A stretch of 64,000 bases of DNA from the IMG/VR virus record IMGVR_UViG_3300015607_002611, positions 9,143 through 73,142 of that record, one strand, 5' to 3'. Positions within the stretch are counted from its first letter, which is position 1. Each line of letters opens with the position of its first letter. Under the pieces are notes generated by a model that was given only the letters and a program-made list of their open reading frames with translations, had not been told where the DNA came from and did no database searches. Below, in pieces: positions 1-64,000 of the stretch. This stretch comes from a virus. The translations under genes were made by a program, and so were the position numbers.

Positions 1-87
1 CATAAATTAAGTATAAAACAAATGCGAAGAGTTGCTTATGGCAAAATAGAAAACTATAATGGATGGATATGTAAATATGGAAAATAA
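1..87 (+). CDS. 3' end of an upstream gene (partial, reading frame 1 open from window start to TAA at 85-87)
   Basis: Frame-1 open from position 1 to the stop at 85-87. This fits the tight-packing pattern, since the next ATG (77) overlaps the stop. No function is inferable. Confidence 0.2.
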   Translation, partial: HKLSIKQMRRVAYGKIENYNGWICKYGK

Positions 88-281
88 TATATTAGGATTT
101 ATGGCTCGTGATGATTGGAGACGTCATGACTGGGAAGGTTTTAATCAACCTAAATAGAAAGAAATGACGGTCAAAGTAAAGGAACATACAGCGGAATTGA
201 ATTAGCAAAAAAAACATAATAAACCCTTTAAAATAATCGCAGTTTAGTTGAAACAAGTTTGACTAAACTAATATAAGACCT

Positions 282-1334
282 ATGGATTATAGTATTAAAA
301 GCCTTAGTGCAAAAAACGCTGCGGAAGCATATACAAAATTAACAGAATTAGTAAATACTCAAGGCGAATTCATTGAGTCGAGAAATGAAGCAACCCTTGA
401 AGTTTTAAACGTAGCTATTGAAATTGAAAATCCAAGAGATAGGATTATTAACATCAGTAATTTTAAATTACCATTTATATTACAAGAGACTTTCGATATT
501 TTAAATAATAATCAACCTAGAGCTATTCACTCTAAACAAATGCTTGAGAAAACGATGGGTAATTCAAGTGACCCAATGTTCTTTGGGAATGAATTAAGAC
601 AAGCATTATCTAGATGGTCATTAGTTAAAGTACGTGATAGATTTATAAAAGATAAGAATACTCGTAAAGCAGTATTAAGTCTAGGTAATAGAAGAAATGC
701 AAAACATACACCTTGTATGATTTATTCTCATTTTATTATTAGAGATAATAAGTTTTACATGACTGCAGAGACTAGAGGTACTGCAGTTTCAATGGGATTT
801 GTAAATGATGTTTTCGTATTAACATTAGTACAAGAAATAATTTATGGATGGTTACTTGAATATTATCCTGAATTAGAATTAGGAACATTCCTATATAAAA
901 CAGTTTCATTACACGAATATGTTGATGCTGTTAAGTCAATTGATGCTGTATCTACAGTTTCTAATATATTAACTAATGAACTTAAAGGTATTACACACGG
1001 TAATGAAACAGTATATAGTAAATCTTATATTCCAACATGGGACCAAACATTACAACCATATAATATTAATATAATTCCAATTAAATTAAATTATAAAGAA
1101 TATTTACAAGACATGGGTATTTTATATCATTATGTCGATGAATATATGAAGTCTACTGAGTATGAAGATTTAGATAAAGGTGATATCACATTAACTACTG
1201 ATTTACTTAAACCAGATAGAAAATTATTTAATAGTGAATATTTTTATAATTGGGCAAATGTTCTATATTATAAAGCATGTGGGTCAGCAACAGATGAACC
1301 AATTTATTTAAAGATATTTACGGAAGGAGTTTAA
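282..1334 (+). CDS. Thymidylate-synthase-fold pyrimidine C5-transferase, uracil-type (Asn at specificity position): divergent ThyA or dUMP hydroxymethylase
   Basis: TS-family motifs are present. 'RKAVLSLGNRR' aligns with RRxIxSAWNP. 'HTPCMIYSHF' aligns with PCH-QFYV and carries the catalytic Cys. 'TRGTAVSMGFVNDVF' aligns with QRSxDxxLGxPFN and carries Asn. 'TVSLHEY' is the C-terminal HxY. The protein is too divergent for a housekeeping ThyA. Confidence 0.6.
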   Translation: MDYSIKSLSAKNAAEAYTKLTELVNTQGEFIESRNEATLEVLNVAIEIENPRDRIINISNFKLPFILQETFDILNNNQPRAIHSKQMLEKTMGNSSDPMFFGNELRQALSRWSLVKVRDRFIKDKNTRKAVLSLGNRRNAKHTPCMIYSHFIIRDNKFYMTAETRGTAVSMGFVNDVFVLTLVQEIIYGWLLEYYPELELGTFLYKTVSLHEYVDAVKSIDAVSTVSNILTNELKGITHGNETVYSKSYIPTWDQTLQPYNINIIPIKLNYKEYLQDMGILYHYVDEYMKSTEYEDLDKGDITLTTDLLKPDRKLFNSEYFYNWANVLYYKACGSATDEPIYLKIFTEGV

Positions 1335-1335
1335 T

Positions 1336-2181
1336 ATGAGAGCAACAATGAGTAAAACCTATTTTAAAGAAGTAGGTGGTAAAGAAGTATTTTGTAAATT
1401 AAAACCATGTAATGATTTTGATACACGTACTGTAATGTTTCAGGCTAAAATAGCTGAAACTATTGGTGGTATTTTTTCGATTAATAAATTCAAAGGAATT
1501 AATTTAATACAGGCTGATAAGTCTAGTTATTACGAAATTCAATTTGAAAAATTAAGCCAAATGCCATGGGAACCAACTGAAGCTAATATGAAGCTCATTG
1601 GCACGTCTATGGCACATATTCACAATTATGCTCATTTTAATAAAGATTTAATAAATCTGTCTGTTAAATCCGAGACGTATTCTGATATGAATAAGTGGAT
1701 TACATTAAAGAAAGAATTTGAAACAGCCTATACAGTTAGAAACGATATATTTGAACAGATTAAACGTTTCAATTTAAAGCAACCTAGAATACCATTACAC
1801 AGAGATTTTAAACTTCATAATATTGTTTATGATGGCACGAAATATAGTTTAATTGACTTTGATTTTGCTGCAGCAGATTTCGTAAGTATCGAGATTATGG
1901 GGTTTATTGTTGATGTAATTCCTTATGGTATGGAGTTTGTTAAAACATTCTTTGAAGCATATCATAAAACTATTGATATCCCAGTTGACCAATCATCTTA
2001 TGTAACAGATTACTTAAATTATCTTTGTACTAATACATTTCCGTATTATTTAAAAGATAAACTTTCAGTTGAAAACATGACTGAATTAGTAGAGTATAGA
2101 AATAAATGTTTAAATACTATTTATTCTAATAAAGACGAACTTAATAAAATAATAGAAGAAACACAATATGTTAGCAATTAA
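1336..2181 (+). CDS. Protein-kinase-like fold kinase (APH/choline-kinase type), substrate unknown
   Basis: Catalytic loop 'HRDFKLHNIVYD' (HxDxxxxN) and metal-binding 'LIDFDFAA' (DFG-like). It sits between two TS-fold genes with ATGA/TAATG coupling. Confidence 0.55.
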   Translation: MRATMSKTYFKEVGGKEVFCKLKPCNDFDTRTVMFQAKIAETIGGIFSINKFKGINLIQADKSSYYEIQFEKLSQMPWEPTEANMKLIGTSMAHIHNYAHFNKDLINLSVKSETYSDMNKWITLKKEFETAYTVRNDIFEQIKRFNLKQPRIPLHRDFKLHNIVYDGTKYSLIDFDFAAADFVSIEIMGFIVDVIPYGMEFVKTFFEAYHKTIDIPVDQSSYVTDYLNYLCTNTFPYYLKDKLSVENMTELVEYRNKCLNTIYSNKDELNKIIEETQYVSN

Positions 2182-3037
2182 AGGAGAAACATTTTCAGAT
2201 GTTTATATTAGAAGTTTAGGATATTTAACAAAACATCCGCAATATATTAGTTCTCCTAGGGGAATGAAAGTTAAAGAAACATTAAATGTCGGATTAGTAA
2301 TTAAAGACCCTAGATTTTGTTTATATCATAATCCACGTAGAAGTTCACAATATAAATACATTGCTGCTGAATTACTTTGGTACTTTACTGGACGTTCAGA
2401 CTTAGGATTTATTGAAAATTATTCAAGCTTCTGGCGCCAAATAGCAAACGATGATAAAAGTATTAATTCAGCTTATGGTAATTTAATCTTTAAACAACAA
2501 AATGAACATGGTGTATCTCAATGGCAATGGGCTATGAGGTCATTGATTCAAGACAAAGATACTCGTCAAGCAGTAATGATGTTTAATAAGCCACAATATC
2601 AATATGGTAATAATAAAGATTTTATCTGTACATTAAGTGGAATATTTGCTATTAGAAATAATAGATTGAATTTAACTATCACTATGCGTTCTAATGATGT
2701 AGTTCTTGGGACACCAACTGACGTTGCATTCTTTTGCATGTTACTACAGCAAGCTCACAAATTACTTAAAGAATATTATCCTGATTTAAAATTAGGTAAA
2801 TATACCCACATTGCCAATTCATATCATTTATATGAAAGACATTTCGATTTAGTAGATGATATGCTTAAAACATATGCAGTATGTGAACGAATGCCAAGTA
2901 TCGGAATTGATTTAATTGATATCAATGGAAATCCATCAGCTGAGTTAATTCATTTAATGAATGTTGTTGAATTCGGTGGAGAATATGAGAGTACTGACCC
3001 ATTATTATCTTGGGTTTATGAAAAATTAACTAAATAA
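2168..3037 (+). CDS. Deoxycytidylate hydroxymethylase-like (TS fold, Asp at pyrimidine-specificity position)
   Basis: 'ELLWYFTGRSDL' aligns with ELLWFLxG. 'TRQAVMMFNKP' aligns with SRRxIxSAWNP. 'KDFICTLSG' carries the catalytic Cys. 'RSNDVVLGTPTDVAFF' aligns with RSxDxxLGxPFN but has Asp in place of Asn, as in T4 gp42. 'NSYHLYERH' is present. Confidence 0.7.
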   Translation: MLAIKGETFSDVYIRSLGYLTKHPQYISSPRGMKVKETLNVGLVIKDPRFCLYHNPRRSSQYKYIAAELLWYFTGRSDLGFIENYSSFWRQIANDDKSINSAYGNLIFKQQNEHGVSQWQWAMRSLIQDKDTRQAVMMFNKPQYQYGNNKDFICTLSGIFAIRNNRLNLTITMRSNDVVLGTPTDVAFFCMLLQQAHKLLKEYYPDLKLGKYTHIANSYHLYERHFDLVDDMLKTYAVCERMPSIGIDLIDINGNPSAELIHLMNVVEFGGEYESTDPLLSWVYEKLTK

Positions 3038-3038
3038 A

Positions 3039-3575
3039 ATGGAACCTAAAATTTTTATAACATCAGATACATTCTTCGGCAGAAGAAATATAATCGAAAT
3101 AGCAAATCGTCCATTCAAAGATTTAGATGAAATGCATGCTGTAATGGTTAATAACTGGAATAGTGTTGTTACTGATAATGATATAGTTTATCATTTAGGT
3201 AACTTTGCATGGACACCAACTGTTGCTGATGAAATGCTTAAAGTTTTAAATGGTAATATTAAATTCATTTTAGGAGAATATGATAATGCATTAGAAGAAG
3301 TATTTGAGTATTATGATGGAGTTGAGATTATGCCATATGATATCTTTAAAGACTATGATAACAAAATAGTTTTATCGCATTGGCCTTTAGACACATGGCC
3401 TGGAAAGGCAGAAGGTATATATCATTTTCATGGGAATACATTAAAAGAATTAAAAACAGATTTAACTAAAATGAAGCGTGTTAATATTTGTTGTGACAAT
3501 TGGAATTATGCACCTCAAGAAGCTAAAGTTCTTTTCGACATTTTCAAAGATTTTGAAGAAAAAACGCCTGCTTAA
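3039..3575 (+). CDS. Calcineurin-like metallophosphoesterase
   Basis: 'ITSDTFFG' (DxH-like), 'HLGNF' and 'HFHGNT' fit MPP-superfamily motifs. The call is weak. Confidence 0.4.
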   Translation: MEPKIFITSDTFFGRRNIIEIANRPFKDLDEMHAVMVNNWNSVVTDNDIVYHLGNFAWTPTVADEMLKVLNGNIKFILGEYDNALEEVFEYYDGVEIMPYDIFKDYDNKIVLSHWPLDTWPGKAEGIYHFHGNTLKELKTDLTKMKRVNICCDNWNYAPQEAKVLFDIFKDFEEKTPA

Positions 3576-3576
3576 C

Positions 3577-3607
3577 TTTTTTATATCAAAAAAATAAGTT
3601 ATATTTA
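3577..3607 (+). promoter_or_regulatory. Candidate promoter: degenerate -33 (TTTT) and perfect -7 TATATTTA, 4 nt before ATG of sigma-like gene
   Basis: TATATTTAC at 3600-3608 is identical to the -7 element of the recurring promoter motif. The upstream element is TTTT rather than TTTG. Confidence 0.35.
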
Positions 3608-3611
3608 CTAC

Positions 3612-4409
3612 ATGACAGGAAAAAATATGACAGAGAGTTACAATTCAATTGCCCTAGATTTTAAAAACACGAAATCTGACATTGCTTTTACAAAGCTATA
3701 CCAAAAAATGAGACCGAGCCTAAAGAATTACATTCGCAATATGACTAAAGATGCGGATGTTACTGAAGATTTATTAGCTCGTACATTTATTAAAATTTAT
3801 GAAAAAATTGACGGTTACGATACGACTTTTTCAATTACAACTTGGGCATATACAATTGCCAAACGCGAATGCTTACGATGGATTAAAAGAGAAAGAAATC
3901 CAAGAGTGTCATTATCTTACTTGTCAGAATTTGGTTCTGAAGTAACATCTGATGATGATACAAATAAAGTTTCTAAAAACGGTTTAAATTTTGAAGACGA
4001 AGATTATAAACCAGAAGAAAAGTTTTTAGAAGAAGATAATTTATTACAATATCGATATGATACTGCAACTGAATTAATCAAATCTTTAAAGCCAATGTAT
4101 CGTGATATTCTAGTTGATATCATGTTTAATAAAATGAAGTATAAAGACGTGGCTTTTAAATATGACGATGAGTTACAAAAAGCTAAACTTAAATATGATA
4201 GAGAAATTAGCAAGACTGATGACGAAGAAAAGCTTGAAAAAATACAAAAAGAATACAATGCAGTATTTAAAAAGTCATTACAACGTGTTAAAAATAGAGT
4301 AAGACGCGGTAAATCTTTAGTTGCAAGTGAATTAGAAGAACTTTTCCCAAACATTAAAATTGACATGGATATCAGAGAGGATTCTGAAAAAGAATCCGTT
4401 GATATATAA
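3612..4409 (+). CDS. RNA polymerase sigma factor-like protein (sigma-70 region 2 / region 4-like)
   Basis: 'FSITTWAYTIAKRECLRWIKRE' matches the sigma70_r2 signature (FxxWLxxIAxN). A C-terminal helix-rich segment is followed by a Lys/Glu-rich tail. Confidence 0.45.
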   Translation: MTGKNMTESYNSIALDFKNTKSDIAFTKLYQKMRPSLKNYIRNMTKDADVTEDLLARTFIKIYEKIDGYDTTFSITTWAYTIAKRECLRWIKRERNPRVSLSYLSEFGSEVTSDDDTNKVSKNGLNFEDEDYKPEEKFLEEDNLLQYRYDTATELIKSLKPMYRDILVDIMFNKMKYKDVAFKYDDELQKAKLKYDREISKTDDEEKLEKIQKEYNAVFKKSLQRVKNRVRRGKSLVASELEELFPNIKIDMDIREDSEKESVDI

Positions 4410-4412
4410 TAC

Positions 4413-4880
4413 ATGTCAAGAATACAATTAAACAGATATCCTATTTTAACTGACCCTCTGATAAATTCTAAGGGTCAGTTTCAGGGTCAATTAACTTTAG
4501 AAAATACCTTTGTTTTAAATTTTTTTAGAAATGAAAATTTTATTAAATATGATAAAAACGAGAACGCTTGGTTTTTAGAATTAGATGAACTTCTAATAAG
4601 TACTCCAGGTGCTGCTGGTCCACCTGGCCCACAAGGACCTATAGGTCCTGAAGGTCCTGAAGGTCCACAAGGTATTCCAGGCCCTGCAGGCGATGCATCT
4701 GTATTAAATGCTGTTGTGTATGAAACATTAGATGGTAATGAAACACCTGCAACTGCAACTGAACCATATGATTTATTAAGAAGAAATTTAGATAATGATG
4801 GTTATGATTTTGTAAATTTTTCACAAATGGTTGCAGATATACAAATATTCAATGATACTCATTGTTTTAATCAATTTTAA
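4413..4880 (+). CDS. Collagen-like repeat protein (putative fibre/structural)
   Basis: A run of 9-10 Gly-X-Y triplets, '[29 protein letters not shown]'. Confidence 0.6.
4608..4694 (+). repeat. G-X-Y collagen-like triplet repeat (coding)
   Basis: GGTxCT/CCAGGx periodicity, encoding G66-D94 of the ORF. Confidence 0.8.
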
Positions 4881-4883
4881 ATT

Positions 4884-5432
4884 ATGGCAAAAAATAGAAT
4901 AGCATATTATACACAAGAAGGAAAGATACATTCAGTAAATGTTAATTTTGTAAATTACTCAAATACATTTCCAGTAAATACACTTACTAATATATTTGAT
5001 AATGTTATAATAAATGCAGGGACAGAAGGTAGTAAATTATATGATATTAAATTAAATAATTCTATACCATTTACTTCAGGGACTATAAATGTCTCTGCAG
5101 GTTCTAGTTTTTATTTTAGTTTAAAACATACTTATACGAATCCATTAGGCGGTTCACCTATTATAACTTTATTAAATACGGTTGAATTTAATACTACAAA
5201 TGCATTAAGTGCACTTAATAAATTAATATCTACTTGGTCTGATTCAATATTAGCACAAAAAGACCAAAGAGGTAATGATTATATTAATTTACCCCCAGGT
5301 ACAGTATTGTCTTTATCATGTGATGTTGTAGCTACTACAACTCCTGCATCTACTACTAATTATAATCTTGGAAAGTTAAACGATTCAGACCCGAGAGCAA
5401 TTAAAATAATAGCATATACTGAAGAATATTAA
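4884..5432 (+). CDS. Hypothetical Asn/Ser/Thr-rich protein (possible fibre-associated)
   Basis: Composition only. Adjacent to the collagen-like gene. Confidence 0.3.
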   Translation: MAKNRIAYYTQEGKIHSVNVNFVNYSNTFPVNTLTNIFDNVIINAGTEGSKLYDIKLNNSIPFTSGTINVSAGSSFYFSLKHTYTNPLGGSPIITLLNTVEFNTTNALSALNKLISTWSDSILAQKDQRGNDYINLPPGTVLSLSCDVVATTTPASTTNYNLGKLNDSDPRAIKIIAYTEEY

Positions 5433-5434
5433 TT

Positions 5435-5788
5435 ATGGCAAAGAATACAACTAAATATATTACTAAGAGTTCTAATATTACATCTAATTTTTTCAGTAAT
5501 ACTAGTACTAAGATATACAGTGCTGGTAAAAATGGGACTAAAATTTTAAATATAACATCCTTATTTACAAGTACAGGTACATTAAATTTAAAAGTAAGCG
5601 ATGGTATAAGTGATTGGGTAATTATGTCAATGAATAGTCCAAGTAATAATCAAGATATATTAGCACTTACTCATTTTCCAGTAGATGAAAACGGTCAAAA
5701 ATATTTCTTACTGGAATCAGGTTGGAGTATAATGGCTTCAATAACTTCTGGAAGTGGTAGTTTATTAATTTACGGTGAAGATTTTTAA
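5435..5788 (+). CDS. Hypothetical Ser/Thr/Asn-rich protein
   Basis: Composition only. Confidence 0.3.
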   Translation: MAKNTTKYITKSSNITSNFFSNTSTKIYSAGKNGTKILNITSLFTSTGTLNLKVSDGISDWVIMSMNSPSNNQDILALTHFPVDENGQKYFLLESGWSIMASITSGSGSLLIYGEDF

Positions 5789-5841
5789 TTATCTCGTAAA
5801 CAATTATATATAATCTGATATAATATAAAATTCATGAATAT

Positions 5842-6300
5842 ATGTATTGGATTAAACTAATAAAAGACATTAGACTTTGGATGCGATTTGCTAAAGTCGC
5901 TAAACAAAATCGCGAATACTTAGAGAAACATAATCTAAGAGTTGATAAATTGGGTAGAATTTACACAGTTATCAATTTACCTGAAGAAATTCGTAAAACA
6001 AATGAATACATGCATGAAGCATGGGTACTTCAAAATCTTAAACCATTTACTCAAGTTTTATTAGAAATTGGCGTTGCTGACTATGCTTACCCTGAAGTAA
6101 GTAGAATTGAAGAAAATGATGCAGATGCTTATTTAGTGGTTATGTACCCAGAAGCAGAAGCTGTAAGTTTCCGTAAAATTATTTGGAATTTGTTTTTATG
6201 GACAGCCGGATTCTTTGTATTAAAAACTATCTACAAATTAATTGTAGCAAGTCCAGTAATTATGGAATATTTACATAAAGCAATAGATTTTATATTTTAA
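5842..6300 (+). CDS. Hypothetical protein with C-terminal transmembrane segment
   Basis: Hydrophobic 'IIWNLFLWTAGFFVLKTIYKLIVASPVIM'. Confidence 0.35.
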   Translation: MYWIKLIKDIRLWMRFAKVAKQNREYLEKHNLRVDKLGRIYTVINLPEEIRKTNEYMHEAWVLQNLKPFTQVLLEIGVADYAYPEVSRIEENDADAYLVVMYPEAEAVSFRKIIWNLFLWTAGFFVLKTIYKLIVASPVIMEYLHKAIDFIF

Positions 6301-6301
6301 T

Positions 6302-7057
6302 ATGAGCGTAACATTAGAACAAATAGAAAGAGTTCAAATTAACGGTAAACGTTGGTATCAAGTAAAGCAAGGTGAGGAAATAATTGGAACATTTCCTAGT
6401 GTTACTAGTGTACTTGGTTCAACTAAAGATAAAACAGCTTTAAATAATTGGGCACAAAGAATTGGTCAAGAAGCTGCAGATAAGGTTGGTAAAGACTCAA
6501 CGGATAGGGGAACTGTAATGCATAGATTATGTGAGTTATATTTAAACTTACCTATTGACCTTTCAAATAAAGATAGATTTAATGAAACATTAGAATTAGC
6601 AAGAACTGACGAAGAGATTATTAAGTTCGACCCAAGGGCTATAATAATGGGAGCTATCTTATTTAATAATTTCTATTCAACTGGTTGTTTTGATAGAGTA
6701 AAACAAGTAATAGCACAAGAACAATTCTTATGGTGTAAAGCAGGTGGTGGATTTGCTGGAACAGTTGATAATTTCTCTTTATTAGATGATGGTGCACGTA
6801 AAGTAGTCGATTTTAAAACTGCTAAGAAAGCTAAAGCTGAAGCGTGGATTGAAGACTATAAAATGCAAGCTTCAGCATATTGTATTGCTATTTGGGAAAG
6901 AACTGGTATTAAACCAGATGGTGCTGAAATTTGGATAAGTAATGAAGTCGATAGATTCCCACAATGCTTTATGTTAAATTGGAATGATGTAACTAAATAT
7001 TTTAAATTATTTACAGAGAGATTAAATGCATTCCATGCTGCAAATCCTTTAAAATAA
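6302..7057 (+). CDS. PD-(D/E)XK nuclease, RecB/Cas4/lambda-exonuclease-like
   Basis: 'GTVDNFSLLDDG' (motif II D), 'VVDFKTAK' (D-x-K) and 'QASAYCIA' (the QxxxY motif typical of the RecB family). Confidence 0.6.
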   Translation: MSVTLEQIERVQINGKRWYQVKQGEEIIGTFPSVTSVLGSTKDKTALNNWAQRIGQEAADKVGKDSTDRGTVMHRLCELYLNLPIDLSNKDRFNETLELARTDEEIIKFDPRAIIMGAILFNNFYSTGCFDRVKQVIAQEQFLWCKAGGGFAGTVDNFSLLDDGARKVVDFKTAKKAKAEAWIEDYKMQASAYCIAIWERTGIKPDGAEIWISNEVDRFPQCFMLNWNDVTKYFKLFTERLNAFHAANPLK

Positions 7058-7091
7058 TTAATCAATATATACTACAAATAACATTTGTAAT

Positions 7092-7325
7092 ATGAAACTT
7101 AAAGGTTTTAAGCAGTTTATAGCTGAAAAACAAACAGACCCTGATTTAGTCGATAAGATGAAAGAATATTCAGACGGTCAAGGTGATACTTGCCCAAGAT
7201 GTGGTAAATCACAAGGTGAATGTGTATGTCAAGACAGAGACTATGGTAGTACTGTTAATTTACATAGATTAGGAAAAGGAAAAGTAACAAAACAAGAAAG
7301 TAATTTTAAAAACGAAAACGAGTAA
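7092..7325 (+). CDS. Small zinc-ribbon protein
   Basis: 'CPRCGKSQGECVC'. Confidence 0.35.
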   Translation: MKLKGFKQFIAEKQTDPDLVDKMKEYSDGQGDTCPRCGKSQGECVCQDRDYGSTVNLHRLGKGKVTKQESNFKNENE

Positions 7326-7327
7326 AA

Positions 7328-7645
7328 ATGGAAAAGTTTATTACATTAATTAAAAAATGGCAAAATGTTATCTTAGTAGGTTTATTTGTATTTTTATTTT
7401 TAGGACAATGTTCTACGAATAGAACTATGGATAAAATGAGAAAAGATAATGTAAAATTAACTCAAAGTATTGATAGTCTTAAAACTACTATTGAGAATTA
7501 TAAGCCAATCACTAATGAAGATTTAAAAATCGAAGGACTTAAAGCTGAGAAGAGAATGATACAGTCTGTTGATAGAAAAATCTTAGACGTTAACAGACAG
7601 GCTGAAATCGATAAGGAAATAGAAAATTTATCAAAAAAGAAATAA
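7328..7645 (+). CDS. Membrane-anchored coiled-coil protein
   Basis: N-terminal TM 'VILVGLFVFLFLGQC' followed by heptad-like charged repeats. Confidence 0.35.
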   Translation: MEKFITLIKKWQNVILVGLFVFLFLGQCSTNRTMDKMRKDNVKLTQSIDSLKTTIENYKPITNEDLKIEGLKAEKRMIQSVDRKILDVNRQAEIDKEIENLSKKK

Positions 7646-7646
7646 G

Positions 7647-8525
7647 ATGGTATACTTAACAGCCATTTGGAATTTTATAAAAAACCCTAAAAACACGAGG
7701 TTACTTGTGTTTGCGGGGGTAGTGATATTAGCTCTTTTATTTTTTAGACAATGTAATAAAGCTAATGATTTAGAACGCCAATTAGAACAACAAAAAACTG
7801 AAACAGTTCGCTTATTAAATAATGAAGAAGCTAAGAATGCTGAATTAAAGAATTATAAATTAAGTGATTCTACTAATCGTGCAATAATTCAAGGTTATCA
7901 ATTAACACAAGAAGAACTTAAAAATGAATTCAAATCATTAACAGAAGGATTTGATGACCTTAAAAAGAAAACAGCACTTGCATTAGCTAAAGGGACTATT
8001 TATTCTAAAGAAACTGTTTATATTAATACAACAGTTAAAATAGATTCAGTAGGCGTAGAACATATTACAGGAACTGATACAATGAGAGTTGATGAAGATA
8101 ATTTTAGAAAAATAACATTCGACACTCCTATTACTACTAAATATTTTAATAAGAAAGACTCAACTGAATTTGATTTTAAGAAGAGTTCTTTATTTTCAGA
8201 AACATATCCTGGTAAAACTAAAGTTACACTTGAACAAAGTATAGGATTAAAAGTAGGTTTATTCCAAGATAAAAAAGATAAGAAAGTTTATATAGTTGCT
8301 CAGACTAAATATCCAGGTGTGACTTTTACTAAATTACAAGGTGCTGATATTATGGCTGACCCTGATTCTAGAAAAGTAACAAGAGAATTTAGAAAAACAT
8401 GGGGCATCGGATTTAACTTTGGATATGGAGCAGCACTTGATTTAAAAAATAATAATTTTGTTATAGGTCCTTATTTAGGTGTAGGTTTACATTATACTCC
8501 AAAATTCCTTCAATGGGGTAAATAA
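7647..8525 (+). CDS. Membrane-anchored protein with coiled-coil and beta-rich C-terminus
   Basis: N-terminal TM 'LLVFAGVVILALLFF'. The C-terminus has a glycine/aromatic beta pattern. Confidence 0.3.
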   Translation: MVYLTAIWNFIKNPKNTRLLVFAGVVILALLFFRQCNKANDLERQLEQQKTETVRLLNNEEAKNAELKNYKLSDSTNRAIIQGYQLTQEELKNEFKSLTEGFDDLKKKTALALAKGTIYSKETVYINTTVKIDSVGVEHITGTDTMRVDEDNFRKITFDTPITTKYFNKKDSTEFDFKKSSLFSETYPGKTKVTLEQSIGLKVGLFQDKKDKKVYIVAQTKYPGVTFTKLQGADIMADPDSRKVTREFRKTWGIGFNFGYGAALDLKNNNFVIGPYLGVGLHYTPKFLQWGK

Positions 8526-8536
8526 AATAAATAGAA

Positions 8537-9466
8537 ATGAACAAAGATAAAGTTGTAAGAATAAGTATAATTTCAATTTTCGTAGCATTGTATGCAATCG
8601 CTAGTATCGTGTCTACGATTCACGTTATTGACTTTTTTGCATTAACAAACCCAAGATGGTTGGCAATAAGTTTAGCTGTTGCTTTTGAAATAGGTGCAAT
8701 GGCTTCATTGGCAGCTATTATTATTTTAGATAAAACATCAAGAACATTAGTTTGGTTCTTATTTATATTATTAACATTAATGCAAATGATGGGTAATGCC
8801 TATTATGCTTATGATAATGCTAAAGATTATGAATCATGGATGGAACTTTTCGCTTTAAATGAAGAAGAACCAATTTATCAAAAAAGAATATTAGCTATTA
8901 TATCAGGAGCTATATTACCAATTGTAGCTTTAGGTTTTATTAAATCATTAATTGATTATATTAGACCTGCACAAAAAGAATCTAATTTAGTTATAGAAAA
9001 TGAAGGTAAAGTTGGTCTAGATGAATCTCAACCTACTGCTAAATTAGAAGTAGTAGAACCTGAAAGTAAAACTGTGGCGAATGAAATACTTGAAGTACAA
9101 GAGATGGAAAAACCAGACGGTACAGCTATTAAATCTTCATTAGATTATCTTGACGAAGAAGCTATTTATAATGAAGTAATGAATGCCCCTCAGGCAGAAT
9201 CGGATTCAATTGAGTCAGTTAAGAATGATAATATAAGTGATACAATAGAAGAAGTAGCTGAACTGTCTAAAACTGACGAAGATATTAAACTAGACGTACC
9301 ATTTGAAGATGCTAAATTACAAGCTATTAAAGAAGTTAGAAACGAAGAAGAAAGTAAAGTAGCAGAAATTAAAAAGCCAAGAACTCATGTTGTTGAGGAA
9401 CCTGGTACAGGTGGTGTAAGTAGAAACTTTGGACCGCCAGATATAAATAATGGAGTAATACAATAA
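8537..9466 (+). CDS. Polytopic membrane protein with acidic C-terminal tail
   Basis: At least four hydrophobic helices in the first ~150 aa, followed by a D/E-rich tail. Confidence 0.35.
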   Translation: MNKDKVVRISIISIFVALYAIASIVSTIHVIDFFALTNPRWLAISLAVAFEIGAMASLAAIIILDKTSRTLVWFLFILLTLMQMMGNAYYAYDNAKDYESWMELFALNEEEPIYQKRILAIISGAILPIVALGFIKSLIDYIRPAQKESNLVIENEGKVGLDESQPTAKLEVVEPESKTVANEILEVQEMEKPDGTAIKSSLDYLDEEAIYNEVMNAPQAESDSIESVKNDNISDTIEEVAELSKTDEDIKLDVPFEDAKLQAIKEVRNEEESKVAEIKKPRTHVVEEPGTGGVSRNFGPPDINNGVIQ

Positions 9467-9942
9467 TGAGTACTAATTCAAATCAACCAACAAGTTCATG
9501 TTATGGTATATCAGCATGTAATACACTTAGTGTTTTTATTGAGTGTTTAGCACAAATATACCAAGGTACAGATGCATCTATTGAAATGCTATTGTCTGAT
9601 GAAGAAGGTCAGCCAATTGATATTAATCAAATATTAGAAATGTACATAAGTTTATACGGTGACAAGTACAGATATCTTGAATACGTATATCCTGATACGA
9701 CTGGTTATTTACCAATAAATATTATACAGACGGTAGAAGACAATGAAGTAGTCGACCAAGGTATAATATCAATCGATATACCTGCATCAGAAACTGTTAA
9801 GTTTATGACAGGTGGTTTATTTGCAGAAATTAAAATTAAAATGATTGATACAAATTATCCAGGTGGATTTAGAACTAAAGTTATAGCTTGTCTTAACATT
9901 GGTACAATTAAATTATCAAATACAAAAGATATTCAATTATAA
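9466..9942 (+). CDS. Hypothetical protein
   Basis: ATGA-coupled ORF with no recognisable motif. Confidence 0.3.
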   Translation: MSTNSNQPTSSCYGISACNTLSVFIECLAQIYQGTDASIEMLLSDEEGQPIDINQILEMYISLYGDKYRYLEYVYPDTTGYLPINIIQTVEDNEVVDQGIISIDIPASETVKFMTGGLFAEIKIKMIDTNYPGGFRTKVIACLNIGTIKLSNTKDIQL

Positions 9943-9944
9943 AT

Positions 9945-10301
9945 ATGAGCGCAGCAAACGATTTTTTAGGAGAATTAAACAAAGTATTAATAGACCATCA
10001 GAATAAATTATATAAGTTTCATGAAAGATATTTTAATGATTATCATGAACTTTTAAATAATATCAATAAAAGGTCAACAGCTAAGAAGTTAGTTGAAATT
10101 AAAGACGGTGAAGATTATGATAAAACTGTATTCTTTGCTATACATTGTATTAAGACAAATGATGTTGAATGTGAAATAGAAACTGAATTCGGTCCTATGG
10201 TTTATCCACCATTCTCATTTGTACAAGGTGCAATTTATCCTATAAATGTACTTAGAATTAAAAATTCAGGAGGCGGAAGATTTATAGGATTATCTTCTTA
10301 A
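9945..10301 (+). CDS. Hypothetical protein
   Basis: ORF only. Confidence 0.3.
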   Translation: MSAANDFLGELNKVLIDHQNKLYKFHERYFNDYHELLNNINKRSTAKKLVEIKDGEDYDKTVFFAIHCIKTNDVECEIETEFGPMVYPPFSFVQGAIYPINVLRIKNSGGGRFIGLSS

Positions 10302-10364
10302 AAAATGAAACAAATATAAATACAACGTTATATAACATGAACGTTTAATTAAATTAATAATAAC

Positions 10365-10553
10365 ATGAACAACGAGTTAACTCAAGAACAAGCATTGTCA
10401 GTTTTAATACAAGGTGTTAGAATTGCACAAGGAAAAGGAGCATATTCAATTGAAGATGCAGAAATTATCGCAAAAGCAATTAAAGTCTTTGTTAAACAAC
10501 CTGAAGGTGAAGCACAAGCTACTGCAGAAGTAGCACCTACACAAGAAGGTTAA
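10365..10553 (+). CDS. Small hypothetical protein
   Basis: ORF followed by an intrinsic terminator. Confidence 0.3.
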   Translation: MNNELTQEQALSVLIQGVRIAQGKGAYSIEDAEIIAKAIKVFVKQPEGEAQATAEVAPTQEG

Positions 10554-10577
10554 TATTGACAAAAGCTCAATTTAAAA

Positions 10578-10601
10578 GGTGACTATACGTCACCTTTTTT
10601 T
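10578..10601 (+). terminator. Rho-independent terminator
   Basis: GGTGAC-tatac-GTCACC hairpin followed by a T7 run. Confidence 0.7.
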
Positions 10602-10690
10602 AGGTTTATATGTCAAATTTTCTTAACAAAAGTATTGGCATACTTTTGAAGCATAGTATACTATATTAACAAATAAAAATAAATAAAGCT

Positions 10691-11089
10691 ATGTTTAAAA
10701 TTTACACAGACGAAAAATTACAATCAACAATTAATGAACTTTTCAGAGATGTATTTTCTGAAACTTTTAAAAGTCCAATCTTTAACTCAGATGTTCGCTA
10801 TGAAGTTATAGAAAAGACAGATTCATATTTAATAGAAATGCTTTTACCTGGTTACAAAAAGGAAAACATTAAAATTGATTTAAATGATTCAGTGTTAAAA
10901 GTATCTTATGAGTCTAGTGAAGAAGATAAGTATAGTAAATACATCAAAGCTTTTTCTAAGTCCTTTAGAATAAGTGCAGACCTTAGCCAAGAAGACATCA
11001 CAGCTAAGATGGAAGATGGAGTTCTTAAAATTTCAGTTCCTAAATTAAAGGAAGAAGTTAAAGAATCCAGAACAATAGAAATACAATAA
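10691..11089 (+). CDS. Small heat-shock protein (Hsp20/alpha-crystallin family)
   Basis: 132 aa with an alpha-crystallin domain pattern and C-terminal 'GVLKISVPK'. Isolated between two terminators. Confidence 0.7.
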   Translation: MFKIYTDEKLQSTINELFRDVFSETFKSPIFNSDVRYEVIEKTDSYLIEMLLPGYKKENIKIDLNDSVLKVSYESSEEDKYSKYIKAFSKSFRISADLSQEDITAKMEDGVLKISVPKLKEEVKESRTIEIQ

Positions 11090-11109
11090 AAATTATTTCT
11101 TCTTTTAAA

Positions 11110-11132
11110 GGCAGTAAATTACTGCCTTTTTT
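11110..11132 (+). terminator. Rho-independent terminator
   Basis: GGCAGT-aaatt-ACTGCC followed by a T6 run. Confidence 0.7.
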
Positions 11133-11136
11133 ATGT

Positions 11137-11149
11137 GATATATAAAAAT
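11137..11149 (+). promoter_or_regulatory. Candidate 'GATATATAAAAAT' promoter-like motif immediately upstream of ATG 11150
   Basis: The same motif class occurs upstream of the homing-endonuclease genes. It resembles T4 late TATAAATA. Confidence 0.3.
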
Positions 11150-11728
11150 ATGAATTCATTAGAAAAGTTTTGTGAAAATAAAAGAATAGCAATTGTAGGT
11201 AATTCATCTAAAATATTAAGCCATAATTATGGTGATATTATAGATGCACATGATATAGTTGTAAGAATTAATCATGCTCCTAAATATATCTCTAAATACC
11301 CAAAGAATGTAGGGACTAAAACTACTATAATGTCTTATGGTCTAAGTAGATTAGATATTGCTAGAGATATTTCCAAAATTTGTAATCCTCAATATAATTT
11401 ATTTTTAATAAGATGTAATGGTGAAATAAAAGATTATTCCCAATATTCCTTATTTAAAAATCCTTTTCATGGAAGCATTGAAGAATATAAAAAACTTAAA
11501 TCTAAATTTGATGTATTTAAACCTTCGACAGGTTCAGTTACTATAAATTATTTTATTAACAATATTAATTTTAGTAAACTTAATTTATTTGGATTTGATT
11601 TCTTTACTAGTTCTTCACCTAATAGAAAAAATGAATTCCACTCGTATATTTATAGAGACCATAGCGCAGTATTAGAACAAAAGTATGTTCAGAGTGTTTT
11701 AAATGAAAATGTAGTTATATTTTACTGA
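11150..11728 (+). CDS. Sialyltransferase-like glycosyltransferase (GT29 L- and S-motifs)
   Basis: L-motif 'IAIVGNSSKILSHNYGDIIDAHDIVVRINHAP' and S-motif 'KPSTGSVTINYFINNINFSKLNLFGFDFF'. The track start at 11135 is a GTG, so the ATG at 11150 is preferred. Confidence 0.65.
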   Translation: MNSLEKFCENKRIAIVGNSSKILSHNYGDIIDAHDIVVRINHAPKYISKYPKNVGTKTTIMSYGLSRLDIARDISKICNPQYNLFLIRCNGEIKDYSQYSLFKNPFHGSIEEYKKLKSKFDVFKPSTGSVTINYFINNINFSKLNLFGFDFFTSSSPNRKNEFHSYIYRDHSAVLEQKYVQSVLNENVVIFY

Positions 11729-11777
11729 AACAATTTGCCAATGATAGATATAAAAACAATAAAGTGTTTAAATTATA

Positions 11778-13307
11778 ATGTCACAAAAGAAACGAATAAT
11801 AAAATATTTAAAACCTGATATAGTCAAAAGTGTCGCCAACATTAATAAGAATATGTCTAGACCAGCCGTTCCTAAAAAGACAGTATCTATACCTACAAAT
11901 TATACAGAAATTCCGTTACCTAATTTAATCAATAATTTTACGAATAAGCCTAAAAATAATAGAGTTTTTATTATAGGTGGAGGTTCTTCATTAAGTGGAT
12001 TTGATTTTTCAATATTAAAAGACGAAGATATTATTGCAGTTAATAAATCAATTGAATACGTTAATTATGCAAAATATTTTGTTACAATGGATTATACATT
12101 TTTTACAAATCACCACAAATTAACAAATGCTGACTTTAGTATAATTAATAATAAGGCAGAACATACATATTTCATTATAAATACTGAACATAGTTATATT
12201 AAAAATATAAATGGTGTATATACTGATACTAGATTTAATTTAAAATATACAGCGCTTGAAAAATTTGAAGGTGTAATTAGAAGTCCTAAGACATACGACT
12301 CAAGTAGAGGATTTGGAAGTGATATACATACATTTACACACGGTAATAATAGTGGTTATTGTGCTTTACAATTAGCAATTGCTTTAGGTTATGAAGAAAT
12401 ATATTTATTAGGATATGACCTAAATATAAGTTCAAGTAAAACACATTTCCATAATGGCTATAAACAAGATGTTTCTAGATTTTCTAGGAACTTAATTGAA
12501 TATAGAACTATATTTTCTAAATCATTACAATTATATAAAGGCCCTAGTAAAATATACAGTTGCTCAAACAATAGTTATCTTAATACTTTTATAAAATATG
12601 TAGATATTAAAACTGTATTAAATGTACCAGTACAACGGCAAATAATTAGACCTGAAAATATAATTGTACCTGATAGTATTCCACCTATTAAAACAAGTGA
12701 AATGAATGGAGATTTAAGAGACCTTATTGTTATTGGTTATTATACAATTAATACTCCTTATGAAGCTGAAGCTCAGGGATTAATTAAATCTTGTAGTAAA
12801 TTAAATTTAAGACAAGATATTATAGGTGTACCAACGTTTGGTAATTGGCAATCAAATACTAGATTTAAAGCTAAATTTATGCTAGAGATGTTAGAAAAAT
12901 ATCCTGGTTCTAAATTAGTATATGTAGATGTTGATGCTGTAATCCATTCAAGATTAAATTTATTTAAAGATTATGATTATGATATTTCTGTTAGGTATCA
13001 AGATTTTAGATGGCGTAAAAATGAGTGTTTAAGCGGTACTATATTTATAAAATCAAATGAGAAAACCATTAAATTATGTAAACGTTGGATGGAAATAAAT
13101 GATTCTGAGGGTTCTAATGCTAAAACATTAGAACAATGGAATTTAGATAAGGCAATACAAGAGGGTATTAAAGACTATGGTTTAACATTTAAAAATTTAC
13201 CACCTGAATATACATTCATTTTTGATTCAATGAAGGCAATATATCCAAATGTTAAACCTGTAATTGAACATTTCCAAGCTAGTAGAAGATTTAGAAATAA
13301 AGTATAA
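11778..13307 (+). CDS. Two-domain glycosyltransferase: N-terminal CstII/GT42-like (DUF115-like) sialyltransferase-fold domain plus C-terminal DxD GT-A domain
   Basis: N-terminal 'NRVFIIGGGSSLSGFDFSILKDEDIIAVNKSIEY' resembles CstII 'VIIAGNGPSLKEIDYS...DVFRCNQFY'. C-terminal 'LVYVDVDAV' is a DxD motif. Confidence 0.5.
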   Translation: MSQKKRIIKYLKPDIVKSVANINKNMSRPAVPKKTVSIPTNYTEIPLPNLINNFTNKPKNNRVFIIGGGSSLSGFDFSILKDEDIIAVNKSIEYVNYAKYFVTMDYTFFTNHHKLTNADFSIINNKAEHTYFIINTEHSYIKNINGVYTDTRFNLKYTALEKFEGVIRSPKTYDSSRGFGSDIHTFTHGNNSGYCALQLAIALGYEEIYLLGYDLNISSSKTHFHNGYKQDVSRFSRNLIEYRTIFSKSLQLYKGPSKIYSCSNNSYLNTFIKYVDIKTVLNVPVQRQIIRPENIIVPDSIPPIKTSEMNGDLRDLIVIGYYTINTPYEAEAQGLIKSCSKLNLRQDIIGVPTFGNWQSNTRFKAKFMLEMLEKYPGSKLVYVDVDAVIHSRLNLFKDYDYDISVRYQDFRWRKNECLSGTIFIKSNEKTIKLCKRWMEINDSEGSNAKTLEQWNLDKAIQEGIKDYGLTFKNLPPEYTFIFDSMKAIYPNVKPVIEHFQASRRFRNKV

Positions 13308-13308
13308 T

Positions 13309-14064
13309 ATGGATAAGAAAGTTAGTATATTAATACCGGCATATAATCGCCAAGACTTTATTAAGACTGCTCTTAAAAGTTGTACTAGTCAAACATATAA
13401 TAATTTTGAGGTTATTGTATATGATGATGGTTCTACTGATGAAACTTTAAATGAAATTAAAGATTTTATAAAAAATTGTTCTATTAAAAATAAAAATAAG
13501 ATAAGAATAATTGAAGGTGTTACTAATAAAGGAATTGGTGTTGCACGGAATATTTTATTAAATTCCTTCGATAGTGAATATGCATGTTGGCTTGATAGTG
13601 ATGATATGATGACGTCGAATAGATTACAAGATTGTATTAATTACATGGATGTTAATCCTGAAACTGATATCATATACAGTAATATACAATGGTTTACTGG
13701 AAATAATCCATATAAATACGGTACAATTATATCACCTAATATAACAAGATATTCAAAGGATAAATTTGAATCTATTTCAAATAATTCAAGTTGTGCAAGC
13801 GGTTTTTTTAAATCAGATTTTAAAAAATATAAGTTTTTAGAAGGTTTAAATTTAGGCGGTGAAGATTCTCTTTGGTTATGGGATATAATTAAAGATGATA
13901 GGGTAATAAGACATATTGATAGAGTTTTATATTATTATAGAAGCCATGGTAATAGAATAGGTATAATTAAAAGAAAAGAAGAATTTAAAGAATTAAAAGA
14001 TAAAGAAGGTTTAATTGTATATAATTATCTAAATAATATAAAGAAAAATGAATCCGATAAATAA
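13309..14064 (+). CDS. Glycosyltransferase family 2
   Basis: 'VSILIPAYNRQDFIKTALKSCTSQTYNNFEVIVYDDGSTDET' and 'WLDSDDMM' (DxD). The ATG at 13309 right after the upstream stop is preferred over the track start at 13264. Confidence 0.8.
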   Translation: MDKKVSILIPAYNRQDFIKTALKSCTSQTYNNFEVIVYDDGSTDETLNEIKDFIKNCSIKNKNKIRIIEGVTNKGIGVARNILLNSFDSEYACWLDSDDMMTSNRLQDCINYMDVNPETDIIYSNIQWFTGNNPYKYGTIISPNITRYSKDKFESISNNSSCASGFFKSDFKKYKFLEGLNLGGEDSLWLWDIIKDDRVIRHIDRVLYYYRSHGNRIGIIKRKEEFKELKDKEGLIVYNYLNNIKKNESDK

Positions 14065-14692
14065 TTACTTTAATAAAATATACTGTGTTAATTTAGATAG
14101 ACGTCAAGAAAGATGGAAAGAAGCTTCAGATGAATTTAAAAAATTCAGTTTAGATGTAGAAAGATTTTCAGCTGTTGATGGTAGTAAATTAGATTTATCT
14201 AATATTAAAATGCAAGTTCTTAAATCTGATTCTTTACCGGGCGCTGTTGGTTGTAGTATGAGCCATAGAAATATAATCATAGACGCTAAAGAAAAAGGCT
14301 ATGAGAAAATTTTAATATTAGAAGATGATGTAGTATTTACTGACAATTTAATCGAAAGATTTGAAAAAGAAATTAATTCTTTACCTGAAGATTGGGATTT
14401 ATTTTATTTAAGTGCTAACAATCTTAAACCAGAAGCTTTAACTAAAATAAATGAAAATATATGGAGGACAAGATTTTCATATACTACACATTGTTATGCA
14501 GTTCATTCTAGAGTATATGATGTAATAATTAAAGGATTGGAAAATCTTGATGTTCCGGTTGACCAATTTTATAAAAACGTATTACAACAAGAATATAATT
14601 GCTATGTTATTAGACCTCATTTATCATGGCAACGCGAGGGTTATAGTGATATAATGAAAGGTAATAGATTTTACAAAAATATAAAAGAGTAA
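14048..14692 (+). CDS. Glycosyltransferase family 25 (LOS/LPS beta-1,4-galactosyltransferase-like)
   Basis: 'KIYCVNLDRRQERW...FSAVDGSKL...GAVGCSMSHRNII' matches the GT25 N-terminal signature. Confidence 0.65.
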   Translation: MNPINNYFNKIYCVNLDRRQERWKEASDEFKKFSLDVERFSAVDGSKLDLSNIKMQVLKSDSLPGAVGCSMSHRNIIIDAKEKGYEKILILEDDVVFTDNLIERFEKEINSLPEDWDLFYLSANNLKPEALTKINENIWRTRFSYTTHCYAVHSRVYDVIIKGLENLDVPVDQFYKNVLQQEYNCYVIRPHLSWQREGYSDIMKGNRFYKNIKE

Positions 14693-15276
14693 TGCCATAT
14701 TCAGATAAACATAAATTAATATTTATACATATTCCTAAAAATGCAGGTACTGCTATTACTAATGCACTTGAAATGAATGATATTGGACATCATTCATGGA
14801 AATATTATAAAAATAAATATCCTGAAAAATGGAATACATATACAAAAATTGCAGTTATTAGAAACCCATGGGATCGTGTAGTATCTAATTATGCATATGC
14901 TAGAATGGAAGAAAGTCACTGGCATTCAGTTTCAGGAAAAACTAGATATTCAAAACACCCAGACTTAGAATTATTAAAAGATAAATCGTTTGAAGAGTGT
15001 ATATCTATTTTAAAAAATAATCCAAGTTCTTTAAAACATCAGGGCTGGTCTTTACAAAAAGATTATATTACAGATGACAATCATATAGTAATTGATATTG
15101 TAATATTACAAGAAGATATTAATACTGTAATAAATAGATTAACAAACGTTAATGTGAGTAAAATAAATACAAGTAAAAGAGATGATTATAAAACTTACTA
15201 TAATCAAGATTTAATTGAAACAGTAGGTGAAATATACAAGGAAGATATAAAATTATTTAATTTTAAATATGAGTGA
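14692..15276 (+). CDS. PAPS-dependent sulfotransferase (carbohydrate sulfotransferase-like)
   Basis: 5'-PSB motif 'IHIPKNAGTAI' (HIPKTGGT-like) and 3'-PB-like 'RNPWDRVVSNYAY'. Confidence 0.6.
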   Translation: MPYSDKHKLIFIHIPKNAGTAITNALEMNDIGHHSWKYYKNKYPEKWNTYTKIAVIRNPWDRVVSNYAYARMEESHWHSVSGKTRYSKHPDLELLKDKSFEECISILKNNPSSLKHQGWSLQKDYITDDNHIVIDIVILQEDINTVINRLTNVNVSKINTSKRDDYKTYYNQDLIETVGEIYKEDIKLFNFKYE

Positions 15277-15817
15277 TATAAATAAAATGCTAAATACAAA
15301 TAATTGGTTTAGCTTTAAGGGATTTTATGAAAATGTAGCTAATATAAGTGAATATAAAACTTATGTTGAGTTAGGTGTATGGAAAGGACATTCAGTTAGT
15401 TATTTAGCAAAATGCCTTAAAAAAAGAAATGATACTAAAGTATATGCTGTCGATATATTTGAGAAGTGGGATAAAAATGAAAATGTAAAAGATGAAGTTA
15501 AACATATTAATGAAATCTATAATACTAATTTAAAAAATATGGGTGTTAGGGATTCAATTACTGACATTAAATCTATTTCATGGGATGCTGCATCTAAATT
15601 TGAAGATAATAGTATTGATTTTGTTTTTATTGATGCTGACCATACATATGAATCAGTGGTAAAGGACATAAATTCATGGTTGCCTAAAATTAAAAAGGGT
15701 GGAATGATATCAGGTCATGATTATTTCACTTCAGATGGTGTTAAACGAGCTGTAGTTGAATTATTAGGTAATGTTGAATCAATTAAAAAAGAAAACGTTT
15801 GGTATAAAAAAGTATAA
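15269..15817 (+). CDS. Class I SAM-dependent O-methyltransferase (TylF/MycF / CmcI-like sugar O-MTase)
   Basis: 'YVELGVWKGHSVSYL' and 'FVFIDADHTYESVVKDI...KKGGMISGHDY'. Confidence 0.6.
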   Translation: MSDINKMLNTNNWFSFKGFYENVANISEYKTYVELGVWKGHSVSYLAKCLKKRNDTKVYAVDIFEKWDKNENVKDEVKHINEIYNTNLKNMGVRDSITDIKSISWDAASKFEDNSIDFVFIDADHTYESVVKDINSWLPKIKKGGMISGHDYFTSDGVKRAVVELLGNVESIKKENVWYKKV

Positions 15818-16671
15818 TGTCTTATATTACTCCTAGAATAATAAAATTTGGTAAACCTGAAAATCATAGAAGTTCAATTGGACATGCAATGTATAATTAT
15901 ATAACAGCACTTTTGCTAGCTAAAAAATATAATTTAACATTCTTACATTCTCCATTTATAGCTGATTGTGAAAGATTTGAGAATGTATTAGGTTTAAATA
16001 AATTCTTTCCTAATTTTAAGACAATTAGAATGCCTGAATATAAGCTTCTACCTTATTGTAATTTTGGTCATCCTAATTTAGATGAAAATAAATATAATAA
16101 TAGTTTAAGGAGACTTTCAATTGAAATAAATAAGAAGACTACTAAAACTATATTCTTTACAAATAATCCAGCTGAACAGTTTCCGGGATTATTAATAAGA
16201 GAATCTGAATATCTTTCAAATATATTATCTGAAGCTTATTGGTCAGTTAATGGAAAATCAAAATTATATGATTATTCTAAAACAAACGTAGCTATCCATA
16301 TAAGAAGGGGTGATATCACTGAAAAAGAAAACACTGATAGATGGAAGGATAATAATCATTATATTAATATTATTAATAGTATAAAATCTAAAATACCTGA
16401 TGCTAGATTCTATATATTTTCTGAAGGTGAAATTGGAGATTTTAAAGAATTTAGTAAAGATGTTAATTTAATTTTAAATGGTAGTGATATTGAAGCATTT
16501 AATAATTTAGCAAGTTCTGATATATTAGTAACAGGACAGAGTACATTCTCTACAATTATTTCATATATTAATACAGGAACTATTGTTTATACACCATGTT
16601 TGAGTTTTACATTATTTGATGGTTTCAGTAAAAGGTTTATAAGATACGATAAAATAGATGAACAATTATAA
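15817..16671 (+). CDS. Fucosyltransferase-fold glycosyltransferase (GT11/GT23-like)
   Basis: 'VAIHIRRGDI' fits GT11 motif I (HVRRGDY). N-terminal 'SIGHAMYNYITALLLAKKYN' fits the GxLGNQMFxYA pattern. Confidence 0.45.
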   Translation: MSYITPRIIKFGKPENHRSSIGHAMYNYITALLLAKKYNLTFLHSPFIADCERFENVLGLNKFFPNFKTIRMPEYKLLPYCNFGHPNLDENKYNNSLRRLSIEINKKTTKTIFFTNNPAEQFPGLLIRESEYLSNILSEAYWSVNGKSKLYDYSKTNVAIHIRRGDITEKENTDRWKDNNHYINIINSIKSKIPDARFYIFSEGEIGDFKEFSKDVNLILNGSDIEAFNNLASSDILVTGQSTFSTIISYINTGTIVYTPCLSFTLFDGFSKRFIRYDKIDEQL

Positions 16672-17497
16672 AATATATTTTACTACTAATTGGAGTATAA
16701 GACATGATGTTTTCATGGATTACCTAAAAAGACAAACCCCTGACTTTTCAGGTTCTTGGGATAATATCATAATGGTTAATAAACAAAGAGAAGCTGACTA
16801 TATTATAGTACAAGATGGTTCAGATGAAAAGATCGAAGATATGTCTAAGGTTATATTTTTTGGACGTGAACCTAAACATATTAAATATTATTGTTGGGAC
16901 GATAAATTATGTAATAAAGTATATCATCATGAAAATAATAATTGCTGGCTTCCGCAAACTTGGTGGGTTGGTTTAAATTATAATGAGTTAATTAACTTAA
17001 AATATTTAAAGAATAAAAAATTTAGTATAATTGACTCTGGTAAAATATCTAAAGATGGTCATAAGAATAGATTAAACTTCATCAAATTATTTATAAATCA
17101 ATATCCAAATGATGTAGACTTATATGGTAAAATAAATGGAAATATATTACCCGAAAGAGATAAAAGCCTTGCATTATTAAATTATAAATATACTTTATCA
17201 ATTGAAAATGGAGTAACTGATAATTACTTCTCTGAAAAATTTGTAGACCCGTTATTATGTTTAACATTACCAATATATCATGGATGTAGAAGAATAGATA
17301 AATACTTTCCTAAAGGTTCTTATTATAAAATTGATATAAATAAGTCAGGTACTATTCAAGAAATATATAATTTGATTAACAGTAATTATGCTGAAGAGAA
17401 TATAGAAAATATTAAAGAAGCTAGAGATTTAATATTAAAAAAGTACAATATTTGGCCAACAGTAAAATTAGCAATAGAAAATAATATTAAAATATAA
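16658..17497 (+). CDS. GT10-like alpha-1,3-fucosyltransferase-fold glycosyltransferase
   Basis: 'YKYTLSIENGVTDNYFSEKFVDPLLCLTLPIYHG' matches the FucT motif (FxLxFENS...YxTEKxxxxL...PVxxG). Confidence 0.5.
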   Translation: MNNYKIYFTTNWSIRHDVFMDYLKRQTPDFSGSWDNIIMVNKQREADYIIVQDGSDEKIEDMSKVIFFGREPKHIKYYCWDDKLCNKVYHHENNNCWLPQTWWVGLNYNELINLKYLKNKKFSIIDSGKISKDGHKNRLNFIKLFINQYPNDVDLYGKINGNILPERDKSLALLNYKYTLSIENGVTDNYFSEKFVDPLLCLTLPIYHGCRRIDKYFPKGSYYKIDINKSGTIQEIYNLINSNYAEENIENIKEARDLILKKYNIWPTVKLAIENNIKI

Positions 17498-17498
17498 A

Positions 17499-17909
17499 AT
17501 GGAAAAAATTTATTCTAAAGTACAACCTGATAAATTATTACATATAATAGTAAGAAAGTCTGATATGGTTCCAGGAAGAACTGATATTGTAGACCCTGAG
17601 CATTTCATACAATGTTCCATGTTAAATATGGAAAAAGGTAAAACATTTAAACCACATAAACATATTTGGAAAGAGAGAAAAAGAGATGTAATAGCACAAG
17701 AAAGTTGGGTTGTTATACAAGGAAGTGTTAAATGTATATTTTATGATATTGATGATACATTAATAGCCGAGCCTGTATTATATCCCGGTGATTCAAGTTA
17801 TACACTTGAAGGTGGTCATAATTATGAAATACAAGAAGATAATACTCTTGTGTATGAATATAAGACAGGGCCTTATGAAGGTCAAATATTTGATAAAACA
17901 TTTTTATAA
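17499..17909 (+). CDS. Cupin-fold protein, possible NDP-ketosugar isomerase/epimerase
   Basis: Cupin motif 'PHKHIWKERKRDVIAQESWVVIQG'. Context is between the GTs/MTases and Gmd. Confidence 0.35.
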   Translation: MEKIYSKVQPDKLLHIIVRKSDMVPGRTDIVDPEHFIQCSMLNMEKGKTFKPHKHIWKERKRDVIAQESWVVIQGSVKCIFYDIDDTLIAEPVLYPGDSSYTLEGGHNYEIQEDNTLVYEYKTGPYEGQIFDKTFL

Positions 17910-17910
17910 T

Positions 17911-18459
17911 ATGGAAAAAAATAAAATTAACTTAGGTTGCGGTTGGAGAAATTTTGGCAAAGAATGGCTTCATATTGATAATGGTGATTACGATCATTTA
18001 GATATTAAATGTGATGTAAAGAAATTAGATTTACCTGATAATTACGCAGATTTAATTTACGTATCACATGTTATCGCATATTTTGATAGAAATGAAATAT
18101 GTGATGTTTTAAAAGAATGGAATAGGGTTTTAAAACCAGGTGGTACTTTAAGAATAGCTACGCCAGATTTTGAAGCAATGAGTAAACTTTATGTACAAGG
18201 GAGGATAGAACTTAAACAGATGTTGGGTCCAATGTATGGTAAAATGCCAATGGATGATATTACAATTTATCATAAAACTACTTATGATTTTCATTCATTA
18301 GCTACAGTATTATTAGATAATGGATTCAGGTATGTAAAAACATATAACTGGAAACAAACTGAACATGCACAATTTGATGACCATTCACAGGCTTATATTC
18401 CTCATATGGATAAAGAGAATGGTACACTTATTAGCTTGAATGTCGAATGTATTAAATAA
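17911..18459 (+). CDS. Class I SAM-dependent methyltransferase
   Basis: 'INLGCGWRNFGKEWLHIDN' (motif I) and 'WNRVLKPGGTLRIATP'. The ATG at 17911 is preferred to the overlapping track start at 17788. Confidence 0.6.
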   Translation: MEKNKINLGCGWRNFGKEWLHIDNGDYDHLDIKCDVKKLDLPDNYADLIYVSHVIAYFDRNEICDVLKEWNRVLKPGGTLRIATPDFEAMSKLYVQGRIELKQMLGPMYGKMPMDDITIYHKTTYDFHSLATVLLDNGFRYVKTYNWKQTEHAQFDDHSQAYIPHMDKENGTLISLNVECIK

Positions 18460-18460
18460 A

Positions 18461-19078
18461 ATGACAGAAGTAAATATAAATCTACTTAAAGATTCTTTTG
18501 ATAAAAGAAAGATTGATACAATAAGATATATTGTAAACGAATATGTTTCCAAGGGAGATGGGATTATTAATAAGAAATATTTTCAAGAATTAGGTAGTTA
18601 TACAAAAAGAAATGATGATACTGTAGATATAAATCTTTCAAATTATTTTTCTAGATTATTATATGCTCCTAATTTTGCAATATTAGATTATGTTATTAAA
18701 AATATAAATCAATTAAAAGATTTAAAATTCATTGATAATGGCGCTGGATTAGGTATACTTTCTATATTCTTAAAAACATTAAATATTGATTGTTATAATT
18801 ACGATAATTTTTCACAAATTAAAGATGTTACTTTTCATGAGAATGTTTTAAATAAAATGAATATTAAAATTCATCCTGTTTCTAGTCAAATACCAAATGA
18901 CTGTGAGGTATTAGTATGCTCTGGCATTTGGATTGATAATCCAGAATTCTTAAAAAGAAATTTACAATATGTTCTTTTAGATAGAAACCATGAAGATAAG
19001 GGAATTGGTCCTGAATTAACATCAGAATTTACTTTACTTGATAAATATAATACAATTAATGTTTATGGAAGAAAATAA
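18461..19078 (+). CDS. Methyltransferase-like protein (weak)
   Basis: 'FIDNGAGLGILSIFL' resembles the SAM-binding motif I. The ATG at 18461 is preferred. Confidence 0.3.
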   Translation: MTEVNINLLKDSFDKRKIDTIRYIVNEYVSKGDGIINKKYFQELGSYTKRNDDTVDINLSNYFSRLLYAPNFAILDYVIKNINQLKDLKFIDNGAGLGILSIFLKTLNIDCYNYDNFSQIKDVTFHENVLNKMNIKIHPVSSQIPNDCEVLVCSGIWIDNPEFLKRNLQYVLLDRNHEDKGIGPELTSEFTLLDKYNTINVYGRK

Positions 19079-19718
19079 AATTAAACCAATAGATTTTAGT
19101 TCAGTAACTGAATTTGAAAATCAAGTAGCCTCATTCTTTGGTGCTAAATATGCGATTGCTGTTGATTCATGTACACATGGTATAGAATTATGTTTGAGGC
19201 ATGTTAAAGCTGATTATATGTTTTCACCTAAGCAAACATATATCTCAGTTCCATTTCTTGCTAATAAACTAGGAATAGACTTAGTATGGACTGATTATGT
19301 ATGGCAGGATTGGTATACAGTATGGGGGAAAGGTGATTCTGGATTACAAAGAGTGTTAGATAAAAGAATTATAGACGCAGCTGTACTTTGGAAAAAGGAT
19401 AGTTATTTACCAGGCACATTTATGTGTCTTAGTTTTCAATATCAAAAACATTTAAGTTTAGGTAGAGGCGGAATGATTTTATGTGATGATGAAGTTTCTG
19501 CATTAGAATTAAAAAAGATGTCATATGATGGTAGATTACCAAATATACCATGGCGTTCACAAAACATTGATATATTTGGATATCATTATTATATGACACC
19601 TGAAACAGCATCAGTGGGATTACAAAAATTACCAGAGGCTATAGCAACTAAACCAAAACAATGGGTCATGAGTGATTGGCCAGATTTAACAAAAATGAAA
19701 GTATTTAATAATGAGTAA
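19059..19718 (+). CDS. DegT/DnrJ/EryC1-type sugar aminotransferase-like, short form
   Basis: 'FENQVASFFGAKYAIAVDSCTHGIELCL' (N-terminal signature) and 'LSFQYQKHLSLGRGGMIL' (PLP-Lys motif SFhxxKxxxxGxGGxI). Only ~220 aa, against ~370 for typical members. Confidence 0.45.
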   Translation: MFMEENKIKPIDFSSVTEFENQVASFFGAKYAIAVDSCTHGIELCLRHVKADYMFSPKQTYISVPFLANKLGIDLVWTDYVWQDWYTVWGKGDSGLQRVLDKRIIDAAVLWKKDSYLPGTFMCLSFQYQKHLSLGRGGMILCDDEVSALELKKMSYDGRLPNIPWRSQNIDIFGYHYYMTPETASVGLQKLPEAIATKPKQWVMSDWPDLTKMKVFNNE

Positions 19719-20700
19719 GAAAGCATTTATCACAGGAATTAATGGACAGGATGGTAGTTATTTAGCTGAATATCTATTATCATTGGGTTACGATGTACAT
19801 GGAATGATGAGACGTAATTCAGTACCTGAAAATCAAACAATGAGAATTGAATCAATTGAAAAAAATATTCAAACCCATTATGGTGATTTATTAGACCAAA
19901 CTTCAATCGAAAGATTATTAACAGAAATTAAGCCAGACGAAATTTATAATCTTGCAGCTCAGTCTCATGTAAGAATTAGTTTTGATGTACCTCAATTTAC
20001 AGTACAAACTAATTCAGTAGGTGTAATTAATATGCTAGAAGCATATAAAAGAATTGTACCAGATGCTAGATTTTATCAAGCAAGTTCATCTGAAATGTTT
20101 GGATTATCAGTAGAAGAAGATAATTTCCAAAGAGAAAGTACTATAATGAATCCTGTATCTCCTTATGGATGTAGTAAAGTATTTGGGTATAACGTAGTAA
20201 GACATTATAGAAGAGCTTATAATATACATGCTAGTAATGGTATTTTATTTAATCATGAAAGTCCTCGTAGAGGTTCTAACTTTGTAACTAATAAAGTAGT
20301 TAAGGGTGCGTGTATGATTAAGTTGGGTTTAGATAATAAGTTAGAATTAGGTAACATGGATTCTTATAGGGATTGGGGTCACTCTAAAGATTATGTTAAA
20401 GGGATGCATATGATTTTAAATCATGACGTTGCTGATGATTTTATTCTTTCGACAATGGAAACACATTCTGTTAGGGAAATGTGTGAAGTTGTATTTAGTT
20501 ATTTGGGTTTAAATTATCAAGATTATGTAGTTCAAAATCCTAAATATTTAAGACCTGAAGAATTACCTTATCTTAAAGGTGATTCTACTAAAGCAAGGAC
20601 AATTTTAGGTTGGAAACCAGAATATACATTTGAAGCTTTAATGCATGAAATGTGTGACCATTGGTTAGATGTATTACAAGGTAAAAAATCTTATAGATAA
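19711..20700 (+). CDS. gmd: GDP-mannose 4,6-dehydratase
   Basis: Near-full-length similarity to Gmd: 'KKAFITGINGQDGSYLAEYLL', 'YNLAAQSHV', 'FYQASSSEMFG', 'NGILFNHESPRRG', 'LGNMDSYRDWGHSKDYV'. Confidence 0.92.
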   Translation: MSKKAFITGINGQDGSYLAEYLLSLGYDVHGMMRRNSVPENQTMRIESIEKNIQTHYGDLLDQTSIERLLTEIKPDEIYNLAAQSHVRISFDVPQFTVQTNSVGVINMLEAYKRIVPDARFYQASSSEMFGLSVEEDNFQRESTIMNPVSPYGCSKVFGYNVVRHYRRAYNIHASNGILFNHESPRRGSNFVTNKVVKGACMIKLGLDNKLELGNMDSYRDWGHSKDYVKGMHMILNHDVADDFILSTMETHSVREMCEVVFSYLGLNYQDYVVQNPKYLRPEELPYLKGDSTKARTILGWKPEYTFEALMHEMCDHWLDVLQGKKSYR

Positions 20701-20963
20701 TGAAATTTGAAATATGGTCAGTAGGTATAGATGAAGGCGTATATACGCCTATGTTTAAGGAATTAGAGTCAGATGACTTTTCATATATTTATGCAACATT
20801 TTTAAAATTATCAAAGAATGGTATGTATATGATTACTACTAAGACTTTATTGCCAGCAAACGAGCTTAAAAATCAAAAGTGGATTTATGAATCACCTGAC
20901 GGTGGTAAAACAATTTATAAAAGAAAACGTTTAACAAATGATAGAGAACAACATGAGGGATAG
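20700..20963 (+). CDS. Hypothetical protein
   Basis: ATGA-coupled to gmd. Confidence 0.3.
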   Translation: MKFEIWSVGIDEGVYTPMFKELESDDFSYIYATFLKLSKNGMYMITTKTLLPANELKNQKWIYESPDGGKTIYKRKRLTNDREQHEG

Positions 20964-21549
20964 AATAAAAAATCTAATACAACAAGAATTAGATGCTATC
21001 AAAAATATTCCTATAAATGATACATTTGAAGATGCAGTTGAATTAATATACAATCATGTACATTTAGGAAGAGGTAAAATAGTAGCAGCAGGCATTGGAA
21101 AAGCTGGCCATATTGCACATAATATTGCCATGACATTATCTTCGACAGGGACGAGAGCAGTATTCATTCATCCTACCGAGGCACAACATGGTGATTTAGG
21201 TATATTAGGAAGAAATGATATTTTATTACTTGCTTCTAATTCAGGTAAAACAAGAGAAGTTTTAGAATTTATACAATTAGCAAAAAACATTTTTCCAGAC
21301 ATCAAAGTTATTTCAATTACTGGAAATAAAGAAAGTGAATTAGCTAATAAATCAACTGTAAATTTATATACAGGCGGTGCTAAAGAAATAGATAAATTTC
21401 AATTAGTCCCAACTACATCAACAACACTTATGACAATTATTGGAGATATTTTAGTTGTCGAATTAATGGATAAAATTAATTTTACTAAAGAACAATACCA
21501 ATTATTACATCATTCTGGATATATTTCTGAACAGCTAAAAAACAAATAA
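20938..21549 (+). CDS. kdsD: Arabinose-5-phosphate isomerase, SIS-domain only (KdsD/KpsF-like)
   Basis: 'GKIVAAGIGKAGHIAHNIAMTLSSTGTRAVFIHPTEAQHGDLGIL...LLLASNSGKTREV' parallels KdsD 'GMGKSGHIGRKMAATFASTGT...HPGEAAHGDLGM'. Confidence 0.8.
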   Translation: MIENNMRDRIKNLIQQELDAIKNIPINDTFEDAVELIYNHVHLGRGKIVAAGIGKAGHIAHNIAMTLSSTGTRAVFIHPTEAQHGDLGILGRNDILLLASNSGKTREVLEFIQLAKNIFPDIKVISITGNKESELANKSTVNLYTGGAKEIDKFQLVPTTSTTLMTIIGDILVVELMDKINFTKEQYQLLHHSGYISEQLKNK

Positions 21550-21550
21550 T

Positions 21551-22330
21551 ATGGAAAAACATTTTAAATTAATAGCAGGACCCTGTTTAATTGAAGACGA
21601 AGAAGTAGCTTTAAGAATTGCTGCAGAATGTAAATATATTGCTGATAGACTAGGAATAGAATATTACTTTAAAGGTTCTTATAAAAAAGCAAATCGAACT
21701 AAGCTTTCTAGTGTATCTTCTGGAATGACAGAAGAACGAGCTTTACAAGTTTTACATAAAATTAAAACTGTATTAGGTATACCTGTCGTTACAGATGTTC
21801 ATGAAACACATGATTGTGAAAAAGCTGCAAAATACGTAGACGTATTACAGATACCAGCATTTCTTTGTAGACAGACTGAGCTGCTTATAGCAGCAGGTAA
21901 AACTGGTAAGATAGTTAACATTAAGAAAGGTCAATTTATGGCACCAGAGTCAATGATTCATGCTCAAGAGAAAGTATATTCAACAGGTAATAAAAACGTT
22001 TGGCTTACAGAACGTGGAACTACATTTGGATATGAATATCTTGTAGTTGATATGACTTCAATGCCTAAAATGAGAAAGTTTAATGATAATGTTATAATGG
22101 ATTGTACACATTCAGTCCAAAGACCAAATCAGAACGGCCAGACAGGTGGAGACCCTGAAATGATAGAAACTATTGCTTTAAGTTCTATTGCAGCTGGCGC
22201 AACAGGATTATTCTTAGAAGTACATCCTGAACCTTGGAAATCTGGAAGTGATTCAACTAACATATTACAGATTGATAAATTAGAAGGTATTTTAGAGAAA
22301 TGTATTAAGGTTAAACAAGCCTTAAAATAA
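21551..22330 (+). CDS. kdsA: 3-deoxy-8-phosphooctulonate (Kdo-8-P) synthase
   Basis: 'GPCLIE', 'YFKGSYKKANRT', 'VVTDVHE', 'VDVLQIPAFLCRQTEL', 'VNIKKGQF', 'ERGTTFGY', 'DCTHSVQ' and 'LFLEVHPEP' are all KdsA signatures. Confidence 0.9.
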   Translation: MEKHFKLIAGPCLIEDEEVALRIAAECKYIADRLGIEYYFKGSYKKANRTKLSSVSSGMTEERALQVLHKIKTVLGIPVVTDVHETHDCEKAAKYVDVLQIPAFLCRQTELLIAAGKTGKIVNIKKGQFMAPESMIHAQEKVYSTGNKNVWLTERGTTFGYEYLVVDMTSMPKMRKFNDNVIMDCTHSVQRPNQNGQTGGDPEMIETIALSSIAAGATGLFLEVHPEPWKSGSDSTNILQIDKLEGILEKCIKVKQALK

Positions 22331-22331
22331 T

Positions 22332-22868
22332 ATGGCCAAAGTTTTAGAAAACATTAAAGGTACTCATGAATATTCAATACTTGTTGAATACATGAAACAA
22401 TTACAATATGATAAGTTAGTACACTCATCATATGCACCTAAGAGATTAGAAAAATGGTTCGGTTATTCATCTAATCTCCAGTCTATTAAAGATGGTAGAC
22501 ATGAATTAAAATTCATTGAAACAATACCTTACGTTTTCAATAGAATTAAAAACGATTATTATCCAGAATCTGATTCAATTTTAATTTGTAAAGGTGAAAA
22601 ACCAGATTCTGATACTTCAATTTCAAACCATAGAGACCACGGATGCTTTTTAGCAAAAGCTGTTATGTTAAATATTGGAATTTCTACATATACTGAAACT
22701 GATTATAATGGCTTAGTTAAATTATACGAACTGAATGATGGTGATATAATTGAAATTGATACAAAGATAATTCATGCATCAAGTCAAATAAGTGACCTGA
22801 GATTAAATGCAACTTTAAGAAAAGTTAGACCTGAATTTTTACCACGAAAAACAAACAATTTATTTTAA
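22332..22868 (+). CDS. Hypothetical protein, possible Fe(II)/2-oxoglutarate dioxygenase fold
   Basis: 'HRDHG' (HxD) with downstream 'IIEIDTKIIHAS' (second His). There is no HAD DxDG motif, so it is not KdsC. Weak. Confidence 0.25.
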   Translation: MAKVLENIKGTHEYSILVEYMKQLQYDKLVHSSYAPKRLEKWFGYSSNLQSIKDGRHELKFIETIPYVFNRIKNDYYPESDSILICKGEKPDSDTSISNHRDHGCFLAKAVMLNIGISTYTETDYNGLVKLYELNDGDIIEIDTKIIHASSQISDLRLNATLRKVRPEFLPRKTNNLF

Positions 22869-23617
22869 TGAGAACATTAGGAGTTATACCAGCAAGATAC
22901 GCTTCGACTAGATTGCCAGCTAAACCATTAGCTAAAATTAATGGTAAAACAATGATTGAATGGGTTTATGATGCTGCAATACAATCTGATTTAGATGAAG
23001 TTGTAGTTGCAACAGAAGATATTAAAATTTTTGATTACTGTAGTACTGTAGATATTAGAGTAGTTATGACTAGCCCAAATCACGTTTCAGGGACTGAAAG
23101 AATAATTGAAGTAACTAAAATGGAAGGTTACGATGATTTCGATATTATCGTTAATATACAAGGTGATGAACCGATGATTACTCCAAAAGATATTAATGAA
23201 CTTATTAATTCGATGAAAAATTGGCAATCAGTTTATCCAAATACAATTGGAACATTAGTTACTCTAATACAACCTCACGAATATACACAAAGAAGTTGCG
23301 TTAAAGCTTATCAGAAAGAAAATACTTCAGAAATTATAATGTTTACTCGAAGTAGCTTTTACAACTTCGAGTTAAATGAAGTTAATCGTTTCAAAAAACA
23401 TATTGGCATATATGCTTTTCCATCTAAGATTCTTGAAAACATTTCTGAACTTAAGGATAGAACTACAAATGAGATAGCTGAAAGTTTAGAACAACTTAGA
23501 TGGCTTGATAACGGAATGAGCATAGCAGGAGTTTTCACGTCAAATCAAACTATTTCAATTGATACACCAGAGGATTTAGAAAGAGTCCGTTTAAAATTAA
23601 AACATGAGCATATTTAA
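22868..23617 (+). CDS. kdsB: 3-deoxy-manno-octulosonate cytidylyltransferase (CMP-Kdo synthetase)
   Basis: 'LGVIPARYASTRLPAKPL', 'VVATED', 'SGTERI', 'IVNIQGDEPMI', 'IGIYAF' and 'IDTPEDLERVR' parallel E. coli KdsB throughout. Confidence 0.9.
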   Translation: MRTLGVIPARYASTRLPAKPLAKINGKTMIEWVYDAAIQSDLDEVVVATEDIKIFDYCSTVDIRVVMTSPNHVSGTERIIEVTKMEGYDDFDIIVNIQGDEPMITPKDINELINSMKNWQSVYPNTIGTLVTLIQPHEYTQRSCVKAYQKENTSEIIMFTRSSFYNFELNEVNRFKKHIGIYAFPSKILENISELKDRTTNEIAESLEQLRWLDNGMSIAGVFTSNQTISIDTPEDLERVRLKLKHEHI

Positions 23618-24110
23618 AAAAGTAAGAGAGTTAATTCCAACAATCGATAAATTACGACATGTGATTAAATCAATTAGTTATCGATTTTATTCAACGTGTA
23701 TTACAATTACAATAGCTAGCTTTGTAACAGGTAGTACCAAAACAGCATTTGCTATAGGCAGCGCAGATTTTTTTATAAAGATTTTCACTTATTATATTCA
23801 TGAAAGAATTTGGTTTTATATTCCATTTGGTTTACAAAAGCCAAGAAAAATTCATGCTGAAATTAGTTGGGAACCAAGTATAGAAGTTGGTGCACATGAA
23901 CAAATTGAATTTTTAGAATTTGAAGATAAAGATGTTCGTAAAAGAGTTAAAGTTACTAAATCTATGGAAGGTGTACACCCTATAGTATATAGAGCTTTAT
24001 TATCAACGAAAGATAAAAATACAAATAAGAGATATTCAGATGTTGTTCATGGTAGCAAAGAAGATATCGAAAAATTATTAAATGTTAAAATAAAAGAAGA
24101 TGGAAAATAA
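23604..24110 (+). CDS. Hypothetical membrane protein
   Basis: Two or three hydrophobic helices in the N-terminal half. Confidence 0.3.
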   Translation: MSIFKKVRELIPTIDKLRHVIKSISYRFYSTCITITIASFVTGSTKTAFAIGSADFFIKIFTYYIHERIWFYIPFGLQKPRKIHAEISWEPSIEVGAHEQIEFLEFEDKDVRKRVKVTKSMEGVHPIVYRALLSTKDKNTNKRYSDVVHGSKEDIEKLLNVKIKEDGK

Positions 24111-24315
24111 CATTCCTATAAAATTTAAAGATACTATAATTGGCTATGCTGATTCAGAAGGTAAAATTATCGAAATAATTAATAAAAAATTATGGGATAA
24201 ATTATTTACCAATAATCAAAATGTTTATATTTCAAGTAGGGGTTTAGGTGAAGTTAATAATGAAGGTACAATAATAAATGATAAGAGAATATCATTTGAT
24301 ATTTATGAAAAATAA
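24100..24315 (+). CDS. Small hypothetical protein
   Basis: ORF only. Confidence 0.25.
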   Translation: MENNIPIKFKDTIIGYADSEGKIIEIINKKLWDKLFTNNQNVYISSRGLGEVNNEGTIINDKRISFDIYEK

Positions 24316-24350
24316 TATTCTGGTTTATAGGTATTTCCGGCAATGAATCA

Positions 24351-24359
24351 ATATATAAT
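24351..24359 (+). promoter_or_regulatory. 'ATATATAAT' motif 18 nt upstream of homing-endonuclease-like gene
   Basis: Same motif class as upstream of the other HE genes. Confidence 0.25.
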
Positions 24360-24376
24360 TAAAATAATTTGATTAT

Positions 24377-25231
24377 ATGTACATAAGAAAGTGCCCAACT
24401 TGTCCACGTGAAACTAAATTTAAAAGTAAGAAAGCTTATAATAGAGCAATTGAATCAAACAGAAGCTGTAAACAATGTAGTATAAGAAATAATCTTTCTG
24501 GGTATAGAAATGATGTTTCAAATGGTTTAAAGCCTAATGGATTTTTAAATAAAACACATACAGAAGAATTTAAAAACAGGCTAAGAATAGAAAGAATAGG
24601 TAAAAAAGTTCATAATAGTAAATCTAAATCTAAAATTAGTAAAGCTTTATCCGGTGAAAACAATCCAATGTTTGGTAAATCTTTCTATGATATTTGGGTT
24701 GAAAAATATGGAAAAGAAGTTGCAGATAAAAAGTTAAAAAAATTTAAGTTTAAAATTAGTAAAGCAACTGAAGGTAAAAACAACCCAATGTTCGGTAAAC
24801 CTTCGCCCCAAGGAAGTGGTAACGGTTGGAAAGGTTGGTACAAAGGAACGTTCTTTAGAAGTTTACACGAGCTATCTTTCTTGATTAATTATATAGAAAG
24901 ATTTAAAATGCCATTTGAATCAGGTGAACAAGCTAAATGGGCAATTGAATATAGAAAACCTACAGGTGAAATTGGTACATATTTTTCAGACTATGTTATC
25001 AATGGGAAATATATGGTCGAAATAAAACCTGAAAAACTTAAAAGTAGCCCAACTAATAAAGCTAAACGCAAAGCAGCTGAAAAGTTTTGTAAAGCTAAAG
25101 GTTTAAAATATAAAATGATATCGCCGATATTATTAACTGAAACAAATATCCTATTTTTACATAAAAAGAATATAATTAAATTTACAGACATATATGAAAA
25201 ACGATTCAGAAAGCAATATACATTTTCATAA
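24377..25231 (+). CDS. Homing-endonuclease-like protein: N-terminal zinc finger, NUMOD3-type repeats, C-terminal PD-(D/E)XK-like motif
   Basis: 'CPTCPRE...CKQC', repeated 'ENNPMFGKS' and 'KNNPMFGKP' (NUMOD3-like), and 'FSDYVINGKYMVEIKPEK' (D...ExK). Confidence 0.45.
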   Translation: MYIRKCPTCPRETKFKSKKAYNRAIESNRSCKQCSIRNNLSGYRNDVSNGLKPNGFLNKTHTEEFKNRLRIERIGKKVHNSKSKSKISKALSGENNPMFGKSFYDIWVEKYGKEVADKKLKKFKFKISKATEGKNNPMFGKPSPQGSGNGWKGWYKGTFFRSLHELSFLINYIERFKMPFESGEQAKWAIEYRKPTGEIGTYFSDYVINGKYMVEIKPEKLKSSPTNKAKRKAAEKFCKAKGLKYKMISPILLTETNILFLHKKNIIKFTDIYEKRFRKQYTFS

Positions 25232-25853
25232 TTTAAGTGTTACCCGCGAGATGCGAGAAAAATTAAATGGTCATAAACCGTGTATAATTTGGTTCACTGG
25301 GTACAGCGGAAGTGGAAAATCCACAATAGCTAATATTTTAGATACTTATCTACATAAAGGTGGCTATCACACTTATATCTTAGACGGCGATAATATTCGC
25401 TCAGGTTTAAACAAGAATTTAGGTTTCAGTGACGATGACCGTAAAGAAAACATTCGCCGTATTAGTGAAGTAGCTAAATTATTTGCTGATTCTGGTACAA
25501 TTGTATTAACAGCATTCATTTCACCTTTTATTGAAGATAGACAAATTGCACGTGATATTCTTTCAAAAGATTTCAATTTTATTGAAGTTTATGTTGAAGC
25601 AGATTTAGAAACATGTGAGGCGCGTGACCCTAAAGGTCTTTACAAAAAAGCAAGAGCTGGTCAAATCAAAAACTTTACTGGAATTGATAGTCCTTATGAA
25701 GCTCCTATAAATCCAGAAATAACATTAAAAACTTCCCAGTATAGTCCAGACTTAAGCGCATATACAGTTCTTCATTATTTATACGATAATAATATTTTAC
25801 CTTTAGGACTAAAGCAAGATGCTGTTAATAATTCTAAAACATTAAGTCACTAA
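25194..25853 (+). CDS. cysC: Adenylyl-sulfate (APS) kinase
   Basis: 'IIWFTGYSGSGKSTIA', 'LDGDNIRSGLNKNLGFSDDDRKENIRR', 'VLTAFISP' and 'CEARDPKGLYKKARAGQIKNFTGIDSPYEAP' are near-identical in pattern to E. coli CysC. Confidence 0.93.
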   Translation: MKNDSESNIHFHNLSVTREMREKLNGHKPCIIWFTGYSGSGKSTIANILDTYLHKGGYHTYILDGDNIRSGLNKNLGFSDDDRKENIRRISEVAKLFADSGTIVLTAFISPFIEDRQIARDILSKDFNFIEVYVEADLETCEARDPKGLYKKARAGQIKNFTGIDSPYEAPINPEITLKTSQYSPDLSAYTVLHYLYDNNILPLGLKQDAVNNSKTLSH

Positions 25854-25855
25854 TT

Positions 25856-26077
25856 ATGGCAAAAACACCAAGCACATCAGAACATTTAAACGAAGTTTTA
25901 AGTGATACTCAACAATTAAATGATATTAATTCTAGTATTTTACATGCTGAAAAAACATTAGAGTATTTGAATAATATGTATAAAGAAAAGCCTCAGAATC
26001 CTGTAGGTTCAGCTATTAATGTAGTTGAATTATTAATAATGAATTTAAAAAAATTAAAACCAGTAGCAAAAGATTAA
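25856..26077 (+). CDS. Small hypothetical protein
   Basis: ORF only. Confidence 0.25.
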   Translation: MAKTPSTSEHLNEVLSDTQQLNDINSSILHAEKTLEYLNNMYKEKPQNPVGSAINVVELLIMNLKKLKPVAKD

Positions 26078-26078
26078 T

Positions 26079-26561
26079 ATGAATAATTGGAGTAAAACAA
26101 ATCACGGTGGCCAAAAATTAGCCAAAGTAGAAGATAAGAAGCAATATGCTATCTTTGTAGGAAGATTTCAACCATATCATTATGGTCATATCTCTTTAAT
26201 TGAACAAAAGATTAATGATGGAATCCCTGCTTTAATTATGGTAAGAGATTTACCTGCAGATGAAAAAAATCCATTCACAACTGAACAAACTGTACAGATG
26301 ATTGAAAAATATCATAGTGCAAAAGGTCATGATGTAAAGGTAATGATTATACCTGATATCGAAAGTGTAAATTATGGTAGAGGTGTTGGATATGAAGTAA
26401 ATGAATTTACACCACCTGAGAATATTAGATTTATCTCTGCAACAAAAATCAGAGAGTCTATTAAAACTGGAAATACTGAATGGCATCAAATGGTCCATGA
26501 AAGTATACAAGACGATGTAATAAATTACTTAAAAGAAAACGATCTATTACTTTCTAAATAA
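26079..26561 (+). CDS. nadM: HxGH nucleotidyltransferase, archaeal/NadM-type NMN adenylyltransferase-like
   Basis: 'AIFVGRFQPYHYGHISLIE' matches the archaeal NMNAT signature GRFQPFHKGH. 160 aa. Confidence 0.5.
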   Translation: MNNWSKTNHGGQKLAKVEDKKQYAIFVGRFQPYHYGHISLIEQKINDGIPALIMVRDLPADEKNPFTTEQTVQMIEKYHSAKGHDVKVMIIPDIESVNYGRGVGYEVNEFTPPENIRFISATKIRESIKTGNTEWHQMVHESIQDDVINYLKENDLLLSK

Positions 26562-26565
26562 TTTA

Positions 26566-26588
26566 AAGCCGGTTTATCCGGCTTTTTT
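26566..26588 (+). terminator. Rho-independent terminator
   Basis: AAGCCGG-tttat-CCGGCTT followed by a T-run. Confidence 0.7.
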
Positions 26589-26647
26589 ATTCATAAACAA
26601 AACTAAATTAGTGCATATATAATCTATAACACGTTTATTAAAATATT

Positions 26648-27016
26648 ATGATTATTAGCATGTTAAAAATGGAATGGGAATATGTTGAAGATTTTATGGA
26701 CTATCAGTCTTTAAAAGTATATGACCTTTACTCAAAGGACGATATTCAAACATTCTATAAGAATTACAAAGAAGAAATAACTAACGAAATTTACGATGCT
26801 ATTGTAGTAATGATGAAAGAAAATCTGCTACAAATTCCTGTGTTTAAATTTAATATAGGTGGCAGAATAGCTAGGATTAGTGTTACTCGCGATAATATAG
26901 ATATTATTCTTAAAGAATGTATCGCAACATATGAAGAAACTGAGAATTACGAAAGATGTTCTCAAGCTTTAAAGCTTATTAATAATCAAATCGAAGATAC
27001 TGGATTAATCCATTAA
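26648..27016 (+). CDS. Hypothetical protein
   Basis: ORF only. Confidence 0.3.
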   Translation: MIISMLKMEWEYVEDFMDYQSLKVYDLYSKDDIQTFYKNYKEEITNEIYDAIVVMMKENLLQIPVFKFNIGGRIARISVTRDNIDIILKECIATYEETENYERCSQALKLINNQIEDTGLIH

Positions 27017-27057
27017 ACAATATCTTATTTTCACATATAAGTTCTAAACTAAATACT

Positions 27058-27270
27058 ATGGAAAATAATGTATATAATCATTTAGCAACGTGGGCTAAAC
27101 TTATTAAAGAACAGAATGAAAATCCTAAAAAATCTAATTCAGTTGAATTTGACTTTTTACCAGGTAAAATTTTTCATGGTGTACAAATACTTAATGCTAG
27201 TGATGATTTTAATAAAAACGAACTTAATTTTAAATTAATATACGATCATTGGGAAAATAAATTAGATTGA
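27058..27270 (+). CDS. Small hypothetical protein
   Basis: ORF only. It converges on the antisense HE gene. Confidence 0.25.
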   Translation: MENNVYNHLATWAKLIKEQNENPKKSNSVEFDFLPGKIFHGVQILNASDDFNKNELNFKLIYDHWENKLD

Positions 27271-27861
27271 TTTATTCAATTCAGATTTAATAAATCTATT
27301 AACTGGACCTCTAGGTAAATTTAATGATTTATATATTTTAGCAACATGATATCCTTTTTTATGAAGTTTCCTAATTTCATTTTTATTTTCATTAGATAAT
27401 ACTTCTATTGAACCAGATATTTTCACATGGGGAATATTATTCTTATTGCAATATCTTCTTATATTATGTTTTTTGATTTTTAAAATTCTCCCTATTTCAT
27501 TTATATGAATTCCTTCATTAGCTAATTTTAAAATTTCTATTTCTTTATCTTCAGCAATTGAAGGTTTAGGACCACACTCTCCACCTATTGTACTATTATA
27601 TCCATTATGAAATGAATTATATTTGATTATTTCTATAGTTTCTATTCTTTTAGATTCATCCCACGTCAAATTATCTAATATAATATCCCATTTAAAATTA
27701 TCCTGACCATACTTTCTAATGGCATTATAAAATTTATTTTTAATCTTTTTGACTAAAGCTTTACGTAAATGTCTAGATTTTCTATAATCTAATGAGTGTT
27801 TAGTTCTACCAATATAAACATCTGATGTAATAATATTTGTTACTTTATATACTAATCCCAT
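27262..27861 (-). CDS. GIY-YIG homing endonuclease (free-standing, only antisense gene in window)
   Basis: 'LVYKVTNIITSDVYIGRTKHSLDYRKSRH...YNAIRKYG' is a GIY-YIG signature. The C-terminal DNA-binding region is 'NIRRYCNKNNIPHVK'. An ATATATAAT-like motif sits upstream on the minus strand (27862-27885). Confidence 0.85.
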   Translation of the reverse strand: MGLVYKVTNIITSDVYIGRTKHSLDYRKSRHLRKALVKKIKNKFYNAIRKYGQDNFKWDIILDNLTWDESKRIETIEIIKYNSFHNGYNSTIGGECGPKPSIAEDKEIEILKLANEGIHINEIGRILKIKKHNIRRYCNKNNIPHVKISGSIEVLSNENKNEIRKLHKKGYHVAKIYKSLNLPRGPVNRFIKSELNKSI

Positions 27862-27949
27862 AATATATTATATATTGCGTATGGCTTCACATTAAACCCT
27901 ATAATGAAACTTTTACATATTTAACAATATAATAATTTAAACTACTAAT

Positions 27950-29233
27950 ATGGAATTTAAAAGTAATTATAAAAGAATTGCGACATACGAAGGTGTACCT
28001 TCTGAAAATGAAAATGTTTTACTATTATACAGTGGAGGTTTAGATACTTCTGTAATGTTAAAATGGATTCAAGATGTATATAAAGTTAACGTTTATGCAC
28101 TATGTGTTAATATTGGTCAACGTGAAAATTTTGAACCAATTATTGATAAGGCTATAAAAATAGGTGCTAAAGTTTGTGAAGTAGTAGATGCTACTGAAAG
28201 ATACGCTAAAGATGTTTGTCAAGAGGCTATTACATTTAATGCTGATTATGAAGATGGATATCATTTATTTTGTCCATTAGGTCGTATTATGATTTCTCAA
28301 ATTGCAGTTGAATATGCTAATAAATGGAATTGTAAATATATTTGCCACGGTGCAACCGGGAAAGGTAATGACCAGATTCGTTTTGATAATTATATTACAA
28401 CATTAAATCCAAAACTTAAAATTTTAGCTCCTGTTCGTGAATGGGCAATGGGAAGAGAAGAAGAAATTGCATACGCTAAAGAACATAACATTCCAGTTAC
28501 AGCTTCATTAGAAAAGATTTATAGTTATGACGAAAATCTTTGGGGCTGTAGTGCAGAAGGTGGAGAAATTGAAGACTTTAAAAAGATACCACCATTAGAT
28601 AGAATTTTAAAATTTACAGAATTACCTGAAGATAATACTCCTGATGTACCAGATTACGTTACATTAGTTTATCGTATGGGTGAATTAATTAGTATTAATT
28701 ATGGCGGTAAAACGCAAGACTCAAATGAATCTATCAAAGATATGATTACTAGTGCCAATGAAATTGGTAAAAAACATGGAATTGGTATTACACATTTAGT
28801 TGAAGATAGAGTTCTTGGTTTAAAAGTAAGAGGTATTTATGAAGAACCAGGTGCTGAGATATTAATTAAAGCACATAAAGGTTTAGAGAAAGCTGTTTCG
28901 ACAAGAGAAGAAATTCAATTCAAAGAATTAGTTGATAGACAATGGTCACAATTAGTTTATGAAGGTCGCTATTTCCACCCACTTGTTAATTCACTAAGAG
29001 CTTTTGCTAGACAAATGAATTCAAAAGTATCTGGTAAAGTTACCGTTAAATTATTTAAAGGTAGAGCTGAAGTAGTTGCAATTGATTCAAGATATTGTTT
29101 AAACAGTGAAGCATCATCATTCATGAAAGAAAATAGCTTTAATCAGAATGCTTCACCTGGTTTTATTGAACATTTTGGATATTCAGCAAGAACTGCATAC
29201 AATTTAAAGAAACCTGTTAACGAAATTATATAA
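27950..29233 (+). CDS. argG: Argininosuccinate synthase (type I)
   Basis: PP-loop 'LLLYSGGLDTSV', 'HGATGKGNDQIRF', 'DENLWGCSAEGG', 'RGIYEEPGAEIL' and 'GKVTVKLFKG' are collinear with human/bacterial ASS. Confidence 0.9.
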   Translation: MEFKSNYKRIATYEGVPSENENVLLLYSGGLDTSVMLKWIQDVYKVNVYALCVNIGQRENFEPIIDKAIKIGAKVCEVVDATERYAKDVCQEAITFNADYEDGYHLFCPLGRIMISQIAVEYANKWNCKYICHGATGKGNDQIRFDNYITTLNPKLKILAPVREWAMGREEEIAYAKEHNIPVTASLEKIYSYDENLWGCSAEGGEIEDFKKIPPLDRILKFTELPEDNTPDVPDYVTLVYRMGELISINYGGKTQDSNESIKDMITSANEIGKKHGIGITHLVEDRVLGLKVRGIYEEPGAEILIKAHKGLEKAVSTREEIQFKELVDRQWSQLVYEGRYFHPLVNSLRAFARQMNSKVSGKVTVKLFKGRAEVVAIDSRYCLNSEASSFMKENSFNQNASPGFIEHFGYSARTAYNLKKPVNEII

Positions 29234-30489
29234 TGAGTAAAATTTGGGCTAAAGATAATAAAGAAATGAGCAATACTGCAAAGTTCTTTAATTCATTTAC
29301 AACTGGTAATGATTATATTATAGATAGGGATAACTTTCTTTATTTTGATTTAGTTGCTAGTAAAGCCCATGCCTTAACTTTACAAGAAGCTGGTATTTAT
29401 AGTAAAGAAGATTTATTTAAAATAAACAATTTACTAGATATGGCAATGATTACACCAGGTTTAATTGAAGTAACCAAAGAAGATGAAGATTGTCATACTG
29501 CTATAGAAAAGTATTTAACTAAACTTGCTGGAGATTTAGGTAAAAAAATTCATACAGGTCGTAGCAGAAACGACCAATCTTTAACAATGATTAGATTATA
29601 CATGACTACGAAGTTAGGTCAAGTCATGGATTTAGATTGTAATTTAATCGAAACATTAGATAATCTTTCAAAAAGATATAAGGACCAATTGTTTATAGGT
29701 TATTCTCATACTCAACAGGCTATGATTACAACACTAGGACATTATTACAATGCCTTCTGTGAACAAGTTTCAGATGATTGGGATTTATTAGAAAATATTA
29801 AATTCTTAATCGATAAAAGTCCACTAGGCTCAGGCGCTGGATTTGGCTCTCCTGTTAAACTTAATAGAAAATTAAGTGCAAAGAAAATGGGATTTAGAGG
29901 TGTTCAGAATAATAGCCTCTACTGCCAAAATAGTAGAGGTAAGTTTGAACTTCTTTATGTTCAGGGTCTAGGACATGTAATGGAAACATTACAAAAACTT
30001 GCAACTGATATGATACTTTATACAACTAGAGAATTTTCATTCTTTGATGTAAGTGATGATTTATCACAAGGTAGTAGTATGATGCCACAGAAAAAGAATT
30101 TAGATGTATTTGAATTAATAAGAGCTAAAGCTGCAGAGGTAATAAGTTTAGAAGCAAGATTACATTTAATAAATAAGGGTTTACCTTCAGGTTATAATAG
30201 AGATTTACAATTAGTAAAAAATGCTATTGTTGAAGCTACTGAAACAACTTCTGATTGTTTAAGAGCAATGGATTTAGCTTTAAGGAATATTACACCTAAT
30301 GATGCGAATATTAGAAAAGAAATTCGCGAAGATATTTATTCTGCTGATTTAGCGACAATCAAATGTATGGATAATCCTGCTCTTAATTTTCGAGATGTAT
30401 ATAAAGAAATATTAAATGATAAGACTATTTATACACCAGAAGAGATATTAAAACGTCGTGTAAGTGCTGGTTCACCTGGAAATTATTAA
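29233..30489 (+). CDS. argH: Argininosuccinate lyase
   Basis: 'LGKKIHTGRSRNDQ', 'GYSHTQQA', 'SPLGSGAGFG' and fumarate-lyase signature 'GSSMMPQKKNLD'. This is the ArgH-type GSSxMPQKKN, not the PurB-type motif. Confidence 0.9.
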   Translation: MSKIWAKDNKEMSNTAKFFNSFTTGNDYIIDRDNFLYFDLVASKAHALTLQEAGIYSKEDLFKINNLLDMAMITPGLIEVTKEDEDCHTAIEKYLTKLAGDLGKKIHTGRSRNDQSLTMIRLYMTTKLGQVMDLDCNLIETLDNLSKRYKDQLFIGYSHTQQAMITTLGHYYNAFCEQVSDDWDLLENIKFLIDKSPLGSGAGFGSPVKLNRKLSAKKMGFRGVQNNSLYCQNSRGKFELLYVQGLGHVMETLQKLATDMILYTTREFSFFDVSDDLSQGSSMMPQKKNLDVFELIRAKAAEVISLEARLHLINKGLPSGYNRDLQLVKNAIVEATETTSDCLRAMDLALRNITPNDANIRKEIREDIYSADLATIKCMDNPALNFRDVYKEILNDKTIYTPEEILKRRVSAGSPGNY

Positions 30490-30492
30490 TTC

Positions 30493-30523
30493 TTTGGGTG
30501 TACATAACTATTTGTTAGTTTTA
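30493..30523 (+). promoter_or_regulatory. Bacteroidetes-type promoter (TTTG-N19-TAGTTTTA) upstream of NfeD-flotillin operon
   Basis: TTTG at 30493-30496 and TAgtTTTA at 30516-30523 with exact 19-nt spacing. Confidence 0.5.
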
Positions 30524-30552
30524 TCATATAAATTAAAAATAAGATAAAGACA

Positions 30553-31131
30553 ATGGATATTACACAATTCTTTGAGGCAATGCCTACACCACAGCGAATC
30601 TTATGGTACATCGCAATACCATCTACAATCGTTTTCGCTTTCATGATGTTTATGACGTTTTTAGGCCTAGATGGTACTGATGGCGTTGATACAGATTTAG
30701 ATACTGATGTTGTTGATGCATCAGACGCATTTCAAATTTGGACTTTTCGAAATTTAATTATATTCCTATCAATCTTTTCATGGAGTGCAATATCATTTTT
30801 AAATAACAACGTATCATTTACATGGACAGCAATTTATTCTTTAGTATTAGCCACTGCTGTAGTAATATTACTCACATCGTTGTTTTTCTTTATGCACAAA
30901 TTACAACAAGACAATACTCCTCAAATTAGTGAAATTTTAAATAAACCAGCATTAGTTTATCTTACTGTACCTGAAAGAGGAAAAGGAATGGGTAAGATTA
31001 ATGTAACATATGGTGGAGCATTACGAGAAGTAAATGCTGTATCAATGAATAGAAATTTTAAAACAGGTGAACAAGTAAAAATAGTAGATTTACAAGGTGA
31101 CCTTGCATTTATAGACGAATTAAATAAATAA
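30553..31131 (+). CDS. nfeD: NfeD-like membrane protein (short YuaF-type, partner of SPFH/flotillin)
   Basis: N-terminal TM helices plus C-terminal OB/beta-barrel 'PERGKGMGKINVTYGGALREVNAVSMN...GEQVKIVDLQGDLAFIDE'. Confidence 0.7.
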   Translation: MDITQFFEAMPTPQRILWYIAIPSTIVFAFMMFMTFLGLDGTDGVDTDLDTDVVDASDAFQIWTFRNLIIFLSIFSWSAISFLNNNVSFTWTAIYSLVLATAVVILLTSLFFFMHKLQQDNTPQISEILNKPALVYLTVPERGKGMGKINVTYGGALREVNAVSMNRNFKTGEQVKIVDLQGDLAFIDELNK

Positions 31132-31163
31132 GAATCAATAACAATTAAAAACAAAAAAGAAAA

Positions 31164-32855
31164 ATGGTATCAACAATAGTTACAATTTCAATTATCGCAG
31201 TAGCGGTATTCGCAACAATTGCAGCCTTAGTTTCTAGGTACAAGCGTTGCCCATCTGACAAGGTGTTAGTCGTGTATGGTAAAGTAGGTAAAAATGCAAA
31301 TGGTCAATCGACAGCAAAATGTATTCACGGTGGTGCATCATTTATTTGGCCAGTAATTCAAGATTTCGCTTTCATGGATTTAAAACCAATGGCGTTAGAT
31401 GTGAACTTACAGAATGCATTATCGAAACAAAACATTCGTTTAAATGTTCCATCGACTTATACAGTAGCTATTAATACTGAAGCAAGTTATGTAAACAATG
31501 CAGCAGAACGTTTATTAGGTTTAGATAGAACAGAGATTGGCCAATTAGCAAAAGATATTATCTTAGGTCAAATGCGTTTAGTAATTGCCACAATGGGTAT
31601 CGAGGAAATCAATACTGACCGTGACCAATTCTTATCTAAAATTCAAGAATGTGTTGAAGGTGAATTACAAAAGATTGGTTTAAAATTAATTAACGCGAAC
31701 ATCGTCGATATTCAAGATGAATCTGGTTATATCGAAGCTTTAGGTAAAGAAGCTGCAGCGAAAGCTATTAACGATGCGAAAGTATCAGTATCTGAAAAGA
31801 ATCGTGATGGTGCTATTGGTGAAGCAAACGCTAATCAAGATAAACGTACAAGAGTAGCTGAACTTACTACTAAAGCCGAAATTGGTGAAGCAAACGCAAT
31901 ACAAGAAAAACGTATTAAGTTAGCTGAAAACGACGCAGCAGCATTAGCCGGTGAAGCTGAAGCAAACGCAAAAGCATATGTTGCACAAGCCGAAGCAAAT
32001 GCTAAAGCTGAAGCAGCTAAAGCCGAAGCAAATGCTAAATTAGAAGGTGCGAAAGCATTAGCAACAGCAAATGCTGAAATCTCTAAAGCAGAAGCAGAAT
32101 CTAATTCACGTCAAAGAAAAGCAGAACTTAATGCAACCGCAATTAAAGGTGAAAATAGTTCACAAATTCAAATTGCTGAATCAGCTGCAGAACGTCAAGT
32201 AAAAGAAGCAGAAGCTAATCGTAAAGCAGTAACAGCTCAGAAAGTAAAAGAAGCTGAAGCTTTAAAAGAATCATATAAAGCACAAGAAGAAGCCGAAAAA
32301 GCACGTGCTGATAAAGATAAAGCATCACAATTCGCTGACGTAATCGTTAAAGCTGAAATTGAAAAAAATCGTATTGAGTTATCTGCAGAAGCTGAAGCTG
32401 AAAAAGAAAGAAGAATTGCAAAAGGTAAAGCTGATGCTAAATTTGCCGAAATGGAAGCAGAAGCTAAAGGTAACTATGAGCGTCTTGCAAAACAAGCCGA
32501 AGGTATTCAGAAGTTAGTACAAGCTGCAGGAGGTGATCCTGATAAAGCTATCCAATTAATGCTTGCTGATAAAATCGAAACATTATACTCAATTCAAGTT
32601 GATGCTATTAAAAATGTTAAGATTGATAAAATCACTGTTTGGGACCAAGGTTCTGGAAACGGAGCTGGAACAGGAAGTTCAACTTCTGACTTCTTAAGAA
32701 GCATGTTAAACATCGTACCTGGTTTCGATGAAGTATACAAAATGGCTGGTAAAGAATTGCCATCAATGTTACAAGGTGCAGGTGAAAAAACCAAAGCAGC
32801 TGCATTAGGTGAAAATGAAGCCAAAGCTGAAATCTCTGATAAAAAGCAAAAGTAA
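31164..32855 (+). CDS. floT: Flotillin-like SPFH/band-7 protein (FloT/YuaG-like)
   Basis: N-terminal membrane anchor, SPFH domain, then a long Ala/Glu-rich flotillin-type coiled coil ('AEANAKAEAAKAEANAKLEGAKA'). Immediately downstream of the nfeD-like gene, as in yuaF-floT operons. Confidence 0.85.
   Translation: MVSTIVTISIIAVAVFATIAALVSRYKRCPSDKVLVVYGKVGKNANGQSTAKCIHGGASFIWPVIQDFAFMDLKPMALDVNLQNALSKQNIRLNVPSTYTVAINTEASYVNNAAERLLGLDRTEIGQLAKDIILGQMRLVIATMGIEEINTDRDQFLSKIQECVEGELQKIGLKLINANIVDIQDESGYIEALGKEAAAKAINDAKVSVSEKNRDGAIGEANANQDKRTRVAELTTKAEIGEANAIQEKRIKLAENDAAALAGEAEANAKAYVAQAEANAKAEAAKAEANAKLEGAKALATANAEISKAEAESNSRQRKAELNATAIKGENSSQIQIAESAAERQVKEAEANRKAVTAQKVKEAEALKESYKAQEEAEKARADKDKASQFADVIVKAEIEKNRIELSAEAEAEKERRIAKGKADAKFAEMEAEAKGNYERLAKQAEGIQKLVQAAGGDPDKAIQLMLADKIETLYSIQVDAIKNVKIDKITVWDQGSGNGAGTGSSTSDFLRSMLNIVPGFDEVYKMAGKELPSMLQGAGEKTKAAALGENEAKAEISDKKQK
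31790..32430 (+). repeat. Coding low-complexity EA/EANA repeat region of flotillin
   Basis: Repeated GAAGCAAA(C/T)GC(T/A)AA units encoding 'GEANANQDKRT'/'GEANAIQEKRI'/'AEANAKA'. Boundaries are approximate. Confidence 0.6.
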
Positions 32856-32880
32856 GCTAATCTCTAATATATAAATGCCA

Positions 32881-32910
32881 AAAGCCTGAGTTATTGACTC
32901 AGGCTTTTTT
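32881..32910 (+). terminator. Rho-independent terminator
   Basis: AAAGCCTGAGT-tattg-ACTCAGGCTTT followed by a T-run. Confidence 0.8.
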
Positions 32911-32967
32911 ATGTTTAAACTTTTCCATAATTTCGTAAATAAATACTATAAATAAGCATATTGTTTT

Positions 32968-33297
32968 ATGGGCTCTATAATTAAAAGAATAGAATATTTT
33001 AAATTAATATTCGATGGTATTGACTTAAATGTACGAAGTAAAATATCAGATGAAATTGAAGAAATGTTTATGCCTAAAGATGAATATGAAAATATTTATA
33101 GGGAACCTTCAACTAATGATTTATTAATAGAATTAAAAATACTTGAGGAAGCACTTAAAGATGCTAAGAAAGAATTGAAGGATGCTAAGAGAGATGTGAA
33201 GAAGGGGGTAATGAGTGAAGATGATTTATATAATTATAAATGTGCAGTGGATGAATTATTACAACAAATAAAAGACATTAAGTCTAATTTGAAATAG
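32968..33297 (+). CDS. Hypothetical coiled-coil protein
   Basis: Charged heptad-like sequence. Confidence 0.3.
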   Translation: MGSIIKRIEYFKLIFDGIDLNVRSKISDEIEEMFMPKDEYENIYREPSTNDLLIELKILEEALKDAKKELKDAKRDVKKGVMSEDDLYNYKCAVDELLQQIKDIKSNLK

Positions 33298-33316
33298 TGG
33301 TTTAACGTAAGTTCAT

Positions 33317-33327
33317 GATATATAAAT
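33317..33327 (+). promoter_or_regulatory. 'GATATATAAAT' motif immediately upstream of HE gene
   Basis: Recurrent motif (see 11137, 36891, 52396). Confidence 0.3.
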
Positions 33328-33328
33328 C

Positions 33329-34075
33329 ATGAAAAGAATTAAAAATCCAGCAATCTATAAAATAGAAAATGCTATAGATGGTAAAATCTATATTGGTTCG
33401 GCTATTGATTATAAAGATAGGTGGGCTAATCATAAATCTACTTTAAATAAAGGAACTCATCATAATAATCATTTACAAAATGCATATCATAAAGATGGTA
33501 TCAATTCATTTAATTATTCTATATTAGAATTCATAAAAATAAAAGATAATTATGATATTAATATAATTAAAAAGATTCTAATTGAAAGAGAGCAATATTA
33601 TTTAGATAATATATTATATGCAAACCAAGACAATAATTTATTTTATGAATTAGGTTATAATAAACGTCGAATTGCAGAAAATAATTTAGGTATAAAAGTA
33701 TCTGAAGAAGGTAGAATTAATATAAGTAAAGCTCATATTGGAATTAAACATAGTATTGAAACAAGAATTAAAATGAGTAAATCACAAAAAATAGCTAAAT
33801 CTAAAAGCACATATAAAATTAGTAAAGAAACTAGAGATAAAATAAGTAAATCACATACGGGTAAAAAACTTACTGAATCTCATAAAAATTTAATTAGTAA
33901 AAATAATGCAAATAATAGAGAATGTAATCAGTATAATAAAGATGGTAAATTTATTAAAAGATGGAACTCTTTAGCATTAGCTGCAAATGAATTAAATATA
34001 ATACAGCAGCATATTTCAGCTGTCTGTAGAGGTAAAAGATCATATGCTGGAAATTATAAATGGGAATATGTATAA
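33329..34075 (+). CDS. GIY-YIG homing endonuclease with NUMOD-like repeats
   Basis: 'PAIYKIENAIDGKIYIGSAIDYKDRWANH'. Repeated 'ISKAHIGIKHSIETRIKMSKSQK' modules. C-terminal HTH-like 'LAANELNI'. Confidence 0.85.
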   Translation: MKRIKNPAIYKIENAIDGKIYIGSAIDYKDRWANHKSTLNKGTHHNNHLQNAYHKDGINSFNYSILEFIKIKDNYDINIIKKILIEREQYYLDNILYANQDNNLFYELGYNKRRIAENNLGIKVSEEGRINISKAHIGIKHSIETRIKMSKSQKIAKSKSTYKISKETRDKISKSHTGKKLTESHKNLISKNNANNRECNQYNKDGKFIKRWNSLALAANELNIIQQHISAVCRGKRSYAGNYKWEYV

Positions 34076-34769
34076 GCAATTAAATCCTGATTGGTTTTTT
34101 TCACCGGGTCCAATTGATTTTGAATACAAATCATATATTCTTTTAGATTATCTACAAGATGTTGATAAAATGTTTGAGATGAATATGTTATATCCTGTAT
34201 TTAGTGATATTGAATTTCATCTTAAAAATTTAGAATCATTTAGAACTACAAGAGAACTTATAGTTAATAGGACTAAATCAATAAGAAAAGTAGACTTTGA
34301 TAAAATGACTATCTTATATGATATGCCCGATGATACAGTTGATTTCATGAACGTAAATAAGACTGTCTTTTTTGCTGAAGCTAAATTCCAAGAATATTAT
34401 AATAAAGGTAAGAAAATTTATCAAGAGATTGATAATAATATTCACATGAAGTTTATAGGAATTGTTCCTAACTACAGAGATCATGGATTTTTAATAATTA
34501 ATATGCTAGATGATGCTCGAATTTATAAATATGAAATAGGTAAAGTATATCTCGAAAACCAAAATTATATAATTCTAGATGAAATAGATATACAAAGAAT
34601 AAGTCTAATGAACACATACGAGAACATTAAACAGGGCTTATTAAAGAAATATACTAATTATTCAAATCCAGCTGTTTTAGCAGCAGAGATTTACAAAACA
34701 TATCCTATTAAAGAAGGTATAATACCTGTAACTAGGCGTAAACTAGCAGCTTATATAAATAAAATTTAA
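34068..34769 (+). CDS. Hypothetical protein
   Basis: The ATG at 34068 overlapping the upstream stop (ATGTATAA) is preferred over the track start at 34044. Confidence 0.3.
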   Translation: MYKQLNPDWFFSPGPIDFEYKSYILLDYLQDVDKMFEMNMLYPVFSDIEFHLKNLESFRTTRELIVNRTKSIRKVDFDKMTILYDMPDDTVDFMNVNKTVFFAEAKFQEYYNKGKKIYQEIDNNIHMKFIGIVPNYRDHGFLIINMLDDARIYKYEIGKVYLENQNYIILDEIDIQRISLMNTYENIKQGLLKKYTNYSNPAVLAAEIYKTYPIKEGIIPVTRRKLAAYINKI

Positions 34770-34772
34770 TAA

Positions 34773-35750
34773 ATGAAGCCAATTAACTTAAAATATAATA
34801 AATCGTACGGTGCTTTTCTTTTAGAAAAGAAAATGAATGAAAATGAAGATACTGATTTATTTAAAATTTATTTAGCAGTAAGACGTTCTAGTGGCCATAG
34901 ATGGTGGACTTATAAAGGATTCGCAGCAGATAATTATTTTATTCAAATTACTGAAGAAAATATCGATAAAATTAAAGTTGATGATAGTCTTCCAATTTTA
35001 ACATATTCAACTGATATTATTAATAGATTACTTGATGCAGGTAAAATTAAAAAGAGTAATATTATTAACAATCCAAAATATGTTAAATTATCAGGTTCTA
35101 AAAAAGACTTTCATGAATTTATAGGTGAAGATGAAAATTTACCTAAAACAGTATTCACTCAAAAAGAAGCAATGAATTTAAACTTCCCTGTCATTGCAAA
35201 ACCTACAGCAGGTCATTCAGGATTAGGTATTCAAGTTTTTCAAAATGCTGATGAATTAAAAGAATCAGATGAAAATAAATTTGATTTATATTCTGAATTC
35301 GTAGATAAGAAAGAAGAACATAGATTTATTAATTATAAAGGTAAACCTATCTTTTGGATGGAAAGAGTTCCAATGAATGATAAGGCTAAAAATGGGAAAG
35401 GTAAAGCTGAAGAAAAAACAATGTTCCAATATATTAAAAGAAATGTAGACGATATCCCTGAAGATATGTTAAACGTTCTTAAAAAATATTGTGATAAATT
35501 AAAAGATCTTCCTTATATTTGTTTTGATATTATGAGAGACCAAGATGATAATATTTTTATTATAGAATCAAACTCTCAGCCGGGTGTTCCTTTTGATTCT
35601 ACTATTGAAATCTATAAAGTATTATTTGAGGATTTTTATGGTAGACCTGTAGATGAAAAGACTTCAAAAGTTTTAGATGAATACGCTAAGAAACTTATAA
35701 AGAAAACTGTATCTAAGGATGATGGTAGATTTAAAGATGAATCGAAATAA
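34773..35750 (+). CDS. ATP-grasp ligase (RimK/glutathione-synthetase-like)
   Basis: 'FPVIAKPTAGHSGLGIQVF' and C-terminal 'ICFDIMRDQDDNIFIIESNSQPGV'. Confidence 0.5.
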   Translation: MKPINLKYNKSYGAFLLEKKMNENEDTDLFKIYLAVRRSSGHRWWTYKGFAADNYFIQITEENIDKIKVDDSLPILTYSTDIINRLLDAGKIKKSNIINNPKYVKLSGSKKDFHEFIGEDENLPKTVFTQKEAMNLNFPVIAKPTAGHSGLGIQVFQNADELKESDENKFDLYSEFVDKKEEHRFINYKGKPIFWMERVPMNDKAKNGKGKAEEKTMFQYIKRNVDDIPEDMLNVLKKYCDKLKDLPYICFDIMRDQDDNIFIIESNSQPGVPFDSTIEIYKVLFEDFYGRPVDEKTSKVLDEYAKKLIKKTVSKDDGRFKDESK

Positions 35751-35752
35751 TT

Positions 35753-36280
35753 ATGAAACTAAAAAGCTTTAAAGAATTTATATCAGAAAGTAAAGTTAAT
35801 ATTGCACCTGAACTTGATACAGAGATTACAAGTTTAGTAGATAAACTTTGTCAAAATCCTAAATGTAAACAAGTTGATTTAGGATATATTGAGATGGAAA
35901 TAGATTGGGAAGTTAATCCTAATTCACAGAATCCGGATTGGAAGAATAAAATAGGTATGGTTTTCTATCCTGACTTATTATCATATGGTGATCCTGATAG
36001 AAGTAATAAAATACAAAGAGTTCCATGGATTGCATGTAGATTTAGTTTAGATAAAGAATCATCTGCATATGTAAATGGTCAAGAAGATCAAGACGTAACA
36101 TGTGAAATTCTTAAAAGAGTTTTAGATATTATTAAAACAACTGGTCTTAAACCATTTATGGACGAAGATTCTTTTTGGAATCATTGGAAAAGAGAACAAA
36201 AGAAAGATTATACTGAATATACTTGTTATGTTAATCCAAGTTATCCAGATGGGTTTTGGGAAAATCATGTAATACAATAA
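35753..36280 (+). CDS. Hypothetical protein
   Basis: ORF only. Confidence 0.3.
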   Translation: MKLKSFKEFISESKVNIAPELDTEITSLVDKLCQNPKCKQVDLGYIEMEIDWEVNPNSQNPDWKNKIGMVFYPDLLSYGDPDRSNKIQRVPWIACRFSLDKESSAYVNGQEDQDVTCEILKRVLDIIKTTGLKPFMDEDSFWNHWKREQKKDYTEYTCYVNPSYPDGFWENHVIQ

Positions 36281-36283
36281 TTA

Positions 36284-36886
36284 ATGGGTGCTTTTAAAGT
36301 AAAAGGATATAAGGAATTTTTAAATGAAAAATGGTCAGGCGATCATATATCTATATTTGATATAGATGATACATTAGTTGTGACTGCAGCAAAGATTAAA
36401 GTATATGATATGCAAGATGATACTGAATATTCTTTAACACCTGCTGAGTTTAATAAATATGAAAGGCAATCACATCACCATGTTGATTATAGTGAATTTG
36501 ATGACCCTAATTTATTATTACAAGGTAAACCAATTAAATGGGTATTAAATATACTTAAGAAAACAATGAATAAAGAAAAAGCTGTAGGTATAATTACAGC
36601 TAGACAAGATAAACAACTTATTATTGATTTTCTTAAAAAGCATGATGTTAAAATAAATCCAGATTTTGTATTTGCAGTTAATGACCCTAAAACTAAATAT
36701 AAGGGTAGTAATGCTGAAAGAAAGAAACAGGCATTTAAAGATTTAATTGATATGGGCTTTAGAGATTTCAGATTCTTTGATGATAATCTTGATAACTTAG
36801 AATATGCAAAACAATTAGAACATGAATATGATGATGTTACAGTTGAGACTAAACACATTATAGATAAATGGATCCCGCGCATCTAA
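36284..36886 (+). CDS. HAD-superfamily phosphatase (DxDxT type)
   Basis: Motif I 'ISIFDIDDTLVV', motif II 'VGIITARQD' and motif IV 'RFFDDN'. Confidence 0.6.
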   Translation: MGAFKVKGYKEFLNEKWSGDHISIFDIDDTLVVTAAKIKVYDMQDDTEYSLTPAEFNKYERQSHHHVDYSEFDDPNLLLQGKPIKWVLNILKKTMNKEKAVGIITARQDKQLIIDFLKKHDVKINPDFVFAVNDPKTKYKGSNAERKKQAFKDLIDMGFRDFRFFDDNLDNLEYAKQLEHEYDDVTVETKHIIDKWIPRI

Positions 36887-36890
36887 CTGT

Positions 36891-36901
36891 GATATATAAA
36901 T
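36891..36901 (+). promoter_or_regulatory. 'GATATATAAAT' motif upstream of HE gene
   Basis: Recurrent motif. Confidence 0.3.
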
Positions 36902-36913
36902 AAAACATTTTAT

Positions 36914-37633
36914 ATGATTATTTATAAAATAACTAATACTATTAATAATAAAATTTATATAGGACAAAGTAGCTTAACATTAAAACAGAGAATTAATAGA
37001 CATTTACATCAATCAAGTAAGGATAATCCTAAAATGAAAATTTGTAGAGCTATTAAAAAATATGGATTTTCTAACTTTAAATTTGAAACAATAGAAGATA
37101 ATATAACAAATTTAGATTTATTAAATGAAAGGGAAATGTATTGGATTTCTTTATTAAAAAGTAATAATAAAGAAATAGGTTATAATACTTTACCAGGCGG
37201 CAGATTTAATCATATAATTAAATATAATCCGGGTATGAGTAATAAAAATCATAGTGAAGAATCTAAAGATAAAATTAGAAAAGCATTTAAAGGTAAGAAG
37301 CGACCGCAATCACATATTGATGCAATGAAAAAATATTATTTAGATAATCCTAATAGACCTAAAAGAATTGTTAGTAAAGAAAGTAGAATAAAAATGAGTT
37401 TAAGTAAATCAGGTTCTAATAATCCGTGGTTTGGTAAACAAGGTCATAGATATGGTAAAGGTACTAATATTTATCAATATAATTTAGAAGGTATTTTAAT
37501 TAAAAAATGGGATAATTCAAATATAGCATCTAAGGAACTTAATATTGATAGATTAGCTATTGATAGAAGATGCAAAAAAAAATCAAATAAACCATATATG
37601 GGTTATTTGTGGTCTTATAATAAAAATATATGA
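36914..37633 (+). CDS. GIY-YIG homing endonuclease
   Basis: 'MIIYKITNTINNKIYIGQSS...RINRH', NUMOD-like 'SEESKDKIRKAFKGKKRP' and a C-terminal HTH-like region. Confidence 0.85.
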   Translation: MIIYKITNTINNKIYIGQSSLTLKQRINRHLHQSSKDNPKMKICRAIKKYGFSNFKFETIEDNITNLDLLNEREMYWISLLKSNNKEIGYNTLPGGRFNHIIKYNPGMSNKNHSEESKDKIRKAFKGKKRPQSHIDAMKKYYLDNPNRPKRIVSKESRIKMSLSKSGSNNPWFGKQGHRYGKGTNIYQYNLEGILIKKWDNSNIASKELNIDRLAIDRRCKKKSNKPYMGYLWSYNKNI

Positions 37634-38121
37634 AAGAAAAAAAAGAATCTTCGGCTGGTATAGTTTTTATTTATAATAATAAACTTTTACTTGTACATCA
37701 TACTAACAGTAAGTGGTTGGGGTCTTTTGGGTTTCCTAAGGGTAGAATTGACAAAGGTGAAACACCTTTACAAACTGCTATAAGAGAAGCATACGAGGAA
37801 GTAGGTATTAAAGTAACACCTGGTATGCTAGATAAGACACAATATGAATTAAACTACAATTTTAAAAAGAAAGAAACAAAGATATATAAAACGGCATACT
37901 ATTTCATATGTAATGTTCAGAATTTATCTGACATTGGATTAGAAAAAGAAGTCGTTCCTAAATCTCAATTACAGTTAGAAGAAGTTGATTGGGCTGGATT
38001 TGTTGATTATAACGAAGCTAAAAAGAGATTAGGAAAAGTATTTAAACCTTTATTAAAACATTATAAAGTTAATGAAAGTTTAATGCTTAAAACATTTGAA
38101 GAATTTATAAATAACAAATGA
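37630..38121 (+). CDS. Nudix hydrolase
   Basis: Nudix box 'GFPKGRIDKGETPLQTAIREAYEEVGI'. Confidence 0.85.
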   Translation: MKEKKESSAGIVFIYNNKLLLVHHTNSKWLGSFGFPKGRIDKGETPLQTAIREAYEEVGIKVTPGMLDKTQYELNYNFKKKETKIYKTAYYFICNVQNLSDIGLEKEVVPKSQLQLEEVDWAGFVDYNEAKKRLGKVFKPLLKHYKVNESLMLKTFEEFINNK

Positions 38122-38125
38122 TAAA

Positions 38126-39520
38126 ATGAAAAAGTTTCCAAGCTTTACAGAAGTTAGTAAATTACATACTAATAATTTAGAAGTTATTAACTTCATGAAT
38201 AGAGATGCTCATAAGGAAATATTAGAGGCTATACTTTCTAGTGGTTACTATAAAGAAGATGGTTATACTAATTTCTTAATTGAAACAGTATTATATAATA
38301 ATTACCAAGACCAAATTTTCGAAGGTACATTAGAAAATGATATTTTATATGCTGCAGTATTAGAGCAATTAACTATTAGTGATGTAAATGAGGGTAAATT
38401 AAAAGACTGGTTTGATAATAAAGTAGAAACAGTTAAGAAATGGGCTGAAGAAGGAAAAGAAAAAGCTAAAGAAAAAGGATATCAGTTTATTGAAAAGCTT
38501 AAAGGCTTTGGTGATATTGTTAACTTAATTGTTAAGTCAATTCAAGGATTTCTTAAAGCAGCATGGGACTATTTTAAGAAAGCAGCGACCTCTTCGATGG
38601 GTCAATTTAAAGATGAATTAGTTAGTAAGTGGAAACACTGGACTGAAGGTCATGAAAATGACGTAGTCGATGAAGTAAAATCATTTGGGACTATGAGTAA
38701 ACATGCAGTTAATTGGGCAACAACTGGTTTCCCAAAAGATTCTGCAGGTGCTTTACAAAAAGCAGGTAATGAAGAAGTTGAAGGTGGTGATGGTAGTGAA
38801 AAGAAAGCTGCACAACATGAGAGTTATAAATTTTATGATGTAATGGAAAAAAGCTTCTTAATATCATTAGCTGAATTAATTAAAGAAGATGCTAGTATCA
38901 TAGATGAGATTGAACAATTCAATGAATGGTCTAAAAATCCAGATGAAACTGTAGTAAATGAATTAAATGAAAAGTTAGTAAATATTATTAATGAAGATGG
39001 TCATGGTCATGGTGGAGATAGTAAAACACTTGAAATTCCATTCTTAGGTAAAATTGCTCATAAAGTTGGTCACTTATCTCCATTCAAATATTTACATAAC
39101 ATTGAAAGTATTGTAAAAGAAAAAACAAATAACTTCTTCCATAAAATTTCAATATGGTTAAATAAAGTAGCTGGCGGTCCAGCACCATTTGAGTATTTTT
39201 ATATGGGTGCAAGTTTAGGATTAACAGCAGGTGCTTTAATTAAAAGTGGGGTTACCGAATTAGTTAAAGCAATTGGTAGTGCAGCAATCGGAGTAGCAAT
39301 TGCTACTGCAGTACCTGGTATAGGATTTATATTAACAATTTTAAAATACATGGCTAAAGGTATTTGGATTGTTGAAATAGCTCAAGTAGGTATAACTGCA
39401 GCAAGTGAAGTTGCAGCTAAAAAGATTAAAAAAGCTAAAGAAGAACCTGATGGTGCATCTGAAGCTCCTAGTGATAAAGAAGGTGAACAGGAACAAAAGA
39501 AACCTGAACAACAACAATAA
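38126..39520 (+). CDS. Hypothetical protein with C-terminal membrane hairpins and acidic tail
   Basis: Gly/Ala-rich hydrophobic segments near the C-terminus. Confidence 0.35.
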   Translation: MKKFPSFTEVSKLHTNNLEVINFMNRDAHKEILEAILSSGYYKEDGYTNFLIETVLYNNYQDQIFEGTLENDILYAAVLEQLTISDVNEGKLKDWFDNKVETVKKWAEEGKEKAKEKGYQFIEKLKGFGDIVNLIVKSIQGFLKAAWDYFKKAATSSMGQFKDELVSKWKHWTEGHENDVVDEVKSFGTMSKHAVNWATTGFPKDSAGALQKAGNEEVEGGDGSEKKAAQHESYKFYDVMEKSFLISLAELIKEDASIIDEIEQFNEWSKNPDETVVNELNEKLVNIINEDGHGHGGDSKTLEIPFLGKIAHKVGHLSPFKYLHNIESIVKEKTNNFFHKISIWLNKVAGGPAPFEYFYMGASLGLTAGALIKSGVTELVKAIGSAAIGVAIATAVPGIGFILTILKYMAKGIWIVEIAQVGITAASEVAAKKIKKAKEEPDGASEAPSDKEGEQEQKKPEQQQ

Positions 39521-39550
39521 AGGTCTTTAAATAAAAAATAACAGACTACA

Positions 39551-39721
39551 ATGAAAAATAAAAATTGGGCATGTCCCTTAATTGCAACAGCAATGGCTAG
39601 TATATTAATAATGTACGGCCATTGGATTCCAGCCAATATAATGATAGCTATTGGTTTAAGAAGGTTTATAAACCTTATGGAAGAAAATGTCATAGTCGAC
39701 AAACTGTTGCGAGAAAAGTAG
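39551..39721 (+). CDS. Small membrane protein (56 aa; below ORF-track cutoff)
   Basis: ATG 30 nt after the upstream stop. Hydrophobic 'ACPLIATAMASILIMYGHWIPANIMIAIGL'. It explains an otherwise empty 290-bp gap. Confidence 0.4.
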   Translation: MKNKNWACPLIATAMASILIMYGHWIPANIMIAIGLRRFINLMEENVIVDKLLREK

Positions 39722-39742
39722 ACTTACATTGCGTGGAACTAA

Positions 39743-39764
39743 AGCCTTAGAGAAATCTAAGGCT
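39743..39764 (+). promoter_or_regulatory. Stem-loop (AGCCTTAGA-gaaa-TCTAAGGCT) abutting promoter -33 element; no U-run
   Basis: 9-bp perfect stem. The 3' arm runs into CTTTGGGG. Confidence 0.4.
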
Positions 39765-39794
39765 TTGGGGTGTCGATAAGTTAAGTTATATTTA
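39764..39794 (+). promoter_or_regulatory. Bacteroidetes-type promoter CTTTGGGG-N-TTATATTTA
   Basis: TTTG at 39764-67, 19 nt, then TATATTTA at 39787-94. The ATG is at 39813. Confidence 0.55.
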
Positions 39795-39812
39795 TACTAT
39801 AACAATCACAAC

Positions 39813-41024
39813 ATGGAAAAGACAATAGAATTTAAAGGTGACTTTTACGCAAAATCACCAGAAGAATTTAAACAAATTAAAATCGCAGCTTTAAAGGCTG
39901 GATATAAAGGAATAGAAATGTCGAATGGCCCTCGTGAGAAATCATCTGGTCGTGGTCAATTCTTAACACTTGAAGCACCTCGATATGAGCGTAAAGGTAA
40001 ATGCGGATATTGTGGTTCTTTAATCGATATTTGTGGTATTTATGCGCATGGTAGAAAATGCGAATGCTGTGGTAAAACTATTTATCAAAAATACGAAAAG
40101 GGAGGTTTAATCACATTCTTCTTTCGTGATTTTGAAGATGGTAATAAAGTCGATATATTCGGTGATATCACGTTGCGCATTCATAGTTTTGAAACTGATA
40201 AAAATATTTTAAGATTTGAAATGAATATCCCACGTGATGGCAAATATGGGAAACAAAAACGTTCAAGAGTTTTAGAAATTCTTAAAAACAACCGTTCAGC
40301 ATATAACATTATTGAAATTGGTAAAAAGAAAGTTTACACATTCTATTACCCATTTAATGGTATGATGAATGATTTAACTCGAATTAATACAAGTGAAGTT
40401 AGAAATCGCAAAGGCGGTCATCCAAGTGGACCTCGTAATTGTTCAGTAGTTCAAATTTTGGATGGTAAAGAATATTCTGAACATGCATCATTCAGTGGTA
40501 TATTTGCTGAATTACCAATGCCTACTTCATTCCATATTTACCGCGATTGGAAAATTGAAAAAACAATGTCGACAATGTGTAGTCGTTCAGGTATTAATTT
40601 ACGTCCTGAATATTATTCTGGTCGTTCAGCTGGTGATATCACTTCTGACCATTTATTTAAACTTTATAATCAAATAAAAGATAATAAGGGTGAAAATGCA
40701 AGTAAAGCCTTCTTAAAATTAATTGAAGGTACTTATGATTTGTCTGCTACTAATTTAACAAGAAAGTTCATAAAACTTGAAAGAAATAATTATGAATGGT
40801 CTGATTCAGAAAATACTGAAAAAGAAACTAATGTTGAATTAGATGGTAGTTCAGTAAATGCATTTGCAACTATCGTAAGTGTAATGAGTGGCCCATATGG
40901 ACGCGCATTTACTAATCGTGTTTTCGGTGATGAACTTGGCGATATGATTGATGGAATGAAGAGAAAACATAAAGATTATCAATCTGCAATGATTAAAAGT
41001 GAATTCTTATCAAAATTAAAATAA
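39813..41024 (+). CDS. Hypothetical protein with zinc-ribbon
   Basis: 'CGYCGSLIDICG...CECCGK'. Confidence 0.35.
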   Translation: MEKTIEFKGDFYAKSPEEFKQIKIAALKAGYKGIEMSNGPREKSSGRGQFLTLEAPRYERKGKCGYCGSLIDICGIYAHGRKCECCGKTIYQKYEKGGLITFFFRDFEDGNKVDIFGDITLRIHSFETDKNILRFEMNIPRDGKYGKQKRSRVLEILKNNRSAYNIIEIGKKKVYTFYYPFNGMMNDLTRINTSEVRNRKGGHPSGPRNCSVVQILDGKEYSEHASFSGIFAELPMPTSFHIYRDWKIEKTMSTMCSRSGINLRPEYYSGRSAGDITSDHLFKLYNQIKDNKGENASKAFLKLIEGTYDLSATNLTRKFIKLERNNYEWSDSENTEKETNVELDGSSVNAFATIVSVMSGPYGRAFTNRVFGDELGDMIDGMKRKHKDYQSAMIKSEFLSKLK

Positions 41025-41025
41025 A

Positions 41026-41340
41026 ATGAAAAAGATTGCAATATTATTTTTATCAACTATTTTGTTTTCATGTAATGTTACTGAGACACGTAGAGTTGAT
41101 ACGCAAATAACTATAGAAGTTACATATACAAATGGTGAAATTGATACGTTAACTCCAATATGGAATTCAGACGTTGGTGATTTGCCTCAATGTTATTTAG
41201 AAAGTAATAGAGGTGATGCTTGTGTATGTATTACAAGTCATGGTGAATTAGGCTTACAAAGACTAGCTTGTGGTGTAAGAAAAATAAAAGAGCTTTCAAG
41301 AAAAGAAGTTAATTCAAATGAATCAACAAGTAATAAATAA
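41026..41340 (+). CDS. Putative lipoprotein
   Basis: Signal peptide with lipobox 'ILFLSTILFSC'. Confidence 0.5.
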   Translation: MKKIAILFLSTILFSCNVTETRRVDTQITIEVTYTNGEIDTLTPIWNSDVGDLPQCYLESNRGDACVCITSHGELGLQRLACGVRKIKELSRKEVNSNESTSNK

Positions 41341-42178
41341 AGAAAAATTAGAGTATTTAAAGACTTATATAACTACTTTCGCTAGGGCTTATATGTTGGC
41401 GACTGGTAAAAAACTTACCACTGTTGACCAAATATTAGAACTTATCGAAAGTGGTGAGTTTACATTTGAAGATATGTTTGATGTTTACTTAGGTGAGGCT
41501 TTTAAATATGGTGATTTATCTGAAGAAGCTGAAAAGTTTTGGGATTATAATATGGAAGCATTTAATGTTGAAAATTATTTTCCAGATGATAGTAAACAAG
41601 TTGGAAGTGGTTCTTGGATAAAAATAAGAACTGAGAATGGTTACGAAGTTCATTTTGCTAAAGTATCAAATCGTAAAAGAAGATTTGCTGAAGAGTATAC
41701 TTCATATCAAAAACAAATAACTTCTTTATATAAAGGCTTAATTAAAGATTACGAAGATTATACTAAAAAAATCGATGAAATACTTACTCCTGCAAAAGAA
41801 GCTAAGAAAAAATATTTAGATGCAAAATTAAGAGAAAGTGAGATACGTTTAGCTATAAACTTAAAGCCTTATGAGGTTAGAATAAATAGAACTAAAAGTA
41901 AAGTTGAGTATCTTTTACCATATCAATATGAAATTGTGAATGATATTCAAGAACATGTTGATGCTTATATTGCAAATACACCAGGTGTTAACACTAAAAC
42001 TTTATTTACATCACTTAATAAAGATGCAATATTCTATTTACAAAGTAGAGGTATAAGTAAAAAAGTAGCTGAAATGATGTCAGCATTGCAACAAGTTTAT
42101 TTTACTGTAGATATGGTAGTTGCCACGAATGCATATAATGAACATATAAAAAGAAAAGTTAAAATAGTAAGCGCATAA
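41318..42178 (+). CDS. Hypothetical protein
   Basis: ORF only. Confidence 0.3.
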   Translation: MNQQVINKEKLEYLKTYITTFARAYMLATGKKLTTVDQILELIESGEFTFEDMFDVYLGEAFKYGDLSEEAEKFWDYNMEAFNVENYFPDDSKQVGSGSWIKIRTENGYEVHFAKVSNRKRRFAEEYTSYQKQITSLYKGLIKDYEDYTKKIDEILTPAKEAKKKYLDAKLRESEIRLAINLKPYEVRINRTKSKVEYLLPYQYEIVNDIQEHVDAYIANTPGVNTKTLFTSLNKDAIFYLQSRGISKKVAEMMSALQQVYFTVDMVVATNAYNEHIKRKVKIVSA

Positions 42179-42180
42179 TT

Positions 42181-43035
42181 ATGAAAATGCATACACTTAA
42201 ACAATCGTATAGTAACTGTAAAATATATCACCCTTCTGGAAAACTAATGTGCGTTAATTCTGAAAAGAAAGGGCGTTGGTATGTAGAGAAAACTGGTGCA
42301 ACAATATTAAGTAAAAATCCAGATGGAAGTTTAGCTGAAATACAATTAACATTTGAGCCGAAGGGCCATGGTTACGATGAAGATGATTTATTTGGTTTAA
42401 GTGTACAAGAAGCAAGATGTGTAGTTTCCGGTGAAAGTGATATTTCAAAATTAACAAAACACCATATTGTGCCAATATCATATAGAAGGCATTTACCTCT
42501 TGAATATAAAAGTCGTAACCACCATGATGTCGTTTATATTACTGAAGATTTACATGAACATTATGAGAGAATTGCTGATGAATTCCGTAATGAATTAGCT
42601 AAGAAATATAATGCAATGTCATATAGTGATACTAGAGTACATTTAGCAAATGCCATGTCTAGTGAACGTGTCAGACTTATAAAAAGAGTAAAAGGTTATG
42701 CTAACTCATTAATAATTTCTAGTCAGATTCCTTCAGATAAGGAACAGTTAATGAAAGATACAGTGTTATCATTTATCAAAGATAATTATACAGCTATAAG
42801 TCTAGAAAACTGTTTAAGTGAAGAGTTTTTAACATTACTTATTTATGATATCCAGAAAGAGATTGATGAAGTTTTAGAAGCTAATCGAATTGATGCTTAT
42901 AAAGATTTAATTGACAAGGTTGGCGATTATGATGAATTCGTTAAAATCTGGCGTCAGCATTTCGTAGATACCATGAAACCTCAGTTTTTACCAATAGGCT
43001 GGAGTGTTGATTATAAAACTAAAACCAGAATATAA
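42181..43035 (+). CDS. Hypothetical protein (weak HNH-like His cluster)
   Basis: 'HHIVPISYRR...NHHDVV...DLHEHY'. Not convincing. Confidence 0.25.
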   Translation: MKMHTLKQSYSNCKIYHPSGKLMCVNSEKKGRWYVEKTGATILSKNPDGSLAEIQLTFEPKGHGYDEDDLFGLSVQEARCVVSGESDISKLTKHHIVPISYRRHLPLEYKSRNHHDVVYITEDLHEHYERIADEFRNELAKKYNAMSYSDTRVHLANAMSSERVRLIKRVKGYANSLIISSQIPSDKEQLMKDTVLSFIKDNYTAISLENCLSEEFLTLLIYDIQKEIDEVLEANRIDAYKDLIDKVGDYDEFVKIWRQHFVDTMKPQFLPIGWSVDYKTKTRI

Positions 43036-43052
43036 CCTCGCAAATATAATAC

Positions 43053-43083
43053 TTTGGGGGCTCGACAATAATTATTATATTTA
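43053..43083 (+). promoter_or_regulatory. Bacteroidetes-type promoter CTTTGGGGG-N14-TTATATTTACT
   Basis: TTTG at 43053-56, 19 nt, then TATATTTA at 43076-83. The ATG is at 43098. Confidence 0.55.
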
Positions 43084-43097
43084 CTTAAATAAACAAA

Positions 43098-43562
43098 ATG
43101 AAAAAAGTATTAGTAATAAGTAAACGCGAGTTTGATAAAGTAATGCGCGATAATAAAATCACTGCAGAAAATATCGAAAATAGAAGTAAAGTCGCATTTA
43201 TTTCTATTAATGATACTTTCGGCACAACTGAAACACCTTTCTTTAAAGAAGACAAGGAAAATTTGCGCATCTTGTTTTTTGATGATGTTACTGAAGATAC
43301 CAAGTTAAATTGGGGCACAGCAAAAGCATTTAACAAAGAACAAGGTAAAATTGTTTTAGAATTCTTAAACAAAATCAAGGATCGCGATACATTAATAGTA
43401 CACTGTCACGCTGGAATTTCTAGGAGTGGTGCAGTAGGTCAATTCGCTGCTGATTACTTTGGTTTAGATTACAAAGAATTCAGAAACTTAAACCCACACA
43501 TTCACCCTAATTCTACCGTTACAAGAATATTAAGAGAATTAGCTCGTGAACAAGAAGACTAA
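43098..43562 (+). CDS. Cys-based (CX5R) phosphatase, dual-specificity/polynucleotide-phosphatase-like
   Basis: P-loop 'VHCHAGISRSG'. Confidence 0.75.
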   Translation: MKKVLVISKREFDKVMRDNKITAENIENRSKVAFISINDTFGTTETPFFKEDKENLRILFFDDVTEDTKLNWGTAKAFNKEQGKIVLEFLNKIKDRDTLIVHCHAGISRSGAVGQFAADYFGLDYKEFRNLNPHIHPNSTVTRILRELAREQED

Positions 43563-44577
43563 CATATTATTATCAAGGGACGAATTCAGAGAAGGTGTTT
43601 TTGAGAGAGATGGGCATAAATGCGTTGTTTGTAAAGAGCAAGGCAAAGATGCCCATCACATTCTCGAAAGAAGATTATTCAATGACGGTGGTTATTATTT
43701 AGATAACGGAGCAACGTTATGTGAAAAACATCATATTGAAGCTGAACAGACAACATTAAGTTGTGATACTATCAGAGAGCTTTGTGGTATTGAAAACTTA
43801 ATCATACCTGAACATTTTTACTCTGACTATGATTATGATAAATGGGGTAATATTATTCAGCCTAATGGATTGAGATTAAAGGGTGAATTGTTTTATGATG
43901 AATCAGTTCAGAAGATATTAAATCAAGGTAATGTTTTGAATTTATTTCAAAAATATGTAAAATATCCAAGAACTTATCATTTACCATGGAGCAATTTACT
44001 TAAAGACGATAGAAAATTAAGTGACGATTCATTCTTTCATGGAAAGAGAGTTATAATGACACTTAAAATGGATGGTGAAAATACAACAATGTATAATGAT
44101 TATATTCATGCACGTTCTTTAGAATCTAAGTCACATGAAACTAGAAATTGGGTCAAAGGCCTTTGGTCTAGAATCTCATATCTTTTAGATGAGAATATGA
44201 GATTATGTGGAGAGAATTTATATGCTGTTCATTCAATTGAATATAATGATTTACCTTCATATTTCATGCCATTCTCATTATGGATGGACAATAAGTGTTT
44301 AAGTTGGGATGAAAGTGTAGAGTACTTTAAAATTTTAGGTTTAGAACATGTTCCAGTTATCTATGATGGAATTTATGATAAAGATAAAATCATTGAAACA
44401 TTTTCTAAATATGAAAAAGAACACGAAGGCTTCGTAATTAGAATTGCAGATGAATTCAATTATGGTGAATTTAGAAGATGTGTCGCTAAATTCGTTAGAC
44501 CTGAGTTTAGACAAATAGTTAATAATTCACATGGTCACTGGATATCAAAGAAAGTGACTGTAAATAAATTAAAATAA
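43546..44577 (+). CDS. HNH/zinc-finger domain fused to ATP-dependent nucleotidyltransferase ligase (RNA-ligase-like)
   Basis: N-terminal 'CVVCKEQGKDAHHILERRLF...NGATLCEKHH' is HNH-like. Ligase motifs are I 'LKMDGEN', III 'LCGENLYAVHS', IV 'HEGFVIRIA' and V 'AKFVRPEF'. Confidence 0.6.
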   Translation: MNKKTNILLSRDEFREGVFERDGHKCVVCKEQGKDAHHILERRLFNDGGYYLDNGATLCEKHHIEAEQTTLSCDTIRELCGIENLIIPEHFYSDYDYDKWGNIIQPNGLRLKGELFYDESVQKILNQGNVLNLFQKYVKYPRTYHLPWSNLLKDDRKLSDDSFFHGKRVIMTLKMDGENTTMYNDYIHARSLESKSHETRNWVKGLWSRISYLLDENMRLCGENLYAVHSIEYNDLPSYFMPFSLWMDNKCLSWDESVEYFKILGLEHVPVIYDGIYDKDKIIETFSKYEKEHEGFVIRIADEFNYGEFRRCVAKFVRPEFRQIVNNSHGHWISKKVTVNKLK

Positions 44578-44578
44578 A

Positions 44579-44974
44579 ATGAAAACTTCATTTGATATGG
44601 ATAATACACTTGGCGAATCATGGGTGCAATTAATTGCTAAAGCCATGATTGCAGGTGGTCATGAAGTTTGGATTATAACTGCGAGATGTGATGATAGATT
44701 ACATAATCCGAATATTGCAAAAATTAATTCATGTAATAGAGACCTTTTCGCAATTGCTGAAAGGTTAGGAATTCCTGATGAAAGAATTGTAATGACTGAA
44801 GGTTCATTTAAACATAAAACTATTAAAAGGCTTGGAATTGAATTACATTTCGATGATGTACCAGAAGAAGTTGAGTTAATTAATCGAAATACAGACTGTA
44901 AAGCTCTTTTAATTTGGGACGAATTTTGTTCAGCGTCAATAAAACATGAACAATTTGCAAAAGGAATATTTTAA
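44579..44974 (+). CDS. Small HAD-like phosphatase
   Basis: Motif I 'SFDMDNTLG', 'WIITAR' and 'HFDD'. Confidence 0.45.
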   Translation: MKTSFDMDNTLGESWVQLIAKAMIAGGHEVWIITARCDDRLHNPNIAKINSCNRDLFAIAERLGIPDERIVMTEGSFKHKTIKRLGIELHFDDVPEEVELINRNTDCKALLIWDEFCSASIKHEQFAKGIF

Positions 44975-45003
44975 GAGAGTATATAATAAAATAATTTATT
45001 AAA

Positions 45004-45252
45004 ATGTGGCCTTTTAGTAAACCCACTATAGAAGTTGAATGTCGTCTTCCTGATATGTTAAGAGAAGACCAGGACTATTTATGTCAGGGTATACTTGAAG
45101 ACCTAGATGACGAATTTGGATTTTGTTATAATATACGACTTAAGTCGAGTGATATAAACAAAGTCACAATTGTAGATGGCAGAAAAAGCAAACAATTAGA
45201 AGAACGAGCGATTCGGATAGAAATTTATCGAAGGATAAACAACCTTAAGTAA
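45004..45252 (+). CDS. Small hypothetical protein
   Basis: ORF only. Confidence 0.25.
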   Translation: MWPFSKPTIEVECRLPDMLREDQDYLCQGILEDLDDEFGFCYNIRLKSSDINKVTIVDGRKSKQLEERAIRIEIYRRINNLK

Positions 45253-45256
45253 TCCG

Positions 45257-45279
45257 AAGCCTCGATATAATCGAGGCTT
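45257..45279 (+). promoter_or_regulatory. Stem-loop (AAGCCTCGAT-ata-ATCGAGGCTT) abutting promoter -33; no U-run
   Basis: 10-bp perfect stem whose 3' arm supplies the CTTTGGGGG element. Confidence 0.4.
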
Positions 45280-45308
45280 TGGGGGCTTAAGAAAAATAAT
45301 TATATTTA
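45278..45308 (+). promoter_or_regulatory. Bacteroidetes-type promoter
   Basis: TTTG at 45278-81, 19 nt, then TATATTTA at 45301-08. This string is identical to the 43053 promoter over 'TTATATTTACTTAAA'. Confidence 0.55.
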
Positions 45309-45325
45309 CTTAAAATCATAAAACC

Positions 45326-45445
45326 ATGGCAACACTAAGAAAAATAGGGAAGTTCTTAGCGAACTTATTTAAAATTAAAGGAACACCAAGAAATATGGAC
45401 GGTAGCACTGACCTGTATTTCCCTGAAGACCACTTAGGAATTTAA
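45326..45445 (+). CDS. Small ORF (39 aa) directly downstream of promoter
   Basis: ATG 17 nt after the -7 element, the same spacing as other promoter-gene pairs. Sequence 'MATLRKIGKFLANLFKIKGTPRNMDGSTDLYFPEDHLGI'. Confidence 0.35.
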   Translation: MATLRKIGKFLANLFKIKGTPRNMDGSTDLYFPEDHLGI

Positions 45446-45456
45446 AAAATTAAAAA

Positions 45457-46623
45457 ATGGAACTAGCATTAATAAATGAAATAAAAAGATTTGGACTAGA
45501 AAAGACTGCAGAAACTTACAAACTTTCTGTGAAGGATTATGGTCATAAAGTACTTATTAAGTACGACCAAATTGAATCTGACATGTCTGAACTTCCTGTA
45601 CAAGACGCAAGAGGTATAATCCTTGAGAAAGGTACTTGGAAAGTTATGTCTTTAGCTTTTAGAAAATTTTTCAACTCAGCCGAAACACAAGCCGCTAAGA
45701 TAGATTGGGATTCAGCTTTGATTTTAGAAAAGTTAGATGGAACATTAATTCAATTATACTGGGACTGGGTTTTAAAAGAATGGTGCGTAGGTACTACAGG
45801 TACTGCCGATGGTTCAGGTGAAGTGAATAACAAATTTGGGACTACATTTGCAGACTTGTTCTGGTCTACTATTGGAAAATATCCTGGTAAATTCCACGGT
45901 GTTGATAAAATGTCAAAAAATGAACGTAACGAACGTTTAAATGAATTTTTAAACGATAACTTTTGTCATGTTTTTGAATTAACTACACCTTATAATATTG
46001 TGGTTGCACCCCATGCTACATCTAACGCTACTTTGTTGGCTGCAAGAAATGTTATTACTCTTGAAGAACTTTCATTTGATAATCTAGCAGGGACTGCAAT
46101 TGAGTTAGATGTTCCTTTAGTAAAAGTGTTTGATATAAATGCTTCGAACACAGGTCATGTAATAGCTACATTGGAAGGTATGCCTTTCTCTGAAGAGGGA
46201 TATGTAGTAGTTGATAATAAATTTAATCGTATCAAGATTAAGAACCCTACATATGTTCAAGTACATCACTTGAAGTCAAAGACTTCTGAGCATGCTATAA
46301 TGGAAATTGTTAAGACTAATGAAGTTGAAGAATTTGCGGCGACATTTCCTGAAAGACGTGAAGAAATCTTTAAGCTTAAAGATGGGTTTGATAAATTAAA
46401 AGAATCATTAAAGGAAACTTGGAATGAATTAGAACCATTTAAGCCTCGTATTATCACTAAAGAAGAGAATAAGAGATTTGCAATGGCAGTTTTTGATATT
46501 ACAGGAAAGAAAGGTTGTAAAAATCATACAGGTTTATTTTTCTCTTTAAAAGATGGTAAAGTAGGAAGTGTAGAAGAATACCTTAAAGATTACGACAATA
46601 AAAAATTATATACAGAACTATAA
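45457..46623 (+). CDS. ATP-dependent RNA ligase (Rnl1-like nucleotidyltransferase)
   Basis: Motif I 'LILEKLDGTLIQ' (KxDG), motif IV 'EEGYVVVDN' and motif V 'RIKIKNP'. 388 aa. Confidence 0.65.
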   Translation: MELALINEIKRFGLEKTAETYKLSVKDYGHKVLIKYDQIESDMSELPVQDARGIILEKGTWKVMSLAFRKFFNSAETQAAKIDWDSALILEKLDGTLIQLYWDWVLKEWCVGTTGTADGSGEVNNKFGTTFADLFWSTIGKYPGKFHGVDKMSKNERNERLNEFLNDNFCHVFELTTPYNIVVAPHATSNATLLAARNVITLEELSFDNLAGTAIELDVPLVKVFDINASNTGHVIATLEGMPFSEEGYVVVDNKFNRIKIKNPTYVQVHHLKSKTSEHAIMEIVKTNEVEEFAATFPERREEIFKLKDGFDKLKESLKETWNELEPFKPRIITKEENKRFAMAVFDITGKKGCKNHTGLFFSLKDGKVGSVEEYLKDYDNKKLYTEL

Positions 46624-46952
46624 TGGATAAGATTAAACAGACATTTTTAAATAAAGGTTTAGTGACTGGTAGAGTATTAACTACCAGTCTTAAATCTTTT
46701 TATTGGGAGAAATTCCCCAATCATGAAGTACACTTCAATGCCAATCTCTTAACAGAGAGTAAAGGCAAAATCTGGTGGGGAGATATAGACTTAAATCTAG
46801 ATGGACCCAAGATTTTTGAAATAGCACGAGAAATAAATGAGGATATCTACTTAGTAAAACAAACTGATGGTCACTTTGAAAATGAAAAACCATCAATTGA
46901 GGAATTAAAAAGATGTCTATTTGGTCAACTAAAATATTTAACTAATGTTTAG
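46623..46952 (+). CDS. Hypothetical protein
   Basis: ORF only. Confidence 0.3.
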   Translation: MDKIKQTFLNKGLVTGRVLTTSLKSFYWEKFPNHEVHFNANLLTESKGKIWWGDIDLNLDGPKIFEIAREINEDIYLVKQTDGHFENEKPSIEELKRCLFGQLKYLTNV

Positions 46953-47190
46953 ATTTTTAAAAAAGAAAAGAAGATACTTTATGGTATTTTATACAGGTAA
47001 TGCACCTGTTGGTACAACTGGTCAATCAATAGGATATGCTTCTTTATATAAAGAAGGTTTTTTAAACCAGGAAAGTTTAATAAAAGATATAGAAAAAATT
47101 TCAGGAATTAATAGTCCTGTATTGACTAATTTTATTGAAATTACCGAAAGTGATTATAATGAATGGTTAAGAAAAGAAAAAACTAAATAA
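46945..47190 (+). CDS. Small hypothetical protein
   Basis: ORF only. Confidence 0.25.
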   Translation: MFRFLKKKRRYFMVFYTGNAPVGTTGQSIGYASLYKEGFLNQESLIKDIEKISGINSPVLTNFIEITESDYNEWLRKEKTK

Positions 47191-47191
47191 A

Positions 47192-48223
47192 ATGGAATTT
47201 AAAAAATATAATGAAATAGAAAACTCTTACAGGGATGCTTTCATGAATAGGATTAATACTATGATTGCAGAAGGTCATGTTGAGAATGACTTTGTCGTTC
47301 TTGAAAAAGTACATGGTTCTAACTTCTCTTTCTGGTATGACGGTGAAACATTAAAGACAGGTAAGAAATCTGGATTCGTAGGAGGTGAAGGTGAGGACTT
47401 CTTTAATTCTCATATTATTAAAGCTAAATACGCTAATAATATTAAAAATTTATATGAACACTTTAATTTGAAATTTGGTAAAATTACCAATATGACAGTT
47501 TACGGTGAATTATGTGGTGGTTATTACCCAGGTGTAAAAAGTGATGACCCTTCTATTAAGAAAGTACAAAGTGGAGTTTGGTACTCTCCTAATTTAGAAT
47601 TTTATGCTTTTGATATTACAGTAGATGGGAAATACTTAAATGCAGATGATGTATCTATGTTATGTAGAGCATTTGACATTTTCCATGCTAAGATATTATT
47701 CAGAGGTAAATTAGAAGATTGTATGAAATATCCAAATGAATACAACTCTTTAATTTCTGGATGGTTAGGTTTACCTGAAGTTGAAGGTGGTAATATCTGT
47801 GAAGGTAATATCATTAAACCTAACAAAGCTGTATTCTTCCATAATGGCTCTAGAGTTATTATCAAGAACAAAAATGATAAGTGGTCTGAAAAAGAAAAGC
47901 CTGCAGGAAATAAAGAAAAGAAAGAAAGACCAAATTTATCTGAAGCCGGTAATAAAGTATTAGAAGAAGCTTTAACTTATGTAACTGATAATAGATTAAA
48001 GAACGTTCTTTCTAAATGGGAAGGTCCAGTTACAAGTAAAGACTTTGGTCGTTTAATGCAATTAATGAATGTTGATGCATTAGAAGATTTACATAAAGAC
48101 TTTGGCCCTGAATTATTAGCTTTAGAAAAGGAAGAAATTAAGTTAATTAACAAATCTATTGGTAATAAGGCTTCTATTTTAATAAGGAAAAACTTTTTAA
48201 ATATAATCGATAATAATTTCTGA
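47192..48223 (+). CDS. RNA ligase 2 family (Rnl2-like)
   Basis: Motif I 'VLEKVHGSNFSF' (compare T4 Rnl2 EKIHGTNFS), motif III 'VYGELCGG', motif IV 'EGNIIKP' and motif V 'VIIKNK'. 343 aa. Confidence 0.75.
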   Translation: MEFKKYNEIENSYRDAFMNRINTMIAEGHVENDFVVLEKVHGSNFSFWYDGETLKTGKKSGFVGGEGEDFFNSHIIKAKYANNIKNLYEHFNLKFGKITNMTVYGELCGGYYPGVKSDDPSIKKVQSGVWYSPNLEFYAFDITVDGKYLNADDVSMLCRAFDIFHAKILFRGKLEDCMKYPNEYNSLISGWLGLPEVEGGNICEGNIIKPNKAVFFHNGSRVIIKNKNDKWSEKEKPAGNKEKKERPNLSEAGNKVLEEALTYVTDNRLKNVLSKWEGPVTSKDFGRLMQLMNVDALEDLHKDFGPELLALEKEEIKLINKSIGNKASILIRKNFLNIIDNNF

Positions 48224-48248
48224 ATATTAACTATGTAATGCAAACATA

Positions 48249-48527
48249 ATGATTATAATTGTATCAAAATCAAATCTTAAAATTCCAGTAAAGGATAAAG
48301 AAATTAAAGATTGTGATTGGGTTGATTTTAATATTGAGCCTAAAACATATTCTTTAGCAACATCTGTATTTGCACTAGATATAAAAAATAATATTGTAAA
48401 AGTTCTCAAAGACAGATACGATTTATTTGGCAAATATGAAAGATATTCAGATTTTAATAGATTAATCGAAAGTGTATATCATATGGAGAATACACATTTA
48501 GGTAAAGGAACACGTAAACTTAGATAA
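48249..48527 (+). CDS. Hypothetical protein
   Basis: ORF only. Confidence 0.25.
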   Translation: MIIIVSKSNLKIPVKDKEIKDCDWVDFNIEPKTYSLATSVFALDIKNNIVKVLKDRYDLFGKYERYSDFNRLIESVYHMENTHLGKGTRKLR

Positions 48528-48528
48528 C

Positions 48529-48735
48529 ATGGCAATAAATTTTTGGGTTCATAAACATGATTTGGACCATTTAAACAAGCTTTTGAAAAAGCCATTACCA
48601 GATATAAATGACGATGATTATATTCTTGAAGTTTATATGCAAAGTAAGAACGGATGGCTCCAAAACAATTACTTCCAGGTGGGTATAAGCTATGAAGACT
48701 TCATGAGAATTGAAGGATATTTAGATTTCGTATAA
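48529..48735 (+). CDS. Small hypothetical protein
   Basis: ORF only. Confidence 0.25.
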   Translation: MAINFWVHKHDLDHLNKLLKKPLPDINDDDYILEVYMQSKNGWLQNNYFQVGISYEDFMRIEGYLDFV

Positions 48736-49127
48736 TGGCTGAAACCGATTTTCTATATATGAATAAGAAAACCCTAGGTTATATCTTAGATTGGTGCGTA
48801 AATGAATACGGTCATTCTAAACATGTTACACATGGTTTACTTAAATATAAAATAAATTATCGGTGCATACCTAAAGGTTGGTTTAAATCAGCTGAAGTTA
48901 TGATTGAAGTTAATCCGAAAAATCATACGAGTTTAATTGATTTTGTACATACTGCAATACATGAGTATACACATTATATGCAAGACCAAGACTTATATGA
49001 TAAGTACTCTGAAGAACATGATGATGATACTAATCCATTGGAAATTGAAGCTGATATGGTAGCAATGAGAGATAAGAAAAGATGTTTAAGAAAAATTAAA
49101 AAGTTAATAGAAGAAGATGAAAGATAA
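48735..49127 (+). CDS. Putative HExxH zinc metallopeptidase-like protein
   Basis: 'VHTAIHEYTHYMQD'. Confidence 0.35.
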   Translation: MAETDFLYMNKKTLGYILDWCVNEYGHSKHVTHGLLKYKINYRCIPKGWFKSAEVMIEVNPKNHTSLIDFVHTAIHEYTHYMQDQDLYDKYSEEHDDDTNPLEIEADMVAMRDKKRCLRKIKKLIEEDER

Positions 49128-49896
49128 TTTGGGCGACCGTATAAAAAACAACTACGAAGATAGAACGAGATTTTCTTTACCTCGTAGAACATATACAATT
49201 ATTAGATTAGATGGTAAAGCATTCCACACTTATACAAGAGGATTGGAAAAACCATTTGATATGGATTTAATCAATGATATGGCGGAAGCTACTAAATATC
49301 TTTGTGAAAATATCCAAGGTTGTATTTTAGGTTATACACAGAGTGATGAGATTTCACTTTTATTAACTGACTTTGAGAAGCCAGGGACAAGTGCATGGTT
49401 TGATGGTAATATTCAAAAGATGGCAAGTATTTCAGCTTCAATGGTTACAGCTAAGTTTAATGATATTAGAAGAGGGCGTGAGGCTCACAAGAATATTGCA
49501 TTATTTGATAGTAGAGTATTTACAATATCTGATAGAATTGAAGTAATGAACTATTTTATTTGGAGACAGAAAGATGCTACACGTAACTCAATAAGTATGG
49601 CAGCACATGCATTATGTGGCCACAAGGCTTGTATGGGTAAATCAAGCTCTGATAAGCAAGAAATGATTTTCCAAAAAGGTGTTAATTGGAATGATTATCC
49701 AACATCTTGTAAAAATGGAACAATGATTACAAAAAAGACTGGTGTTATGAAGAATCTTAATCCTAAACCAGGGCAACCTGAGATGTATGAAAGAAGCTTC
49801 TGGCAAATTGAAGGTGCTAAAAACTTTAGAACATTTTTGCCTAAATTTTTACCTACAATGAAAGTTGAATTAGAAGACAATGATGTTTTATCTTAA
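49117..49896 (+). CDS. Thg1-like protein (tRNA-His guanylyltransferase family, 3'-5' nucleotidyltransferase)
   Basis: 'IIRLDGKAFHTYT' (Thg1 VRLDGRNFH), 'GYTQSDEISLLL' (AYGQSDEYSFVF) and 'MNYFIWRQKDATRNSISMAAHAL' ([23 protein letters not shown]). Confidence 0.8.
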   Translation: MKDNLGDRIKNNYEDRTRFSLPRRTYTIIRLDGKAFHTYTRGLEKPFDMDLINDMAEATKYLCENIQGCILGYTQSDEISLLLTDFEKPGTSAWFDGNIQKMASISASMVTAKFNDIRRGREAHKNIALFDSRVFTISDRIEVMNYFIWRQKDATRNSISMAAHALCGHKACMGKSSSDKQEMIFQKGVNWNDYPTSCKNGTMITKKTGVMKNLNPKPGQPEMYERSFWQIEGAKNFRTFLPKFLPTMKVELEDNDVLS

Positions 49897-49905
49897 ATAA
49901 ATAAT

Positions 49906-50661
49906 ATGTATACTAAAAATGAACTAGCAAATTTTATAGCATTTGACTTAGAAACAGCAAGTGGTTATAAAGACCTTGATACTCTTAATGAAGAAAACCC
50001 TCGTTTAGGTGAATTATGGAATAAACGTTGTGAATATCTTCGTACAAAACATGATGATAATAAGCCTTTAACAAATGCTGAGATATATGAACAGAAAACA
50101 GGTTTACAAGCGGAATATGGCAAGATTGTATGTATTAGCATCGCATATGTTAGATATAATAAGGATAATCAGCCCGTAATTAAATCTAAAAGCTTTAAAA
50201 GCCATGATGAAAAAGAATTATTAGAAGCTTTCTTTAATTTTTTAACATCAGCTAAAGACAAATTACCAAATGCAGTATTCTGTGGCCATAATATTAAAAG
50301 ATTTGATATTCCATTTTTATGTAAGCGTGCATTAATTAATGGTTTAAAAGTACCAGCTCAATTTAATACTATTGGAAAGAAACCATGGGAATTAAGTATT
50401 GTTGATACTGCTGAACTTTGGTCGTTTGGTGCATGGCAAGAATCTTTCACTTCTTTAGACACTTTAACAGCAGTATTAAATATTCCATCACCTAAAAGTG
50501 ATATTGATGGAAGTAAAGTATCAGAAGTGTTCTGGCAAGAAGGTGATTTAGATAGAATCGCTAAGTATTGTGAACAAGATGTTGCAGCTACTATTAATGT
50601 ACTTATAGCATTATCTGGATTTGAAATAGCAGAGCCTAGCAACATTACATCTGTTGAATAA
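49906..50661 (+). CDS. DnaQ-like 3'-5' exonuclease (DEDDy)
   Basis: Exo I 'IAFDLETAS', Exo II 'CGHNIKRFDIPFL' and Exo III 'YCEQDVAAT'. Confidence 0.75.
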   Translation: MYTKNELANFIAFDLETASGYKDLDTLNEENPRLGELWNKRCEYLRTKHDDNKPLTNAEIYEQKTGLQAEYGKIVCISIAYVRYNKDNQPVIKSKSFKSHDEKELLEAFFNFLTSAKDKLPNAVFCGHNIKRFDIPFLCKRALINGLKVPAQFNTIGKKPWELSIVDTAELWSFGAWQESFTSLDTLTAVLNIPSPKSDIDGSKVSEVFWQEGDLDRIAKYCEQDVAATINVLIALSGFEIAEPSNITSVE

Positions 50662-51011
50662 TGGAAATACATTACGCTGAAACATTTACAGCTACGATTT
50701 ACTGTGGCTTTAAACCAGGATATGATGGAATGGAAGACTATGAATCAATGAGTCTTGCTGAAGTTGTATGCCAGGAGTATTGTAATAAATATGGCGCTGG
50801 TTTTACAATTGAACCAACTAAATTCATTTATACTAATGGTAGAGAAAATGGAGTTAAAATAGGTTTAATTAATTATCCTCGATTTCCTAAAAGACCTATT
50901 GAAATTAAGAATATCGCAATTCAGATTGCAGCTGAACTAAAGGAAGTATTTAAACAACATCGAGTTTCAATTGTATGTAGCGATGAAACTATAATGATTG
51001 GTGAAAAATAA
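50661..51011 (+). CDS. Hypothetical protein
   Basis: ORF only. Confidence 0.3.
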   Translation: MEIHYAETFTATIYCGFKPGYDGMEDYESMSLAEVVCQEYCNKYGAGFTIEPTKFIYTNGRENGVKIGLINYPRFPKRPIEIKNIAIQIAAELKEVFKQHRVSIVCSDETIMIGEK

Positions 51012-51012
51012 C

Positions 51013-51043
51013 TTTGGGAAATCGATATAAATTAGTACTTTAA
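51013..51043 (+). promoter_or_regulatory. Degenerate promoter-like motif (CTTTGGG...TACTTTAA)
   Basis: TTTG at 51013-16, 19 nt, then TAcTTTAA. The ATG is 2 nt downstream. Weaker match. Confidence 0.3.
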
Positions 51044-51045
51044 TA

Positions 51046-51228
51046 ATGAATAAAGAAAAATACCTCAAGAAGTTAAGGGATGACATTGATAAAATGCCAA
51101 TAGAACAATTGAGAGAATATTGCTGGCGATTAGATAGGAATGCCCAAACCTATTTTGAAAACTGGCAATTGGCGGAAGAAAAAATAATAGAATTAGAAAT
51201 TAAATTATCCTTGAAAAATGACGATTGA
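51046..51228 (+). CDS. Small hypothetical protein
   Basis: ORF only. Confidence 0.25.
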   Translation: MNKEKYLKKLRDDIDKMPIEQLREYCWRLDRNAQTYFENWQLAEEKIIELEIKLSLKNDD

Positions 51229-52390
51229 AGATTTAAAAAGCAAGAATTTAATTATATTTGAATGTATTACCGGTTCAACCGCCTACGGTACGAATTTACC
51301 TACTTCAGATATAGACATTAAGGGTGTATTCATCCAACCTCTAGAAGATATTCTAGGAATGGGATATGTTGAACAAGTAAATGACGCGAAAAACGATATT
51401 ACTTATTACGAAATTCGTAGGTTCATTGAACTCATTTCAAGTAACAATCCAAACTTACTTGAAATGTTAAATGTGCCTGAAGATTGCATTAAATATAAAC
51501 ATCCAGTATTTGATGAAATTATAAACAATTCTGATAAGTTTATTACAAAAATTTGTCGCGATTCATTTGCAGGTTATGCAGTATCACAAATTAAAAAGGC
51601 AAGAGGTTTAAACAAGAAAATTGTGAACCCTGTTGCTAAGGAAAGAAAATCTCCACTTGACTTCTGTAAAGTTATTAATGGTTATAACAGTAAGGCAATG
51701 GATAAATTTTTAGCAGAAGGTGGATACGAACAGAGATTTTGTGGAGTATCTGCTGTGCCAAATGCACGTGATACTTATGCTTTATTTTACGACTTAGATG
51801 CACATATGTGCTTTTCAGAAAATGTACCTTTAGAAGATAGAGAAGCTAGGAAAGCTCATCGAAAAGAAAATGGTTTACCTATGGGATTTGGATTCAAAGG
51901 TATTTTATTAGAAATTGAAGGTGGCGATGGTTTCGCATCAAATGAAATTAGAATGTCTTCTATACCTAAGGGAATTGAACCAATTGCAACATTTAGTTAT
52001 AACAAAGATGGTTATACTAAATATTGTAAAGATTATAGAGAATACTGGCATTGGGTTGAAAATAGAAACGATGCACGTTATAATGATAATGCTAACCATG
52101 GTAAAGGATATGATGGGAAAAATCTTTCACATTGTCATAGGTTATTAGATATGGCTATAGAAATAGCTGAAGGTAAAGGTATTTTAGTTAAAAGACCTAA
52201 TAGAGATGAACTTTTATCAATTAGAAGAGGTGAAATGGATTACGATGAATTAGTTATAAGTGCAGAATCTAAAATTAAATTAATAGATGAACTTTACGAA
52301 AAATCTAATTTACCTAATAAAGTCGATATTTCTATTTCTAATGATATTTTAATTAATATACGTAAACAATTCTATGGGTTACAAGGGTAA
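51218..52390 (+). CDS. Pol-beta superfamily nucleotidyltransferase (RNA-repair-associated type)
   Basis: 'IIFECITGSTAYGTNLPTSDIDIKGVF' fits the GSx(9-13)DxD minimal-NTase motif. Confidence 0.55.
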   Translation: MTIEDLKSKNLIIFECITGSTAYGTNLPTSDIDIKGVFIQPLEDILGMGYVEQVNDAKNDITYYEIRRFIELISSNNPNLLEMLNVPEDCIKYKHPVFDEIINNSDKFITKICRDSFAGYAVSQIKKARGLNKKIVNPVAKERKSPLDFCKVINGYNSKAMDKFLAEGGYEQRFCGVSAVPNARDTYALFYDLDAHMCFSENVPLEDREARKAHRKENGLPMGFGFKGILLEIEGGDGFASNEIRMSSIPKGIEPIATFSYNKDGYTKYCKDYREYWHWVENRNDARYNDNANHGKGYDGKNLSHCHRLLDMAIEIAEGKGILVKRPNRDELLSIRRGEMDYDELVISAESKIKLIDELYEKSNLPNKVDISISNDILINIRKQFYGLQG

Positions 52391-52395
52391 GAACA

Positions 52396-52407
52396 GATAT
52401 ATATAAT
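52396..52407 (+). promoter_or_regulatory. 'GATATATATAAT' motif upstream of HE gene
   Basis: Recurrent motif. Confidence 0.3.
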
Positions 52408-52420
52408 TTAAAAATAAATT

Positions 52421-53125
52421 ATGTACATTTATAAAATTACGTGTTTGATTAATAATAAAATTTATATTGGAAAAACTGAAAAGAATATAGATGAAAGATT
52501 AATTAATCATTTTAATAAGGCAAAAAGTGGAAAATCTAAAATGTTAATTTCTAAAGCTATATTAAAGTATGGTTTTGAAAATTTTAAAATAGAAGTAATT
52601 GAAAAATGTTTAGATATTTCATCATTAAATCAAAGAGAAATTTATTGGATTAAAGAATTTAATTCTATTAATAAATTAATAGGATATAATTGTACATTAG
52701 GTGGTACTGGTGGAGATACTTATACAAATAATCCTAATTATGATTTAATATGTGAAAAACATAAAATTATCATGTTAAATGAAAGTTCTGAAATGAAAGA
52801 AAAAAGAACTAAAAAATTAAAAGGATTAATTAGAAAAAAATCAACATGTAAAGCAATTTCTAAAGCTAGAAAAGGAATGATGTTTACAGAAACACATAAA
52901 AATAATATAAGTATTAAAACTAAAGAAGCTATGCGAAGTTTAAATATTTATAATATAAAACCTGTAGATTGTTATGATTTAGATAATAATTATGTTAAAA
53001 CATTTAAAAGTTTAGCTGAAGCTTCAAGGGAATTAAATATTGGTAAAATGTCAATTTTTAAAAATTGCAATGGTAAAAGAAATAAAGCCGGTAATTTTAT
53101 TTTTAAATATTCAAATGACATTTAA
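52421..53125 (+). CDS. GIY-YIG homing endonuclease
   Basis: 'MYIYKITCLINNKIYIGKTEKNIDERLINH', NUMOD-like 'AISKARKGMMFTETHKNNIS' and a C-terminal HTH-like region. Confidence 0.85.
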   Translation: MYIYKITCLINNKIYIGKTEKNIDERLINHFNKAKSGKSKMLISKAILKYGFENFKIEVIEKCLDISSLNQREIYWIKEFNSINKLIGYNCTLGGTGGDTYTNNPNYDLICEKHKIIMLNESSEMKEKRTKKLKGLIRKKSTCKAISKARKGMMFTETHKNNISIKTKEAMRSLNIYNIKPVDCYDLDNNYVKTFKSLAEASRELNIGKMSIFKNCNGKRNKAGNFIFKYSNDI

Positions 53126-53312
53126 ACATGGCATAACAGGTAATTATTATGTAACCAGTTTGGAGAAATCTGAACTGGTTATTGTTTGTAGAGCTATTGG
53201 TAAATCTGAAGCTTCAATTAAATGGCACGAAAAGTATAATTGTTGGGTTTTTAGAGTTAAAGAAAAAGCAATGAAGAAAAAACTTAAAGAATACTTTGGG
53301 AGTATATCATAA
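53115..53312 (+). CDS. Small hypothetical protein (66 aa from internal ATG of track ORF 53040..53312)
   Basis: The ATG at 53115 overlaps the HE stop by 11 nt. The upstream part of the track ORF lies inside the HE gene in another frame. Confidence 0.3.
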   Translation: MTFKHGITGNYYVTSLEKSELVIVCRAIGKSEASIKWHEKYNCWVFRVKEKAMKKKLKEYFGSIS

Positions 53313-53339
53313 TTTGTTAGATTTATCAAAAGAATAAAT

Positions 53340-53651
53340 ATGAAAAAATTAATAGCATTATTAATGCTTATATTCGTATTAAATACGACATACGCGCAAA
53401 AACGACAAGGGTACAGTGAACGAGATAAATCGACAAGTGTTGGATTAGTAGTAGGTGGTGTTGCATTTACAACGGCAGCATTCTTAGAAGGTCCACAAAA
53501 CTATGGAACTTGGAAACATAATCCTAATAGTACGAGCCAATATAATATGACTTATGTTACACCTTCATTTTGGCAACAAACGCCTAGAAATATAATGTTT
53601 GTAGTAGGTATAACAGTTACAATAACAGGATTAATAACATTAAAAAAATGA
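53340..53651 (+). CDS. Secreted/membrane protein
   Basis: Signal peptide 'MKKLIALLMLIFVLNTTYA' and C-terminal TM 'IMFVVGITVTITGLITL'. Confidence 0.45.
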   Translation: MKKLIALLMLIFVLNTTYAQKRQGYSERDKSTSVGLVVGGVAFTTAAFLEGPQNYGTWKHNPNSTSQYNMTYVTPSFWQQTPRNIMFVVGITVTITGLITLKK

Positions 53652-54397
53652 AAAATAATAAAATGAACTTTGCTGTCATAGGGGACGTGCACGGAAATTG
53701 GAATTCCATGTATAGACTTATTGAACATAAAAATATTAAAAATGCCTTATTAATACAATTAGGTGACTTTGGTGTGGGTTTTATAAGTAAACATCAAGAT
53801 AGAAAAAATCTCGAATTTTTAAACGAAAAGCTTGCTAAAAGAAATATTATCATGTATGCAATACGTGGTAATCATGATGACCCTTCTATGTTTAAGGGTG
53901 ATTATGTATTTAGTAATTTAAAACTTGTCGATGACTATACAGTTATTGAAGCTCCTAATGGGGATAAAATAGCAATGTTTGGTGGAGCTTTGTCAATTGA
54001 TAGAAAACCACGTATTGCTGAAATGACTGAGTATTCTAAATATAATCTTGATAGAGAGACTTATTGGTATGATGAGAATTTTGTATTGAATGAAGAGTTG
54101 GCTAAAAAGATAACAGGATGTAAATATGTAATTACACATACATCTCCAGATTTTTGCTGGCCTGATAATAAAAATGGATTTGGACCTTTAGTCGAGCATT
54201 TTATTATGTTAGGTGATAAAAAATTAAAAGAAGAATTACCACATGAACGTGCACAATTAACTAAACTTTATAATATACTTAAAGAAAATAATCCTATTGA
54301 AAAATGGTTTTATGGTCATTTTCACAGAACTGAATTAACAGTGCATAATGGAATTGAGTTTCATTTATTAGATATTAACGAAATAAAAGAAGTATAA
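53648..54397 (+). CDS. Calcineurin-like metallophosphatase (Ser/Thr- or polynucleotide-phosphatase-like)
   Basis: 'FAVIGDVHGNW' (GDxHG), 'LGDFGVGF' and 'RGNHDDP' (GNHD/E). Confidence 0.75.
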   Translation: MKNNKMNFAVIGDVHGNWNSMYRLIEHKNIKNALLIQLGDFGVGFISKHQDRKNLEFLNEKLAKRNIIMYAIRGNHDDPSMFKGDYVFSNLKLVDDYTVIEAPNGDKIAMFGGALSIDRKPRIAEMTEYSKYNLDRETYWYDENFVLNEELAKKITGCKYVITHTSPDFCWPDNKNGFGPLVEHFIMLGDKKLKEELPHERAQLTKLYNILKENNPIEKWFYGHFHRTELTVHNGIEFHLLDINEIKEV

Positions 54398-54398
54398 A

Positions 54399-54524
54399 AT
54401 GATAAGAAATTTTTTAGAAAGCCTTTGGGATAATTTATTTAGACCTGTTTTAACATCAACATTTTTCTGGGCAGCTACTGTTGCTGCAGGATTAACTTAT
54501 TTAATAACTCATTCTAATGGATAA
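54399..54524 (+). CDS. Small hydrophobic ORF (41 aa; below track cutoff)
   Basis: The ATG follows the upstream stop by 1 nt. The ORF ends overlapping the next ATG (ATGGATAA). Hydrophobic 'FFWAATVAAGLTYLI'. Confidence 0.35.
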   Translation: MIRNFLESLWDNLFRPVLTSTFFWAATVAAGLTYLITHSNG

Positions 54525-54846
54525 AAATATAGAAAGAATTATCTGTGCTGCAAATCATTATGATGATGGTGAAGAACATGTACATATGCCTCGTAATATT
54601 AAAACAGGATTTGTAATATGTGGCCGAAGACACCATAATTGTATTTCAATATTTGCATTAATGGTTGGATTCCCTTATGATGAAAAAGGGATAGCTTTAA
54701 TGAATACTGAAGAGCAGGGTTTTTTAACAAGTAAAGATAGATTTGTAAATAGAACTGAAGCTTTAGAAATAGCAAGAAAGGCTAATCAAATCTTAGACGA
54801 AAAAGAAGTTAGAGGCGATAAATTATACAGTGAAGATTTATATTAA
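54517..54846 (+). CDS. Hypothetical protein
   Basis: ORF only. Confidence 0.3.
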   Translation: MDKNIERIICAANHYDDGEEHVHMPRNIKTGFVICGRRHHNCISIFALMVGFPYDEKGIALMNTEEQGFLTSKDRFVNRTEALEIARKANQILDEKEVRGDKLYSEDLY

Positions 54847-55025
54847 TGAAACGAATAAATCGTAAAAAATTAATAATTGAATTGGAATTCCTAAGACAAG
54901 GATTTGCGGATGCAATAATGGAAGCTAAACGTAATAAAGATGAAGTTGCTGAAATAACTTTTAAAGCACATCATTGGAATGCTAATCGATTAATTGTAGA
55001 ATTAGGTGGTGAAAGTGTATTATGA
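54846..55025 (+). CDS. Small ORF (59 aa; below track cutoff)
   Basis: TAATG overlap upstream and ATGA overlap downstream. It fills a 175-bp apparent gap. Confidence 0.4.
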   Translation: MKRINRKKLIIELEFLRQGFADAIMEAKRNKDEVAEITFKAHHWNANRLIVELGGESVL

Positions 55026-55495
55026 TAACAAAAGTAATATTTTTAGATATTGATGGGGTATTAAATGTATATCCACAAGGCCATGATGAGTATGGTGCAA
55101 TTTGGCATGACCACTTTGTAAACAATCTAAAAAGAATTATTGATGCAACTGATGCTAAAATTGTTATTAGTACATGGAGAATGTCAGGTCTTTTAGTTAT
55201 GAAAGAAATGTGGGCTAAACGTGGTTTACCTGGTCGTGTAGTTGATATTACACCTAACCACATGGTAAGAACTGGAAGTACTTTACAAAGAGGTAAAGAA
55301 ATTGACGAATATTTATCATATAATCCTGAAATTACACATTACGTAATTTTAGATGATGATGAAGATATGGAACCCCATCAAATGGATAATTTTGTCAAAA
55401 CATCAGGTAACGTAGACCACCCTGATTGTGTTGATGTGGGTTATGGATTAACAGATATATGTACTGATAGGGTTATAGCTATTTTAAATAAATGA
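55022..55495 (+). CDS. NT5C-like HAD 5'-(deoxy)nucleotidase
   Basis: Motif I 'VIFLDIDGVLNV' (DxDGV as in NT5C 'VDMDGVL'), 'VISTWR' and 'ILDDDED'. Confidence 0.55.
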   Translation: MITKVIFLDIDGVLNVYPQGHDEYGAIWHDHFVNNLKRIIDATDAKIVISTWRMSGLLVMKEMWAKRGLPGRVVDITPNHMVRTGSTLQRGKEIDEYLSYNPEITHYVILDDDEDMEPHQMDNFVKTSGNVDHPDCVDVGYGLTDICTDRVIAILNK

Positions 55496-55758
55496 AAATT
55501 CCTAGAAAAAAGAAAAAGCAAATACCAGAAGGTAGTTATTGTTATACAATGGTTTCTGGCATGATTTACCCATCTGATGGTAGTTTGCCTTATTATAAAA
55601 TAAAAAAGTGCCCATATTTTGAATGGGTGAAAGGTGAACCCCAAGACCTTTCACCTAATTCAAATATGTTTGGTAGATGTCGCCTTTTAAAAATCGAGGA
55701 TGACATGTGCTTAAATGACCAATGTAAGGTTTGCGACATTAAATTAGGTCGCCCATAA
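55492..55758 (+). CDS. Small Cys-rich protein
   Basis: 'CPYFEW...C...CKVC'. Confidence 0.3.
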   Translation: MKIPRKKKKQIPEGSYCYTMVSGMIYPSDGSLPYYKIKKCPYFEWVKGEPQDLSPNSNMFGRCRLLKIEDDMCLNDQCKVCDIKLGRP

Positions 55759-55761
55759 TAC

Positions 55762-55792
55762 TTTGACGATTCAAATCTTTTGGTTATATTTA
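55762..55792 (+). promoter_or_regulatory. Bacteroidetes-type promoter
   Basis: TTTG at 55762-65, 19 nt, then TATATTTA at 55785-92. The ATG is at 55797. Confidence 0.5.
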
Positions 55793-55796
55793 ACCA

Positions 55797-56318
55797 ATGA
55801 TAAACGTTAAAGGTATTATACACTTCGATCCCCTCCCATTAACTACGAAGCATAAAAAGCAAGCGAAATGGAAGAATCATGCTAATGTCCAATTAAATTG
55901 CGAATTAGATAAGTATTATGCTTGGTTTGTTAAAACTCGATATAACGTAAAATTAAATCCTCCTCAGCGCGGACCTCATGTCAGCTTTATTGCAGATATA
56001 GTTTCAAATCCAGAACTTTATAAAAAAGTAATGGAGAAGTGGAATAAAAAAGAAATTGAATTTACGTATGATACTAATGTTCGCACTAATGGTGAAGATT
56101 GGTGGTTAAGAGTTTATTCTAAAGATTTATTAGATATTCGAGAAGAAGCTGGTTTACCACGTAATCCATTTTTTAATTTACATTTAACAATTGGATACGC
56201 TGCACCTCGATTAGATAAAGATGGTAATGAAATGGGTGGTTCTAATCTTGAACATTCAAGATATATCCATGAAATAATTAAGCGTTATGAATTTGATACC
56301 CCAAGGAAATTAACATAG
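55797..56318 (+). CDS. 2H-phosphoesterase family protein (LigT / 2',3'-cyclic phosphodiesterase-like)
   Basis: Two HxS/Tx motifs: 'GPHVSFIA' and 'NLHLTIGY'. Confidence 0.55.
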   Translation: MINVKGIIHFDPLPLTTKHKKQAKWKNHANVQLNCELDKYYAWFVKTRYNVKLNPPQRGPHVSFIADIVSNPELYKKVMEKWNKKEIEFTYDTNVRTNGEDWWLRVYSKDLLDIREEAGLPRNPFFNLHLTIGYAAPRLDKDGNEMGGSNLEHSRYIHEIIKRYEFDTPRKLT

Positions 56319-56319
56319 T

Positions 56320-56350
56320 CTTTGGGGTTCAAATCAAATTTTATAAATTT
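56320..56350 (+). promoter_or_regulatory. Bacteroidetes-type promoter
   Basis: TTTG at 56320-23, 19 nt, then TAAATTTA at 56343-50. The ATG is at 56369. Confidence 0.5.
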
Positions 56351-56368
56351 ACATAATAAACTAATAAC

Positions 56369-56749
56369 ATGATAAACTTTGAACAATTTAAAAATTACGT
56401 CGATGCTTTGTCAATAGATGAGCAATCCAAAAAGGATTTGATTGTTCTGGTGACTCCTTGTTTTGACTTTAGAGACTTTCTAAAAAAGAAGTATGGTTTA
56501 GAAGATGACCAAATCGAAAACTTAATTCAGTTGAAGATTGCAGCAGGTCGTGATTATATTTATAAAGACTTAGAACTTTTAGATGTTGCCGACTATACTC
56601 ATGCTCTTATTGCTAGAATGTCGAAAGTTGTTACTGAATTCGCTAAAGAAGAAAAATATGAACACGCAGAATCTCTTGAAATTGCGCTAAAGAAGGTTAT
56701 GTTAATCGGTGTACAAAATCACACACAAATTCGAGAAGCCCTGAATTAA
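56369..56749 (+). CDS. Hypothetical protein
   Basis: ORF only. Confidence 0.3.
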   Translation: MINFEQFKNYVDALSIDEQSKKDLIVLVTPCFDFRDFLKKKYGLEDDQIENLIQLKIAAGRDYIYKDLELLDVADYTHALIARMSKVVTEFAKEEKYEHAESLEIALKKVMLIGVQNHTQIREALN

Positions 56750-56750
56750 C

Positions 56751-56781
56751 TTTGGGGGATATCGAAATCTTGTTATATTTA
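56751..56781 (+). promoter_or_regulatory. Bacteroidetes-type promoter
   Basis: TTTG at 56751-54, 19 nt, then TATATTTA at 56774-81. The ATG is at 56801. Confidence 0.55.
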
Positions 56782-56800
56782 ACTAATCAATAAAATCAAC

Positions 56801-57256
56801 ATGAAAGTAAATTTAGATACCGAATTATTCGCAGTAGTAAATACTAAAACCAATGAATTAGTTCCAAGATATACAGGTGGCTTTTTCTGGACAAGAAGAG
56901 GTGATGCGGAAAGAAAATTTGATGAAATGCTCAGGAAAGCATCGCATTATAGTTTAATGGTTTGTAAATTAAATGTGACTGAAATGCTATCAGGCCCACA
57001 AATCATGGAAGAAAGACGAATCGCTGCAGAAAAGGCCGCAGAGATTGCAAGACAAAAAAGAGAAGCTGAACAGCTTAGAAATCAAAGAATCGAAGAACTT
57101 AAAAATGAACTTAAAGAATTGACAGGTCAAAGAGAACTGGATATTCCAACTATTAAAACATTCTTAGTCAGTAACTTAATTGTACCTGACTATAAAGTTA
57201 AAATTGAAAACGTTCTTAACGAACTAAGCACTTTAAATTATTCAAAAGTACGATAA
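56801..57256 (+). CDS. Hypothetical coiled-coil protein
   Basis: Charged helical middle region. Confidence 0.3.
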   Translation: MKVNLDTELFAVVNTKTNELVPRYTGGFFWTRRGDAERKFDEMLRKASHYSLMVCKLNVTEMLSGPQIMEERRIAAEKAAEIARQKREAEQLRNQRIEELKNELKELTGQRELDIPTIKTFLVSNLIVPDYKVKIENVLNELSTLNYSKVR

Positions 57257-57681
57257 TGAAAAAAGCACTATTTTTATTAAGAGGTTTGCCTGGAAATGGT
57301 AAGACAACCGCTGCAGAAATTCTTTCTGAAGCCCCTGGCATCATGCCTTACCCTGTATATTCTGCTGATGACTATTTTTACGAAAATGGTCCAAATCCTG
57401 GTCAATATGACTTTAACAGGGAAAAACTAGGTGCTGCACATAAACAATGTCAAGACAGGACTGAATTAGCAATGAAGTCTGGTGTAGAAAAAGTATTTGT
57501 GGCCAACACATTTACTACTGATAAAGAAATTAAGCCTTATAAAGAGCTTGCAGAAAGATACGGTTATATGTTGATGTCAATAATTGTTGAAAACCGTCAT
57601 GGCAACAAATCAATACATGGTGTTCCTGAGGAAACGATGGAAGCTATGGAAAAACGTTTTACTGTTAAGTTAAGAGGTTAA
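57256..57681 (+). CDS. P-loop kinase, polynucleotide-kinase-like
   Basis: Walker A 'LLRGLPGNGKTTAA' (compare T4 Pnk GCPGSGKST). 141 aa, kinase domain only. Confidence 0.55.
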   Translation: MKKALFLLRGLPGNGKTTAAEILSEAPGIMPYPVYSADDYFYENGPNPGQYDFNREKLGAAHKQCQDRTELAMKSGVEKVFVANTFTTDKEIKPYKELAERYGYMLMSIIVENRHGNKSIHGVPEETMEAMEKRFTVKLRG

Positions 57682-57693
57682 AATAAAAAAATT

Positions 57694-58035
57694 ATGATTA
57701 AAGCTACTTACGAAGAATATCAAGATACTGTAACAGGTTTATTTTTTGATTTACCTGTTTATAGCCTAGAAGGTTATAGAACATTAGATGATTTTTATTA
57801 TGAAAATCGAATAGAAATTTATAATATAATATTCAGTGCAATTGAGTTTGGTATTTTATCTAAAGTTAAACAAGTCCCATGTATAATTCTTGGTGAAAAT
57901 GTAATGACTATCACTGAAGATTTATACATGGAAAAACTTGATGATTGCTTAAGATGTTATGAATGCGATGAGATGTACGAACAATGCGCACAGGTCGTTA
58001 AATTAAAACAAGCATATGAAAATTCACGCAACTGA
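57694..58035 (+). CDS. Hypothetical protein with CxxC pair
   Basis: 'CLRCYECDEMYEQC'. Confidence 0.3.
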   Translation: MIKATYEEYQDTVTGLFFDLPVYSLEGYRTLDDFYYENRIEIYNIIFSAIEFGILSKVKQVPCIILGENVMTITEDLYMEKLDDCLRCYECDEMYEQCAQVVKLKQAYENSRN

Positions 58036-58252
58036 GTATTTATTCATGGCCGCAATATTGCTAATTATCGCAATGTGGTTATATGTAAGTATATTAAACA
58101 TCGCAAATTATCATAAGTATAAAGATAAAAATGCGAGCTCTCAAAAAAATGAGACTAAAGCTTCGGGTTTCAAAAGAATTTGGTTATATTTACTATGTAA
58201 ACTTAATCAAATAAAGAATGGAAAATCTAGAAGAAATCAAGGTAAAACTTAA
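58016..58252 (+). CDS. Small membrane protein
   Basis: TM 'FMAAILLIIAMWLYVSIL'. Confidence 0.3.
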   Translation: MKIHATEYLFMAAILLIIAMWLYVSILNIANYHKYKDKNASSQKNETKASGFKRIWLYLLCKLNQIKNGKSRRNQGKT

Positions 58253-59081
58253 AAAACTAATAGACCACGCAGAATCAGCTAAACAAATTGGTAATTTGGC
58301 CGAAGCTGAGTTATTCGCAAGTAAAGTTCAAGACTTACTTCTAAAATATAACCTTTCTAAAAAAGAAATTATCGAGCACCAAGAAGAGCTCGAGGTATCA
58401 GGCATAGATACTGATACTGAAGTTAAAAAAGCACATGGTAATTGGATGGCAATCCTTTTAAATACTTTATGTGAATATAACTTCTGTAAAGCCATTTTCA
58501 CTTCTAGCAAAATGGATAAACAATATCAAATTACAATTATTGGAAGTTATGAAAACGTTGAAGTCGTTTCATATCTTTACGATGTTCTTAAAAATCAATT
58601 ACAACGTTTATCAACAAAAGCTTTCAGTGAGAGAGTTAAAGAATTTCAAAAGAACAGTGTTTATCAATTGTCTGAGTTACTAAACATGGGAATTCCAATG
58701 GGTGATATTAAGAAATTGAAAAATGGAATGTGTACAGTTAAACGCCCATGGAAATATTCTAAAAGTTTTCCTAATCGTAGTAAATTCTTAAAGTCTTTTT
58801 ACATGGGTGCAAACTCAGGAATTTTAAAGAAACTAGAAGCAGATAAAGTTAAATCTAAACAATCAGAATTTGCAAATCAAATTAATGCCCTTGTATTAGT
58901 ACATAAAAATGCAGTTGATAAATATATGGCTGAAAATCATGATGGTATAGGAACAACTAAAGTTAGGACTAGAAAAGTTGACGGTAAAGCATATTATGAA
59001 GGTCAGAAAGCTGGAGAAAATTCTTCAATGGCAAAAGGTTTATCAAATGGTGATTCAGTAGCAACTCAAATGTTAAATTAA
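58218..59081 (+). CDS. Hypothetical protein
   Basis: ORF only. Confidence 0.3.
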   Translation: MENLEEIKVKLKKLIDHAESAKQIGNLAEAELFASKVQDLLLKYNLSKKEIIEHQEELEVSGIDTDTEVKKAHGNWMAILLNTLCEYNFCKAIFTSSKMDKQYQITIIGSYENVEVVSYLYDVLKNQLQRLSTKAFSERVKEFQKNSVYQLSELLNMGIPMGDIKKLKNGMCTVKRPWKYSKSFPNRSKFLKSFYMGANSGILKKLEADKVKSKQSEFANQINALVLVHKNAVDKYMAENHDGIGTTKVRTRKVDGKAYYEGQKAGENSSMAKGLSNGDSVATQMLN

Positions 59082-59082
59082 T

Positions 59083-59334
59083 ATGGAAGGTGAAAGTAGA
59101 AAAAAGATTGACGAATGTAAGAATGTTTACAGGGCAATCAATAAAGCAATAAGGGAAAATGATGATAATTATTTAGTTAATCTAATCAAAGAATATACAG
59201 CATCTGACGACTTTCATATTTTAAGAATGACACTAGTTGCGATTAAACCTATCAGAGATGAAGAATTGATTGCACCATTACATCAAGAGATTTTAGATAA
59301 AATACAAAACAAATTAGGTAAAATATTATACTAA
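59083..59334 (+). CDS. Hypothetical protein
   Basis: ORF only. Confidence 0.25.
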   Translation: MEGESRKKIDECKNVYRAINKAIRENDDNYLVNLIKEYTASDDFHILRMTLVAIKPIRDEELIAPLHQEILDKIQNKLGKILY

Positions 59335-59335
59335 A

Positions 59336-59677
59336 ATGGCAACAACTAAAACATATCAAATTCCATTTAATAAGAATGATGAATTATTAAGCTACGATTA
59401 TTCTTATGGTCACATGGAAATTAATTGGAAAGATAATTTTATTTTCGAAGGTAGAATGAAATATGATGGGTTTGGTAGAGGACGTTCTGCTGCAACTATT
59501 TATATGAAAGATTTGGAAACAGGTAAAAGATATCCAATGTTTTTAAAAACATTTGATGATTTAATGAAAAGCACTGGACGCTTTGCCTTTGATGGTGGAA
59601 CTGGTTCTTTAATATTCACAGGTACTTGGACTTTTTGTAAGAAAGGTACAAATTACGCAATGATGCCATCTAAATAA
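59336..59677 (+). CDS. Hypothetical protein
   Basis: ORF only. Confidence 0.25.
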   Translation: MATTKTYQIPFNKNDELLSYDYSYGHMEINWKDNFIFEGRMKYDGFGRGRSAATIYMKDLETGKRYPMFLKTFDDLMKSTGRFAFDGGTGSLIFTGTWTFCKKGTNYAMMPSK

Positions 59678-59678
59678 A

Positions 59679-60017
59679 ATGAAAACGTATACAATCGAAC
59701 AAATTAGAAAATACTTATTGAGTCAAGACTCAATGGGTGATATACTTCATAATCTTTCTGAAGCTAACATTGATAAAGCTAATGAAGTTGTTGAACTTGA
59801 AGAAGGTGAAATGTATATCTTAAATGATAGACTTTCAGTATTTAAGCTAGGTTCACATTGTAGTAAAATGGTAACACTTAGACCAGGTGATGATGTCGTT
59901 TACAAAGGTGAAGATTATGATAATTTTGATGGAGCTATGGTGTTGTTTACTATTGATGATAGTGAAGATTTGTGGTTCTGTGATGAATTAGATTTTTTAA
60001 ATGCAATAAAAGATTAA
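59679..60017 (+). CDS. Hypothetical protein
   Basis: ORF only. Confidence 0.25.
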   Translation: MKTYTIEQIRKYLLSQDSMGDILHNLSEANIDKANEVVELEEGEMYILNDRLSVFKLGSHCSKMVTLRPGDDVVYKGEDYDNFDGAMVLFTIDDSEDLWFCDELDFLNAIKD

Positions 60018-60018
60018 A

Positions 60019-60375
60019 ATGGCAATAATTAATTGGGATAAACCAAAGAAAATTCTATCAACCGAAGAGCATAATAATTACTATTCTTCTGATAGTGGCG
60101 TAGCAGGAACTTACGTTAGTAATATGTCTGATGAAGATAAAATGAAATGGAAAGGTAAGAAGTTTATTAAAACTGATATGCCTAGAATAGAGTTACGTAA
60201 AACTTTTATGACTACTGGATATGCTCAAGTTTTAGTAATTGTTTCCATGAATGAGCCGAGATTTACTATTTCAACTAATGGCAAAATTCAAATGAGTTAT
60301 GGCGAGATGGAAGAGTTTAAAGCTGTAATAGATGAGGCTTATCAAATACTTGTAAATGAAACTAATAAAAAATAA
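60019..60375 (+). CDS. Hypothetical protein
   Basis: ORF only. Confidence 0.25.
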   Translation: MAIINWDKPKKILSTEEHNNYYSSDSGVAGTYVSNMSDEDKMKWKGKKFIKTDMPRIELRKTFMTTGYAQVLVIVSMNEPRFTISTNGKIQMSYGEMEEFKAVIDEAYQILVNETNKK

Positions 60376-60377
60376 AA

Positions 60378-60656
60378 ATGAAAGAAGAAATAACAAGATA
60401 CGGAATTGAAATGGAATTTGATTACGCTGTAATCGACGAGTTAGATAAACTTTGTAAAAAATATCATACTAAAGAATTTAAGCAAGAACCTGAAGAAATG
60501 GATTTAGGTGAAACGATGTGCTTTTATGGTGTACAAGAAGATGGGTTTGAAAATGTTATAAAAGCAATGAGTGAAATGTACTCAATTGATTTAAGTGATA
60601 TTACTTATAGCACACATCAACATGGAACGATGTTGAAATTGAAGAATTCGAATTAA
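60378..60656 (+). CDS. Hypothetical protein
   Basis: ORF only. Confidence 0.25.
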   Translation: MKEEITRYGIEMEFDYAVIDELDKLCKKYHTKEFKQEPEEMDLGETMCFYGVQEDGFENVIKAMSEMYSIDLSDITYSTHQHGTMLKLKNSN

Positions 60657-60718
60657 CAAACGATATAATTGAAGGATTAGGAATTAAATTAGCACCAAAA
60701 GTAGCAAGAAAATAAATT

Positions 60719-61318
60719 ATGGAAAAAGAAAAAATCTACGAGAAAATCGAAAGCCTTTACACTAAAGATGAAAAGTCAAAGAACTTTGTATTACATTTAG
60801 TACGTTCTTATTTACCAGTAAATAAGGCAGAGAAAGTTTGGGAAAAACCAACAGACTTGAAAAAGTTTAAATGCGCTATAACTGGCGATAAATTAATTTC
60901 AGTTGCTGAAGTTTATGAAGGAATTCATTCTGAAGAATTCAAAGCAAACTTTTCAACTAAGTTAAAGGAGTCTTTTGAGACTGGAGTACCTGTAGTAAAT
61001 GAAATTACTAAAGGTAGAATTATGGGATGGCAAGGTAAAGATACTAACACTTATATGTGCTCTGAGGCTATAAGTCAGTTATACAATTGGGTTTCAACTA
61101 AAATTTTACAAGGTGATGGTAAAATTAATTGGACTGTTCGTAACATGCAAGCTAAAGAATTTTTAGGTAAATTCGATAAGTTTGGCGACGATGAGACTAA
61201 GAAGCAAGTTAATCGTATAAAACAAGTAGTTAATAAACCTGCGACTGCTAAGTTAGGAGATAATGATGTTCTACAAGCACTTAAGGATAAATTATCTGCA
61301 TCAGAAAATAATAAATAA
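60719..61318 (+). CDS. Hypothetical protein
   Basis: ORF only. Confidence 0.3.
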   Translation: MEKEKIYEKIESLYTKDEKSKNFVLHLVRSYLPVNKAEKVWEKPTDLKKFKCAITGDKLISVAEVYEGIHSEEFKANFSTKLKESFETGVPVVNEITKGRIMGWQGKDTNTYMCSEAISQLYNWVSTKILQGDGKINWTVRNMQAKEFLGKFDKFGDDETKKQVNRIKQVVNKPATAKLGDNDVLQALKDKLSASENNK

Positions 61319-61530
61319 TGGGATTTTGGTATAGACTATCATCGGTTGTGAATTTATTTGGATTACAAATCATAAGGTTTGTTTTCGAAATATTCCGTTT
61401 AATATTTCTTTTAATATTATTCATACCGATGCTATGTTCATCTAAAGCATATGAAGAGTTAAATCAATTATTCTGGAAAGATTATTCAGAATATGAAAAA
61501 GATAATGAAAATGGAAAAACCGAAATTTGA
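61318..61530 (+). CDS. Small membrane protein
   Basis: TM 'LIFLLILFIPMLCSS'. Confidence 0.3.
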   Translation: MGFWYRLSSVVNLFGLQIIRFVFEIFRLIFLLILFIPMLCSSKAYEELNQLFWKDYSEYEKDNENGKTEI

Positions 61531-61711
61531 CATATTTGAAGTTGGTAATGGTTTCAGAACTAATCCACTTAGTAAAACTCCAGGTGGTTCTACTGTAATT
61601 GTAGAAATGAAAAATGGCCAAAAATTATCATATAATAACATTAAGAATACTGAAGCTTATATAAAACGTGTAACTAAAAGTGATGACGTTCTTAGAGCCT
61701 ATGTGAAGTAA
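61493..61711 (+). CDS. Small hypothetical protein
   Basis: ORF followed by a terminator. Confidence 0.25.
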   Translation: MKKIMKMEKPKFDIFEVGNGFRTNPLSKTPGGSTVIVEMKNGQKLSYNNIKNTEAYIKRVTKSDDVLRAYVK

Positions 61712-61722
61712 ACAATAACAGG

Positions 61723-61755
61723 AATCAGGGTATAAAAATAAACCCTGATTTTTTT
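61723..61755 (+). terminator. Rho-independent terminator
   Basis: AATCAGGGT with a 10-nt loop, then ACCCTGATT and a T-run. The next ATG follows immediately. Confidence 0.7.
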
Positions 61756-61950
61756 ATGTTAGATATAATCAAGCAGATAAACGCTAAAGCTACCGCAATT
61801 CGATATATCGAAAGCTGTGAGGGCATCGACCATTTTAACGTAATGGACAACTACATTGAAATTTATAGAAATAAATTTGAAGATTTTTTAGGTTATACTG
61901 AATTGAGAAGTCTAATCGAAGAAAAGAAAAGGGAATTATATAAAATTTAA
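61756..61950 (+). CDS. Small hypothetical protein
   Basis: ORF only. Confidence 0.25.
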   Translation: MLDIIKQINAKATAIRYIESCEGIDHFNVMDNYIEIYRNKFEDFLGYTELRSLIEEKKRELYKI

Positions 61951-61958
61951 TTAAAAAA

Positions 61959-62372
61959 ATGAGTAAAGGAAAAACAGCAGCAATTGATTTTGATGGCGTA
62001 ATCCATTTCTATGGGAATGGTTGGCAAGGCGGACAGATTTATGATAAAGTTGTCCCAGGTGCAAAAGAAGGAATTCAATCCTTAAAAGATGCAGGGTTTC
62101 GTATTATGATTTATACGACTCGTACAAATCCTATGTATAGAAAAAAAGGAGAACCTGAACAATATCCACAATTAATCGAATATTTAGATAAGAATGGAAT
62201 TGTTTATGACCAAGTTTATGTTGGTTCTGGTAAGCCAATGGCAGATTTATATCTCGATGACAGAGGTATTAATTTTAATGGTGATTGGAATAAAGCTGTA
62301 GATGATATATTAAAATTCAAAGTTTGGAACCGTCCAGATGCTAAGTCAAGCGCTGAATTGAATTCTAAATAA
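61959..62372 (+). CDS. NT5C-like HAD 5'-(deoxy)nucleotidase
   Basis: Motif I 'AAIDFDGVIHF', 'IMIYTTRT' and 'LYLDDR'. Confidence 0.55.
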   Translation: MSKGKTAAIDFDGVIHFYGNGWQGGQIYDKVVPGAKEGIQSLKDAGFRIMIYTTRTNPMYRKKGEPEQYPQLIEYLDKNGIVYDQVYVGSGKPMADLYLDDRGINFNGDWNKAVDDILKFKVWNRPDAKSSAELNSK

Positions 62373-62395
62373 AGATAAATATCTCAAATAATGGT

Positions 62396-63118
62396 TTGTC
62401 AATGGCCCTTTCGACTCATGAACAAGAAATCCTTATTGCCTTTGCGGAGGAACACTTTAAGGATTTACCGAAAAACTGTATACAATTATACAAGGAAGAG
62501 CCTAGACTACCAGGTTACGGCAGAGTAAATGAGGGCGACGATATGCTTACTATGAAAGTAAGTTTATCGTTATCTCTTCTTACTACATACGAGAAACACA
62601 CGGAAAATAAAGATGAAGATTTCTCTATTCAATTAGCTGATTTATTCGCCCAAGAATATACAATGCATCTGGCTGATGTATTATTTGATACAATAGCAAC
62701 TGAAGAAGAATTAATAAACACTTCTGTACCGAAACTTGTACGTTATTGTAAAATGGAACGTAATCCAATTGTGATATGTAGTCCAATCGTAGCTGAAGAA
62801 TTTGCAAAAGAAAGAGGATTTCAACCATCTGATATTACAATGGTTGACATGGAATCTGGGTATTTATACGAAGCTGGTAAAATAAGAAATCTTACAATCG
62901 TAGTTGACCCTTTGCAAAATAATGTGAAGTATGCTTATTTAATAACTGGAAATATTCTACAATACAATTTAATAAATGTTGATGATGAAAGTTTTGTCAC
63001 ATACCAATTGACTGAAGATGGTAATGATTTACTTGCTATATTTAAACCAGTTGTTATGTTATATCAAGTAGATTCTTCTGGAATGTATCACAAGTTTTTC
63101 AACATAGTTGACGAATGA
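62396..63118 (+). CDS. Hypothetical protein
   Basis: ORF only. Confidence 0.3.
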   Translation: MSMALSTHEQEILIAFAEEHFKDLPKNCIQLYKEEPRLPGYGRVNEGDDMLTMKVSLSLSLLTTYEKHTENKDEDFSIQLADLFAQEYTMHLADVLFDTIATEEELINTSVPKLVRYCKMERNPIVICSPIVAEEFAKERGFQPSDITMVDMESGYLYEAGKIRNLTIVVDPLQNNVKYAYLITGNILQYNLINVDDESFVTYQLTEDGNDLLAIFKPVVMLYQVDSSGMYHKFFNIVDE

Positions 63119-63136
63119 CACAATTAATCAAATCAT

Positions 63137-63436
63137 ATGAGTAAAACTAAATTAATTAATATTAAATCTGGAGAACCATATGACGTCTATATTGGACGAG
63201 GTTCAATTTGGGGCAACCCATACACTCATATTAAAGATAGAGAAACTAAAGCTCTTTATATAGTTGGCACTAGAAAAGAAGCTATATCGAAATATAAGGA
63301 ATACCTTTTAAATAACCCTATGCTCATGGAGAAAATTGAAGAATTAAGAGGTAAAACACTTGCATGTTATTGTCACCCTAAATCATGCCACGGTGATATT
63401 ATTATTGAAGTCCTAAATAGGAATCCACTTTTTTAA
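63137..63436 (+). CDS. Small Cys/His protein, DUF4326-like
   Basis: 'VYIGRGSIWGNPY...GKTLACYCHPKSCHGDII'. Confidence 0.35.
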   Translation: MSKTKLINIKSGEPYDVYIGRGSIWGNPYTHIKDRETKALYIVGTRKEAISKYKEYLLNNPMLMEKIEELRGKTLACYCHPKSCHGDIIIEVLNRNPLF

Positions 63437-63508
63437 TAATCTCCAGTAAACCAAACGTTTTAAGAGCATATAATACTAAACAGTAAGTATTTATTTAAAA
63501 CGAACAAT

Positions 63509-64000
63509 ATGAATCCAATCATATTTCTATCAATTGATGGTGTTATCTCAACTAACGATGGTATTGATGACGCAATTAAAACTAAAGGTGAAACACATGA
63601 CAAACAAGGATTTGTTTATTTTTGCCCAAAAGCATGTGAACATGTTTCCAAATTAGTTGAGCATTATAAAGCAGATGTAGTAATTTACTCACCATGGTCA
63701 GATGATTTTAAAACAGTTGCTGACTTCAATAAATTTCTAAAACAAAGAAATATAAATTGGCCAGTAGTTGATAAAACATCTGGCTTAATTACAAAGTGGT
63801 TTACTAAAAATGGTACACCTGAAAAGTTCGTTATAATAACATCTGATGATACTTTACTTGATTTATTTCCAAACAACATTGCACTAACAGAAGACATTCA
63901 TGGATTTGCAGACCGTAAAATCTATCGTAAAGCTATGAATACACTTAAGAAGCCTGCAGAAGTTATTAAAGTTAAAACAAACGAAAAAGAACAAAAATTA
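63509..64000 (+). CDS. NT5C-like HAD-fold protein, 5' part (runs off window end); nucleophile Asp replaced by Ser
   Basis: 'IIFLSIDGVIS' aligns with DxDGV of the paralogs at 55022 and 61959 but reads S-I-D-G-V. No stop codon before position 64000. Confidence 0.4.
   Translation, partial: MNPIIFLSIDGVISTNDGIDDAIKTKGETHDKQGFVYFCPKACEHVSKLVEHYKADVVIYSPWSDDFKTVADFNKFLKQRNINWPVVDKTSGLITKWFTKNGTPEKFVIITSDDTLLDLFPNNIALTEDIHGFADRKIYRKAMNTLKKPAEVIKVKTNEKEQKL

Follow-up and report, generated by a model that had tools for sequence, protein, structure and literature searches.

The yuaF-floT operon of Bacillus, in which an NfeD2 gene is paired with floT, belongs to the sigma-W regulon. Understanding of bacterial flotillins and of the NfeD proteins that accompany them is still poor. 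The gene pair described here lies in a 64-kb stretch of viral DNA (the window, i.e. the whole stretch that was analysed), and its NfeD-flotillin arrangement is the same as that of chromosomal operons of Bacteroidota and Firmicutes. Compared with Bacillus subtilis yuaF-floT, the pair is phage-encoded and located behind a putative promoter of Bacteroidota type; its flotillin scores 171.1 bits (E=4.4e-50) against the NCBIfam FloT model NF058507, which has an equivalog cutoff of 700 bits, and in its NfeD-like protein, which has no Pfam NfeD match, an Asp-rich linker separates TM1 from TM2. A Firmicute locus with a like arrangement encodes a 200-aa protein and a 474-aa flotillin. A chromosomal Bacteroidota-type pair (190 aa and 533 aa, with 18 nt between the genes), located on a chromosome of 4.17 Mb whose gene context resembles that of Bacteroidota, agrees with the window pair in architecture and spacing. 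The partner in the chromosomal Bacteroidota pair is a member of the NfeD-like family that includes the window protein (HMM E=1.3e-57), and the NfeD partners of such chromosomal pairs show ~27% identity to it. Flotillins of Bacteroidota (Crocinitomicaceae, Schleiferiaceae and Roseivirga) are 53-57% identical to the window flotillin; they are cellular in setting and are separate from the phage subclades in a neighbour-joining (NJ) tree.

The yqiJ-yqiK locus of Escherichia coli is alike in being a two-gene operon for a small inner-membrane protein and a 553-aa flotillin-family protein. YqiK aligns with the window flotillin over 444 residues (E=4e-17) at an identity of just 23%, and a relation between YqiJ (DUF1449) and the window's NfeD-like family is undetectable (hhalign probability 0.3%). 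In eukaryotic flotillins lipid-modified hairpin anchors replace the TM helix. The proteins of the Flotillin-1/Flotillin-2 complex (PDB 9BQ2, 9L3G) are homologous to the window flotillin from the SPFH domain through the first coiled coil, and form a hetero-oligomer without an NfeD partner.

Among 50,697 GenBank phage records there are two annotated full-length flotillins, carried by csAssE-Sib (OR575929) and Vibrio phage KIT04 (LC487410). Both are phage-borne "flotillin family proteins" like that of the window; they are 35-36% identical to it and come from unrelated phage lineages. The 151-kb gut phage csAssE-Sib encodes an NfeD-like "transmembrane protein" directly upstream of its flotillin (hhalign probability 96%). 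In the T5-like Demerecviridae phage KIT04 the flotillin has no NfeD partner, the protein encoded upstream of it not being NfeD-like. In the literature searched, SPFH genes of phage genomes are mentioned just in passing, and we found no functional study of a phage flotillin.

The NfeD-flotillin locus and its phage setting

The features of the locus are as follows.

30493..30523, + strand, promoter-like site of Bacteroidota type: -33 TTTG at 30493-30496, a 19-nt spacer and -7 TAGTTTTA at 30516-30523
30553..31131, + strand, NfeD-like ORF, 192 aa
31132..31163, + strand, intercistronic spacer, 32 nt, A-rich
31164..32855, + strand, flotillin-family SPFH ORF, 563 aa
32880..32914, + strand, intrinsic terminator: 13-bp perfect stem and 3-nt loop (32880-32908), then a U-tract

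These make up a complete, intact two-gene operon. A terminator scan and a reading of the sequence found neither a terminator-like site nor a Shine-Dalgarno motif in the spacer, and this suggests that the two genes are co-transcribed; an SD-like motif lies upstream of just 4 of 83 window genes. The promoter-like site, which lies 30 nt 5' of the NfeD-like start codon, is a putative promoter, as the earlier note had read it, and is a member of a recurrent class in this phage. The loose TTTG-N19-TAGTTTTA pattern occurs about twice as often as expected by chance (11 found, 5.8 expected). A stricter motif, TTTGG(G)-N-TTAnnTTT, gives 6-7 sites including that of the pair, all on the + strand and all intergenic, located 16-31 nt 5' of ORF starts with a single exception at 150 nt. 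In two related contigs, L001 and L005, the promoter-like site is kept at -55 to -60 with its 19-nt spacing unchanged. A sigma-70 consensus scan was uninformative in the AT-rich window (59 sites against 57.8 expected). The terminator was likewise correctly described as strong: its RNA fold has a dG of -18.5 kcal/mol (z=-5.7), equally good folds were obtained in none of 200 shuffles, and the hairpin is kept in L001 with paired substitutions.

The 192-aa protein is a short-form NfeD-like (YuaF/NfeD2-like) membrane protein. It has TM helices at residues 12-36, 65-84 and 89-120, an acidic, Asp-rich disordered linker at ~40-60 between the first two, and a C-terminal five-strand OB-fold barrel (132-189) that is superimposable on solved NfeD domains, in agreement with the OB-fold that had been noticed from the sequence. 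The protein itself has no match to Pfam NfeD PF01957 at E<=10; this model is matched by 4 of 9 close relatives and by 19 of 40 family members (best E=6.5e-6). The ClpP-class serine protease domain of the long form (NfeD1a) is absent according to a Pfam scan and the structural model. Membership of the YqiJ (DUF1449) family was considered and rejected on the above comparison with E. coli YqiJ; a faint YqiJ_N match occurs in merely 1-2 members of the NfeD-like family.

Pfam Band_7/SPFH PF01145 matches residues 30-213 of the 563-aa protein (E=1.3e-25; 90.9 bits, cutoff 23.6), and the Flotillin-1 and Flotillin-2 chains of the PDB match residues 47-374 (E=2e-23 and 4e-20, respectively), so that the earlier call of an SPFH/flotillin passes an HMM search. 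Judged by these matches together with its FloT score, the protein is a flotillin, yet not a FloT orthologue; homologues are also named flotillin in their source records. Pfam Flot PF15975 is absent at E<=0.01, Band_7 being the sole match; precomputed PF15975 matches exist for a minority of the flotillin homologues. At the N-terminus a membrane helix (2-25) is followed by an invariant RYKRCPSD motif; then come the SPFH domain (~30-213), two long helices rich in Ala, Glu and Lys (223-337 and 341-454), and a C-terminal region. The predicted EA-repeat coiled coil is borne out as an EA/AK-rich helical region, modelled by AF2 as two helices of ~115 residues each. The AF2 monomer has a moderate pLDDT of 66 and was used solely for secondary structure.

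The possibility that the window is prophage or cellular DNA was rejected, because its gene content and its flotillin relatives point to a phage. Gene orientation is near-uniform on a single strand; the window has genes for GIY-YIG homing endonucleases, RNA ligase genes with matches to T4-type PHROGs, and a Thg1 gene, and neither ribosomal proteins nor other core cellular machinery occur among the scanned ORFs. The pair is also carried by viral contigs of IMG/VR. No tRNA genes are found in the 64 kb. Megablast with the 10 kb around the locus and tblastn with a conserved 464-aa neighbour both gave no match in INPHARED, indicating that this collection holds no close sequenced relative of the phage. 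Bacteroidota-like signals suggest that the phage group carrying the pair probably infects Bacteroidota.

Composition, relatives and inheritance of the pair

The earlier note proposed a recent host-derived moron, i.e. a recently acquired cellular cassette that has kept its donor's higher G+C and serves as strain-specific accessory cargo. The base composition on which this reading drew is real in part. Both genes had been called GC-richer than their surroundings: flotillin indeed ranks first in G+C among 84 ORFs (0.370, the mean being 0.293; z=2.4), and the window-maximum 1-kb G+C (0.374) falls on it, but the G+C of the NfeD-like gene is unremarkable (0.318, z=0.8). The flotillin excess lies in codon positions 1 and 2. 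Synonymous sites are phage-typical and do not bear out a foreign composition: GC3 is 0.183, the window averaging 0.172 (z=0.26), and codon choice has a z of -0.54. Under window codon usage the amino-acid sequence predicts a G+C of 0.356, and 0.371 is observed (z=0.85); alanine makes up 17.8% of flotillin versus 4.8%. Flotillin genes exceed their flanks by 3-10 G+C points in 12 of 12 genomes checked, native bacterial chromosomes included. The G+C peak results incidentally from the high alanine content of the coiled coil.

A search of 5.8 billion protein clusters, from which 8,000 homologues were scored, revealed no near-identical cellular donor among the matches listed. The closest relative among them is phage-borne, at 81% identity; those that are cellular by name or context show 50-58% identity, with none above ~58%, and the nearest named cellular ones are from Bacteroidota, a point in favour of the moron reading. 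A pattern-limited search of genome contigs gave 13 scattered loci, the best being Paracnuella (49%) and Brassicibacter (54%), and is unusable as a donor search. All members sampled from the three nearest flotillin subclades (seven in total; subclade bootstraps 67, 92 and 95 in the NJ tree) sit in phage-like contexts, among them one contig of 425 kb and another of 317,744 bp that has matches to a T4-type prohead protease and portal. A single clade of all phage flotillins has a bootstrap of 35% (NJ), and no single capture event is claimed. L001 (81%) and L005 (~60%) are phage-like contigs that carry the pair in the same syntenic position with shared flanking genes; the pair is missing from that position in neither, and is present in all other sampled phage relatives. 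L001 also bears a gene with an SprB/CHU_C domain.

Between the window and these syntenic relatives the dS of the pair is 0.8-1.7, i.e. near-saturated. Against L001, dN/dS is 0.13/0.79 (~0.16) for flotillin, the best-conserved gene among those compared, and 0.28/1.42 for the NfeD-like gene; 121 columns are invariant across phage and cellular flotillins. The pair is under purifying selection. A search of IMG/VR with the single flotillin protein gave no match, the peptide patterns being too specific; an alignment-based search found a related flotillin on at least 159 IMG/VR viral contigs, some of 300-600 kb. The view that a phage-borne flotillin is unusual thus holds for GenBank phage records and fails for metagenomic phages. 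An NfeD-family ORF lies directly upstream of flotillin in all 77 testable viral loci, and the linkage of the two genes in phages is strict.

Although the pair has a promoter-like site and terminator of its own, the former is of the phage's own recurrent class and is shared with other genes; given also the phage-typical synonymous sites, the distant cellular relatives and the conserved, near-saturated synteny, recent acquisition is hardly credible. We favour instead, with moderate confidence, an NfeD-flotillin operon of ancient capture that has become a vertically inherited, conserved module of a group of large uncultured phages, with an auxiliary "host-maintenance" role.

Possible functions of the pair

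From homology, we propose that the pair most likely builds a flotillin/NfeD scaffold in the inner membrane of the infected cell, supplementing the host's own system. Transcription of the operon would start at a promoter of host-sigma type, one of the class that the phage reuses for several non-structural genes. Flotillin would enter the inner membrane via its N-terminal helix, and its long helices would oligomerise into an SPFH scaffold or cage, onto which the NfeD partner would dock through its OB-fold domain. The pair would then do the job of the cellular flotillin-NfeD, namely microdomain organisation, upkeep of fluidity and ATP-free stabilisation of membrane proteins, so that the envelope might stay functional as host expression falls and is acted on by the many envelope-glycan enzymes of the phage. 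ATP-free stabilisation of unfolded membrane proteins is described for FloA-NfeD (PMC11222466). The roles put forward in the earlier note, membrane remodelling and interference with defence, are speculative.

An unlikely alternative to such general maintenance is a phage-specific platform, in which the scaffold would make membrane sites for T4-type prohead assembly or for glycan-synthesis enzymes. T4 proheads initiate on the inner membrane, which counts for this reading. One flotillin-carrying contig (L029) has Pfam matches to a prohead protease and, faintly, a T4-type portal; envelope glycan enzymes are abundant in the window, and cellular flotillins are described as scaffolding membrane complexes. 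However, the pair has no conserved linkage to structural or glycan genes, its neighbourhoods vary by lineage, the pair of csAssE-Sib adjoins replication genes, and the reading is purely inferential. A broader form of the idea, which we hold to be improbable too, is that of a phage-adapted membrane-compartment builder common to many large or jumbo Bacteroidota phages and gut phages, whose own SPFH cage would make inner-membrane domains for replication, capsid-assembly or envelope-remodelling machinery.

A function in conflict is slightly less probable. Here the scaffold would reorganise the inner membrane and so exclude superinfecting phages, or would sequester or neutralise membrane-acting defence effectors such as abortive-infection pores and membrane-bound sensors. 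The recurrence of the module in independent large-phage lineages is a pattern typical of conflict genes, and its expression, apparently from a putative host-type promoter, would suit such a role. Conflict genes usually evolve fast, whereas flotillin shares 55-63% identity with homologues from phages and from cells alike, with the low dN/dS given above. A search of PADLOC-DB gave no match at E<=0.01 for the NfeD-like protein, the flotillin or three downstream neighbours, and we found no paper tying SPFH proteins to exclusion.

It is very doubtful that the pair acts as a protease or lysis regulator that would, in the manner of HflK/C-FtsH or stomatin-NfeD, cage a membrane protease or holin or modulate its activity and thereby control protein turnover or lysis timing. 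FtsH is regulated by SPFH proteins, and HflK/C influences whether lambda takes the lytic or the lysogenic course (summarised in PMC8540360), but the NfeD of the window is the short form without a protease domain, its SPFH protein is of flotillin type and neither HflK/C- nor stomatin-type, and no lysis or protease gene adjoins the pair.

Implications

As a point of method, the composition of this locus urges caution: where a gene encodes an alanine-rich coiled coil, a local G+C peak is not evidence of recent horizontal transfer, and GC3 and codon choice need to be checked before transfer is inferred from such a peak. The phage retains these two genes alone from the host locus, which makes the pair a natural experiment on the role of flotillin and NfeD. 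If the compartment-builder reading were true, it would be a bacterial-virus counterpart of the raft/flotillin platforms exploited by eukaryotic viruses. Its strict linkage, purifying selection and occurrence across so many viral contigs make the NfeD-flotillin pair a candidate for a widespread "membrane-maintenance" auxiliary module of large phages.

The flotillin gene, its NfeD-like partner and the operon signals

The pair is formed by two co-oriented ORFs lying 32 nt apart, in a window where almost all ORFs are on the + strand.

30493-30496 and 30516-30523, + strand: promoter-like site read from the sequence (TTTG, 19-nt spacer, TAGTTTTA)
30553-31131, + strand: ORF of the NfeD-like membrane protein, 192 aa
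31164-32855, + strand: ORF of the flotillin (SPFH) protein, 563 aa
32880-32914, + strand: intrinsic terminator, a perfect hairpin of 13 bp and then a U-run (dG -18.5 kcal/mol, z=-5.7)

The 563-aa protein is an SPFH/flotillin, as the earlier note had called it: it matches Pfam Band_7 at 90.9 bits (gathering cutoff 23.6; E=1.3e-25), its top NCBIfam match is the FloT model (E=4.4e-50), and its residues 47-374 match the solved chains of human Flotillin-1 (E=2e-23) and Flotillin-2 (E=4e-20). Identity with the FloT equivalog is ruled out by the score of 171 bits, well under the 700-bit equivalog cutoff. The AF2 model (pLDDT 66) places a membrane helix at the N-terminus (2-25), followed by an alpha/beta SPFH domain and two helices of ~115 residues each (223-337 and 341-454), both of which span Ala/Glu/Lys-rich repeats, in agreement with the EA-repeat coiled coil previously proposed.

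For the 192-aa partner itself, NCBIfam gives no match, and Pfam none even at E<=10. Its family comprises 5,041 representatives at E<=1e-3, with members of ~200 aa; Pfam NfeD (PF01957) is reached by 19 of 40 sampled members (best E=6.5e-6), and the best genuine PDB match of the family profile is the soluble domain of Bacillus subtilis YuaF (2K14, E=0.0047 and 0.0014). The AF2 model (pLDDT 74) contains TM helices at 12-36, 65-84 and 89-120, an Asp-rich disordered linker (40-60) and a five-strand barrel (132-189), which together with the YuaF match bears out the predicted OB-fold C-terminus. Judged from these matches, the protein is a member of a divergent subfamily only partly captured by Pfam NfeD. 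Between TM1 and TM2, all members of the family, from phages and cells alike, carry a linker rich in Asp and Glu that varies in length and frequently contains DxD-type repeats; in the window it covers residues ~38-62 (30664-30738), disordered in the model. Might such a linker bind cations? The question is a speculative one.

The promoter-like site fits the -33/-7 promoter type of Bacteroidota. The loose form TTTG-N19-TAnnTTT occurs 11 times in the window against 5.8 expected (~2x chance; 4 of 100 shuffles reach 11), and the stricter TTTGG-N-TTAnnTTT gives six sites and one near-variant (starting at 30493, 39764, 43053, 45278, 53295, 56321 and 56751 in the motif scan), every one intergenic and on the + strand, with none of the strict form on the - strand of the window. 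These sites lie 16-31 nt ahead of an ORF start, except one at 150 nt. In the recurrent intergenic motif, TTTGGG(G)-N-TTAnnTTT, the TTTG-to-TA spacing is always exactly 19 nt. The two closest related phages (contigs L001 and L005) keep the site 5' of the NfeD-like gene with the same 19-nt spacing, at -55 to -60, and the terminator hairpin is kept in L001 with paired changes. An SD-like motif precedes only 4 of 83 genes in the window and the leaders are 52% A; few SD-like motifs and A-rich leaders are typical of Bacteroidota. The recurrent motif probably represents a class of phage promoters recognised by a sigma factor of Bacteroidota type. Since a promoter-like site and a terminator are both present, the pair is, as far as sequence signals go, correctly described as a self-contained operon, but its promoter-like site belongs to the phage's own recurrent class.

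Relatives, base composition and conservation

The earlier note took the pair for a recent host-derived moron. Relatives of the flotillin were sought among 5.8 billion protein clusters; after the identical sequence, the nearest are P0002 (81% identical) and P0003-P0006 (59-60%), and among the matches listed those whose name or context is cellular have 50-58% identity and come mostly from Bacteroidota (Crocinitomicaceae, Schleiferiaceae, Roseivirga and Bacteroidales). P0002 lies on the 63-kb contig L001 and P0006 on the 43-kb contig L005; both contigs are clearly related phages. The gene order common to them and the window is small NfeD-like gene, flotillin, 110-aa protein, ATP-grasp protein, NUDIX protein and onward, and in L001 argG and argH lie upstream of the pair, as in the window. 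The closest relatives are phage-borne, and the search of these clusters gave no near-identical cellular donor. In a neighbour-joining tree built from the top 120 flotillin matches, the window flotillin groups with P0002 and P0006 in one subclade (bootstrap 67) adjoined by two further subclades (92 and 95), and all sampled members of these three nearest subclades are in phage-like context. As one clade, all 25 proteins have a bootstrap of only 35, and for this reason a single capture event is not claimed. An NfeD-like gene of 179-200 aa, each product 26-65% identical to that of the window, is directly upstream of the flotillin gene in the following phage-like contigs.

L012: phage-like context
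L014, 89 kb: Thg1, RNA ligase, homing endonucleases and PhoH
L015, 56 kb: phage-like context
L029, 317,744 bp: T4-type prohead protease and portal matches
L030, 425 kb (425,361 bp, L030/L034): phage-like context

The same arrangement is found in the cellular control L031 (190 aa + 533 aa), a 4.17-Mb chromosome with Bacteroidota-like gene context, and in a Firmicute chromosome. An alignment-based scan detected a flotillin relative on at least 159 IMG/VR viral contigs, some of them 151, 425 and 596 kb long, along with a large gut-phage group of roughly 75-155 kb, and in 77 of 80 retrieved viral loci the NfeD-like HMM matches the ORF ending just upstream of flotillin, the remaining three being truncated at the contig end. 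By this distribution, the NfeD-flotillin pair reads as an old phage module. Contigs of jumbo-phage to megaphage size carry it (L029; L030/L034; L036 from IMG/VR, 596,785 bp); in L030 the called genes leave many gaps, which might mean that coding density is low or that the genetic code is an alternative one.

The claim that both genes are GC-richer than their surroundings stands for the flotillin gene, whose G+C of 0.370 is the highest of the 84 ORFs (z=2.4) in a window of 29.2% G+C and which coincides with the 1-kb maximum of 0.374, and fails for the NfeD-like gene (0.318, z=0.8). The excess sits at codon positions 1 and 2 (GC1 0.541, rank 1; GC2 0.387); GC3, at 0.183, stays close to the mean of the window, 0.172 (z=0.26, rank 34 of 84). 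Alanine makes up 17.8% of the flotillin and 4.8% of the rest of the window, and the G+C expected from its amino-acid sequence and window codon usage is 0.356, compared with 0.371 observed (z=0.85). Neither gene is unusual in its choice of synonymous codons (flotillin z=-0.54, NfeD-like gene z=-0.64). In 12 of 12 genomes examined the flotillin gene is 2.7-9.8 G+C points above its own flanks, native bacterial chromosomes among them (L031 +5.2, L007 +2.7). The peak exists, but it is no sign of transfer; with no foreign synonymous composition, and with syntenic phage relatives closer than the cellular ones, recent host origin is refuted. The true compositional outliers, and the lowest-GC ORFs of the window, are three GIY-YIG homing endonuclease genes.

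33329-34075: G+C 0.226
36914-37633: G+C 0.226
52421-53125: G+C 0.200

The first sits between the conserved 109-aa gene and a 241-aa gene; because L001 has no gene at this position, a recent insertion is suggested.

Comparison of the window with L001 gives dN/dS of 0.13/0.79 (flotillin) and 0.28/1.42 (NfeD-like gene), and amino-acid identity is higher for flotillin (81%) than for ArgH (65%), NfeD (65%) or the 110-aa protein (57%). An alignment of 30 phage and cellular flotillins has 121 invariant columns, among them the RYKRCPSD motif that follows the membrane helix; therefore, the phage flotillin almost certainly retains the biochemical activity of cellular flotillins.

Other genes of the window

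282-1334 and 2168-3037: two thymidylate-synthase-like genes within 3 kb
11778-23617: surface-glycan gene block
27262-27861, - strand: the only sizeable minus-strand ORF not overlapping a + strand gene, just upstream of argG
27950-29233: argG, argininosuccinate synthase
29233-30489: argH-like, argininosuccinate-lyase-like (Lyase_1)
32968-33297: 109-110-aa protein (L001 11801-12133; L005 11746-12078)
36284-36886, 43546-44577, 45457-46623, 47192-48223 and 49117-49896: RNA-repair set

The argG and argH-like genes, directly upstream of the operon, have phage-typical GC3 and are kept in L001 (6344-9293); L005 has a DDAH-like gene (arginine/dimethylarginine hydrolase family) in their place (8463-9353). 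Sequenced phages seem seldom to carry arginine-pathway genes: most ArgG matches in INPHARED (tblastn, 29-42% identity) come from short or unannotated records, and host contamination may account for some of them. The only negative GC-skew interval (26500-28000) and a low-GC trough (0.233) coincide with the minus-strand ORF, and this region may be a boundary between transcription units.

The glycan block encodes a sialyltransferase-like protein (PHROG), GT2, GT11 and GT10 (fucosyltransferase-type) glycosyltransferases, GDP-mannose 4,6-dehydratase, a DAHP_synth_1-family enzyme (likely KDO-8-P synthase) and a CTP_transf_3 cytidylyltransferase (likely CMP-KDO synthetase), a content suggesting that the glycans of the host envelope are extensively remodelled; parts of the block and an APS kinase are present in L001 and L005. 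The unusually rich RNA-repair set consists of a polynucleotide-kinase-like protein, three RNA ligase genes and a Thg1-like tRNA-His guanylyltransferase, and the search of the window for tRNA genes yielded none. The two thymidylate-synthase-like genes, separated by an APH-type phosphotransferase-like gene, could be a hint of a modified-nucleotide pathway. The 109-110-aa protein, encoded immediately after the flotillin terminator in the window, L001 and L005 alike, has no significant family match, evolves fast (57% and 37% identity across related phages) and may be functionally linked to the operon.

Proposed role of the pair

By architecture the phage pair belongs to the YuaF-FloT type of NfeD/flotillin operon, but its flotillin is not a FloT equivalog and its NfeD-like protein comes from the divergent subfamily. 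Annotated flotillins are found in the INPHARED records of phage csAssE-Sib, where an NfeD-like partner is present (hhalign probability 96%), and of Vibrio phage KIT04, where it is absent. Phage 'flotillin family proteins' are already annotated in GenBank, and phage-encoded SPFH proteins have been mentioned in passing, their function being called unclear (PMC8540360, PMC13239085); a comparative jumbo-phage survey is silent on SPFH, flotillin and NfeD (PMC7824862). Our literature searches found no functional study of a phage flotillin and no description of strict NfeD-flotillin linkage in large phages.

With gene identity, partner fold, operon signals, strict linkage, conservation and a composition matching the rest of the phage established, we propose the following route. 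Host RNA polymerase would transcribe the operon from the Bacteroidota-type promoter, whose class would also serve several non-structural phage genes, one of them an RNA ligase gene. The flotillin would anchor in the inner membrane and then oligomerise, the NfeD partner would bind it via the OB domain, and the pair would together perform the cellular flotillin-NfeD function. In Staphylococcus aureus, FloA-NfeD has been described as stabilising unfolded membrane proteins without ATP in membrane microdomains (PMC11222466). Use of the pair as an assembly platform is unlikely, and an exclusion or counter-defence role slightly more so, the absence of a PADLOC match for the pair and the slow evolution of the flotillin both arguing somewhat against conflict; control of a protease or of lysis is the most doubtful. 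The pair is plausibly a host-maintenance module of a large phage, one that would preserve the function of the envelope as host expression falls and the envelope enzymes of the phage itself are at work. The module, unstudied in phages, is widespread and conserved among them, and its structure departs in nothing from that of the cellular operons.

Follow-up and report, generated by a model that had tools for sequence, protein, structure and literature searches.

An 18-kb phage gene block rich in predicted RNA-repair enzymes

A block of about 31 genes, occupying 18 kb of the 64,000-nucleotide stretch of viral DNA that we analysed (the window), appears to encode almost every type of RNA-repair enzyme known. 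The conserved core of this accessory block is probably a multi-route toolkit for the repair of RNA, chiefly tRNA, served by about seven host-type promoters. The analysis shows that the proteins belong to these families and retain their catalytic motifs, and that gene order and promoters are conserved. RNA-end-processing families account for at least 10 of the ~31 genes, far more than in the other scanned parts of the window, and about half of the genes have no assignable function. The source is an uncultured tailed phage, probably with a Flavobacteriia-like (Flavobacterium-type) host in Bacteroidota; the closest phage homologues are found in Tenacibaculum, Cellulophaga, Flavobacterium and Prevotella phages, and no Shine-Dalgarno sequences are visible ahead of the start codons.

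Enzyme families of the block

All eleven enzyme classes named in the original prediction were found on the plus strand inside the block (Table 1). The ligases, the Thg1-like protein (TLP), the exonuclease, the nucleotidyltransferase, the metallophosphatase, the HAD phosphatase and the kinase passed the HMM check, with three enzymes (the CX5R phosphatase, the small HAD and the 2H enzyme) scoring below Pfam cut-offs.

Table 1. Features of the block, with positions in the window.
Feature	Position	Strand	Details
RNA-repair block	39764-57681	+	18 kb, ~31 genes
Promoter-like site TTTGGGG-N-TATATTTA	39764-39794	+	18 nt upstream of 403-aa gene; motif also at orthologous positions in L075 (9954), L076 (9952)
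403-aa orphan	39813-41024	+	First block gene; CxxC...CxxC zinc ribbon
284-aa protein, HNH-like core and helical C-terminal domain	42181-43035	+	C80, H94, H95, H125 invariant
Promoter-like site	43053-43083	+	Ahead of phosphatase/HNH-ligase/HAD unit; kept in L075 (13521), L076 (14136)
Cysteine (CX5R) phosphatase, DSP/PTP-SAK-like	43098-43562	+	HCHAGISRS, C103 and R109
HNH domain (aa ~10-80) fused to Rnl2-superfamily ligase	43546-44577	+	KMDGEN with K174, EGFVIR, AKFVR
Small HAD-like phosphatase	44579-44974	+	FDMDNT with D6 and D8; ITAR; HFDD
Promoter-like site	45278-45308	+	Heads long Rnl1-to-RlaP unit; kept in L075 (14724), L076 (15334)
Rnl1-type (T4 gp63-like) RNA ligase	45457-46623	+	EKLDGT with K92, EGYVVV, IKIKN
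Rnl2-type RNA ligase with T4 Rnl2 C-terminal domain	47192-48223	+	EKVHGSN with K39
130-aa protein	48735-49127	+	HEYTH (HExxH) motif; overlaps start of TLP gene
TLP (bacterial type), 3'-5' nucleotidyltransferase	49117-49896	+	Carboxylates D32, D77, E78
Stand-alone DEDDy 3'-5' exonuclease, PolB-exo type	49906-50661	+	FDLET, HNIKRFD, YCEQD
116-aa phrog_4848 protein	50661-51011	+	67% identity in L072
RlaP-family Pol-beta nucleotidyltransferase, 390 aa	51218-52390	+	GS at 19-20, DID at 31-33
GIY-YIG/NUMOD1 homing endonuclease	52421-53125	+	GC 20%; missing from relatives
Promoter-like site	53295-53325	+	Ahead of membrane protein/metallophosphatase unit
Calcineurin-like metallophosphoesterase	53648-54397	+	GDVHG, GDFG, GNHD, GHFH
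109-aa T4_Y16D/phrog_839 protein	54517-54846	+	PF26092 precomputed for identical L066 protein
HAD phosphatase, 'Swiss Army Knife' (SAK) RNA-repair family	55022-55495	+	LDIDGV with D9 and D11
Promoter-like site	55762-55792	+	Ahead of 2H gene; kept in L072 (9966)
Divergent 2H phosphoesterase	55797-56318	+	HVSF with H61; HLTIG with H129
Promoter-like site	56321-56351	+	Ahead of 126-aa gene
Promoter-like site	56751-56781	+	Ahead of 151-aa/kinase unit; kept in L072 (11883)
Small P-loop Pnk-like kinase	57256-57681	+	GLPGNGKT with K16; SADDY with D38

The Rnl1-type ligase matches RNA_lig_T4_1 (PF09511, 52 bits, above the Pfam gathering score) and phrog_562 (140 bits, aa 31-378), and its KxDG motif lines up with the T4 Rnl1 motif in 2c5u. 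The Rnl2-type ligase matches RNA_ligase (PF09414, 76 bits) and T4_Rnl2_C (PF18043, 65 bits), both above the gathering score, and phrog_548 over its full length (244 bits). The HNH-fused ligase also matches PF09414 above the gathering score (103 bits, aa 168-317) and phrog_24030 over its full length (420 bits), and its N-terminal HNH domain is identified by nine HNH PHROGs (aa 10-112) and a CxxC..HH..N..CxxHH motif. The three ligases that had been grouped as one set are all present, but the HNH-fused one is missing from two syntenic relatives (L075 and L076) and looks like a lineage-special cassette, not part of the core of the repair set. Its insertion point is precisely the junction between the phosphatase and HAD genes, and it has homologues of up to 79-80% identity in unrelated contexts.

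The TLP scores 99.5 bits against Thg1 (PF04446), above the gathering score, and belongs to the repair-type class. Its best PDB match is the Bacillus thuringiensis TLP (BtTLP, 4kgk; 206 bits, aa 3-207), which spans the catalytic domain with the carboxylates conserved and leaves the C-terminal ~50 residues uncovered; other Thg1-family chains score 36-61 bits. BtTLP favours 5'-truncated tRNAs in vitro (PMC3701042). Unlike BtTLP, the block's TLP is phage-encoded and lies in an operon with ligases, the exonuclease and RlaP. TLP linkage elsewhere is inconsistent: at distances of up to 10 kb from 63 TLP genes in phages, we counted 8 occurrences of Rnl2, 4 of the kinase, 3 of HAD_SAK, 2 of the HNH-ligase and one of the exonuclease.

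The exonuclease matches DNA_pol_B_exo2 (PF10108, 75 bits, above the gathering score) and phrog_25228 (133 bits). It is present as predicted, but because its nearest phage relatives are in small Cellulophaga and Flavobacterium phages (small phages of Flavobacteriia often carry this family), it is only adjacency that points to a role in RNA repair. The nucleotidyltransferase, which had been described as minimal, is in fact an RlaP of 390 aa that has a sizeable C-terminal region (PF10127, 69 bits, above the gathering score; phrog_388, 195 bits), a protein with homologues in 589 phage records. Enzymes of the RlaP family extend the 3'-OH of damaged RNA by one or two nucleotides, and the repaired tRNA regains aminoacylation (PMC12776372).

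Among the end-healing candidates, the HAD phosphatase matches HAD_SAK_2 (PF18143) at 87 bits and the metallophosphoesterase matches Metallophos (PF00149) at 50 bits, both above the gathering score, the latter also matching phrog_1649 (82 bits). The CX5R phosphatase has a perfect HCHAGISRS motif, a match to phrog_5614 (71 bits), matches below the Pfam cut-off to DSPc (25 bits) and PTP-SAK (18 bits), and weak PDB matches to DSPs. The small HAD, 67-69% identical in relatives, is called from its DxD motif, its HMM matches being weak. The 2H-SAK Pfam family is found in homologues of the 2H protein. The 2H and HAD_SAK_2 genes are adjacent in this block as well as in L072; in L073 and L074, which are far more distant phage contigs, they are one gene apart. 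A 2H enzyme is present, but its fold is as near to viral signal-degrading PDEs (2-5A PDE, Acb1, cGAMP PDE) as to RNA cyclic phosphodiesterases and does not distinguish the proposed role in RNA repair. The kinase matches AAA_33 (36 bits, above the gathering score), phrog_2071 (154 bits) and phrog_505 'polynucleotide kinase' (29 bits). Its family profile matches T4 Pnk 1ly1 (E 6e-5), the fungal kinase 9d8a and Pnkp1 4xrp, the best matches being RNA-repair kinases (T4 Pnk, Pnkp1 and 4gp7/4jst, deposited as 'metallophosphoesterase'). The RNA-repair reading of the set is supported by the RlaP, HAD_SAK_2, 2H-SAK and PTP-SAK-like families, all of which are defined by RNA-repair association; activity on RNA is itself a prediction.

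The 403-aa orphan had no match in Pfam, PHROG or NCBIfam and only 14 homologues, and is 50-52% conserved in relatives. The 284-aa protein (60-62% identical in relatives) belongs to a large unnamed family (1659 cluster representatives), of which 4 of 31 members match HNH_2, weakly; the sole match of its model (pLDDT 92.6) is a local one to the IscB HNH domain. The 130-aa protein had no family match and is 70-77% identical in relatives. The GIY-YIG/NUMOD1 gene is a mobile insertion outside the repair set. GIY-YIG endonuclease genes lie at 33329, 36914 and 52421 in this region, and another is inserted in the sibling assembly L066.

Promoter-like sites and gene order

The seven promoter-like sites of the block share the fuller motif TTTG-N19-TAnnTTTA, which also occurs at 30493, outside the block. 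The exact sequence CTTTGGGG occurs six times in the window against 0.57 expected. The CTTTGGGG-type promoters proposed originally are real and kept in relatives, but the seven sites of the block are not confined to that form. As the sites fit the host-type Bacteroidetes consensus (-33 TTTG/-7 TAnnTTTG), they are compatible with early expression, although the label 'early' is presumptive.

Two relatives, at 50-80% protein identity, share the order NUDIX ... PTP-HAD-Rnl1-Rnl2-TLP-exo-RlaP-metallophosphatase-HAD_SAK-2H-kinase and retain promoters at orthologous sites. Across this divergence ~25 genes, including all core enzymes, have been kept in order together with the promoters. Shared gene order in related phages can reflect descent alone. 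The NUDIX gene lies directly upstream of the block and is conserved together with it.

A putative repair pathway and its alternatives

We propose a pathway in which all substrates and the order of steps are predicted from the gene families. The 2H esterase would open the cyclic phosphate and the adjacent SAK-type HAD would take off the remaining phosphate, with the metallophosphatase and the CX5R phosphatase as possible alternative dephosphorylation routes. The Pnk-like kinase would phosphorylate the 5'-OH, Rnl1 would seal anticodon-loop breaks, and Rnl2 would seal nicks in duplex regions. RlaP would restore one or two nucleotides lost from the 3' end before sealing, the TLP would use the 3' strand as a template to refill acceptor stems truncated at the 5' end, and trimming of damaged 3' ends may fall to the exonuclease. 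The HNH-fused ligase would be a later, self-contained addition, and its nuclease domain may explain the mobility of the cassette. The same functional reading was given to the same families in jumbo phages by Iyer, Anantharaman, Krishnan, Burroughs and Aravind in 2021 (PMC7824862, section 3.4.9), based on Burroughs and Aravind 2016. The original suggestion that the host deploys several RNA-targeting defences was overstated, as no host defence was identified.

It is possible, though unlikely, that the block is a mixed counter-defence island in which RNA repair is confined to the ligases, kinase, RlaP and TLP, while the 2H enzyme, metallophosphatase, HADs, CX5R phosphatase and upstream NUDIX protein destroy host immune signals (cyclic oligonucleotides, ADP-ribose derivatives, 2',3'-cyclic nucleotides) or remove phosphate from proteins. 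The conserved NUDIX neighbour is consistent with this, as is a weak match of the metallophosphatase to NinI-like Ser/Thr phosphatases, and 2H, calcineurin-like and Nudix proteins are among the counter-nucleotide systems of Iyer et al. 2021 (PMC7824862). However, the HAD belongs specifically to the RNA-repair SAK family, the 2H homologues carry 2H-SAK, and the two genes adjoin or neighbour each other in two separate lineages. Furthermore, ATP-dependent ligases require end-healing partners, for which the window offers no other candidates.

A role in DNA and nucleotide metabolism (nick repair, proofreading, broken DNA ends, dNMP turnover), with RNA repair incidental, is very improbable. The exonuclease is a PolB-type proofreading domain whose relatives, found in small phages, also match the PHROG 'DNA polymerase exonuclease subunit', two HNH-type nucleases lie within the block, and T4 Pnk and Rnl2-type ligases are able to act on DNA or DNA-RNA hybrids. 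Against this, Rnl1, Rnl2 with its C-terminal domain, TLP, RlaP and HAD_SAK_2 are RNA-directed families, and no replication genes were found in the scanned parts of the window. RlaP used only RNA from cell extracts (PMC12776372). We consider it just as improbable that the block is a hotspot of mobile accessory genes grouped by insertion history and not by joint function, which would suit the GIY-YIG genes, the variable presence of the HNH-ligase and the widely varying TLP neighbourhoods, but not the conserved order of genes and promoters or the density of RNA-end-processing families.

Relation to known RNA-repair systems

T4 uses Pnkp and Rnl1 to repair tRNA cleaved by the PrrC anticodon nuclease. 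With T4 the block shares a P-loop 5'-kinase, in which Walker A and the catalytic Asp are laid out alike, as well as a phosphatase of the HAD type and a ligase of the Rnl1 type. Unlike T4's fused Pnkp, the kinase and phosphatase are separate small proteins, and the sequences show little similarity to those of T4 (34 bits for Rnl1; 15 bits for the kinase by itself, 26 bits by profile). The families present confirm that the set is wider than that of T4, with many extra enzymes.

The block pairs RlaP with an RNA ligase, as do bacterial RtcB-RlaP-RtcA operons (PMC12776372), and combines a kinase, a metallophosphatase and a ligase, as do the Pnkp1-Rnl-Hen1 complexes that jointly repair ribotoxin damage (PMC4411300). 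In contrast to these systems, it is without RtcB, RtcA and Hen1, its ligases are of the 5'-phosphate/ATP type, and its components are separate genes instead of subunits in a characterised complex. No RtcB, CCA-adding enzyme, PTH2, tRNA genes or Rfam RNAs were found in the window.

Jumbo phages carry Rnl1, Rnl2 and HNH-Rnl2 combinations with RlaP, Thg1 and end healers (2H, SAK-type HAD, PNK and calcineurin-like enzymes); Rnl1 and Rnl2 occur in any combination, some Rnl2-family ligases have an N-terminal HNH domain, RlaP tracks the ligases and Thg1 is sporadic (PMC7824862). The block has the same families and logic. The longest assembled contig here is 98 kb, which leaves jumbo status unproven. 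The HNH-ligase and TLP are both found in known jumbo phages (the Caulobacter CcrSC group, Lak and Atu_ph07), but in CcrSC they are ~55 kb apart, whereas here almost the whole repertoire is packed into 18 kb on the same strand, punctuated by promoters. Because such toolkits have already been described in large and jumbo phages, the block is a rich new example of this type and not a new system.

Gene content and catalytic motifs of the block

The G+C content of the window is 29-31% and nearly all of its convincing ORFs lie on the + strand. Approximately 31 genes fall within the block (positions 39764-57681) proposed as an RNA-repair gene set. Scans of the whole window for tRNA genes and against Rfam returned no match, and the NCBIfam search gave no extra names. 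Proteins of 403, 286, 130 (HExxH), 126 and 151 amino acids had no match in PHROGs or Pfam.

Annotated features of the block, with positions in the window and supporting matches (Pfam cut-offs in brackets)
Feature	Position	Strand	Evidence
CX5R phosphatase	43098-43562	+	below Pfam cut-off; HCHAGISRS loop and phrog_5614
HNH-fused Rnl2-superfamily ligase (RNA-ligase domain aa 168-317)	43546-44577	+	PF09414, 103 bits
Second HAD	44579-44974	+	DxD, T and DD motifs only
Rnl1-type ligase	45457-46623	+	PF09511, 52.3 bits (28.3)
Rnl2-type ligase with Rnl2-specific C-terminal domain	47192-48223	+	PF09414, 76 bits, and PF18043, 65 bits (27 for each)
Thg1-family protein (TLP)	49117-49896	+	PF04446, 99.5 bits (29.2)
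PolB-exo-type DEDDy 3'-5' exonuclease	49906-50661	+	PF10108, 74.7 bits (24)
RlaP nucleotidyltransferase	51218-52390	+	PF10127, 69 bits (23)
GIY-YIG/NUMOD1 homing endonuclease	52421-53125	+	Pfam, above curated threshold
Calcineurin-like metallophosphoesterase	53648-54397	+	PF00149, 50.3 bits (21.5)
HAD phosphatase, 'Swiss Army Knife' RNA-repair family (HAD_SAK_2)	55022-55495	+	87.2 bits (27.5)
Small AAA_33 kinase	57256-57681	+	36 bits

The original prediction named three ligases (HNH-fused KxDG, Rnl1-like and Rnl2-like), and all three were recovered with profile scores above the Pfam cut-offs, intact catalytic lysines (K174, K92 and K39, respectively) and intact motifs IV and V. The Rnl1-type ligase also matches phrog_562 (140 bits over aa 31-378), and its EKLDGT motif (K92) lines up with ILTKEDGSL of the T4 Rnl1 chain 2c5u, with the motifs EGYVVV and IKIKN also present. 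By family, it is a candidate sealer of breaks in the tRNA anticodon loop. The Rnl2-type ligase has K39 within EKVHGSN and a full-length match to phrog_548 (244 bits). In the third enzyme, hereafter the HNH-ligase, PHROGs, Pfam and motifs all place an HNH and a ligase domain in one polypeptide: phrog_24030 ("RNA ligase") spans aa 8-343 (420 bits), nine HNH PHROGs fall inside aa 10-112, and the motifs are located at CVVC 26, HH 37-38, N54, CEKHH 59 and K174. Pfam gives PF09414 alone for this protein, the Rnl2-type C-terminal domain PF18043 being absent, and no PDB chain matched it by sequence. By domain content it is a member of the Rnl2 superfamily and not an orthologue of T4 Rnl2.

The predicted Thg1-like protein (TLP) and DEDDy exonuclease were likewise found, both above their Pfam cut-offs. 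The TLP retains its carboxylates (D32 in RLDGKAF, D77/E78 in QSDEIS) and, among PDB chains, matches BtTLP of Bacillus thuringiensis (4kgk, 206 bits), the Thg1-like chain 5axk (61 bits) and tRNA(His) guanylyltransferase chains (36-56 bits). This similarity classes it as a putative TLP of the bacterial repair type rather than a G-1-adding Thg1. In vitro, BtTLP prefers 5'-truncated tRNAs of several kinds (PMC3701042), a preference established for BtTLP alone. The exonuclease contains FDLET, HNIKRFD and YCEQD (Exo I, II and III, Yx3D). It is the weakest link of the repair reading, and action on RNA 3' ends is putative: Flavobacterium phages of 35 kb commonly carry members of this family, and PHROGs named "DNA polymerase exonuclease subunit" are also among its matches. 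The nucleotidyltransferase had been described as minimal, which is wrong, as the gene product is a 390-aa RlaP protein (phrog_388, 195 bits) with GS at 19-20 and DID at 31-33.

The end-healing enzymes vary in how closely they can be assigned. A Pnk-like P-loop kinase had been proposed and the data agree with this. The Walker A lysine K16 and the catalytic aspartate D38, in Pnk spacing, are invariant across 31 homologues, and a profile built from these homologues finds T4 Pnk in the PDB with an E-value of 6e-5 over residues 3-106 (nearly full length) and Pnkp1 at 0.004; similarity of the single sequence to T4 Pnk was not significant. The profile ranks T4 Pnk, a fungal kinase, Pnkp1 and the 4gp7/4jst chains above most other kinases, and its weaker matches include nicotinamide riboside kinase and PFK-2 kinases. 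The protein also matches phrog_505 at 29 bits. Motif spacing and profile place it in the T4 Pnk clade, with putative activity in phosphorylating 5'-OH RNA.

The catalytic motifs of the phosphatases are intact. The predicted metallophosphatase has every metal-binding motif (GDVHG, GDFG, GNHD and GHFH), and the 2H phosphoesterase has paired HxT/S motifs on a duplicated fold and may belong either to the RNA-end (LigT / 2H-SAK) branch or to signal-PDE branches; PDB sequence searches gave no match for the metallophosphatase or for the 2H protein (single sequence or profile). Of the HAD phosphatases, HAD_SAK_2 is supported by its profile and by LDIDGV with D9 and D11, while the second HAD is identified by its motifs. 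The CX5R phosphatase has an intact P-loop at 102-110 and its PHROG match, but family profiles fall under the Pfam cut-offs (DSPc 25 bits against 33.5; PTP-SAK 18 bits against 27), and it is assignable by sequence to superfamily only.

A conserved core with probable host-type promoters

Among 50,697 phage records, a nucleotide search returned a sole match of 62 nt, indicating that no close relative is annotated among them. The 100%-identical phage was present in several metagenome assemblies (longest contig 98 kb), and two divergent relatives with 50-80% protein identity were found in other samples on contigs of 62 and 98 kb. In the relatives, the gene order is NUDIX, 464-aa, 403-aa, 284-aa, CX5R phosphatase, HAD, Rnl1 and Rnl2, followed by the HExxH protein, TLP, exonuclease, 116-aa, RlaP, membrane protein and metallophosphatase, and then by Y16D, HAD_SAK, 2H, 126-aa, 151-aa and kinase. 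Gene order and promoters have thus been kept in a conserved core although the proteins have diverged considerably. Common ancestry by itself could account for this as well. HAD_SAK_2 is again one gene away from 2H, and next to an RNase P protein-like gene, on a far more distant phage contig of 201 kb. This phage-like contig (ENA ERZ27250635) encodes an IF3 homologue, and in the region examined (2964-10528) the RNase P protein-like gene is directly upstream of HAD_SAK_2, with a 126-aa ORF and the 2H homologue also present.

The window contains six exact copies of CTTTGGGG, where 0.57 would be expected. The form TTTG-N19-TAnnTTTA is found directly 5' of genes on the + strand at 30493, 39764, 43053, 45278, 53295, 55762, 56321 and 56751, with seven of the eight sites inside the block. 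These promoter-like sites fit the Bacteroidetes consensus (-33 TTTG / -7 TAnnTTTG; PMC2483708), with a spacing of ~19 nt and TTTA where the consensus ends TTTG, and the motif is found at orthologous positions in the relatives. They split the block into units, the longest of which comprises Rnl1, Rnl2, TLP, exonuclease and RlaP; RlaP also shares one promoter-delimited unit with Rnl1 and Rnl2 in one relative (L072). A scan for E. coli-type promoters was at or below chance, and no Shine-Dalgarno sequence is visible 5' of start codons, the absence of which is described as usual for the Bacteroidetes phylum (PMC6847099). For RlaP and the exonuclease, the closest phage homologues belong to phages of Tenacibaculum, Cellulophaga, Flavobacterium and Prevotella. 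Together, the promoter form, the lack of Shine-Dalgarno sequences and these homologues suggest that the host is likely Flavobacteriia-like. Most genes of the set had also been called probably early; the host-type promoter form fits early expression, the timing itself being inferred.

Several other genes accompany the core. Immediately ahead of the block (37630-39520) stand genes for a NUDIX hydrolase (67 bits) and for an orphan protein of 464 aa, both of which the two relatives keep along with it. The block is headed, behind its first promoter, by the gene for the 403-aa protein (39813-41024), which has a zinc ribbon and 69 invariant positions among 14 homologues but no detectable family. A small predicted lipoprotein (41026-41340; signal ending LFSC) and the 286-aa orphan (41318-42178) are absent from both relatives. 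The 284-aa protein (42181-43035) is a member of a very large family without a name (1659 cluster representatives at E<=1e-3), in which C80, H94, H95 and H125 are invariant; the sole resemblance of its high-confidence model (pLDDT 92.6) to PDB entries is local, to ~55 residues of the IscB HNH domain. The 130-aa protein (48735-49127) has a metalloprotease-like HEYTH motif, and its gene shares 11 nt with the start of the TLP gene. Its conservation in the relatives is 70-77%, and no copy was found near other phage TLP genes. Further upstream (27950-30489), a gene resembling argininosuccinate synthase (196 and 183 bits; weak QueC match) precedes a fumarate-lyase-family gene (Lyase_1, 139 bits). Both relatives keep this pair, with a short ORF between, and it is a metabolic or base-modification pair unusual for a phage. 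Sugar-nucleotide genes (one for GDP-mannose 4,6-dehydratase, 378 bits, and one that is glycosyltransferase-like), together with genes for an SPFH/Band 7 protein and for an ATP-grasp enzyme (11778-20700 and 31164-35750), suggest a long accessory arm.

Probable gain and possible mobility of the HNH-ligase

In both relatives, which lack the HNH-ligase, the phosphatase gene has a 3' end that overlaps the start of HAD. In the window, this 3' end instead overlaps the GTG start of the HNH-ligase, and HAD begins one base past the ligase stop. On this arrangement, the gene appears as a clean cassette at the phosphatase/HAD junction. A metagenome scan identified 58 loci with homologues (identity up to 79-80%), many on contigs of 130-500 kb, and their 6-kb flanks share no block gene except TLP (seven loci). 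The fusion is also present in 34 INPHARED records at 46-56% identity, mostly from jumbo phages with unrelated hosts. Loss in the relatives is an alternative to gain here, as just two relatives are available and, at the single junction that was compared, these are more alike than either is to the window. Gain is the preferred reading, given the unrelated surroundings of the nearest ligase homologues, and the simplest account is that the HNH-ligase was horizontally acquired, possibly via its own HNH nuclease. A set of three ligases is therefore particular to this lineage; the conserved core has two.

The base composition of the HNH-ligase gene (30% GC) shows no anomaly that might point to recent transfer; the GIY-YIG gene at 52421 alone stands out, at 20%. 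In the seven loci with TLP (L084-L087, L118, L130 and L133), the HNH-ligase is no more than a few kb from the Thg1-like gene, and in L087 a LAGLIDADG-like gene sits between the two. This hints weakly at linkage, and some of the seven loci may share a lineage.

Three GIY-YIG genes occur within 20 kb (33329-34075, 36914-37633 and 52421-53125), and the two that were compared, at 36914 and 52421, are missing from the relatives. A sibling assembly of the same phage (L066, 3659-4933, compared with window 44905-46150) has 100% identical flanks and, between the genes for the small HAD and Rnl1, an additional GIY-YIG gene. Over its first ~270 nt, the Rnl1 gene of this assembly is just 83% identical, resembling homing-associated co-conversion, a reading limited by two 100-N gaps. 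A truncated Rnl1 in this assembly was rejected, since the apparent deletion corresponds to these two scaffold gaps.

Proposed repair routes and comparison with known systems

The best reading of the block is a multi-route kit for RNA repair, mainly of tRNA, against host ribonuclease defences, with all substrates assigned from family membership. The 2H esterase would open the cyclic phosphate, HAD_SAK, or possibly the metallo- or Cys-phosphatase, would take off the phosphate, the kinase would phosphorylate the 5' end, and Rnl1 and Rnl2 would seal the break. At the 3' end, RlaP would restore one or two nucleotides, and the TLP would refill the 5' end. RlaP is reported to add nucleotides at 3' ends and to be needed if heavily damaged tRNA is to regain aminoacylation (PMC12776372). 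The phosphoesterases and the upstream NUDIX hydrolase could instead act on immune signalling nucleotides, a role also discussed for the same families by Iyer et al. 2021 (PMC7824862).

A more specific and rather improbable version of the repair reading has two separate parts. The Rnl1-Rnl2-TLP-exonuclease-RlaP unit would be a dedicated rebuilder of both tRNA ends, directed at an as yet undescribed Flavobacteriia defence that truncates acceptor stems or 3' ends, beyond anticodon-loop nicks; the HNH-ligase would be a homing cassette, its nuclease cutting at the phosphatase/HAD junction in genomes without the ligase. If true, end rebuilding would be the first natural job for bacterial-type Thg1-like proteins.

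No comparable block was found around 63 other phage TLP genes. Within 10 kb of these, Rnl2 was present at eight loci, the kinase at four, HAD_SAK at three, the HNH-ligase at two and the exonuclease at one; the TLP-exonuclease pair and the whole block were rejected as recurrent TLP neighbourhoods, with the exonuclease in 1/63 loci. TLP homologues are found in 164 of the 50,697 phage records (genomes, among those listed, of about 90 kb or more), and RlaP homologues in 589. Several known jumbo phages have both HNH-ligase and TLP, but far apart. For Tenacibaculum phage PTm1, Ralstonia phage RsoM2USA and Cellulophaga phage phi17:2, the annotation of the neighbourhood consisted mostly of "hypothetical protein" and was uninformative. 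Iyer et al. 2021 (PMC7824862) described Rnl1, Rnl2 and RtcB in any combination in jumbo phages (section 3.4.9), an N-terminal HNH on some Rnl2-family ligases, an RlaP distribution mirroring that of ligases, sporadic Thg1, and end preparation by 2H, SAK-type HAD, PNK and calcineurin-like enzymes; they inferred, as is done here, that having multiple ligases is a response to different RNase effectors. The same families are present here, condensed and in a Bacteroidota-type phage. With no comparable block around the other TLP genes and the families known in jumbo phages, it is the compact clustering that is distinctive, not the gene content. The block is an unusually condensed example of a known RNA-repair complement, not a new system.

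Since all components and the overall concept have been published before, what is gained is a good model locus rather than a new principle. If the repair reading is right, one conserved, promoter-defined block holding almost all classes of enzyme that heal, rebuild and seal RNA ends offers a compact natural test bed in a phage of Bacteroidota, a host group whose tRNA-targeting defences are barely explored. It could tell which ligase answers which damage, and could reveal the role of Thg1-like proteins in bacteria-phage conflict and whether HNH-ligase fusions are mobile.

Follow-up and report, generated by a model that had tools for sequence, protein, structure and literature searches.

The 64,000-nucleotide stretch of DNA analysed here (the window), from a large uncultured phage, contains at least ten copies of a two-box element, more than an earlier note on this DNA had counted, in which C-TTTGGG is followed by TAnnTTTA and which we refer to as class A. 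Class A is a variant of the promoter kind expected in Bacteroidota, with a family-wide change of G to A in the downstream box. In our estimate, the probability is about 0.6 that class A sites are -33/-7 promoters of the Bacteroidota type, for which the host core RNA polymerase with the host primary sigma factor would be the likeliest reader; this reader appears to be favoured, and its main rival is an ECF-like sigma factor conserved in the phage family.

The element in the window and in its relatives

The class A family in the window comprises ten full sites and one partial site, all on the coding strand and all with exactly 19 nt between TTTG and TAnnTTTA, and this invariance, combined with a variable distance of 2-29 nt from the end of the box to the ATG (not 2-20 nt, as previously stated), speaks against a role in translation. 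The exact pattern TTTGGGGG-N12-16-TTATATTTA occurs three times against 0.00 expected, and TTTG-N19-TAnnTTTA ten times against 1.9 +/- 1.4; across spacers of 15-23 nt, enrichment is confined to 19 nt on the + strand (nine matches), all others giving 0-2. The upstream box CTTTGGG is found 11 times on the + strand and once on the - strand, where 3.5 copies would be expected on both strands summed, and nine of the 11 + strand copies are intergenic, in a window of which 5.4% is intergenic. A position weight matrix (PWM) trained on nine sites, with the site at 58161 left out of training, gave bimodal scores, recovered this full site together with a -7-only site at 3576, and found nothing comparable on the minus strand. 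The -33 TTTG is present in nine of the ten full window sites (58161 has TTCG) and in 12 of 12 sites from relatives, and the -7 positions T-12 A-11 n n T-8 T-7 T-6 are kept in 20 of 22 clade sites; they are incomplete at 51012 (TACTTTAA) and at 3451 in the relative L241 (TAATATAA). A reading of the stop codon plus motif, TAAC+TTTG, as a canonical -7 box was rejected, as it fits only two of the ten sites.

All of these predicted promoters lie on the + strand. The site at 30492-30523 (CTTTGGGTG-N-TAGTTTTA), 3 nt past the ArgH stop codon and ahead of an NfeD-like gene (ATG 30553), had been regarded as a looser copy and scores as a full one (PWM 34.6); the other presumed looser copy, at 3576-3607 (CTTTTTT...GTTATATTTA), 4 nt before the ATG of the ECF-like sigma gene, is indeed only partial (11.5). 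The site at 39763-39794 (36.3) precedes a gene for a 403-aa protein (ATG 39813), the best-scoring one, at 43052-43083 (43.2), a dual-specificity-phosphatase-like gene (Pfam DSPc; ATG 43098), and that at 45277-45308 (40.3) a 39-aa ORF (ATG 45326) and an Rnl1-type RNA ligase (45457; RNA_lig_T4_1); the 43052 and 45277 sites share 38 nt at 87% identity, the longest similarity between any two sites. Weakest among the class A sites used for training is 51012-51043 (CTTTGGGAA...TACTTTAA; 25.1), with one mismatch in the -7 box, an ATG (51046) only 2 nt past the box and an RlaP gene (RlaP match) downstream. Further sites are found at 53294-53325 (37.4; ATG 53340), 56320-56351 (30.1; ATG 56369) and 56750-56781 (36.8; ATG 56801). 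The site at 55761-55792 (30.8) has a weak -33 extension, CTTTGACG, and lies 4 nt before the ATG (55797) of a gene for a 2H phosphoesterase, a distance from which a leaderless mRNA is predicted. Finally, a variant at 58161-58192 (CTTCGGG...TTATATTTA; 20.0; ATG 58218) overlaps the 3' end of a 78-aa ORF. All seven sites listed in the earlier note exist, and so does their clustering in the RNA-repair region; 53294 and 58161 had been missed, and the spacing given there stands, with 51012 departing from TAnnTTTA by its single mismatch.

The element can be followed into syntenic relatives with 60-78% identical ArgH, where boxes and spacing are kept both after ArgH and before a gene for a 401-aa protein. 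Sites orthologous to 30492 in four of them (L236, L233, L237 and L240) retain both boxes and the 19-nt spacing with diverged spacers, the 39763 site has orthologues in L233, L237/L242 and L243, and across relatives the spacer and the two n positions vary freely. This pattern is the phylogenetic footprint of a putative bipartite promoter, so that conservation at orthologous sites, along with strand, invariant spacing and variable ATG distance, fits the promoter reading first proposed for these repeats. In a second group of large-phage contigs, L046-L071, which have the RNA ligase in common with the window, canonical TTTG-N19/20-TAnnTTTG sites number 104 on the coding strand versus three on the other, and one stands directly upstream of the RNA ligase, which suggests that class A plays an equivalent part in the genome. 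Box-to-ATG distances in L046-L071 have one maximum at exactly 4 nt and another at 12-22 nt; this distribution, whose first peak equals the leaderless distance at 55761, is consistent with transcription starting 4-5 nt past the box.

Searches further afield returned little. When IMG/VR was scanned with the A-type motif, 45 loci had a single hit, mostly by chance, and multiple sites were found only in L030, L007, L008 and L041; the sample that yielded L008 and L041 also yielded a contig identical to the window, so these two are not independent, and no homology of L030 or L007 to the window family was detected in the small loci compared. The G version of the motif gave 37 single-hit loci, from which nothing could be learned. 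Megablast against INPHARED recovered no relative of the window, a protein search of INPHARED with the RNA ligase recovered only distant phages of other hosts, IMG/VR searches with the sigma protein and the 403-aa protein recovered no relatives, and Rfam and tRNA scans gave no match. The window, like the ENA record that holds its sequence (68.5 kb), covers only part of the genome.

Relation to Bacteroidota promoters and to the host

Promoters of the Bacteroidota primary sigma factor (sigma-ABfr) reportedly consist of TTTG at -33 and TAnnTTTG at -7, an architecture that Bayley, in 2000, and Chen, in 2007, are said to have described, and in the ompA promoter studied by Chen and colleagues in 2007, 19 bp is said to be the optimal spacer. 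Class A resembles these promoters in TTTG, TA..TTT, the 19-nt spacer and the location on the coding strand, close upstream of genes without Shine-Dalgarno sequences, and, it would appear, in a start 4-5 nt after the box. Position by position, T-12, A-11, T-8, T-7, T-6 and TTTG match the Bacteroidota consensus TTTG / TAnnTTTG (PMC2483708), and the spacer falls within the known range of ~19-20 nt. In all 22 clade sites the -7 box ends in A, at position -5, and in none of them in the host-type G, and G is tolerated at the first variable position, -10, in three of the 22 (30492, 53294 and one in L236), whereas mapping of transcription starts in Flavobacterium johnsoniae found the G at -5, the end of TAnnTTTG, to be nearly invariant (Baez 2019, PMC6847099) and G to be virtually absent from the variable positions of the -7 box (TAHHTTTG; PMC6847099). 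The -33 box, weak in that host (PMC6847099), is in class A extended to C-TTTGGG and far better conserved.

In 192 kb of sampled clade sequence, A-type sites outnumber G-type sites by 25 to two, so canonical G-type promoters are essentially absent from the clade and class A is the only host-like promoter there; the use of A-type or G-type promoters is all-or-none per phage group. A scan for promoters of the sigma-70 type (E. coli) found no enrichment, with 96 matches compared to 117 +/- 12 in shuffled sequences. The match to Bacteroidetes promoters claimed at the outset thus holds for the TTTG / TAnnTTT geometry, which is not that of E. coli, but with A in place of G it is a match to a variant and not a plain one.

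Independent observations point to the same host phylum. Shine-Dalgarno sequences (GGAG, GAGG or AGGA at -20 to -4) precede four of 105 genes, below the 6.5 +/- 2.4 found at random internal positions, which agrees with their previously noted absence, and 70% of genes have A at -3. The syntenic relatives encode SprB/PKD/CHU_C proteins, and a Bacteroidetes subfamily model is the second-best match of the phage ECF sigma. The host of this phage, judging from these sequence features, is probably a member of the Bacteroidota. A scan of bacterial genomes with the motif carried no host signal, with matches in all phyla, nearly all of them within coding sequences (three of 120 promoter-like), and ArgH is uninformative on the host since its cellular homologues, from candidate-phyla bacteria, are only ~44% identical.

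Hairpins at the borders of predicted transcription units

Two of the sites are fused to strong + strand hairpins. The hairpin at 39739-39768 (13 bp; -19.7 kcal/mol, z -5.4) is the third most stable 44-nt window of the + strand and that at 45253-45283 (14 bp; -21.8 kcal/mol, z -5.1) the most stable one, and in both of them CTTTGG of the -33 box lies in the 3' arm. At 56298-56328 (+ strand), a weaker hairpin (-13.6 kcal/mol, z -2.9) is formed by ACCCCAAGG upstream pairing with CTTTGGGGT of the 56320 site, its 3' arm; a stem-loop thus overlaps the -33 box at three of the ten sites. Another hairpin, at 53151-53182 on the + strand (14 bp, -17.5 kcal/mol), which is a terminator-like match in the scan, lies after the GIY-YIG gene at 52421-53125 and upstream of the 53294 site. 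The earlier note correctly described the hairpins before two sites, their missing U-run and the identity of the 3' arm with the -33 box, though the stems extend to 13-14 bp, not 9-10.

Conservation and position give an indication of what these structures might do. Across four distinct orthologues of the 39739 hairpin, 95.8% of cells are paired and three pairs show compensatory changes. Upstream of it lies an apparently TATATAA-driven unit (36893-39721), and the 45253 hairpin ends a single-gene unit with TATATAA at 44980 and a gene at 45004-45252. Both hairpins have the G+C-rich stem of an intrinsic terminator but lack the 5-6 or more U expected directly after it: pairing ends in UUUGG and a G comes next, with only three T compared to T6-7 in other terminators of the window, a feature that speaks against a terminator role, and neither was among the matches of a terminator consensus scan of the window. 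The relative L241 has a full hairpin and T-run terminator directly before a class A site, in the same place. Their location at unit boundaries and the L241 terminator favour a role as terminators or insulators for upstream transcripts, so that the 39739 and 45253 hairpins, at junctions between TATATAA and class A units, most likely have one of these two functions, with the -33 box forming part of them. The idea that they gate access to the promoter has to be abandoned, given that a hairpin cannot gate a double-stranded promoter.

Candidate readers of class A and known systems

If the host holoenzyme is the reader, region 4 of sigma would contact the extended -33 box (C-TTTGGG) and region 2 the -7 box (TAnnTTTA), which follows the -33 TTTG after exactly 19 nt, and transcription would start 4-5 nt past the -7 box. 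The sigma gene and gene 55797 would then give rise to leaderless mRNAs, and the remaining class A genes to messages with A-rich leaders of ~10-25 nt devoid of Shine-Dalgarno sequences. Within the accessory RNA-repair region, each site would drive a short operon, and together these operons probably would constitute a host-polymerase-dependent, presumably early programme. At 39763 and 45277, where a TATATAA unit meets a class A unit, the hairpin joined to the -33 box would end the transcript coming from upstream or stabilise it; at 53294, a hairpin stands apart from the site, ~110 nt upstream of it. Several observations go against this explanation: the extra bases around TTTG (C before, GGG after) and the rigid spacing resemble an alternative-sigma or activator-dependent promoter, the family-kept ECF sigma gene is always preceded by a -7 box, which resembles ECF autoregulation, and the -5 and -10 bases depart from those of the host.

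The phage does encode a candidate alternative reader of one promoter class, the product of the ECF-type sigma gene at 3612-4409 on the + strand (Sigma70_r2 1.7e-13; TIGR02937 53 bits; Sig70_bacteroi1 49 bits). Together with the host core, this protein could read class A, in which case the sites would define a middle rather than an early programme, the sigma gene would be autoregulated through its own -7 box, and class A would be distinguished from host promoters by its A at -5 and its CTTTGGG extension. We consider this unlikely, even though the sigma gene is conserved in synteny across the phage family, a GTTATATTTAC box (with the -33 box missing or variable) precedes it in four lineages (the window, L245, L246 and L247), the rigid spacing and the high information of both class A boxes are typical of ECF promoters, and A- or G-type usage is all-or-none. 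Of the 12 defined positions in the primary-sigma consensus of the host, the motif matches 11, TTTGGG / TAnnTTTA is unlike the usual ECF type of -35 AAC / -10 CGT, and the site of the sigma gene itself lacks a -33 box. Moreover, compared with a 211-aa homologue, the protein has a ~35-aa insertion that splits the helix-turn-helix of region 4.2, which argues against tight reading of a -33 box and is a better fit to the TATATAA class, which has no upstream box; and a phage sigma for class A would leave no host-readable promoter in the 192 kb of clade sequence.

T4 middle promoters combine a MotA box with a -10 element, and class A has a comparable two-part layout, with conserved TTTG flanks outside the host consensus and a uniformly non-consensus last -7 base, as though an activator of the MotA/AsiA kind bound CTTTGGGG at -33 and recruited the host holoenzyme to a sub-consensus -7 box. 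This appears quite improbable: no activator candidate came to light, the G-run can be missing, as 55761 carries CTTTGACG and the sigma site CTTTTTT, and L030 and L007 have the same boxes in spite of their lack of detected homology to the window. That the repeats are not primarily promoters but recombination or regulatory cassettes, RNA-level elements or operator sites is very improbable indeed. The hairpins at three sites, the 38-nt similarity of 43052 and 45277, and a strain variant (L074) that is mosaic beside the RNA ligase could be taken in its favour, but conservation is limited to the two boxes, seven sites are hairpin-free, there is no Rfam match, and the mosaic junction is ~130 nt away from the motif, on its downstream side and 16 nt short of the ATG. 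Cutting across these alternatives is the somewhat unlikely but consequential possibility that A at -5 and CTTTGGG form a private promoter code of the family, read not by the unmodified host holoenzyme but by a phage factor, which could be the conserved ECF-like sigma, then mimicking the host layout with a one-base discriminator, or a MotA-like activator; the phage could then keep the transcription of its genes apart from host transcription.

To our knowledge, promoters of Bacteroidota phages are almost undescribed. The present family yields a well-defined, footprinted consensus, C-TTTGGG-N16-TAtATTTA, that may help to assign uncultured large phages to a host phylum; for the engineering of Bacteroides and Flavobacterium, strong phage promoters are of practical use. 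Class A, the TATATAA class and the fused hairpins together provide a first, predicted transcription-unit map of the window. The canonical promoters of L046-L071 have in common with class A their density and strand, their place ahead of RNA-repair genes, leaders that are short or missing, and terminators fused to them, but they end the -7 box in G (-5), separate the boxes by mostly 20 nt (19-21) and have ATTTGGT, not CTTTGGG, at -33. With two large-phage groups that share RNA-repair genes and have mutually exclusive versions of the -7 box, it becomes directly testable whether the Bacteroidota primary sigma needs G at -5 or some hosts or phage factors read A.

Systems with a phage-encoded sigma, such as phiEco32 gp36 (PMC12276001) and T4 gp55 (late promoter TATAAATA), offer a parallel in the sigma gene and in the second, AT-rich single-box motif (TATATAA) before many genes, although class A, unlike the promoters of phage ECF-like sigma systems, does not look like an ECF target. 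The PeSL (promoter-early stem-loop) cassettes of the T4-type phages RB49 and phi1 (Arbiol 2010, PMC2839356) differ in that class A has a stem-loop at only three of ten sites and conserves only its boxes, with a longest similarity between sites of 38 nt at 87%, as against ~100 bp in PeSL that serve as a substrate for recombination; no evidence of recombination at class A sites was found, the sole mosaic junction seen lying elsewhere. Nevertheless, both feature dense, near-consensus host-type promoters in an accessory, ORFan-rich region (PMC2839356), and both have stem-loops that adjoin the upstream promoter box or overlap with it, acting in PeSL, and putatively here, as attenuators between units (PMC2839356). 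In relatives, stem-loops are found between the two boxes as well.

A recurrent two-box motif and its setting

The earlier note had described a recurrent family in which TTTG precedes TAnnTTTA by 19 nt, and the counts bear this out: TTTG-N19-TAnnTTTA occurs 10 times in the window against 1.9 expected, and the strict form of the motif occurs 3 times against 0.00. We call the family class A (a -33 box, C-TTTGGG, and a -7 box, TAnnTTTA). Only the 19-nt spacer on the + strand is enriched, and CTTTGGG is present in 11 copies on that strand and in 1 copy on the - strand (3.5 expected, both strands combined). A weight matrix sets ten full class A sites cleanly apart from the rest of the window, all on the + strand, with TTTG starting at 30493, 39764, 43053, 45278, 51013, 53295, 55762, 56321, 56751 and 58162, and recovers a site with the -7 box only at 3577 (+), ahead of the gene for an ECF-like sigma factor. 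CTTTGGG and ATATATA are the top two over-represented 7-mers of the intergenic 5.4% of the window. An ATG lies 2-29 nt beyond the end of every site, a wider range than the 2-20 nt given in the earlier note.

The spacing between the boxes is fixed at 19 nt and the distance to the start codon varies, which argues for a transcription signal rather than a translation signal. Syntenic relatives were recovered by a search with ArgH (their ArgH proteins are 60-78% identical), and at two orthologous intergenic sites, one after ArgH and the other before a gene for a 401-aa protein, the spacer and the two 'n' positions differ among the relatives but CTTTGGG and TAnnTTTA stay in register. The consensus from 22 sites of this clade is C-TTTGGG-N16-TAtATTTA. 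Matches to sigma-70-type promoters in the window fall below shuffle expectation, in agreement with the earlier view that the pattern is not the -35/-10 of E. coli. From this anatomy and footprinting, we infer that the class A sites are promoters; they form a genuine family with a phylogenetic footprint, and their type is that of Bacteroidota promoters.

The window has a G+C content of 29% and carries 103 of its ~105 genes on the + strand. An INPHARED nucleotide search found no cultured phage relative, and a search with the RNA-ligase protein gave only remote matches in phages that infect other hosts. A 68.5-kb ENA contig carries sequence identical to the window, as does JGI sample 3300015608. 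The contigs that bear relatives reach 198 kb in the syntenic clade and 350-360 kb in a second group of phages that share the RNA-ligase gene, and the window therefore belongs to a large, probably jumbo, phage genome. The genes of the window are accessory ones: they include sugar-nucleotide and glycosyltransferase genes, several homing endonucleases and the ECF-type sigma factor. ArgG and ArgH (argininosuccinate synthase and lyase) are also encoded, with genes for an NfeD-like protein and a flotillin/Band_7 protein after them (27950-32855), an order that is kept in relatives. A dense RNA-repair set (43098-57681) comprises a DSP phosphatase, two Rnl2-type ligases and one Rnl1-type ligase, Thg1, an RNase H-like exonuclease, RlaP, a metallophosphatase, HAD_SAK_2, a 2H phosphoesterase and a P-loop kinase-like protein. 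Within this set, a contig from another sample (L074, 1-2811, compared at window 45441) is 99.6% identical in the RNA-ligase region and entirely different upstream; the junction lies 16 nt ahead of the ligase ATG, and the foreign part has a GGGAAnTTCCC-type palindrome in every intergenic gap.

Bacteroidota layout with a deviating base

Promoters of F. johnsoniae read T-12 A-11 n n T-8 T-7 T-6 G-5, and transcription starts 4-5 nt past the box (PMC6847099); full promoter strength requires TTTG at -33 (PMC2483708). Class A agrees with this pattern at all defined positions except one: the previously proposed match to TTTG / TAnnTTTG holds for layout, spacing and the other positions but fails where the -7 box ends, at a base that is A in 22/22 clade sites. 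The ligase-sharing phages (26 loci, L046-L071) have the canonical TTTG-N19/20-TAnnTTTG, with 104 sites on the coding strand, one of them directly ahead of the ligase, versus 3 on the opposite one. There, box-to-ATG distances have one peak at exactly 4 nt (leaderless) and another at 12-22 nt, which places the start site as in the F. johnsoniae data; the ATG lies exactly 4 nt past the box in 11/88 promoters, for which leaderless mRNAs are predicted. The 4-nt distance is also found at two window sites, those of the sigma gene and of gene 55797.

Other indicators are consistent with this layout and support the reading of a Bacteroidota host. There is no Shine-Dalgarno enrichment ahead of the window genes, 70% of which have A at -3, and for the ECF sigma, the Bacteroidetes subfamily model ranks second among the matches. 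Among the syntenic relatives, L233 (3731-7783) and L237 and L239 (4012-7524) code for a Bacteroidota marker, proteins of 1170-1350 aa that carry SprB, PKD and CHU_C (type IX secretion sorting) domains; the corresponding position of the window holds no such gene.

The substitution at -5 extends through the clade, with 25 A-type versus 2 G-type sites in 192 kb, and is reversed in the ligase-sharing phages, where all 104 canonical sites are G-type and the A-type is not enriched. A-type sites with similar leaders also occur on two further viral contigs, nine on L030 and three on L007; the small loci available from these contigs showed no homology to the window. In L030 (85-160 and 3190-3265), two A-type promoters are each followed by the same sequence, GGACCGAGTATACTCCGACCT, in place of a gene start, which may be a small RNA. 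The -33 box of class A has extra bases on either side of TTTG (C before, GGG after it) and is far better conserved than that of host promoters. As a kind, the family is ordinary, since host-type promoters are to be expected in phages. Its details are unusual: throughout the clade it departs from the host pattern at a base that is normally invariant.

Candidate readers and a second motif class

The A at -5 and the extended, highly conserved -33 box keep alive two rivals of the favoured reading, recognition by the host primary sigma, namely, that the sites are recognized by the family-conserved ECF-like sigma or that an activator of the MotA kind acts at them. Throughout the family, the same -7 box stands ahead of the sigma gene (3612-4409, +), and the synteny of this gene is also kept (APH, thymidylate synthase, a 180-aa gene, sigma). 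Three points speak against the sigma as reader: the site of its own gene has no -33 box, the class A motif differs little from the host consensus, and, compared with 211-aa homologues, the protein has an insertion of ~35 aa that separates one helix of the region 4.2 helix-turn-helix from the other.

The phage sigma fits better with a second intergenic class, TATATAA(A/T), which lies 3-30 nt ahead of ATG, has no conserved upstream box, and may be its target. The sites are at 4403, 5807, 10329, 11139, 14018, 24352, 26616, 27874(-), 33319, 34752, 36893, 44980, 52400 and 61937, and the genes downstream of them include four or five for homing endonucleases and several for glycosyltransferases; 10/13 + strand copies of ATATATA and 10/31 of TATATAA are intergenic. 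This class resembles -10-only late promoters, such as TATAAATA of T4. The small gene after the sigma gene (4413-4880) encodes collagen-like G-X-Y repeats, and few local folds of the window are as strong as that formed by the repeat DNA.

Hairpins at the class A sites

The two hairpins reported at class A sites are real and include CTTTGG of the -33 box, with stems of 13 and 14 bp (39739 and 45253) instead of 9-10 bp; they rank third and first in stability, respectively, among the local folds of the window. In four distinct orthologues of the 39739 hairpin, 95.8% of cells are paired, with three compensatory pairs, a covariation signal that, with four sequences only, is supportive but not conclusive. 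Both strong hairpins mark the exact junction between a TATATAA-driven unit and a class A unit, whereas boundaries between class A units mostly have none, the exception being a weaker third hairpin at 56298-56328; the GIY-YIG unit (52400-53125) has its own hairpin at 53151. In the relative L241, a full hairpin and T-run terminator directly precedes a class A site, and in the ligase-sharing phages, a terminator hairpin with a T-run (GGGAAAttattTTGGtagTTTCCCTTTTTTTgTTTATATTTG) is embedded in the promoter itself, with -33 on one side and -7 on the other (for example, L046 4759, 11252 and 15563; L049 16294). Contrary to the earlier suggestion, hairpins cannot gate access to a double-stranded promoter; the hairpins are explained most simply as a terminator or 3'-end stabiliser joined to the promoter. 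The U-run at the strong hairpins is short (UUU), so that efficiency of termination is not to be assumed. Such a fusion has its counterpart in the PeSL cassettes of T4-type phages (PMC2839356).
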